In this document: piece by piece, positions 1-22,110 of the stretch
Layout of the letters: each line of letters starts with the position of its first letter
Position numbering within the stretch: position 1 is the first letter of the stretch
NCBI GenBank assembly: GCA_965195285.1
Contig: CBDAFS010000013.1
Coordinates: 1 to 22,110 of the forward strand
Direction of reading: 5' to 3'
Length of the DNA: 22,110 bases
DNA from: an uncultured Aminicenantes bacterium
GTDB taxonomy: Bacteria > Acidobacteriota > Aminicenantia > UBA2199
The notes under the pieces: model-generated
The model's input: only the letters and a program-made list of their open reading frames with translations
What the model was told of the DNA's origin: nothing
The model's database searches: none
Program-made: the position numbers and the translations under genes

Positions 1-285
1 AATTACACTGTCTATTAAACCGATTCCTTTTGAAATCCATTTTTTTTCACTTGAAAGAATACCTGCATCAATTAACAGGTTGGTTTCAAGATGTTTTGGT
101 AAATTAATCCAGTAATCTTTTATAACATTTCGTTCCCTTTCGGTTCGTGCACCCTGTAATAGCTCGGCAAAAATACATTCAACAGCAAGCACTTGATTGG
201 TATCCAATAAATCCTTCAATTTTGTATAGTATGGTTCATTGGCCTTGAAAAATTCAATCCAAATAGAGGTATCAACAATGATCAT
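1..285 (-). CDS. vapC: PIN-domain (VapC-type) toxin, 3' end beyond window edge
   Basis: Manual translation MIIVDTSIWIEFFKANEPYY...IFAELLQGA...GIGLIDSVI shows PIN acidic motifs; ATGA overlap with the upstream antitoxin stop; absent from the ORF track because it is truncated. Confidence 0.88.
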   Translation of the reverse strand, partial: MIIVDTSIWIEFFKANEPYYTKLKDLLDTNQVLAVECIFAELLQGARTERERNVIKDYWINLPKHLETNLLIDAGILSSEKKWISKGIGLIDSVI

Positions 286-494
286 CTTCGATTCAAATCG
301 CGAACGGAATTTGCGGAAAAGCTATCATTGAATCCAAGTGGCCTTTTCTTGATTTCTAAATTCATTCTTTTTATCTTTTGAAAAGATATCCACTCAGATA
401 AAGCTTTAATTAGAGATTCAGTCAAATTTTTAGATTGAGTAAGGTCTTTTACATCCGAAACTATTTTGTCAGGTATTATTGCTGTTATTTTCAT
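282..494 (-). CDS. VapB-like antitoxin (ribbon-helix-helix type N-terminus)
   Basis: 70 aa, MKITAIIPDKIV beta-strand/helix pattern, translationally coupled to the PIN toxin. Confidence 0.8.
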   Translation of the reverse strand: MKITAIIPDKIVSDVKDLTQSKNLTESLIKALSEWISFQKIKRMNLEIKKRPLGFNDSFSANSVRDLNRR

Positions 495-500
495 ACCACA

Positions 501-529
501 ATTATACGATATGATATCATATTTGTCAA
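501..529 (-). promoter_or_regulatory. Consensus sigma70 promoter of the vapBC module with palindromic operator in the spacer
   Basis: TTGACA-17 bp-TATAAT on the minus strand; perfect 14-bp palindrome ATATGATATCATAT at 509-522. Confidence 0.88.
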
Positions 530-576
530 CTTATTCAAAATATTATTCAAGCTCATATTAAAGACATCATTCATGA

Positions 577-695
577 TCATAACGATTGAGCTCAGCGGTG
601 CGGTTTACCGCATCCGCTGCCCGGTATTACTTTATCGCCTTAACACGTGCTAAGGCAGCAGCGGAATAGCAGTCAGGTGCAATGCCTTGTTGTGT
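577..695 (-). mobile_element. attC: attC site (long, apparently chimeric)
   Basis: Minus strand: R'' ACACAAC, 5 bp, L'' ATTGCAC CTGAC ... L' CTGAGC, 6 bp, R' GTTATGA; internal hairpins. Confidence 0.8.
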
Positions 696-749
696 GGATC
701 ATTCATATCTGCACCAGAACCAATACCATTAAATTTGGCATCATTTTTT

Positions 750-1079
750 TCATAAATTTAAAAATCTCTTTAAGAGAATATCTTCAATATTTTGTCGAGA
801 ATCCAGTATAGATAAAACAAATACTTTTTCTTCAGCTATCCGATAGATCATTCGCCAGGGAGGCACAATCAATTCACGGTATTGAAATATTCCAAAATCT
901 CCCAATTCAGGTATTACCCTACCTCGTTTGGGAGAATGATACAGATTTGAGGTTTTTTTTTTGATTTTCTTTAATATCTTCAATGCATTCGATGTACTGT
1001 CATCAGCAATATACTCAATGATATTGATTAAGTCATTTTCTGCAACTTTCGTCCAAATAACTTGGTATTTTTTATCCAT
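750..1079 (-). CDS. RelE/ParE family toxin
   Basis: YQVIWTKVAENDLINIIEYIA...PKRGRVIPEL...YRELIVPPWRMIYRI signature; overlaps the antitoxin 3' end. Confidence 0.92.
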   Translation of the reverse strand: MDKKYQVIWTKVAENDLINIIEYIADDSTSNALKILKKIKKKTSNLYHSPKRGRVIPELGDFGIFQYRELIVPPWRMIYRIAEEKVFVLSILDSRQNIEDILLKRFLNL

Positions 1080-1347
1080 TTTTTAAATTCTTTTCAAGTT
1101 TCTCAAATACTTCATGCTGTGATATGGCTTTATTATCTTTAATTTCCTGCTCACCTTGAGAGATAAGCTTTAAAATGCCAAGAGCATTTCGCATATTTTC
1201 ATAGCTCTTGGGATCTTGTATGACTGCTTTTGGTTCACCATTCTGAGTTATTATTATGGGACGTTGAGTTTTATTTATTTGTTTAAGTAGATCTGCTGCC
1301 TTTGTTTTAAGATAAGTGATAGATTTAATATCTTCTGTAATGTTCAT
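1072..1347 (-). CDS. Phd/YefM family antitoxin
   Basis: IKSITYLKTKAADLLKQI...PIIITQNGEPKAVI motif; ATG at 1347 follows a GAGGTG SD (ORF track starts at GTG 1356). Confidence 0.92.
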   Translation of the reverse strand: MNITEDIKSITYLKTKAADLLKQINKTQRPIIITQNGEPKAVIQDPKSYENMRNALGILKLISQGEQEIKDNKAISQHEVFEKLEKNLKNG

Positions 1348-1370
1348 TTTTTTCACCTCTCAGTCTTTTT

Positions 1371-1398
1371 ATGATACTATATTCAGTCCGATTGTCAA
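1371..1398 (-). promoter_or_regulatory. Probable sigma70 promoter of the phd-relE module
   Basis: TTGACA-16 bp-TATCAT on the minus strand; TCAGTC direct repeat at 1360 and 1383 may be operator half-sites. Confidence 0.6.
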
Positions 1399-1423
1399 GC
1401 CAAATCTCTATTTTCTTATTGAC

Positions 1424-1494
1424 ATCTAATGACCAGACTCACCGGTCGCTATGAAGCACAGCGAAAAAATGTCAGGTGCAACCACTGGTTAGAT
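1424..1494 (-). mobile_element. attC: attC site with variant crossover triplet
   Basis: Minus strand: R'' ATCTAAC, CAGTG, L'' GTTGCAC CTGAC ... L' GTGAGT, CTGGTC, R' ATTAGAT (ATT instead of GTT). Confidence 0.85.
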
Positions 1495-1600
1495 ACAATC
1501 TCTGAATCTAAACAAGGATTCCTGCAATCACCAATACAGCACCAGAGTATAAGAAAATAATATTCAAATTGAAACCTCCTCAATCAATCTAACCACCAAA

Positions 1601-1795
1601 CTATTTCTTCGTATATATGATATATTCTACAAGCAATAAGAACAATGGGAAAACGACGCTTAAAAGTATCTGGGTATCCAACCCAATAACGCTATCTCCA
1701 TTTATCAGATTCAAAGACCTGAATAAGAGAAATATGATGACTCCTAAAGACAGACTCTGAAGTGTTCCGAAAATCCAAAATATTTTCGTGTTCAT
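1601..1795 (-). CDS. Small two-TM hypothetical membrane protein (cassette ORF)
   Basis: 64 aa, two hydrophobic stretches, strong TAAGGAG SD, followed by an attC. Confidence 0.75.
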   Translation of the reverse strand: MNTKIFWIFGTLQSLSLGVIIFLLFRSLNLINGDSVIGLDTQILLSVVFPLFLLLVEYIIYTKK

Positions 1796-1816
1796 GATTA
1801 ATCTCCTTATGTTAAT

Positions 1817-1975
1817 TTAAGATTTATTTAAAGCCCGAATGTTATACTGATGAGTTAAAAGCAGGCGTAGCATAACTTTCTTCCCCTGCCCCGTGTACCA
1901 GAATGCGCTGGCCTCGCCTGGTTTTGGCTCTGACACAGTAGCTTCCTCGATAATGACAACATGTTTATAGCTCAT
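1817..1975 (-). pseudogene. Collapsed remnant of a medium-chain dehydrogenase/quinone oxidoreductase-like gene
   Basis: GGAGGAG SD plus MSYKHVVI..EEATVSEPKPGE; a shifted frame gives GQRILVHGAG, resembling the MDR nucleotide-binding strand. Confidence 0.5.
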
Positions 1976-2008
1976 TTTCTCCTCCATTACTTTCAAGATT
2001 CGAGACTG

Positions 2009-2086
2009 TCCAAAGCTTACGGATTGACCGCTCCGGTGGGAATATCCTCAGCTCTACCGGAGTCACGTTTAATCCGTATGTTGATC
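2009..2086 (-). mobile_element. Degenerate attC-like site overlapping the racemase stop codon
   Basis: Minus strand GATCAAC ATACGGATT...CTCCGGT/ACCGGAG...AATCCGTA; long imperfect palindrome; R' end reads CTTTGGAC with no GTT. Confidence 0.6.
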
Positions 2087-2776
2087 TTCTCTCAGTGCTT
2101 CTTTTAACGCCGCTCTCGCGAGTAAACGCGTGGAATCGAGTATCGGCAAGGGACAGTCATTCGGATCGACGAGCAGAGGGATCTCGGTACACCCCAGAAC
2201 CACACCCTCGCATCCCTGATTCTTCATCTTCTGGATCACCGTGTTTAAATAGGCCCTGGAATCCTCGGTAAGCACACCGTTGACGAGTTCTTTGAAAATG
2301 ATCGTGTTGATGCATTCCCGATCCGACTCGTCCGGAATTCGACAGGCGATTCCGAACTTGAGCAACGTGTCCGGATACACCGGACCGGTCATCAGGTATT
2401 TCGTCCCGGTGACGGCTAGAATCCTGAATCCTCTCGTCTGTGCCTCGCGTGCAACCGGCTCGGCAATGTGAAGCCATGGAATGACCGAGTCTGCAGCGAC
2501 AAGATTGAATGCCTGGTGAATCGTGTTATCCGGACAGATTGCGAATTGTGCCCCGATGGCCGCAAGTTTGCGCGAGGAAGACAGCATTAGATTCGCTACT
2601 TCACCCCAGTTTCCGGAACGTATATGAACCATGTATTCCCCAAGTGGATGAGTATGCATGCTTATTTCGGGGTGCATATGCTCTCCCATGAGCGCTGGAG
2701 CCTCAGAGCACAATGTGCGGTAGCACAGGGCAGCGCCCTCGGCACTGCAGGCTACGATTCCGATATGCTTTGCCAA
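2069..2776 (-). CDS. Aspartate/glutamate racemase family protein (cassette ORF)
   Basis: ICPDNTIH and VVLGCTEIPLL motifs; 235 aa; visibly more GC-rich than its neighbours. Confidence 0.9.
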   Translation of the reverse strand: MAKHIGIVACSAEGAALCYRTLCSEAPALMGEHMHPEISMHTHPLGEYMVHIRSGNWGEVANLMLSSSRKLAAIGAQFAICPDNTIHQAFNLVAADSVIPWLHIAEPVAREAQTRGFRILAVTGTKYLMTGPVYPDTLLKFGIACRIPDESDRECINTIIFKELVNGVLTEDSRAYLNTVIQKMKNQGCEGVVLGCTEIPLLVDPNDCPLPILDSTRLLARAALKEALREDQHTD

Positions 2777-2790
2777 CTATTCTCTCCAAA

Positions 2791-2809
2791 AACCAACTTT
2801 TTATTAATT
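2791..2809 (-). other. Candidate attI-like or secondary integration site
   Basis: Minus strand AATTAAT-AAAAA-GTTGGTT: inverted core-like 7-mer, 5-bp spacer, then GTT, at the purM/first cassette junction. Confidence 0.35.
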
Positions 2810-2833
2810 TGAAAAAGAGGGGAATGCAGTTAA

Positions 2834-3853
2834 TTAATTAATGCTTATTCTGGTTTTTCCCTTTGTTTCCTTTATTTGTCCTATTAAAAAGTATTTTTCT
2901 TTATTTGAGCTTAATGCCTTTTCAACCTTTGATAAATTATTTTTATCAATAATCAAAACAATGCCTATCCCCATATTAAAAACTCGAAACTGCTCGCGTT
3001 TACTGATTTTCCCGGCTTTAACCAGAAACTCAAAAATTGGGGGGACTGGCCAGAGTCTTTCGATCTGCGCTCCCAGATCATCCGGTAAAATACGGGGAAT
3101 ATTTTCAATGAATCCCCCTCCGGTAATGTGAGCCATTCCTTTTATCAAATCTTTGGCAATCAGGGTTTGTACGGGCCTTAAATAGGATCTGTGGACTTCC
3201 AGCAATTCTTCCCCAATGGTTTTTTCCAACCCTTCCACCGGACTATCAACTTTTAACTTTAATTTTTCAAAAACAATATTTCTGGCCAGAGAGTATCCAT
3301 TGGTATGAAGCCCTGATGAAGGCAATCCGATAACCAGATCCCCTTTCTTGATTTTCAATCCATCGATAACCTTCTTTTTTTCCACCAACCCAACAATAAA
3401 ACCGGCAAGATCATATTCGCCAGGGCTATAAAATCCGGGCATTTCTGCGGTTTCTCCTCCCAGTAGAACGAATTCATTTTCAACACATCCTTCCAAGATT
3501 CCAGAAACAACCGAGGAAACAATTTCCGGTTCCAGTTTTCCGGTGGAAATATAATCCAGGAAAAACAATGGTTTTGCCCCGTATACCAGTATGTCATTAA
3601 TACAATGATTGACCAGATCTTTTCCAATGGTATCATGTTTATCCATTAAGAAGGCAATTTTTAATTTAGTTCCCACGCCGTCTGCAGAGGAAACCAGTAT
3701 CGGATTTCGAGTTTTTTGTTTCAGAGGGAAAAATCCACTGAATTTTCCGATTTCCTGAATACCCAGTTTTTTAACCATTTCCTTAATCTTCTTGACCGCT
3801 TGATTCCCTTTGTTAATATCCACACCCGATTGAGCATAAAGATCCTTAGGCAT
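2834..3853 (-). CDS. purM: Phosphoribosylformylglycinamidine cyclo-ligase (AIR synthetase)
   Basis: YAQSGVDI, DGVGTKL, GGETAEMPG, SSGLHTNGYSL, HITGGG and FNMGIG motifs; TAAGGAGG SD. Confidence 0.98.
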   Translation of the reverse strand: MPKDLYAQSGVDINKGNQAVKKIKEMVKKLGIQEIGKFSGFFPLKQKTRNPILVSSADGVGTKLKIAFLMDKHDTIGKDLVNHCINDILVYGAKPLFFLDYISTGKLEPEIVSSVVSGILEGCVENEFVLLGGETAEMPGFYSPGEYDLAGFIVGLVEKKKVIDGLKIKKGDLVIGLPSSGLHTNGYSLARNIVFEKLKLKVDSPVEGLEKTIGEELLEVHRSYLRPVQTLIAKDLIKGMAHITGGGFIENIPRILPDDLGAQIERLWPVPPIFEFLVKAGKISKREQFRVFNMGIGIVLIIDKNNLSKVEKALSSNKEKYFLIGQIKETKGKTRISIN

Positions 3854-3899
3854 AGAGGGTTACCTCCTTAGGAACAAATATAACATCCACATTAAAAAA

Positions 3900-3928
3900 A
3901 TTTTATAACTCATGCCAAAAAAAGTCAA
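3900..3928 (-). promoter_or_regulatory. sigma70 promoter for purM
   Basis: TTGACT-17 bp-TAAAAT on the minus strand. Confidence 0.7.
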
Positions 3929-3954
3929 TGCAAAAATCAAAATCAGGCGGGGCA

Positions 3955-3984
3955 TTGACAAATGATAATAAAATTAAATATTAT
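3955..3984 (+). promoter_or_regulatory. sigma70 promoter for the YfcC-family gene (divergent from purM)
   Basis: TTGACA-18 bp-TATTAT. Confidence 0.65.
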
Positions 3985-4022
3985 GAGTCCTTAGCAATTC
4001 AGCTTATCCAGAAAAAAGGAAA

Positions 4023-5450
4023 ATGAAAAAAAGTAAGAAAGCAAAAAAAGGATTCAGACTGCCCCATACCCTGGTTTTAATTTTTATTTTGGTGATACTC
4101 ATGTATGCCCTTACCTGGATAATCCCTTCGGGAGAATTTAACAGAATCGAAAAAACAGTAGAAGGCAAGATCAGAACGGTAACCGAACCGGGTACTTTCC
4201 ACTATATTGCCAAAGAAAGGGTGAATCCGGAATCTCTACTCATTGCTCCGATTGAAGGTTTCAAGGAAGGTGTGTTAATCATAGCCTTTCTTTTTGTCAT
4301 CGGAGGCGCCTTTGCAGTCATTCAGAAAACGGGAACCATTGATATGGCCATAAAAAAAATGGCCCTGGCATTCTCAAATCATCCAAAATATCAAAAATTT
4401 ATCATTCCCGTACTCATGGTGGTGTTTTCCCTGGCCGGTTCCATCTTCGGGATGTCAGAAGAGACCATTCCCTTTATTCTGGTTTTCATTCCACTGGCAT
4501 TATCACTGGGATATGATTCCATTGTAGGAGTTTCAATTCCATTCCTGGGAGCTGCGGCCGGATTTGCCGCTGCATTCTTCAATCCCTTTACCGTGGGAAT
4601 CGCCCAGGGATTAGCGGAGCTTCCACTATATTCGGGATTACCCTACCGATTTTTTGTCTGGATAATCAGTACCGCAGTCGTCATTACCATGGTGATGATT
4701 TACGCCAAAAAAGTGAAGGCAAATCCCAAACTGAGCCCTGTCTATGATATTGATCAAGAACGCCTCCATCAGAGCAACCAGGATCATATTGATATATCGA
4801 AATGGAACTGGAGAAACCGGGCCGTACTGGAAGTGTTTGCCGGAGGAATAATTATCCTGATTGCAGGGATACTATTCCAGAACTGGTATATAAAATCCAT
4901 TGCTGCTGTTTTCCTGGGAATGGGCATTTTTTCTGGACTCGTTTCTCGAATGCCTACCTCTGACATGGCCAGGCATTTTGTCCAAGGCGCAAAGGATATG
5001 ATGAATGTGGCCTTTATTATCTCCTGTGCAAGGGCCATTTTGATCATCGCAGAAGAAGGAAAAATATTGGATACACTTCTTTTTTATGCCTCCCAGTTTA
5101 TCGCTTTTTTCCCAAAGATTATTGCCGCCCAGATGATGTTCATGACCCAATCGGTTATTAATTTCTTCATACATTCTGGAACTGCTCAGGCTGCCTTAAC
5201 CATGCCCATTATGGCCCCCCTGAGTGACCTGGTTGGCATTACCCGCCAAACCACTGTTCTGGCTTTTCAATTGTGTGAATTTGTCATTCCCATACTGCCC
5301 ACATCCGCGGTGACGATGGGAGTGCTGGGGATCGCCAAAATACCGTGGGAAAAATGGGCCAAGTGGTTTTTGCCCATGATGCTGGTTCTGATCATTCTAA
5401 GTTTCTTGCTGTTAATCCCTCCGGTTTTATCCAACTGGGGACCATTCTAA
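4023..5450 (+). CDS. yfcC: YfcC/DcuC-like (ion transporter superfamily) membrane transporter
   Basis: PHTLVLIF..LTWIIPSGEF, GMSEETIPF, NPFTVGIAQ and SGTAQAALTMPIMAPLSDLVG motifs; many TM helices. Confidence 0.9.
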   Translation: MKKSKKAKKGFRLPHTLVLIFILVILMYALTWIIPSGEFNRIEKTVEGKIRTVTEPGTFHYIAKERVNPESLLIAPIEGFKEGVLIIAFLFVIGGAFAVIQKTGTIDMAIKKMALAFSNHPKYQKFIIPVLMVVFSLAGSIFGMSEETIPFILVFIPLALSLGYDSIVGVSIPFLGAAAGFAAAFFNPFTVGIAQGLAELPLYSGLPYRFFVWIISTAVVITMVMIYAKKVKANPKLSPVYDIDQERLHQSNQDHIDISKWNWRNRAVLEVFAGGIIILIAGILFQNWYIKSIAAVFLGMGIFSGLVSRMPTSDMARHFVQGAKDMMNVAFIISCARAILIIAEEGKILDTLLFYASQFIAFFPKIIAAQMMFMTQSVINFFIHSGTAQAALTMPIMAPLSDLVGITRQTTVLAFQLCEFVIPILPTSAVTMGVLGIAKIPWEKWAKWFLPMMLVLIILSFLLLIPPVLSNWGPF

Positions 5451-5467
5451 TCAAAACCGTAGAAGAA

Positions 5468-6529
5468 TTATACAAAATAAGCCAAAATTTCATTTAGCAA
5501 GAGTATTTTATCAGGATTAACCGCCATATTATCCCCTACCTTTATCAATAGATTCTCGTCGCTTAGAAATGCCAATTCCTTTGAATAGGAATGAAAGCTT
5601 GAAATTGGCAATCCCTTTAATCGGCGCAACCCCATGACAATTTTTCTCGACACCGGATTGATTGAATTGATTTCCTTAACCGGCAGGATATTCTGTCTTG
5701 TTTTTTTTAAATAATCAGCGAAATCATCATCATTTTTATAATCCTTGTGGTCTTGAAATCCGGAGGCAGATAAACCGATTCCAATATATTCCTGATTTTT
5801 CCAGTATTTCAGATTGTGTCGGCACTCGAATCCCGGTTTGCAAAAATTAGAAACTTCATAATGGTCAAAGGCGCCCAACCTTTTCCGTGTATAATTATAG
5901 AGTTTATATTGACACTCTTCTGAAGAGTGAGCTGGTAAAACATTTTCCAGTAAATAACAGGACACATGGGGAAGATTAAAGCGTTCAACATGAGAATAAT
6001 TCAAATCCAGCGATTTCTCATTCTGAGTGGGAAGCCCGATAATGAGATCAACATTCAGGTTTGAAAATAAGTGCTTCAGAGCGATCGAAACAGCTTTAAG
6101 AGACTGGTTCACCGAATGACCCCGCTGCAAGTAGTTGAGATCTTCTTCAATGAAAGACTGGATGCCAATACTCAACCGGTTGAAACCGGCCTTTTTAAAA
6201 ATCTTTAACTTCTCATTTGAAATATCTTCAGGATTACACTCAATACTGATTTCAGGATTTGATGCCACCTTGTAATATTTTGAAATCGACTCCATCAAGG
6301 AAAAATAATGTGCCCCTTCCAGCAGGGATGGTGATCCGCCACCAACATAAATCGAATCAATCACATACCCGGAATTCGATTTCATGCGAAGTTCATTTGT
6401 CACTGAATTCAAATATTCATTCACAAGTTGTGAATCAAATGGGACAGTGGCAAAATGACAATAGAAACATTTACGCTTACAAAAGGGGATATGGATATAG
6501 ATTCCGGCTTTCCTTTTCATGAAGCCCAC
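5468..6529 (-). CDS. hemW: Radical SAM heme chaperone HemW (HemN-like)
   Basis: YIHIPFCKRKCFYC (CxxxCxxC), GGGSPS, NRLSIGIQSF, YEVSNF and HNLKYW motifs. Confidence 0.92.
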   Translation of the reverse strand: MGFMKRKAGIYIHIPFCKRKCFYCHFATVPFDSQLVNEYLNSVTNELRMKSNSGYVIDSIYVGGGSPSLLEGAHYFSLMESISKYYKVASNPEISIECNPEDISNEKLKIFKKAGFNRLSIGIQSFIEEDLNYLQRGHSVNQSLKAVSIALKHLFSNLNVDLIIGLPTQNEKSLDLNYSHVERFNLPHVSCYLLENVLPAHSSEECQYKLYNYTRKRLGAFDHYEVSNFCKPGFECRHNLKYWKNQEYIGIGLSASGFQDHKDYKNDDDFADYLKKTRQNILPVKEINSINPVSRKIVMGLRRLKGLPISSFHSYSKELAFLSDENLLIKVGDNMAVNPDKILLLNEILAYFV

Positions 6530-6577
6530 AATATCCGGTTATGGAAACCCTCTATCATGATTCTGCCCGTAACTATC

Positions 6578-7972
6578 TTATTTCTTCTCTGGTTTCCAGC
6601 GAACCCCGTCAGGAGTATCAATCAAGAGAATGCCTTTTGATTTGAGTTCATCTCTAATGGAATCGGCCAGTTGAAAATTCTTTTCCTGGCGGGCCCTTTC
6701 CCGGAGTGTAATTTTTTCCAGGATCTGTTTATCCAGAGTATCGGATGAACTTTGCTTAATCACACCCAGTACAGAATTTACCCGATCAATATATGCCAAA
6801 ATGTTTTCTACATCACCTTTTTTCAGATTATTCATATGCAAATTGATATAATGAATAAATTCAAAAAAAACACCCAGGGCACCAGAAATATTAAAATCAT
6901 CATTCATGCTTTTTTTAAAGCCAATTTCGTTTTCTTTTATAAAATCAGAAAAAGTTTCCGATTCTCCTTCAACAGGCTTTAAACCCTTGAGTGAAAAAAT
7001 GAAATCCGTTATCCGCATCAAGGACTTTTTAGCTTGATCAAGCCCCCTGAAAGTGAAATTAAGCAATTTTCGGTAATGGGTAGACAATAACAAATAACGG
7101 ATAACCATCTCATCATATCCTCTATCGATCAGGTCTGTCAACGTATACTGATTGCCAAGGGATTTGGACATTTTCTGGTCTTCGACAATCAAATGCTGGC
7201 AGTGAATCCAGTAATTCACATACGGTTTTCCGGTTGAACATTGGGATTGAGCGATTTCATTTTCATGATGGGGAAAAATGTTATCTACTCCTCCCATGTG
7301 AATATCAAAATGCTCACCCAGATATTTCATGCTCATGGCCGAACATTCAATATGCCAGCCTGGCCTTCCGTCTCCAAATGGAGTAGTCCAGAAGGGTTCA
7401 CCCTCTTTCTTGCCTTTCCATAATACAAAATCCTGAATATTATCTTTCTCATATTCATCGGCATCACTTCTCAATCCCGTATTCAATTTATCCCGCGACA
7501 CATTGGCCAGCCTGCCATATTGAGGAAATTTCTCAATACTGAAGTAAACAGAATCGCCCTTTTGGTAAGCGTATCCCTTTTTTTCCAGAATCTCAATGAT
7601 AGAAATCATTTCATCAATATGTTGAGTGGCACGGGGATAAACATCCGCTTTAATGATATTCAGCTTAGCGATATCATTAAAAAATGCATCAACGAACTGC
7701 TGGGTAATCGCTTCCAAACTGGAATTCAACTCGTTGGCCTTTTTTATTGTCTTATCATCAATATCGGTAATATTCATTACGTGTTTGACATCATACCCGG
7801 AATAGATAAAATATCTTTTAACCAGGTCTTCAAACACATATGACCTGAAATTTCCAATATGAGCAAAATCATAAACCGTGGGACCGCAGGTATAAACTCC
7901 CATCTTCCCTTTTTCAATGGAATTAAAGGTTTCCAACTGATTGCTTAGGGTATTATAGAAACGGATATCCAT
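6578..7972 (-). CDS. cysS: Cysteine--tRNA ligase
   Basis: YTCGPTVYDFAHIGN, PGWHIECSAMS, FPHHENE and KMSKS motifs; likely start MDIRFYNTL at 7972 after a CAGGAG SD. Confidence 0.98.
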   Translation of the reverse strand: MDIRFYNTLSNQLETFNSIEKGKMGVYTCGPTVYDFAHIGNFRSYVFEDLVKRYFIYSGYDVKHVMNITDIDDKTIKKANELNSSLEAITQQFVDAFFNDIAKLNIIKADVYPRATQHIDEMISIIEILEKKGYAYQKGDSVYFSIEKFPQYGRLANVSRDKLNTGLRSDADEYEKDNIQDFVLWKGKKEGEPFWTTPFGDGRPGWHIECSAMSMKYLGEHFDIHMGGVDNIFPHHENEIAQSQCSTGKPYVNYWIHCQHLIVEDQKMSKSLGNQYTLTDLIDRGYDEMVIRYLLLSTHYRKLLNFTFRGLDQAKKSLMRITDFIFSLKGLKPVEGESETFSDFIKENEIGFKKSMNDDFNISGALGVFFEFIHYINLHMNNLKKGDVENILAYIDRVNSVLGVIKQSSSDTLDKQILEKITLRERARQEKNFQLADSIRDELKSKGILLIDTPDGVRWKPEKK

Positions 7973-7985
7973 TTTAACTCCTGAA

Positions 7986-8735
7986 TTATTTGAATTGGTC
8001 ACCATCATTTAACCGTGAATCAATATACCAGCGAACCTGCTTGCAGGCCCTATCAAAAACGGCGATATCCGCATTGGTCCAGTGGGTTCTATTCAAGGCT
8101 CTTTTCAAGGAACGATGAAATAATCCCTTGTCTTCCTCCTTAAATTCCAGAGATTTCATTAAAGACCATATGTTATCATACAATCTTTTATAATTTTTCT
8201 GCTCCGCCCTCTTGGGAAAAACCATTTCATCTCTGCCCTGTCCTACCAGTTTAAATATTTCATACACAATTACCATGACCGACTGGGCAAGATTCAATGA
8301 AGGGTAAGACACTGCCGAAGGAATCTGAATATAATAATTGGCAAATTGACTCTCATCAATGGTAACCCCGGAATCCTCCCGTCCAAACACCACGGCAATT
8401 TTTTCTTTTCGAATTCTGCCTGTTATTAATTCAGCAGCTCTGGAAGGAGGTAAAAAATCTTTCTTCCACTTCCCCTTTCTGGTAGTGGCCAGGAAAACCG
8501 TGGACATATCATCCAGTGCAGCCATTAACGTATCAAATTCACGACTGTTTTTTATAATTTCTTGAGATCTGTAGCCCAATTTTCTCTGTTCTTCGGCATC
8601 ACGGTATCCAACAGGGTTTACCAATCTTAAGTGGGAAACACCCATATTTTTCATTGCCCGGGCAACAGAACCGATGTTTCCGGGATTTTTTGGTTCAACC
8701 AATACAATAACCAAATTATTTAATAATTTCTCCAT
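7986..8735 (-). CDS. trmJ: SPOUT RNA methyltransferase, TrmJ/LasT family
   Basis: IVLVEPKNPGNIGSVARAMKNMG, VFGREDSG and YPSLNLAQSV motifs; likely start MEKLLNN at 8735 because a promoter lies within the longer ORF call. Confidence 0.88.
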   Translation of the reverse strand: MEKLLNNLVIVLVEPKNPGNIGSVARAMKNMGVSHLRLVNPVGYRDAEEQRKLGYRSQEIIKNSREFDTLMAALDDMSTVFLATTRKGKWKKDFLPPSRAAELITGRIRKEKIAVVFGREDSGVTIDESQFANYYIQIPSAVSYPSLNLAQSVMVIVYEIFKLVGQGRDEMVFPKRAEQKNYKRLYDNIWSLMKSLEFKEEDKGLFHRSLKRALNRTHWTNADIAVFDRACKQVRWYIDSRLNDGDQFK

Positions 8736-8763
8736 GGGAATATGTTGAAATATTATGGTTAGA

Positions 8764-8792
8764 ATTATAGTATAAAAATTCATCTTGGGCAA
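8764..8792 (-). promoter_or_regulatory. Internal sigma70 promoter for trmJ-cysS-hemW
   Basis: TTGCCC-17 bp-TATAAT on the minus strand. Confidence 0.6.
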
Positions 8793-8845
8793 ATTCATTC
8801 TAAAAACAAAAGGACAGATTACCAAAAAAAATGCTGAATAAATGA

Positions 8846-9796
8846 TTACTTTTTTTTTAATTCATAATACAGATAATTTTGAGGTATTTTTCCAGTTCCA
8901 ATCATTTTTTTTTCGAGTTGAACCAAACGACCGGTTTCTGATTTACCTACTTCTGTTTGATGCCAGTTGTTTATATTCAAACGGCGAGGTTTCAAATATG
9001 AGGTGAGAAAAAATGGAAACAACAAGGTTCCGCCAAAAGATATGACCTCAACCAAGCCAAAATTGTCCCGTAACATTTGATCTAAATCACCTGATCGAAT
9101 ACATTCTGAAGGATCATCGGAACGCCTCCACATTTTTTTAAAATCTTTCTGATTAACAGGTTTTCGACAGGCAATTAATTGATCTGGTAGAGAATCAAGC
9201 CATTCATTAATGATATCAATAATCGATTGTTCAAATCCAAATTCCGAAAGGCCGACATATTCATCAACATACATAATACCATCACGGGATAACTGATTAT
9301 TCAGTTGAGGGAAAATGTATTCGAAATTTTTAAAGTGGTGAAAAGCACCAACATCAATAATGGTATTAAACAAACCCAGGGAAGCGTAATCATAAGAATT
9401 GGCATCAGATTTAACAAATGAATAAGGAATATCAATATTCAATTCTTTCATGTTGTGGTAAAACCGTTCTCCTTCCCCTTTTGAAATATTCAGGTAAACA
9501 ATTTCGGTTGTATCTCTTTTGGTTAGAAAAGCTTCTGCTGCCATTCCATAACCATCTCCAAAGCAAAGAACTCTCCCAAAAGGAGTTGCTCTATTCTGTA
9601 TTTTTTTTGTATACCAGCTAAGAGATGCATCCCCGGTAATTTCTTTCTGAATAATTTTCCTAATAATTTTATTATTCCACCAGTATTTAATTGAAGCAGC
9701 AGTTTCTGTTTCATCCCAGAATTTAGCTGCCTTTTTTTTATCACTTAACAACAATAAAATTTTTTTTAAAATTCGAATCAAATAATATCTGACCAA
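8846..9796 (-). CDS. Class I SAM-dependent methyltransferase, substrate unknown
   Basis: RVLCFGDGYG (variant motif I), SDAN, AFHHF, GIMYVDEYVG and DPSECIRS motifs; TTG start after a TAAGGAG SD; AT-rich. Confidence 0.72.
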   Translation of the reverse strand: MVRYYLIRILKKILLLLSDKKKAAKFWDETETAASIKYWWNNKIIRKIIQKEITGDASLSWYTKKIQNRATPFGRVLCFGDGYGMAAEAFLTKRDTTEIVYLNISKGEGERFYHNMKELNIDIPYSFVKSDANSYDYASLGLFNTIIDVGAFHHFKNFEYIFPQLNNQLSRDGIMYVDEYVGLSEFGFEQSIIDIINEWLDSLPDQLIACRKPVNQKDFKKMWRRSDDPSECIRSGDLDQMLRDNFGLVEVISFGGTLLFPFFLTSYLKPRRLNINNWHQTEVGKSETGRLVQLEKKMIGTGKIPQNYLYYELKKK

Positions 9797-9805
9797 TATA
9801 ACTCC

Positions 9806-11104
9806 TTATTTTTTCTTCTTTAAATTTGATTTTATTTTTTCCCAATATTTAATTCGCTCCTTTATTTTTTTTTCAAACCCCATTTCCTGGGGAATAAAAA
9901 AACCTTCTTCTTTTATTTCTTCGGGAAGTGTACTCATATCAGTAGTCTTTTCCCCGAAATCATGGGCATACAAATATCCCCTGCCCGCACCCTTACGGGC
10001 TGAAATGAAATCTGCCGGATTGATGAGATGAAGGGGTACAGACAGGGTTCCGTATTTATCAATGATTTTTTTCATGGTGGCCTCGGTTTTATATATTGAA
10101 TTGCTTTTGGGTGCTGAAGCCAAATAAATACATCCCTGGGTTAAAAACAGATCCCCTTCAGGAGACCCCAAATATTCATAGGCATCTTTTACCCGAAGAC
10201 ACAGCTCCAATGCCCCGGAGTCGGCAAACCCGATATCTTCCACTGCAATTCTGATCATTCGCCGGATAATATATATGGGATCTTCTCCACCCTCCAGCAT
10301 ACGATACAACCAGAAAAGAGAGGCATCACAATCAGAATTTCTGATGCTTTTATGAAATGCTGAGATCAATTGATAACGGTTATCTCCAGTTCGATCATAG
10401 GCTCCTATTTTTTTTTGAATGATATCCTGGATAAATTCCCTGTCAATTTTCCGGTTTTTATTTCTGATATGTACAATAATCTCAATGAGGTTCAAAAGGC
10501 GTCTGGCATCGCCACTGCTGTAACTCAGAATCAAATGGTTTATCTCCTGAGTCAGCTTTATCTTCACACCCGTATTTTTTTCGAGAAATGAAACAGCCTT
10601 TTTTAAAACCTTTTCCAAATGGCTCTGATCCAGAGCATAGAATTCCAGGACTTTAATTCGCGAGAGTAAAGCCCGGTTTATTTTATAGGCCGGGTTTTCT
10701 ATGGTTGTACCGATAAGGATGATATCCCCCCTCTCTACAAAGGGAAGAAACGCATCCTGAGAATGTTTGTTGAAATGATGGATCTCATCAACAAATACCA
10801 CCAGTGGTTGACCTTCCAGCTTTTTTACCTGCATGGCTTTGGCCATGATATCACGGACTTCGCCAATGCTGGATATGGTTGCGGAAAACTCGATAGAGGG
10901 CACTCCGAGTGATTGAACCAAAATTCTGGAAATGGTTGTTTTTCCACTCCCGGGAGGTCCCCAGAATATCAGGGAACTCAATTTCTTATTCTCAATGAAT
11001 GAATATAATATTTTTCCCTTTCCGATTAAATGGTCCTGCCCTTCACATTCATCGAGCTTCTGAGGCCGAAGTTTTTCTGCCAGCGGAAAAAATGAATTTT
11101 TCAA
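9806..11104 (-). CDS. rarA: Replication-associated recombination protein A (AAA+ ATPase, MgsA/RarA)
   Basis: WGPPGSGKTT Walker A, FVDEIH Walker B, ISAFHKSIR, EDIGFAD, APKSNS and YLYAHD motifs. Confidence 0.96.
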   Translation of the reverse strand: MKNSFFPLAEKLRPQKLDECEGQDHLIGKGKILYSFIENKKLSSLIFWGPPGSGKTTISRILVQSLGVPSIEFSATISSIGEVRDIMAKAMQVKKLEGQPLVVFVDEIHHFNKHSQDAFLPFVERGDIILIGTTIENPAYKINRALLSRIKVLEFYALDQSHLEKVLKKAVSFLEKNTGVKIKLTQEINHLILSYSSGDARRLLNLIEIIVHIRNKNRKIDREFIQDIIQKKIGAYDRTGDNRYQLISAFHKSIRNSDCDASLFWLYRMLEGGEDPIYIIRRMIRIAVEDIGFADSGALELCLRVKDAYEYLGSPEGDLFLTQGCIYLASAPKSNSIYKTEATMKKIIDKYGTLSVPLHLINPADFISARKGAGRGYLYAHDFGEKTTDMSTLPEEIKEEGFFIPQEMGFEKKIKERIKYWEKIKSNLKKKK

Positions 11105-11116
11105 TGTTGTTTGCCT

Positions 11117-14100
11117 TTAACCGAAGTAATCGATACCGGATTCGAATAATTTCTGATCTTTGTTTCCGGGAATATTGATGGCAACATGATTGCCTTTCCT
11201 CTCCGAATGAGCCATCTTCCCCAGAATCCGGCCATCCGGACTGGTAATACCCTCTACTGCATTCATCGAGCCATTGGGATTGAATTCAAAATCCATGGAG
11301 GGATCACCTTGCATATCAACATATTGAGTGGTGATTTGACCGGCTGATAATAATTTTTTAAATTTTTCCTGCTTCGCCACGAATCTTCCCTCGCCATGAG
11401 ATACCGGTATTACATGTATATCGCCCGACCGGGAATGCAAAAACCAGGGAGAAAGAACTGAAACCACTTTGGTTCTGATCATGCGAGACACATGACGCCC
11501 AATTGTATTGAAAGTCAGGGTAGGGCTGGATTCATCCAATTCTCTGATCTCACCGTAGATAACCAAGCCCAATTTAATCAATGCCTGAAAACCATTGCAG
11601 ATTCCCAGCATGAGTCCGTCTCTTTTGTGTAAGAATTTCATTACCGCATTTTGAATCTCCGGATTTCTGAATACGGCGGTAATAAACTTGCCCGAACCAT
11701 CGGGTTCATCACCGGAACTGAATCCCCCTGGAATAACAATAATCTGAGAATTTTCAATCTTTTTCTTCATGCTATTCAAAGATTGAATAATGTCAGAGGG
11801 TTTCAGGTTTCTGAAAACAACCGTCTCGACAATACCACCCGCTGTTTCAAAGGCTTTCTGGGTATCATATTCACAATTGGTCCCGGGAAAAACGGTTATT
11901 AAAATTCTTGGCTTGGCAATTTTCACTTTGGGCTTTTTCTCATTTCGCTCAGTATAAATGAACGACTCGCATGTGTTTTCTTTTGGTGTTAACAGGGTTG
12001 GGAATACCCTTTCCAAGGGTTTTTTCCAATTTAACATCAATTCTTCAATCCCAATCTCTGTTCCATTAACGGACAGAACAGGTTTGTCCATGGTATGACC
12101 CAGAATTTGGTATTGAACTCCTTTGAACATGCTGTTTAAATTTACATTTTTTTCAACCTCTAAAACAATAGAACCAAAATCTGGAGACAACAAATCACTG
12201 ATTTTCATGGGATTTTTCAAAAATAATCCTATTTTGTTGCCCAAACACATCTTGCTTAATGCTGCGGCCAGTCCTCCGCCCCGTACCGTATGAGCCGAGA
12301 GAATTTTCTTTTTTTGTATATTCTCGGTAACAGCAGAAAACATTGGCTTCAACACATCGAATCTGGGGCACTCATTCAGATCTCTTTCCGCTTTAAGGTA
12401 GACAATCAGGGTGTTGCTCTGCTTTAATTCAGGGGAAATAACTGTTTCTAAATCCACGACATCTACTGCAAATGCAATTAGGGTGGGGGGAACATGTAAA
12501 TCTTCAAAAGACCCTGACATACTGTCCTTCCCTCCGATTGAAGCCAACTCAAATTCGGTTAAAGCATAATATGCCCCCAGTAATGCGGCAAAGGGTTTTC
12601 CCCACTTACTGGGATTGTCACCAAGTTTTTCAAAATACTCCTGGAGAGAAAATCGGATGGATCGATAATCTCCTCCGGTTGCAACCACTTTGGACACTGC
12701 TTCGATAATAGAATATATTCCTGTATGAAAAGGACTCCAGACTGCCAGTTCGGGATTGAAACCAAATGTCATAACGGTTCCGGTTAAAGTATCTGATGTC
12801 AATACCGGGATCTTGGCAACCATTGCTTCAATCGGAGTCAATTGATATTGACCTCCGAAAGGAAGCAATACAGTGCCCGCTCCAATAGTGCTGTCAAATC
12901 TTTCTACCAGCCCAATTTGCCCACAATTATTAAGATCTCTCAAATTTTCCAACCAGATGGTTTTCAAATCATCAGGTCGATTCGTGATTTTTTCAACGGA
13001 TTCGATAAAAAAATTGTCTCTGCTCTCTGGTGCAGAGACAACCACATCAATATGCTTTCTTACTCCATTGGTATCTATAAATTTCCTGCTGATATCAACG
13101 ATGGCCTCATCTCTCCAATACATTCTCAAACGATCAGAGGAAGTTACGCGGGCAACTTCTGTTGCCTCGAGATTTTCCGCTTCAGAATACCGCTTGAATC
13201 GATTTACATCTCCGGGAGAGATAACAACTGCCATTCTCTCCTGGGATTCTGATAGGGCCAGTTCCGTCCCATCAAGCCCCTCATATTTTTTGGGGATTTT
13301 ATCCAGATTTATATCCAACCCATCAGCCAGTTCTCCGATTGCTACCGAGACCCCGCCCGCTCCAAAATCATTGCTCCTCTTGATCAAACGGGTGACTTCA
13401 GGATTCCGGAAAAGCCGTTGAAGTTTTCGCTCCTCTGGCGGATTCCCCTTTTGAACTTCCGCCCCTGCCGTGAAAATCGATTTTTCCGTATGTTTCTTGG
13501 ACGATCCGGTAGCTCCGCCAATTCCATCTCTACCGGTTCTTCCACCCACCAGAATAACCACATCCCCAGGGATGGGCTCCTCTCTCTTTATATTTTTTCT
13601 TGAAACAGCACCGACAACAGCACCTACTTCCATTCGTTTGCTGACATACTTATCATGGTAAATTTCCGTAACCAGACCAGTGGCCAAACCGATTTGATTC
13701 CCATAAGAACTGTATCCCAAGGCAGCCTCGGTGGTAATCTTTTTCTGGGGCAATTTGCCTGGAAGTGTTTCCGAAATACTGGCCCTGGGATCTCCAGAAC
13801 CACTAACCCGCATGGCCTGGTATACAAATGCCCTCCCGGAAAGGGGATCCCGAATGGCACCGCCCAGACAGGTAGCCGCGCCCCCGAATGGTTCAATCTC
13901 AGTGGGATGGTTGTGGGTTTCGTTTTTAAACAAAATTAACCATTCTTCTTCCTTATTATTTCGCTTGATTGTTCTGATGATACTGCAGGCATTTATTTCA
14001 CCGGACATCTCCATATCCTGGAGTTTTCCTTTCTCTCGCAGTTCCTTCATACTCAAGGTTGCCAAATTCATCAAACTCAGGTCAACATCCTGACATTCAG

Positions 14101-14908
14101 CAGATTTTTTTTTATATTGAAGCCACTCAGCTGTTTTAATATATTTTTCCAGGGTTTCTTTTATGGGTTTTGCATACGGACCCTCAACTATTTTAACATT
14201 ATGAATACGGGTATTAAAGGTAGTATGTCGGCAGTGATCCGACCAATATGTATCCAGCATTTTGATCTCGGTTATGGTGGGATCCCTCTTTTCCTGCTCC
14301 CGAAAATACTGTTGACAAAACGAAATATCCTCGAGACCCATGGCCAATCCCCGGGAATCAATAAATTTTTGAAGTTCACCCTGAGAAAAACCCCTGAAAC
14401 CATATATGGATTTTATATCTTCCGGAACCAGGAACTGCATCCTCAAATCCTCAGGCTTATCCAGCTTTGCCTCTCTGGAATCCACAGGATTAATGAGATA
14501 TTTTTTGATTCTATCCATATCCTCGGAGGATATTTTACCCTTTAAAATAATGAATCTGGCTGTTACCACCAGAGGTTTATTTTGTCGACTAATAATCTGA
14601 ATACATTGGGCTGCTGAGTCCGCTCTCTGATCATACTGGCCGGGTAAATATTCAATAGCAACGATTTTTTCATTTCCTTGTAGCTGAATTCTTTCCTCAT
14701 AAATATTATCCAGTGGCGGTTCGGAAAGAATTGAATTTTTCACCCGGTTAAATTCTGGCTGTGAAATTTCAGAAATATCATACCGATTCAGCAGGCGAAG
14801 GTTCTCCAAATTTTCAATGCCAAGGTTAAATTTTAGATCCTGAAAAAGACTCTGTGCTTCTATATCAAAACCTTTCTTTTTTTCAACAAATATTCTTTTT
14901 ATGCTCAC
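11117..14908 (-). CDS. purL: Phosphoribosylformylglycinamidine synthase, large fused form (synthetase + glutaminase)
   Basis: YWSDHCRHTTF, KNETHNHPTEIEPFGGAAT, DFGAGG and SESQERM motifs; C-terminal GICNGFQ, SHGEG, AHSER; 1263 aa. Confidence 0.98.
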   Translation of the reverse strand: MSIKRIFVEKKKGFDIEAQSLFQDLKFNLGIENLENLRLLNRYDISEISQPEFNRVKNSILSEPPLDNIYEERIQLQGNEKIVAIEYLPGQYDQRADSAAQCIQIISRQNKPLVVTARFIILKGKISSEDMDRIKKYLINPVDSREAKLDKPEDLRMQFLVPEDIKSIYGFRGFSQGELQKFIDSRGLAMGLEDISFCQQYFREQEKRDPTITEIKMLDTYWSDHCRHTTFNTRIHNVKIVEGPYAKPIKETLEKYIKTAEWLQYKKKSAECQDVDLSLMNLATLSMKELREKGKLQDMEMSGEINACSIIRTIKRNNKEEEWLILFKNETHNHPTEIEPFGGAATCLGGAIRDPLSGRAFVYQAMRVSGSGDPRASISETLPGKLPQKKITTEAALGYSSYGNQIGLATGLVTEIYHDKYVSKRMEVGAVVGAVSRKNIKREEPIPGDVVILVGGRTGRDGIGGATGSSKKHTEKSIFTAGAEVQKGNPPEERKLQRLFRNPEVTRLIKRSNDFGAGGVSVAIGELADGLDINLDKIPKKYEGLDGTELALSESQERMAVVISPGDVNRFKRYSEAENLEATEVARVTSSDRLRMYWRDEAIVDISRKFIDTNGVRKHIDVVVSAPESRDNFFIESVEKITNRPDDLKTIWLENLRDLNNCGQIGLVERFDSTIGAGTVLLPFGGQYQLTPIEAMVAKIPVLTSDTLTGTVMTFGFNPELAVWSPFHTGIYSIIEAVSKVVATGGDYRSIRFSLQEYFEKLGDNPSKWGKPFAALLGAYYALTEFELASIGGKDSMSGSFEDLHVPPTLIAFAVDVVDLETVISPELKQSNTLIVYLKAERDLNECPRFDVLKPMFSAVTENIQKKKILSAHTVRGGGLAAALSKMCLGNKIGLFLKNPMKISDLLSPDFGSIVLEVEKNVNLNSMFKGVQYQILGHTMDKPVLSVNGTEIGIEELMLNWKKPLERVFPTLLTPKENTCESFIYTERNEKKPKVKIAKPRILITVFPGTNCEYDTQKAFETAGGIVETVVFRNLKPSDIIQSLNSMKKKIENSQIIVIPGGFSSGDEPDGSGKFITAVFRNPEIQNAVMKFLHKRDGLMLGICNGFQALIKLGLVIYGEIRELDESSPTLTFNTIGRHVSRMIRTKVVSVLSPWFLHSRSGDIHVIPVSHGEGRFVAKQEKFKKLLSAGQITTQYVDMQGDPSMDFEFNPNGSMNAVEGITSPDGRILGKMAHSERKGNHVAINIPGNKDQKLFESGIDYFG

Positions 14909-14927
14909 GGTTAGATATTACCTGATC

Positions 14928-15812
14928 TTATAGGGGTTTTAAGGCCTTGCGGATTTCATGAATATGTTCGGGTGTTGTTCCACAGCATCCCCCGATAATT
15001 GAGACACCCGCTTGGACTAAATCTTTACTCTTCTCTGCCATAAAGCCGGGGGTTTCCGGGTAATAGGGAAGATTATTTCTCAGCTCGGGGAGCCCGGCAT
15101 TGGACTGAATGATGAGTGGAACCGGGGTCAATTGATTAAATTCCCGGGCTATCAAAATCATCTTCTCGATTCCGTTCCCACAATTTGAGCCAACAATATC
15201 CGCTCCTGCCGCCGTTAATTGCTGCACTGCTGTGGGAATATCCACTCCCATAATAGTAAAAAACCCCCTGGGAGTGGAATCAAATGTCATGGTGGCCATA
15301 ACCGGAATATCCGGCGCAATAGATTTGGCGGCTTTTACTGCCAGAACAGCCTCCTGAACATCGGTCATGGTCTCAACACAAACAACATCGATTCCATCAT
15401 CTATCAATGCGTTAAGCTGGCGGTAAAAATTATCATACATTACTTCGGATTCGATATCCCCATAGGGTTTTAACAGTTTTCCACTGGGGCCACAGGAAGC
15501 CGAAATAAAAACACTTCCATCTATCGCATTTATTACGGCTTTCAGGGCATTCCTATTGATCTCTTCTGTTTTTTCCTCCAGGGAATAATCGGCCAATTTC
15601 AAGGGTGATGCCCCAAATGTATTGGTCTGTAAAATCTCAGCTCCGGCATTATAATAAAGGCGAGCAATTTCTTCAAGAATTTCCGGATGTGATAAATTAA
15701 ACGTTTCCGGAGGCATTCCGGCCGGAAGCCCCCTTTGCATCAACAGAGAGCCCATGGCCCCATCGGCAATAAAAATTTCCCCTCTATTCAACCGTTTTAA
15801 AATCGATTCCAT
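14928..15812 (-). CDS. Homocysteine S-methyltransferase family protein (stand-alone MetH Hcy-binding domain)
   Basis: DGAMGS, TNTF, ETM, GSNCG, NAGLP and GGCCGTTPEHI motifs, including the three Zn-ligand cysteines. Confidence 0.93.
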   Translation of the reverse strand: MESILKRLNRGEIFIADGAMGSLLMQRGLPAGMPPETFNLSHPEILEEIARLYYNAGAEILQTNTFGASPLKLADYSLEEKTEEINRNALKAVINAIDGSVFISASCGPSGKLLKPYGDIESEVMYDNFYRQLNALIDDGIDVVCVETMTDVQEAVLAVKAAKSIAPDIPVMATMTFDSTPRGFFTIMGVDIPTAVQQLTAAGADIVGSNCGNGIEKMILIAREFNQLTPVPLIIQSNAGLPELRNNLPYYPETPGFMAEKSKDLVQAGVSIIGGCCGTTPEHIHEIRKALKPL

Positions 15813-15813
15813 G

Positions 15814-16452
15814 CTAATTATGACCGGTCATGGCCTTGATGCGTTCCACTGCATGACCGACATCATATCCATACTCATCAGCCCCGATTTCATCGGCAAA
15901 GGCCTTGGATACCGGAGCCCCTCCGATAATGGTTTTTATTTGACCTGATAATTCTTCTCTTTTGATAATATCCACAACCTGTTTCATCACAGCCATGGTG
16001 GTAGTTAAAAGTGCGGACATACCAATAATCCTGGCATTATTGCCTTTAGCCGTATCCACAAATTTTTCCGGGGCTACATCATTTCCCAGGTCAATGACTT
16101 CATAACCTGCCCCTTTAAGCATAATTCCCACCAGGTTTTTCCCGATATCATGCAAATCACCCTGAACCGATCCGATAACAACCTTTCCCCGGGAGGGAAT
16201 ACCCTCTTCAATGAGCATAGGCTTCAGCAAGTCCATTCCTGCATACATGGCCTTGGCGGCTAACAGAACATCCGGCAAAAAAATTTCATGGATTCTAAAC
16301 TGATCCCCGATAATATTCATTCCGGCAATTAATCCATCATTGAGAATTTCCAGGGGAGATTTGTGCTGATCCAGGGCGCTTTGGGTAAGTTCGGCTACCT
16401 TGGTATCATCTCCCATCTGCAGATGCTGTGAGATTTGATTTAATATTTCCAT
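15814..16452 (-). CDS. Cobalamin-binding corrinoid protein (MtbC/MttC-like)
   Basis: Cap domain EIFLPDVL; GDLHDIGKNLV (DxHxxG); MSALLTTT and IIGGAPV motifs. Confidence 0.95.
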   Translation of the reverse strand: MEILNQISQHLQMGDDTKVAELTQSALDQHKSPLEILNDGLIAGMNIIGDQFRIHEIFLPDVLLAAKAMYAGMDLLKPMLIEEGIPSRGKVVIGSVQGDLHDIGKNLVGIMLKGAGYEVIDLGNDVAPEKFVDTAKGNNARIIGMSALLTTTMAVMKQVVDIIKREELSGQIKTIIGGAPVSKAFADEIGADEYGYDVGHAVERIKAMTGHN

Positions 16453-17179
16453 GTTTTATCTCCTTGTCTTCCTGAATTATTGGTTTTATCCTCTGCAGAC
16501 AGGATTTGTGTGAACAAAGTCTGCAAAATGAAAAATTGTTTTTGAAAATATGAATATCTCTCTTCCCGGCCACCAGGACACCGGTTATTGATTTTAAAGG
16601 GACCATCAAAAACTGCTGATTTAGGGTGATACCGATCTCCTCTGGTTCAAGGTATTCAAAGAGTCTTTTTTGGGCGCTGAGGTGCCACCCACAGTATCCT
16701 GGGCTGTATATCAGAACGGTTGTAGATGGCTCGCATTGATTTTTTTCCATTAAAAATTGGTAAAACTCCTGCTCCCCGATGCGGGTGGCCATATCGGCTC
16801 CCTCAGAGGCAACAGAATCCAGCATTGATCCCAGTGCAAAATCATTATTATTAAACAACCGGGTAATCTCTTGACTGATTGTTTCTCCCAGGGTGAAGGC
16901 TAAGATTGCCAGGTGTTGAGACTGAGGATAAATGATCCCCAATGGAGTCTTTTTCTCATTCATCCCCATTCCCGAATAAACTTGACTGAAATCCTTAATT
17001 GAAATCGTTTCGATTACCCCTTTGGGTTCAGCCAGTTCCCGGTACAGAAGCAGTGCTTTGGAATAAAGCTCGACTATTTTTTTCGATGGTTTTACACCTC
17101 TGGCGATCCCCTGGGATAAGAACACACCCTCCTGGGACGGTTCGATTTTTTCAATCCGGGGAATTAAAAACTGTCTCAT
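16406..17179 (-). CDS. Vitamin B12-dependent methionine synthase activation-domain-like protein
   Basis: AFTLG, LDSVASE, YSPGYCGW, IGITL..FLMVPLKSITG and C-terminal CRLCSHKSC, typical of short stand-alone reactivation domains. Confidence 0.85.
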   Translation of the reverse strand: MRQFLIPRIEKIEPSQEGVFLSQGIARGVKPSKKIVELYSKALLLYRELAEPKGVIETISIKDFSQVYSGMGMNEKKTPLGIIYPQSQHLAILAFTLGETISQEITRLFNNNDFALGSMLDSVASEGADMATRIGEQEFYQFLMEKNQCEPSTTVLIYSPGYCGWHLSAQKRLFEYLEPEEIGITLNQQFLMVPLKSITGVLVAGKRDIHIFKNNFSFCRLCSHKSCLQRIKPIIQEDKEIKHGNIKSNLTASADGR

Positions 17180-17185
17180 GAAGGT

Positions 17186-18643
17186 TTATTGAGGAAGATT
17201 TTTCATACCATATCTTCGGGCTTCTTCTTCCATACGGCGGGTCAGTTCAGATTTCATACCCTCAGGTAAGGGTGAGGGTTGATAGGAGTCTATTAACCGT
17301 GTCACCTCCTGAGTAGCACGCTCTTTAAGCGTTAAGGCTCCTTCTTCTCTCCATCGGGAAAGATTGGCTCGATCAATCACCTTGCCCGGGAAATAATGCT
17401 CCTCCTTCAGATAACGACGGGTATGAGTTGAAATGAGCAGATGTTTTTCCTGCAGTAATTCCTTAAAAATAGGAAGAGCCGGGAAGTCTTCCTTGGGTTC
17501 AATCCCCCGAATCATTCGAAGAACCATTCCGCATATCTCATTATCAAGAACCAGTTTTTCAAGGCTCTGGCAATTCTCGAAATCCAGCATACCAGGACCA
17601 GAAATATTGTTGATCCCGCTCAGGGCTGCCAAAGTGGCTCCCATGGATGATTCTAATCCTGCCTGGGCATCCAGATTTTTGGCATCACTCAATGAGATAT
17701 AGGCCTGAGTCGGGATTCCCAGGTACTTACCGATTTCATTGTAGGCACAATCAATCATCTGGGTTTCCACCGCCCCCATTGGGGTGGTTTCATATCTGAT
17801 ATCAAAAAAAGCAGGAGAACCACCATACAGTAACGGAGCCCCGGGATTTGAAAGCTGACTTATAACAATTCCACTGAGGGTTTCTGCAGTATGCTCTACC
17901 AGAGTTCCAACCAGGGTAACCGGTGCCATAAAACCGGAAAGTGGCATGGAAATAAACTCAACCGGGATGCCCCACTGGGCGCAATCCACCACATTTTGTG
18001 AAGTTACATCACTCCATTTCAGAGGAGAAGTGGGGCAACAGGAAAAAACCGTCAGGGGTTTTTCTCTCAATGCATTTTCACTTCCCCTTACGATTAACTG
18101 TAAATCCCTCATCACATTAAAGGCATCTACTGTAAACGTACCGGTAACCACAGGTTTTTTACAATATAACAGGCTGAGGTAAAGGCGATAACTGTCTGAT
18201 ATCTTTTCCACAACATCAGAGGGAATAAATGCCGTACTCTGGGAAGTAATATGTTCCAGACCTTCCACCAGCTTGGCATACCGGATATAATCATGAGTAG
18301 TGGGTTTACGGATTTGATCGGTCTGGCCATCCAATATATGCAGGGCTGCCGAACCGGGAGTGAAATACACATTGTAATCTGAGAAATCATGGGTTTCATT
18401 TCCCAAAACATCATACAATTTAAAGGCAGAGGGAACGGATTTCAGAGCATCGTCAATAATTTCATTGGTATATATTACCTGAAAATTTTCCATATCCACG
18501 ATTGCACCATGATCGGATAAAAGAGCCAAAATCTGTTTGTTATGAATCCTGGTACCGAGTTTACACAGGATATCTCTGGATTCCGAAATGATTCTCTCAA
18601 TTAGATCATTGGATAAGAATTTCAAAGTCGGTCTTGCAGACAT
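17186..18643 (-). CDS. Trimethylamine methyltransferase (MttB) superfamily protein, non-pyrrolysine
   Basis: PTSPLKW, APVTLVGTL, PGAPLLYG, LSDAKNLDAQAGLES and GPGMLDFE motifs; uninterrupted 485 aa; CAGGAGG SD. Confidence 0.93.
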   Translation of the reverse strand: MSARPTLKFLSNDLIERIISESRDILCKLGTRIHNKQILALLSDHGAIVDMENFQVIYTNEIIDDALKSVPSAFKLYDVLGNETHDFSDYNVYFTPGSAALHILDGQTDQIRKPTTHDYIRYAKLVEGLEHITSQSTAFIPSDVVEKISDSYRLYLSLLYCKKPVVTGTFTVDAFNVMRDLQLIVRGSENALREKPLTVFSCCPTSPLKWSDVTSQNVVDCAQWGIPVEFISMPLSGFMAPVTLVGTLVEHTAETLSGIVISQLSNPGAPLLYGGSPAFFDIRYETTPMGAVETQMIDCAYNEIGKYLGIPTQAYISLSDAKNLDAQAGLESSMGATLAALSGINNISGPGMLDFENCQSLEKLVLDNEICGMVLRMIRGIEPKEDFPALPIFKELLQEKHLLISTHTRRYLKEEHYFPGKVIDRANLSRWREEGALTLKERATQEVTRLIDSYQPSPLPEGMKSELTRRMEEEARRYGMKNLPQ

Positions 18644-18677
18644 TATGGTTCCTCCTGTTATCGGGGCTGATAAAAAA

Positions 18678-18706
18678 ATTATAGATAATCAGGCTATTAA
18701 AGTCAA
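18678..18706 (-). promoter_or_regulatory. sigma70 promoter heading the mttB-...-purL-rarA gene run
   Basis: TTGACT-17 bp-TATAAT on the minus strand, about 35 bp upstream of the ATG. Confidence 0.8.
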
Positions 18707-18747
18707 TTATCGGAATATGTCTCGGGGCCAGCTTGACAGGCGACTCT

Positions 18748-19563
18748 TCAGCCCAGTGCCACATCGAGGATCATCATCACCGTAAAACCTATCATGGTTG
18801 CCATGGTTACTATATCAATATTTGCATCGTTCCGCTGAGATTCCGGAATCAGTTCTTCCACCACTACAAAAATCATTGCTCCGGCAGCAAAGCAAAGTGC
18901 ATAGGGCAGGATGCTCTGTATATTAAGAACAAATACTGCTCCGAGCACCCCGGCAATGGGTTCAACCAGACCGGATGCCTGCCCCATAATGAAGCTCTTC
19001 GTCCGCCCCATTCCTTCTCTCCTCAATGGTAACGATACCGCAGCTCCTTCCGGGAAATTCTGGAGACCGATTCCGATTGCCAACGCAATGGCGCCGCCAA
19101 GCGTAGCAGAAGGAAGATGGGCTGCCACAGCCCCGAAAGCAACGCCGACAGCAAGACCTTCGGGGATATTATGCAGTGTGATTGCAAGTACCAGCAGCGT
19201 GCTACGCTGCCAGGATGTCTTTATTCCCTCACTTTGCTCTATAGCCAATCTTGAATGAAGATGCGGCAGTAAACGATCAGCCAGTCTCATGAAAAGCCCA
19301 CCACCCATGAAGCCAATTACGGCTGTCAGCCATGGGATGTGGCCCATCTGTTGGGCCATTTCTATGCCAGGAGCTAGCAGAGACCAGAAGCTTGCAGCAA
19401 TCATGACACCGGCAGCGAAACCGAGCATAGAATCCATGAGTTTTGGTTTTACCGTCTTTGTAAAGAAAACGAGTGCCGCTCCTGCCGCAGTCACGCCCCA
19501 GGTAAAGAGCGTAGCCATAAGCGCCTGCATGATGGGACTATATTGTTGAAAAAAGTCGATCAT
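18748..19563 (-). CDS. ZIP family (ZupT/GufA-like) divalent metal transporter
   Basis: GFAAGVMIAASFWSLL, HNIPEGLAVG, QNFPEG and ELIPE motifs; likely ATG at 19563 after AAAGGA (the ORF-track TTG lies in the attC R' box). Confidence 0.95.
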   Translation of the reverse strand: MIDFFQQYSPIMQALMATLFTWGVTAAGAALVFFTKTVKPKLMDSMLGFAAGVMIAASFWSLLAPGIEMAQQMGHIPWLTAVIGFMGGGLFMRLADRLLPHLHSRLAIEQSEGIKTSWQRSTLLVLAITLHNIPEGLAVGVAFGAVAAHLPSATLGGAIALAIGIGLQNFPEGAAVSLPLRREGMGRTKSFIMGQASGLVEPIAGVLGAVFVLNIQSILPYALCFAAGAMIFVVVEELIPESQRNDANIDIVTMATMIGFTVMMILDVALG

Positions 19564-19575
19564 CTTATTTCCTTT

Positions 19576-19645
19576 CGCCAACGATTGAGTTCACCTGCAT
19601 TTTGGATCGAAGCGGAAAAATGTCAGGTGCAACGATTTGTTAGGC
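19576..19645 (-). mobile_element. attC: attC site (canonical)
   Basis: Minus strand: GCCTAAC AAATC GTTGCAC CTGACATTTT...AAAATGCAG GTGAAC TCAATC GTTGGCG; 5/6-bp spacers and an extrahelical base in L''. Confidence 0.92.
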
Positions 19646-19652
19646 AATTAAT

Positions 19653-19739
19653 TTATTTAGTATGTCTTTTTGTATACAATAGATTGTCACTACCTATTAA
19701 TATCATAATTGGTATTAGTTTAACAGTAAGAATTTTCAT
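19653..19739 (-). pseudogene. 28-aa stub ORF, probable remnant of a deleted cassette gene
   Basis: MKILTVKLIPIMILIGSDNLLYTKRHTK, signal-peptide-like start, stops 7 bp before the attC R'' box. Confidence 0.3.
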
Positions 19740-19831
19740 ATTATTTTCCCTTAGTATTATTACAGCACTTAAATTTTCTTGAAACCGAAAATCTATTAAA
19801 CAGCTGGTCGCAATTGAACTTTATTGCAATA

Positions 19832-20950
19832 TTATCTCATTGCTTTGATAATGCGCTTATTTACATTCTGCATATAGATTTCGATAATGATGGAAATTAA
19901 TAAAAGTGCTATAATCACGAAAAAAACTATTGGATCTTGTTTTATCGTTTGAATGCTAAAAATAACCAGAACAGTGAAATTTGATAAAAAAGCTAAACCG
20001 ACTATGATTTTTGAAGCATTAGTCTCTAAGGTCAAACTTTTTAGGTGCCCCAGATGTACAACCGAGTAGACAATAAGGTAGACGATACTTCCAAGGATAG
20101 CGATTCTAGAGAGATCAAGAAAGTTTGCAACAAGCAGGATAAGAATCGATGTTGTTAACAGGCCAGCAGTGCCAGCATGCCATAACTTACGTCCTGTGAA
20201 GTTGGGTAGCTCGCCATCTTTAGCCAGAAGTAGCGTCATGTTTGCCGTGCTATATAGATTGGCATTAATACTCGATGCAGCAGACATTAGTGCAGTAAGG
20301 GAAATAATGGTAAAGCCTATCTGTCCAAAAATTGGTTTTGCAGCTTCTGCCATTGCATAATCTTTTGCTCGAATGATATCAGACAATTCGAGATTACCAA
20401 ATACTGCAAATGAGGCTCCAACATAGATAAATATAACAATCCCGATAGCACCGTAGATAGCTCGAGGCAGGGTATGCGATGGGTTGGGCATATCTTCAAC
20501 CGTATTGGTAATAACACCAAAACCATGATAAGCAAGTAGACAAATCGCCACTGTACTTAAAATGCTGACAATAGAAACATTGCTACCTTGCATGGAAAGG
20601 AGTTCTGGTTTGATTAACAGCGAACCACCAATAATGAATATCGCTAAGATGAATATTTTTGAAATAACAATAAATTTCTCTACTTTGCCGACCACATCTG
20701 CACCAACAAAATTGATAAATGTTAGTATTATAATTATGACTGAAGCGAAAATATTGATCAGAAGTCCTGAAGGGTGAGATGTAAATAAAGTTACTGCATA
20801 GCTGCCAAAAGCCTTGGCAACCATAGCCATAACCACGGTAATCGAAAAGTAAAGAAGGATTGAAAGAACACCAGTGATGTAGCCACTACCGTACCCATGA
20901 ACCAAATATTCAACAATTCCGCCTGAAGAAGGGTACTTAACCCCAAGAAT
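19832..20950 (-). pseudogene. APC family amino-acid permease, 5'-truncated
   Basis: Frame is open back to 20950 (LGVKYPSSGGIVEYL, an internal APC loop) but is preceded by TAA TAA with no start or first TM helices; AYHGFGVI..EDMPNP motif. Confidence 0.8.
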
Positions 20951-20953
20951 TTA

Positions 20954-21802
20954 TTAACCCTTTGCACCGGATCCTATGGAATAAAGTTTTTTATCTGATC
21001 CAAGTTTTTCAGATGGACCCAGCACCATTCGCCAGCAAGGCACTTCTTCCTCTAAAGATTGAATAGCCTTGAAAAATTCAACTGCCTTCATATTACTCTC
21101 AAGCACTCCAATTCTCATATTATGATTGTGCAATTCAATTGCAAAGGTTTCAATTAGTTCATTAGGAGTAATACGGTCTGATAAAACTGCTAAAGGAACT
21201 ACAGAAATAACATCAATACCAGGACGCCCAAATATATAACCGGTGATTGAATTTTCAATTTTTGACACAAAACATAAATTGGGAAACAATTCATATCGAC
21301 GTCTAAGAAAAAAACCACGATCATCCCCAAAGGCCTGGGTATCAAGGTCGCAAATTTTAATTAAATCATCTGGTGTAGCCTTCTGAACCAAAGGACTATT
21401 TCTGCCTTTTATCTTTCCCTCAAACCGTAGAGATTTTGTGATTTTTCTGAATCCATATTTTGTGTAAATTGGAACCGCATCCAGGTCAGCGTCCAGGTAT
21501 ATATTTTGGATACCATTAGATTGGAGATATTGGATTGTATGCTCAAATAGTTTACTTCCATATCCACGACCACGCATTTCTTTAATAATAACCAATTCAC
21601 CAATAAAACCATTGGTTTGATACGGTATCGCTACACAAATTCCAATTTTCTTTGAATCTTTCTCAGCAACAAAACAACCGTTGGGATTAAAGGAAAGAAA
21701 ACTTTTGAATACTTCTCTGGTTTCACTTGCCCACCCTTCCTTACTGGTGCAGTGATAAGCAAATTCGATGTCAGAATGATTCATATTTCTGATTAACATC
21801 AT
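20954..21802 (-). CDS. GNAT N-acetyltransferase, tandem-domain (YitH-like)
   Basis: GFIGELVIIKEMRGRGYGSKL motif A and IYTKYGF; second domain DTQAFGDDR. Confidence 0.9.
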   Translation of the reverse strand: MMLIRNMNHSDIEFAYHCTSKEGWASETREVFKSFLSFNPNGCFVAEKDSKKIGICVAIPYQTNGFIGELVIIKEMRGRGYGSKLFEHTIQYLQSNGIQNIYLDADLDAVPIYTKYGFRKITKSLRFEGKIKGRNSPLVQKATPDDLIKICDLDTQAFGDDRGFFLRRRYELFPNLCFVSKIENSITGYIFGRPGIDVISVVPLAVLSDRITPNELIETFAIELHNHNMRIGVLESNMKAVEFFKAIQSLEEEVPCWRMVLGPSEKLGSDKKLYSIGSGAKG

Positions 21803-21867
21803 TAATTCCTATCCATGCGATAAAAGTCCCAAACATACTATCATATTACCTACTCATTTTTTTCGGG

Positions 21868-21924
21868 GCATAACATTTGAAATCACCGACTCGTTTACGC
21901 GTCCGGTGCATTGATTTGTTATGC
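21868..21924 (-). mobile_element. attC: attC site (short, 57 bp)
   Basis: Minus strand: GCATAAC AAATC AATGCAC CGGAC...GTCG GTGATT TCAAAT GTTATGC; the upstream ORF stop TAA lies inside R''. Confidence 0.9.
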
Positions 21925-22110
21925 ATTGACATCTAAGATCATTGTCCAAGCATTACCAACTACATCGTACTTTATGAATCCCTCTGAAATATATAGATGA
22001 TGTACCGGATTATCTTTTTCAACACTCAGGCTAATATGTTCGATTCCTTGAATTAAGGCTTCATGTACAAGTTCCCGAATAAGTGATCGACCAATTCCTT
22101 TGCATCGACA
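21919..22110 (-). CDS. GNAT N-acetyltransferase, C-terminal part (5' end beyond window)
   Basis: Manual translation CRCKGIGRSLI...ISLSVEKDNPVHHLYISEGF...VNA*; absent from the ORF track. Confidence 0.85.
   Translation of the reverse strand, partial: CRCKGIGRSLIRELVHEALIQGIEHISLSVEKDNPVHHLYISEGFIKYDVVGNAWTMILDVNA

Follow-up and report, generated by a model that had tools for sequence, protein, structure and literature searches.

Organization of the locus

The window, i.e., the whole stretch of 22,110 nucleotides that was analysed, holds a conserved backbone of housekeeping genes (mttB, split MetH-like genes, purL, mgsA, a methyltransferase-like open reading frame [ORF], a SpoU methylase gene, cysS, a hemN-like gene, a DcuC-family carrier gene, and purM) with an array of gene cassettes on each side (Table 1). 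It lies on contig C13 of genome G000 (3.28 Mb, about 5% unassembled), whose host is a sediment bacterium. The minus-strand end of C13 overlaps the plus-strand start of contig C60 by 123 nt, and contig C56 probably adjoins the other end with zero overlap, as suggested by a GNAT reading frame that continues over the gap; links from the right end of C60 to C6 or C52 were dropped, no overlap having been found. The comparisons covered four genomes of the genus (G000 and three others, the latter 70 to 95% complete) and, for the strains, metagenome contigs of runs X1, X18, X19, and X20, from two studies, runs X2 to X17, with their small shares, having been left aside.

Table 1. Features of the window and of its continuation on C60; R1 is the attC model built from the window's own attC sites, and its scores are circular for this reason
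Feature	Position	Strand	Basis or remark
vapB-like plus vapC (PIN) toxin-antitoxin cassette	1..494	-	Pfam PIN; runs on into C60
attC of the vapBC cassette	C60:211-280		follows the cassette on C60
attC, long variable stem	577..695	-	R1, 49.6 bits
Phd/YefM antitoxin plus ParE-family toxin unit, strain variable	750..1356	-	Pfam
attC	1424..1494	-	R1, 60.5 bits
64-aa cassette gene, no Pfam family	1601..1795	-	ORF list and Pfam
Lone R''-like core GTATAAC behind a short ORF remnant	1841..1847	-	read from sequence
Asp/Glu racemase gene (53% GC) without attC, the first accessory gene to follow purM	2069..2776	-	Pfam
Conserved backbone	2834..18643		Pfam; colinear in G001 and G002
Strain-variable piece: 5'-truncated amino acid permease gene, ORF remnant, attC, ZIP transporter gene (51% GC)	18749..20950	-	
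attC	19576..19645	-	rule-based scan; R1, 75.5 bits
Tandem-GNAT cassette gene	20954..21802	-	Pfam
attC	21868..21924	-	rule-based scan; R1, 50.9 bits
GNAT gene, C-terminal part	21919..22110	-	N-terminal part at the end of C56

The left array had been described, in a reading of the sequence alone, as beginning directly after purM; what follows purM is in fact the racemase gene, devoid of an attC, and the first intact attC is found 1.3 kb further on. In G003, a different gene starts from the same point after purM, and a racemase paralogue (71% identical) stands on contig C40 behind one of the promoter-attI modules described below. The lone core at 1841 to 1847, which gets no R1 score and lies where X19 and X20 differ from the window (1846 to 1912), is likely a decayed attC, judging from its letters. 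At the outer end of the array, the R' core of the vapBC cassette, GTTATGA, matches the next R'' core, ACATAAC, at six of seven positions.

Other strains carry an additional cassette joined at the R' core of attC 577-695, where X18 and X20 contigs depart from the window at 579 and about 990 additional letters are present in X19; in an X19 contig, furthermore, 697 is joined to 1601 via 402 different letters. On the right side, the main form of X18, like contigs of X19 and X20, joins 18748 to 20951 via 37 different letters, and the window form of 18749 to 20950 is spanned by X1 and by a minor contig of X18, so that attC 19576-19645 belongs to a 2.2-kb piece missing from the majority of strains in three other runs. 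A different attC precedes the tandem-GNAT gene in the main X18 strain, with a loose end at 21863. The strain-level swaps in both arrays fall in some cases at an attC crossover and are in others imprecise.

Identification of the attC sites

Taking as attC an imperfect palindrome of the form R''(RYYYAAC)-L''...L'-R'(GTTRRRY) with an extrahelical base, we found the R''-L''-L'-R' anatomy, with one additional base in L'', in four sites of the window, all on the minus strand; in attC 1424-1494, the R' core is ATTAGAT, with ATT replacing GTT. Their R1 scores of 50 to 76 bits are circular, because the model was built from the same sites; a rule-based scan blind to them recovered two of the four, and folding gave them z-scores of modest size, from -1.0 to -2.8. 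The sharing of motifs between the two sides, already pointed out from the sequence alone, was borne out by motif searches and shuffles: GTCAGGTGCAA occurs at 672, 1471, and 19622 (three matches were reached in 0 of 100 shuffles), an 18-mer occurs at 1465 and 19616 with no further copy in the 3.28-Mb genome, and AACGATTGAG occurs at 581 and 19580 (two matches reached in 0 of 100 shuffles), the last being weak evidence alone because it has 10 copies genome-wide. Moreover, the neighbouring DNA switches at the crossover point between the G and the TT of the core, the strain contigs parting at two R' cores (579 and 21863), and core pairing along the C60 array reaches six to seven of seven positions. 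These attC sites are confirmed as real sequence features and are predicted to be bottom-strand substrates of IntI. An Rfam scan of the window returned no integron-related family and one PYLIS_3 match.

With a CALIN defined by a minimum of two attC sites plus the absence of intI within 4 to 10 kb, both arrays are CALINs, the left one with its two attC sites in the window and that at C60:211, the right one with its two and that at C56:2365.

Conservation of the housekeeping block

The position of cysS, purL, and purM between the arrays was confirmed, each gene being present in a single copy, and the backbone was recovered as single unitigs of 16 to 17.6 kb in X1, X18, and X19. The assembly is metagenomic, with several strains in the samples, and the gene ends duplicated on C56 and C60 are known from one assembly, which could point to chimeric flanks; we assign to this a nearly negligible probability, since the junction at purM (near 2800) is bridged in all four runs and in both studies, that between mttB and the ZIP gene (near 18740) in X1 as well as a single X18 contig, and in X18, X19, and X20 the GNAT array lies next to mttB.

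The presence of the same attC family, in the same direction, on both sides, and the location of 10 of the 11 strongest attC matches on the 82-kb C56-C13-C60 path, would also be expected of one array split by rearrangement, or of a housekeeping block inserted into an array. Gene order contradicts this option, which we hold to be very improbable. In particular, in G001 the fumarase genes, hsp20, dadA, and mttB are adjacent, and purM is followed by small ORFs, the glycerate kinase gene, and dcd; the same outer genes are found in G000 past the arrays, on C56 and C60, and relatives retain the order dadA-mttB...purM-glycerate kinase. The outer neighbours on both sides are therefore ancestral, and the arrays represent two separate insertions, the block not having been moved into an array. 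The same attC family is, in addition, present in other genomes of the host's family, and the common orientation, correctly noted earlier, says little because 21 of the 22 annotated ORFs are on the minus strand, the attC direction following that of the local genes as well as the strand richer in G (positive in 16 of 17 bins). A comparison of the flanks in relatives showed the right site to be empty in G001. The occurrence of essential genes between the arrays would be a by-product of two loci 16 kb apart, with no mobile unit.

A dispersed module with a putative promoter and an attI-like site

A module of about 70 bp, consisting of a putative promoter and an attI-like site and existing in two sequence types, A and B, occurs in 17 copies in G000, 7 in G001, 5 in G002, and 4 in G003, with no match in the reversed genome used as a control. 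The putative promoter, read by eye in alignment A2, has the arrangement TTGA(T/A)A-17-TAAAAT. The module ends AATAG/TT, and conservation drops just past the GTT core: in the alignment of 28 anchored copies, the commonest base has a mean frequency of 0.88 before the G (a value inflated at -4 to 0, because the AATAG anchor aligned the copies), 0.96 at TT, 0.63 at +3 to +6, and 0.44 beyond. Past GTT the sequence is variable, and orthologous copies carry different first genes, the serC locus showing three different ones in three genomes.

By the join proposed above, the right array is headed by module C56:456-533, behind which stands the N-terminal part of the GNAT gene. G003 has a module at the dadA stop too, but identity ends at GTTAGGC and a different gene follows; G002 has no module after dadA. 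Of the marks expected of a MITE or of an integron unit mobilised by an IS, by-eye alignments revealed neither terminal inverted repeats nor a target duplication around the module, with one empty/filled pair (dadA), from diverged species. As regards the left array, no module was detectable in the window (the best score of R2, the model used for the module, was 10.5 bits, inside a gene), so that its link with a module rests on the G001 copy, 120 bp beyond purM (the one case among 24 purM loci tested), and on another copy farther along the array (C60:889-967). The earlier proposal of an intI-attI platform at the purM flank is half right, this flank carrying in G001 the promoter-attI part, without intI. 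With R1, no attC was found within 1.5 kb at 24 purM loci of relatives.

In the stretches examined downstream of the 17 modules, a clearly scoring attC was present for 5, a doubtful one for 2, and none for 10. The 10 modules showing no attC, and the left array lacking a module in the window, would be compatible with ordinary CALINs that arose at secondary sites through attC x attG insertion, with the module as no more than a strong promoter that favours retention of the cassettes behind it; according to the available parts of the respective sources, cassettes insert at GWT sites genome-wide (10.1101/2022.09.11.507474), and CALINs are known at conserved loci beside housekeeping genes (10.1101/2025.06.18.660453). 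We regard this explanation as quite unlikely, given that the module occupies the attI position of intI remnants, that in many copies one fixed GTT marks the change of the sequence downstream, and that a promoter alone would not account for 17 dispersed copies with the same terminal core.

Viral contigs gave no module-pattern match, and exact matches numbered two in the genome collection and three in the metagenome collection, the fetched flanks being without IntI similarity. An element of about 150 bp upstream of several modules was considered as an intI 3' flank, a reading dropped because only two copies of the element exist in G000 and its appearance is that of an older module in decay.

Search for the integrase

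The claimed lack of an integrase holds as far as intact genes are concerned, none having been found in the four genomes of the genus, three of them 70 to 95% complete; however, a remnant of intI (about 350 bp), the only intI found in G000, lies about 32 kb away on the adjoining contig C60. Neither array, then, has the adjoining intact intI of a complete integron. The best TIGR02249 match in G000 is a 62-residue C-terminal piece, and none of the eight matches exceeded the cutoff. The PF13495 matches comprised just two full-length, generic tyrosine recombinases, and four other full-length tyrosine recombinases scored far below the IntI cutoff; all of these were rejected.

The module adjoins the start of intI, facing away, in two cases: type B on C60, where it stands opposite the remnant, at the head of an array whose cores match, and type A in G013, where it abuts a frameshifted intI and its beginning coincides with an ATG-like start of the other strand. 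We infer that the module corresponds to the intI-attI intergenic region (Pc plus attI) without intI. It was not found beside any of five intact IntIs of the host's family, some of those loci ending early.

Two independently broken intI genes beside modules, and the beginning of the G013 module, are also what would be expected if each locus had received a whole integron (intI, Pc, attI, and cassettes) and then lost its own intI, the modules being independent relics rather than docks served in trans; the available part of a study on Xanthomonas describes intI genes inactivated by large deletions (10.1101/2025.06.18.660453). By tblastn, however, an IntI-like remnant was detected beside 1 of the 17 G000 modules and 1 of the 23 module loci of relatives (plus one weak generic match), and the module behind dadA begins right at the stop codon and shows no trace of intI, which makes this history unlikely in our judgment.

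Proposed origin of the arrays

We consider it probable that two separate arrays flank a conserved block and that each grew from its own copy of the scattered module. IntI acting in trans, from the now-deleted C60 gene or from that of kin, would have brought cassettes into these docks and into their attC sites. Recombination anchored in homology may also have imported module-plus-cassette blocks from relatives, with short duplicates of the ends of neighbouring host genes left behind; duplicates (about 90% identical) of the 3' ends of the glycerate kinase gene, ispG, and dadA are found inside the arrays, and ComEC is present. Deletion would erode the arrays and would have taken out the module after purM in G000. 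The same-direction att sites around cysS would make the block formally an 18-kb cassette, and loss of intI may be favoured because its excision would be lethal. The changes at 697-1601 and 18748-20951, which lie off the crossover points, count against this explanation, and, as no intact integrase was found in G000, the support for trans action does not reach the present day.

Of the two options that the sequence-only reading had put forward, the distributed integron, in which an integrase located elsewhere serves short arrays along operon edges, is supported, with the dispersed promoter-attI modules as its physical basis, and that reading as a whole is partly supported. With somewhat less than even confidence, it is possible to hypothesize a decentralised, genus-wide integron, in which Pc-attI docks, detached from intI and copied to at least a dozen operon edges, were loaded in trans or by kin exchange and domesticated single cassettes, while direct-repeat att sites around essential genes would select for integrase loss. 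Against a spread of the module stands the statement, in the available part of Loot et al. (10.1101/2022.09.11.507474), that attI sites are not inserted into genomes.

Relationship to known systems

Four routes have been given for the origin of CALINs, which, together with that of integrase-less single cassettes, is an open question in the literature (PMC4889954). Hidden solo attI sites, if true, would be a further route, invisible to attC-based tools, and the module family offers a concrete, testable case of them; attI is not searchable in most integrons (PMC4889954). The titles and abstract openings searched, a scope outside which most subscription journals fall, contained no description of dispersed attI copies.

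The arrays resemble the CALINs and SALINs described in PMC4889954 and in the available part of 10.1101/2022.09.11.507474, in that they are small attC clusters without a nearby intI, some beside core genes, and mobilisable in trans. However, CALINs are defined irrespective of attI, whereas here many loci have a head of Pc plus attI-like site, of two types. Xanthomonas likewise presents a genus-wide inactivated intI and arrays at conserved places beside housekeeping genes, but no attI copy is reported for its secondary CALIN loci in the available part of the source (10.1101/2025.06.18.660453), different from the up to 17 modules per genome observed here. Most of the modules are followed by one gene or a short array. 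Array content varying between strains without a working IntI is also known from integrase-independent array replacement by natural transformation (PMC3410848), where arrays are replaced and not stacked, while the duplicated host-gene ends would suggest stacking in our case. With the sedentary chromosomal integron (intI, Pc, and attI), the C60 locus shares the placement of the module relative to the intI remnant and the array with matching cores; different from that platform, what is left of intI measures about 350 bp, and the Pc-attI part occurs in multiple copies apart from it. Finally, the attC bottom strands probably face the fork as leading-strand template, an arrangement that 25 of 30 sedentary chromosomal integrons show (PMC5371416).

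attC arrays inserted into a conserved housekeeping backbone

The window spans all of contig C13 of genome G000 (3.28 Mb, 62 contigs, 95% complete). The motifs that the sequence-only reading had found common to both flanks were confirmed at their positions, occur more often than by chance within the window, and belong to four attC-like sites (see the table), all scoring as attC with our model R1 (50 to 76 bits, a circular result, as the model was made from 12 G000 sites). A rule-based scan, unaided, recovered two of the four, and a profile of the R1 alignment gave no match in the reversed G000 genome; with R1, further attC sites were found in 6 of 30 relatives.

attC-like sites on the two flanks of the window
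Feature	Coordinates	Strand
attC-like site	577-695	minus
attC-like site	1424-1494	minus
attC-like site	19576-19645	minus
attC-like site	21868-21924	minus

The sites do face the same way, which is uninformative given that 21 of the 22 annotated ORFs are on that strand too. The attC-bearing strand is the G-rich one in 16 of 17 bins of the joined contigs, so that the attC bottom strands are likely on the leading-strand template, described as the usual arrangement in sedentary integrons (PMC5371416). An attC near-identical to positions 19580-19645 (three differences) occurs on other contigs of the metagenome runs X19 and X20, at about genome depth and with other flanks.

The genes cysS, purL and purM, all single-copy, had rightly been placed between the arrays, and positions 3950-18716 are matched by one contig of G002 and by two contigs of G001, both genomes being relatives of G000. 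The left end of C13 overlaps contig C60 by 123 nt; beyond C13, C60 carries another attC, then a module (described below), a cassette, and glycerate kinase-dcd, which in G001 lies downstream of purM. The right end carries on a GNAT frame from the end of contig C56 without sequence overlap, a join that we infer; C56 carries the genes that lie ahead of mttB in G001, namely fumarase genes, hsp20, and dadA, the last of them broken in G000. The mttB flank of G001, compared for an empty site, has dadA directly beside mttB without an insert. Since the outer neighbors match the G001 order on both sides, the arrays are two separate insertions into a conserved backbone, and the block itself is unmoved. 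It follows that the option of one array split by rearrangement is removed by the backbone order in G001 and G002, together with the ancestral neighbors on C56 and C60. The occurrence of same-family arrays on either side of a housekeeping block is confirmed, and the bracketing of essential genes is incidental.

Dispersed Pc-attI-like modules

Reading C56 and C60 revealed a repeated AT-rich stretch of about 70 bp, with TTGA(T/A)A-17-TAAAAT spacing and the 3' end TAATAG|TTAGG, which we regard as a putative promoter and attI-like module (Pc-attI), occurring as types A and B. Its model R2, made from 18 copies (16 of G000 origin), identified 17 copies in G000, 7 in G001, 5 in G002, and 4 in G003, a further relative, with at most 145 candidates scored per genome; beyond these four, there was one copy in each of two family genomes and none in 25. 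At the order level, 11 of 72 genomes have module matches, and the motif is also present in two public records (Aminicenantes, Acidobacteriota). In a core-anchored alignment of 28 copies, half from G000 (14) and half from relatives (14), conservation is 0.88 upstream of the G, 0.63 at +3 to +6, and 0.44 further on.

The right array is headed by two modules: one, at C56:3019-3096, directly abuts the dadA stop, and the other is at C56:456-533. The post-dadA copy is present in G003, with another gene following GTTAGGC, and no module follows dadA in G001 or G002. No module directly follows purM in G000, where a copy is found further along the left array (C60:889-967); in G001, one lies 120 bp downstream of purM (31 bits), the only case among 24 purM loci tested. 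At the serC locus, the first gene differs among G000, G002, and G003, and the module is type A in G002 versus type B in the other two. The G002 smc locus holds a cassette that shares 87% identity with one from a different locus, C35, of G000. In the stretches examined downstream of the 17 G000 modules, an attC is clear in 5 cases, doubtful in 2, and absent in 10.

The integrase

No integrase had been seen, and no intact one was found in G000 (0 of 8 matches above the IntI cutoff), but C60 holds a deleted intI remnant, which is separated by about 32 kb from the left array and by 54 kb from the window's right end. This remnant (C60:32019-32371) comprises an N-terminal scrap and a 62-residue C terminus, is 64 to 73% identical to three intact family IntIs, and faces an array in which consecutive cores pair at 6 to 7 of 7 bases. 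A type-B module is the site facing the remnant, and in another relative, G013, a type-A module adjoins a frameshifted intI; no module was found beside any of the five intact IntIs. Intact IntIs were found in 5 of the 72 genomes examined from the order, and in 0 of 4 from the genus, assemblies that are incomplete. A second ispG 3' end copy (C60:31620-31810, 90% identical) is located between an attC and the remnant, and the main ispG is truncated by the right end of contig C52.

Junctions and strain variation

Neither array junction is a misassembly. That near 2800, at purM, is bridged by unitigs from 2648 in all four metagenome runs, from two studies (16 to 17.6 kb in three of the runs), of which X1 may be the window's own source and is not independent of it; for that near 18740, between mttB and the ZIP gene, bridging sequence comes from X1 and from a single X18 contig of low depth. 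Since the labeled runs are from sediment or seep, the host is likely one of the sediment-dwelling members of its lineage.

At this place, the main X18 form, X19, and X20 lack positions 18749-20950, which hold the ZIP gene as well as the attC at 19576. In X19, 698-1600 is exchanged for a 402-nt piece, and the 577-695 site has about 990 extra letters at its R' end; X18 and X20 contigs likewise depart from the window at 579, and in X18 another attC, starting at 21863, precedes the tandem-GNAT cassette. The changes at 579 and 21863 fit a G|TT crossover; no such fit is seen for 697-1601 or for 18748-20951. In G003 (96% identity), another gene follows purM, beginning at the same base. The vapBC cassette (1-597) is found in X1 behind two different attC sites at similar depths (16.7 and 17.5), which means either a second copy or a second strain.

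Proposed mechanism and comparison with known systems

The backbone is conserved, the modules are dispersed, the crossover point is fixed, and cassettes turn over among strains and species. The dispersed modules favor the other option of the sequence-only reading, a distributed system with a trans-acting integrase: the module would be a Pc and attI freed from intI, and cassettes would be loaded by an IntI working in trans. Module spread is the weak step of this mechanism, since attI itself did not insert into genomes in the E. coli assay (10.1101/2022.09.11.507474).

Duplicated gene 3' ends, about 90% identical and known from the G000 assembly, are found inside the arrays (glycerate kinase, 49 nt; ispG, 120 nt; dadA, about 20 nt together with the module). 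They suggest that blocks from relatives may have been anchored by one-sided homology and then stacked next to the resident array. ComEC is present in G000, and transformation is reported to exchange arrays without IntI (PMC3410848). It is possible to hypothesize that an active IntI would be risky, given the direct-repeat att sites flanking cysS and the excision described between attI sites (PMC4792948), and such a risk may explain repeated intI loss.

Both window flanks are CALINs as defined in PMC4889954, and the mobilization of CALIN cassettes in trans is presented as an accepted idea (PMC9668308). The nearest precedent is Xanthomonas, with fixed secondary loci and dead intI (10.1101/2025.06.18.660453). 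Marine attI sites are described as diverse and adjoining intI (PMC3146285). In a literature of limited coverage, no account of solo Pc-attI heads in multiple copies turned up, and good sequence evidence suggests that the system is a new variant integron organization.

Cargo and neighboring genes

Toxin-antitoxin pairs are frequent cargo (an AbiE-like pair, phd-parE, vapBC, and a HigBA-like pair on contig C40). Inside the right array, C56:615-2124 holds two genes that form a unit with a separate upstream region and that we take to resemble an AbiE-type pair. The dadA-like oxidoreductase gene at C56:3097-3590 has large internal deletions; in G003, it is a 388-aa open frame. At L078 (G000 contig C2) and L108 (G003 contig C121), a module precedes an RRM-like RNA-binding protein gene (labeled by eye), which in both genomes is followed by a weak attC and may be a domesticated cassette.

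Window positions 14928-18643 encode an MttB-family methyltransferase, a MetH reactivation-like domain, a corrinoid protein, and a homocysteine S-methyltransferase as four separate genes, a set kept in G001 and G002 and possibly representing a split methionine synthase fed by a methylamine-type donor. An Rfam PYLIS_3 match lies inside mttB (17593-17692, minus strand; 47.7 bits, cutoff 38), whose 485-aa frame is nonetheless free of internal stops; the match is probably coding-sequence similarity.

Follow-up and report, generated by a model that had tools for sequence, protein, structure and literature searches.

A four-gene cassette of MttB-family, activation, corrinoid and homocysteine methyltransferase proteins as a candidate pterin-free methionine synthase in Aminicenantes and other uncultured bacteria

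Four tightly packed genes on the minus strand of a 22,110-nt stretch of DNA from an uncultured Aminicenantes bacterium (the window, meaning the whole stretch analysed) raise the question whether methionine can be made from a methylated amine by a self-contained set of cobalamin-dependent proteins. Based on the ORF list of the window, the cassette occupies positions 14928-18643, in which genes 1 and 2 lie 6 nt apart, genes 2 and 3 overlap by 47 nt, and 1 nt separates genes 3 and 4. A preliminary description of the locus had reported four packed genes behind a near-consensus promoter, and this arrangement was confirmed, including the spacings given there. The features are, in the direction of reading:

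18678..18706, minus strand: promoter-like site, TTGACT (18706-18701), 17-nt spacer, TATAAT (18683-18678); 11 of 12 positions match, by consensus only
18651..18656, minus strand: Shine-Dalgarno sequence AGGAGG, read from the sequence, 7 nt 5' of the ATG of gene 1 (MttB-family)
17186..18643, minus strand: gene 1, P0001, pyrrolysine-free MttB-superfamily methyltransferase, 485 aa (PF06253, 242.2 bits)
17593..17692, minus strand: PYLIS_3 (Rfam) match within gene 1, beginning exactly at the Leu318 TTG (47.7 bits, gathering score 38)
16406..17179, minus strand: gene 2, P0002, stand-alone TM0269-like MetH-type activation protein, 257 aa (PF02965, 25.8 bits, cut-off 25)
15814..16452, minus strand: gene 3, P0003, His-on corrinoid protein with cap and Rossmann domains, 212 aa (PF02607, 80.5 bits; PF02310, 90.7 bits)
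14928..15812, minus strand: gene 4, P0004, stand-alone zinc-type homocysteine S-methyltransferase, 294 aa (PF02574, 220.7 bits)

Promoter-like sites with at least 11 of 12 matches occur seven times in the window, while 0.68 were expected from 200 Markov simulations, and the 104-nt gap upstream of gene 1 would hold such a match on the correct strand by chance with a probability of about 0.0016. At the other end, purL starts 19 nt past the end of gene 4 and no terminator-like site was found between the two; consequently the transcript may run on past gene 4. RNA contigs from two libraries match exactly within genes 1 to 3, which is a weak hint that the cassette is transcribed.

The products had been named as MttB-family, reactivation-like, corrinoid and zinc-type homocysteine methyltransferase proteins, and all four identities hold by Pfam, model, PDB and Foldseek comparisons. 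P0001, the product of the only PF06253 gene in the source genome, exceeds the family cut-off of 25 bits by far, its residues 4-469 covering positions 28-490 of the 500-position profile. In the PDB it matches both MtgB (9yce/2qne, E 1e-52) and MttB (7xcl, E 2e-49). MttB proper was ruled out, since Leu318 (codon TTG) aligns with X of 7xcl, the pyrrolysine position, and since the score against TIGR02369 (366.7 bits) stays under the cut-off of 525; furthermore, the ORF of gene 1 contains no in-frame stop. The PYLIS_3 match thus most likely reflects coding-sequence likeness to true mttB rather than a working recoding element. We propose that P0001 acts as the methyltransferase from methyl donor to corrinoid (MT1).

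P0003 carries the D-x-H-x-x-G motif as GDLHDIG and, with its PF02607 and PF02310 matches, belongs to the corrinoid proteins. It scores about 202 bits with MtgC models, 199.8 with pyl_corrinoid and 154.5 with metH, all under the respective cut-offs. The source genome encodes only two cap-type modules, P0003 and one within MetH. P0004 scores 261 bits with the N-terminal half of YitJ, 204 bits with the Bhmt/MtgE-type model PRK07534 and 160 bits with metH, and it aligns end to end with the homocysteine domain of Thermotoga maritima MetH (1q7m, E 3e-48). The zinc ligands of this domain are the Cys residues of G-x-N-C and GGCCGT, with which C211, C276 and C277 of P0004 align. Given the PF02574 match and this Cys triad, P0004 classifies as a homocysteine S-methyltransferase, for which a role in passing the methyl group from methyl-corrinoid to homocysteine (MT2) is proposed. 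The pterin module, which had been described as missing, is indeed absent: none of the four proteins matches PF00809. As this module is not joined to the homocysteine and B12 modules, the cassette is not a canonical MetH.

For gene 2, the PF02965 score lies just above the cut-off. Searched as a single sequence, P0002 found 1j6r (E 5e-6), while the profile of the gene-2 family matched 1j6r (E 2.6e-12) and the MetH structures 8g3h (0.002) and 1msk (0.022). Employing its AF2 model (pLDDT 93.1), Foldseek returned 1j6r with a TM score of 0.80 and MetH activation domains with E values of about 1e-8. Taken together, PF02965, family profile and Foldseek place P0002 among homologs, by sequence and fold, of the AdoMet-binding activation domain. 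The AdoMet-binding motif of this domain in MetH is RxxxGY. In the gene-2 family S-P-G-Y is nearly invariant, but the residue four positions before the Gly is variable (Ile in P0002), whereas both TM0269 and P0124, a second TM0269-like protein of the source genome, have Arg there. Since this Arg is not conserved in the family, the use of SAM is not certain. Another aspect that sets the family apart is a group of four cysteines, C163, C219, C222 and C227, which are conserved without exception in 49 of 49 sequences and lacking from TM0269 (1j6r) and the cysteine-free P0124. Such a site may bind a metal or Fe-S centre taking part in reactivation. More speculatively, and with rather low probability, this cysteine-tailed protein might repair its B12 protein by means of such a centre of its own, without flavodoxin or an ATP-driven activase. 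The earlier suggestion of SAM-type rather than RACE-type reactivation fits, as gene 2 is TM0269-like and RACE/RamA (PF14574) has no match in the source genome, which is 94.9% complete.

From these identities we regard it as probable that the cassette is complete in itself as a cobalamin-dependent methyl-transfer system and yields methionine with no need of a pterin module. The MttB-family enzyme would demethylate a methylated amine and thereby methylate the Co(I) corrinoid protein; the zinc homocysteine S-methyltransferase would pass it on to homocysteine, yielding methionine and Co(I) again; and whenever the cofactor is oxidized to Co(II), the TM0269-like protein would bring it back through a reductive methylation in which S-adenosylmethionine is the probable methyl source. 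This route from methylated amine via corrinoid to homocysteine with SAM-type repair, as put forward in the preliminary description, is the best reading of the locus, with support from domain identities, synteny and a gene census. We found no biochemical or genetic test of any cassette member in the literature.

A synteny survey across genomes, proposed earlier as a check, was positive: all four genes were found in identical order at 56 of 80 related MttB-orthologue loci, or at 56 of the 69 loci that have at least 2900 nt of downstream flank, while the other 13 loci with sufficient flank have an incomplete cassette or an MttB gene on its own. Such an arrangement is far beyond chance. The cassette loci span more than 15 phylum-level labels, at an MttB identity of 57-90%. 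Among uncultured sediment bacteria the cassette is widespread. No other conserved neighbours of the cassette exist, as no family occurs at more than 8 of 81 loci, and the recurring neighbour families come mostly from one WOR-3 lineage.

The nature of the methyl donor was approached through the substrate pocket. In MtgB, glycine betaine is bound by Y97, R312, H348 and F356, and the variants R312L and H348E abolish activity, according to the accessible text of Picking et al. (2026, PMC13080624). The aligned residues of P0001 are S98, Q313, S348 and E356, in an alignment whose chain numbering is shifted by 2, consistently at all four residues, and 64-65 of the 65 cassette-clade MttB sequences carry these same residues. 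With all four betaine-binding residues replaced, P0001 is not the glycine betaine methyltransferase MtgB. Besides, 18 cassette genomes that lack MetH, PF01717 and MTHFR contain no BCCT carriers, and only one of the 18 encodes an OpuAC protein. Betaine, choline and carnitine, which had been listed as potential donors, are consequently disfavoured. Glycine betaine is probably not the donor; a small methylamine or some cationic compound is more likely. On a more speculative view, which we regard as doubtful, the lost betaine residues together with the absence of BCCT from the 18 genomes could point to trimethylamine or a similarly small methylamine, used without pyrrolysine.

Whether the cassette is the main methionine synthase of its host differs between genomes. 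Of the 56 cassette genomes, 27 encode a MetH-type pterin domain, and 26 of these 27 also have MTHFR. The other 29 have no MetH, and only eight of them have MTHFR, although PF02219 may miss non-canonical forms of this enzyme. None of MetH, PF01717 and MTHFR was detected in 18 of the 56, in a census of mostly MAGs that are related to each other and whose absences may be gaps (three of 42 lacked even FolP); these 18 include three closed WOR-3 chromosomes (G002, G004 and G007). Each of the closed genomes has one MttB gene, a pterin match of FolP type only, and SAH hydrolase as well as MetY/MetB-type enzymes, from which it follows that they make homocysteine. Thus, in about one third of the carrier genomes, the cassette is the only recognisable methionine synthase. 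One might speculate that in these carriers, including the closed WOR-3 genomes, it is the sole methionine synthase altogether, that neither methyl-THF nor methyl groups of their own are made, and that all methyl groups of methionine and SAM stem from an environmental methylated amine; we consider this stronger version possible, but doubtful.

The source genome itself is different. The search of this genome that had been recommended, for metH, metE, pterin-binding and RACE genes, gave a divided answer: PF01717 (MetE-type) is absent, from the genome as well as from the four cassette proteins, as is PF14574, but a short MetH of 792 aa without activation domain and a stand-alone MeTr-like protein are present. 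The latter comprises 278 aa, scores 153.8 bits with PRK07535 (cut-off 259) and lies on contig C39, one of three contigs with PF00809 matches (C62, C20, C39). In addition to the short MetH and P0124, the genome holds a YitJ-type fusion of homocysteine methyltransferase and MTHFR and a MmuM-like enzyme, so that the cassette is auxiliary here, not the only route, and in principle dispensable. The notion of folate independence is backed by comparison, through the 29 of 56 genomes without a MetH-type pterin domain and the 18 among them that also lack PF01717 and MTHFR.

Other explanations could be envisioned. As P0003 is the only free corrinoid partner that the source genome offers to the MeTr-like protein, methyl groups might also pass to or from folate. 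Accordingly, P0003 could be a shared corrinoid that, similar to MtgBCDE of Ruegeria, hands methyl groups from a methylated amine to THF via a pterin methyltransferase encoded elsewhere, serving catabolism or the C1 pool, with the homocysteine branch as a side outlet or fed from methyl-THF via the same corrinoid. A single corrinoid protein was shown genetically to serve both glycine betaine demethylation and methionine synthesis (Mausz et al., 2025, PMC12478193, accessible text), and a few other cassette genomes contain weak stand-alone pterin matches in ORFs of 270-292 aa (four above, three below cut-off). However, a pterin gene never occurs within the cassette, the C39 gene sits among phospholipid and serine-type genes away from corrinoid genes, and most cassette genomes have no stand-alone MeTr-like protein; nor does this explanation suit the 18 genomes without MTHFR, MetH and MetE, three of them closed with a FolP-type match only. 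We consider it unlikely.

Alternatively, the MttB-family TIM barrel, which takes the place of the pterin module within an otherwise MetH-like set, might have been recruited for methyl-THF or another methyl-pterin, making the cassette a folate-dependent split MetH with a non-orthologous stand-in; the pocket of P0001, unlike those of all characterised relatives compared, would allow for this. Yet MTHFR was detected in just eight of the 29 MetH-less cassette genomes, the three closed ones not being among these eight, and the cassette would be redundant in the 27 of 56 genomes which keep it beside a normal MetH. Moreover, the characterised MttB-superfamily members cited in the accessible parts of PMC12478193 and PMC13080624 all use methylated amines, so that this explanation seems decidedly improbable. 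Least probable of the three is that the cassette makes no methionine at all and that its PF02574 protein acts on a different thiol or selenol, or that an unwanted methylated amine is removed, homocysteine resembling the true acceptor only by coincidence. PF02574 enzymes do use varied donors, as the MmuM, BHMT and YitJ matches illustrate, but P0004 can be aligned over its full length to the homocysteine domains of MetH proteins, Cys triad included, a MetH-type activation partner travels with gene 4, and the 18 genomes, three closed ones among them being equipped to make homocysteine, have no other methionine synthase.

The cassette reading has to be seen against known systems. The preliminary description knew of no characterised example of the arrangement, which still stands as to characterisation, but cluster and interpretation were already in print: the available text of Williams et al. 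(2022, PMC9324843) reports a cluster of Electryoneota and 'diverse bacteria' with a non-Pyl MttB/MtgB homologue, a homocysteine methyltransferase, a corrinoid and an activation protein, and independently arrives at the hypothesis of corrinoid-dependent methionine synthesis with an unspecified donor. The likeness is one of composition, with the same four protein types and a normal MetH also encoded; the figure legend adds a gene of unknown function that our cassette lacks, and the MetH proteins of those MAGs are full-length (1115 and 1223 aa), in contrast to the 792 aa without activation domain here. Our locus is thus a clean further example of a known, uncharacterised cluster and not a discovery, while we found no census of MetH, MetE and MTHFR and no transporter check for cassette genomes in print.

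Among characterised systems, MtgBCDE of Ruegeria pomeroyi, treated with the split MetH of Phaeobacter inhibens by Mausz et al. (2025, PNAS, PMC12478193), likewise combines an MttB-family enzyme with a corrinoid protein and a Bhmt-like homocysteine methyltransferase, both free-standing, around one B12 hub that connects the demethylation of methylated amines to methionine synthesis. As far as the accessible text goes, that system of aerobes uses glycine betaine, needs the pterin protein MtgD, has scattered genes and is repaired by RamA and DUF1638, whereas the cassette is a tight operon without pterin gene, with TM0269-type repair, no PF14574 found and the betaine residues replaced. MtgB-MtgC-MtgA of Desulfitobacterium hafniense (PMC13080624, in the part available) resembles the cassette in its superfamily fold, in having Leu in place of pyrrolysine and in its MtgC-type corrinoid protein, but its acceptor is THF, through MtgA, and not homocysteine. 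MetH, including the split form of Thermotoga (1q7m and TM0269, 1j6r), has homologous homocysteine, B12 and activation modules, the latter free-standing as in Thermotoga; the cassette differs in that the pterin module is absent, every module is a separate protein and P0003 scores higher with methylamine-type models. Core-MetE and MesA-D are also folate-independent and probably receive their methyl group from a methyl-corrinoid protein (Price et al., 2021, PMC7857596; Deobald et al., 2020, PMC7005905; both in their accessible text). Their catalysts are of the MetE type (PF01717) while that of the cassette is PF02574, and as PF01717 is missing from the four proteins and the source genome, membership in the Core-MetE/Mes family was ruled out. 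The terms MttB, trimethylamine, PF06253 and PF02574 do not occur in the accessible text of Price et al. (2021).

If true, our reading would extend the known folate-independent methionine synthases by a fifth route, based on PF02574, and the MttB superfamily by either a pyrrolysine-free mechanism or a further class of substrate. A large number of uncultured phyla from sediments, among them WOR-3, Zixibacteria, Aminicenantes, Planctomycetota and Ignavibacteria, would then supply their methionine and SAM straight from methylated amines. Since such a link needs B12 and bypasses folate, it would imply an unrecognised nutritional dependence, and rivalry with methylotrophic methanogens for methylamines.

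The cassette is set within a long series of minus-strand genes, and family scans bear out the four protein types named in the preliminary description. Its features and the gene that follows are listed here.

17186-18643, minus strand: gene 1, MttB-family methyltransferase (P0001; PF06253, 242 bits)
16406-17179, minus strand: gene 2, Met_synt_B12 activation-domain protein (P0002; PF02965, 25.8 bits, weak but above the cut-off of 25)
15814-16452, minus strand: gene 3, two-domain corrinoid protein (P0003; PF02607 and PF02310)
14928-15812, minus strand: gene 4, homocysteine S-methyltransferase (P0004; PF02574, 220.7 bits)
18706-18678, minus strand: promoter-like TTGACT-17-TATAAT (sequence match in the 104-nt gap 5' of gene 1)
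11117-14908, minus strand: purL, 1263 aa (TIGR01857, 1825 bits)

The ORF coordinates exactly reproduce the spacings first described for genes 1 to 4 (6 nt between genes 1 and 2, an overlap of 47 nt between 2 and 3, and 1 nt between 3 and 4), and the near-consensus promoter claimed ahead of gene 1 is present as TTGACT-17-TATAAT. Such a site is expected by chance about 0.0016 times in a 104-nt gap on the right strand, while near-consensus promoter-like sites are enriched in the window as a whole (7 seen versus 0.68 expected). An AGGAGG is found 7 nt 5' of the gene 1 ATG. At the other end, purL begins 19 nt past gene 4 (intergenic 14909-14927). Since no terminator-like site was found between the two genes, transcripts started at the cassette promoter may read through into purL. 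The junction is kept in a near-identical strain; comparison of flanks across related loci places purL outside the conserved module. An Rfam scan of the window at gathering score gave no family except PYLIS_3 inside gene 1. Thus no SAM or B12 riboswitch lies ahead of the operon, and riboswitch control of the cassette was ruled out on this basis.

Among solved structures, the best match of P0002 is TM0269, the free-standing activation subunit of Thermotoga maritima (1j6r, E 5e-6). A family profile, built from P0002 and 48 of 57 orthologues (three were left out as over-long ORF calls and six as too short), aligned with 1j6r over almost its full length (E 2.6e-12) and with MetH activation domains at E 0.002-0.06. 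The AlphaFold model of P0002 is confident (pLDDT 93.1), and Foldseek placed 1j6r on top (TM 0.80), followed by MetH activation domains only. Four cysteines are invariant in 49 of 49 sequences: C163 within S-P-G-Y-C-G-W, and C219, C222 and C227, which form C-x2-C-x4-C. In this the family differs from TM0269 and from P0124, a second TM0269-like protein of the same genome (contig C30), as both carry G-D instead of C-G after P-G-Y and stop short of the cysteine tail. The corrinoid protein encoded by gene 3 carries a D-x-H-x-x-G motif, and methylamine-type corrinoid models outscore the metH model on it. Gene 4 and the homocysteine domain of T. maritima MetH align over their full length, with the cysteines kept. 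All three cassette protein pairs resemble solved complexes.

Relatives of P0001 at 72-90% identity occur under many candidate-phylum names, the closest (90%) being labelled Aminicenantes. A scan of species-representative genomes gave 80 related loci, at which the four proteins were compared by tblastn. This survey of synteny, proposed in the preliminary description, found all four genes in unchanged order in 56 of the 80. Eleven further loci lie on contigs that end within 2900 nt downstream, and in nine of these the next gene or genes are still visible before the contig end. Genes 3 and 4 without gene 2 were found at three loci, a gene 2 fragment only at one, the corrinoid gene only at one, and no partner within 6 kb at eight (59-69% identity). 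Labels among the loci include Aminicenantes, WOR-3, Stahlbacteria, Zixibacteria, Planctomycetota groups, Ignavibacteria, Fermentibacteria, Cloacimonadota, Elusimicrobiota and others. Within the phylum of the window the distribution is patchy: 32 of 121 sampled genomes have a match at E 1e-120 or better, 15 of them (including the window's own) at no less than 62% identity. Three genomes of this phylum (G027, G054, G061) have open frames of 782-817 aa that contain MttB-like matches at 43-47% identity and may be fusions with another module.

When all flanking ORFs were clustered, no further family recurred in more than 8 of 81 loci; the four genes therefore form a self-contained module. Families common to 5-8 loci belong mostly to one WOR-3 lineage (PPIase, UPF0047, ECF sigma and similar) and look unrelated, and no conserved transporter, pterin gene or activase adjoining the cassette emerged. 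A RamA-type activase was also sought and not found at the three loci lacking gene 2 (L032, L034, L074), where the next genes encode an ABC-F ATPase and unrelated proteins. Directly 3' of the cassette, 4 of 80 loci (L040:9770-10939, minus strand; L033; L041; L099) encode a DUF362 protein with two 4Fe-4S ferredoxin domains, which might supply electrons for repairing the cofactor, though the association is too rare to say. At L058:7422-9338 (plus strand), in a closed WOR-3 genome that has a short MetH, all that is left is the MttB gene and roughly 100 gene 2 codons. As these codons are now in frame with a PriA helicase ORF, the locus is seen as a decayed cassette.

Which methyl donor gene 1 might serve was approached through its solved relatives. 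P0001 is matched about equally well by MtgB, a glycine betaine methyltransferase (9yce, 2qne; E 1e-52), and by MttB, a trimethylamine methyltransferase (7xcl; E 2e-49). Leu318 aligns to the pyrrolysine of MttB, and its TTG codon is one base from TAG. This codon is also the start of the PYLIS_3 match (47.7 bits; 17593-17692, minus strand). The match lies in an amber-free gene and is taken to reflect the likeness of the coding sequence to genuine mttB. The score of P0001 against the MttB equivalog model, 366.7, is high yet under the cut-off of 525. In MtgB, residues Y97, R312, H348 and F356 hold glycine betaine, as reported from mutagenesis and a bound structure in passages of Picking et al. (2026; PMC13080624). 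Their equivalents in P0001 are S98, Q313, S348 and E356. Across 73 aligned clade sequences, 64 to 65 of the 65 cassette-type members carry exactly these residues, as do 8 of 8 stand-alone relatives. The predicted pocket thus speaks against betaine being bound as it is in MtgB. Moreover, among the 18 cassette genomes in which no other methionine synthase was recognised, BCCT carriers were found in none and an OpuAC-type binding protein in one. Glycine betaine was rejected as leading candidate on the pocket residues, and betaine, choline and carnitine, all on the donor panel of the preliminary description, are disfavoured on both grounds. Small methylamines or some other compound remain candidates.

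Whether the cassette depends on folate was addressed by a census of the 56 genomes with all four genes at the locus, in which PF00809, PF02219 and PF01717 were searched. A MetH-type pterin domain is present in 27 genomes, with MTHFR in 26 (the single exception is a single-cell assembly) and PF01717 in none. The other 29 lack this domain; 8 have MTHFR and 8 have PF01717. No MetH-type pterin domain, MTHFR or PF01717 was found in 18 of the 56, a count to be read with the facts that most census genomes are MAGs (3 of 42 are without even FolP) and that PF02219 may miss unusual MTHFRs. The genomes are also related to each other and thus not independent samples. The 18 include three single-contig WOR-3 "chromosome" records (G002, G004, G007), whose sole pterin match is of FolP type; SAH hydrolase and MetY/MetB-type enzymes are present. 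Each has one MttB gene and a second corrinoid protein. In G002 the latter belongs to a cluster (L105:1967-6904, minus strand) that also encodes two URO-D-type (MtaA-like) methyltransferases and two HGD-D-like proteins, a separate corrinoid system unrelated to the cassette. Cells without a recognisable other synthase might simply import methionine. The census is the strongest new support for the folate independence proposed in the preliminary description, and for the cassette genuinely contributing to the supply of methionine.

The searches proposed for the window's own genome had a divided outcome. Neither PF01717 nor PF14574 was found in this 94.9% complete assembly, but a MetH and a further pterin protein are present. 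The MetH (792 aa) has homocysteine, pterin and B12 modules and is without an activation domain; the cysteine-free P0124 is encoded in the same genome. The further pterin protein is a stand-alone MeTr/AcsE-like methyltransferase of 278 aa on contig C39 (L023:6982-7818, minus strand), with 153.8 bits against PRK07535, under the cut-off of 259. It lies between a D-2-hydroxyacid dehydrogenase gene on one side and genes for phosphatidylserine decarboxylase / CDP-alcohol phosphatidyltransferase on the other, with no corrinoid genes adjoining, a context that is odd for a corrinoid-linked enzyme. In principle, methyl exchange between P0003 and folate could run through it. Cap-type corrinoid modules are limited in this genome to P0003 and that inside MetH, and there is one MttB-family gene. 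FolP is encoded as well. Since MetH, a YitJ-type homocysteine methyltransferase-MTHFR fusion (756 bits) and an MmuM-type enzyme all occur alongside it, the cassette is an extra route in this organism.

Near-identical DNA contigs from one other study (runs X2 and X3) match positions 13500-18748 with 19 differences and diverge at 18748, exactly at the stop of a ZupT-like gene. Thus the cassette and its leader are common to both, while the upstream context differs; position 18748, directly 5' of the leader, marks a rearrangement breakpoint. Two RNA libraries of that study contain short exact-match contigs (18294-18583, 18003-18155 and 16406-16584). Because DNA can contaminate RNA libraries, these are a weak hint of expression and establish neither a transcript nor its ends; cassette stretches without RNA cover carry no meaning. 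Judged by shares of 0.5 or more, the runs with strong matches are metagenomes of marine sediment and cold seeps, a list that was set aside as a guide to habitat. Immediately 5' of the start codon of the ZupT-like gene, a piece of about 63 nt (19580-19645) recurs on other contigs between unlike flanks and reaches a high contig depth of 158 in one RNA library. It has no Rfam match at gathering score and could be a short repeat or regulatory element. Elsewhere in the window, an APC-family permease ORF of 357 aa (19832-20905, minus strand) covers only positions 78-418 of 427 of AA_permease_2; its N-terminal part is seemingly absent, which may reflect either truncation of the gene or a wrongly called start. 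A 316-aa ORF between RarA-like and TrmJ-like genes (8846-9796, minus strand) has no Pfam or NCBIfam match.

Exactly this cluster is described from Ca. Electryoneota and "diverse bacteria" in passages of Williams et al. (2022; PMC9324843), together with the hypothesis of a novel corrinoid-dependent methionine synthesis with unknown donor. For Ruegeria, Mausz et al. (2025; PMC12478193) gave genetic proof of a single hub with four components (MttB-family enzyme, corrinoid protein, pterin protein, Bhmt-like homocysteine methyltransferase). Price et al. (2021; PMC7857596), on folate-independent synthases, do not mention MttB. Full-text searches of literature other than subscription journals yielded no biochemical test of the cassette, only the 2022 hypothesis and the Ruegeria and MtgB structural work. 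The preliminary description knew no characterised four-gene example; the cluster had been published in 2022. Its observation of a four-gene cassette is confirmed, and its interpretation as a split, folate-independent methionine synthase fed by an MttB-family enzyme is supported: transfer from a methylated amine to the corrinoid and on to homocysteine, with SAM-type repair, is the best reading and probably the correct one. Taken together, the cassette of the window adds one more case to a type that is in print but uncharacterised, and within its own genome it plays an auxiliary part beside a conventional MetH.
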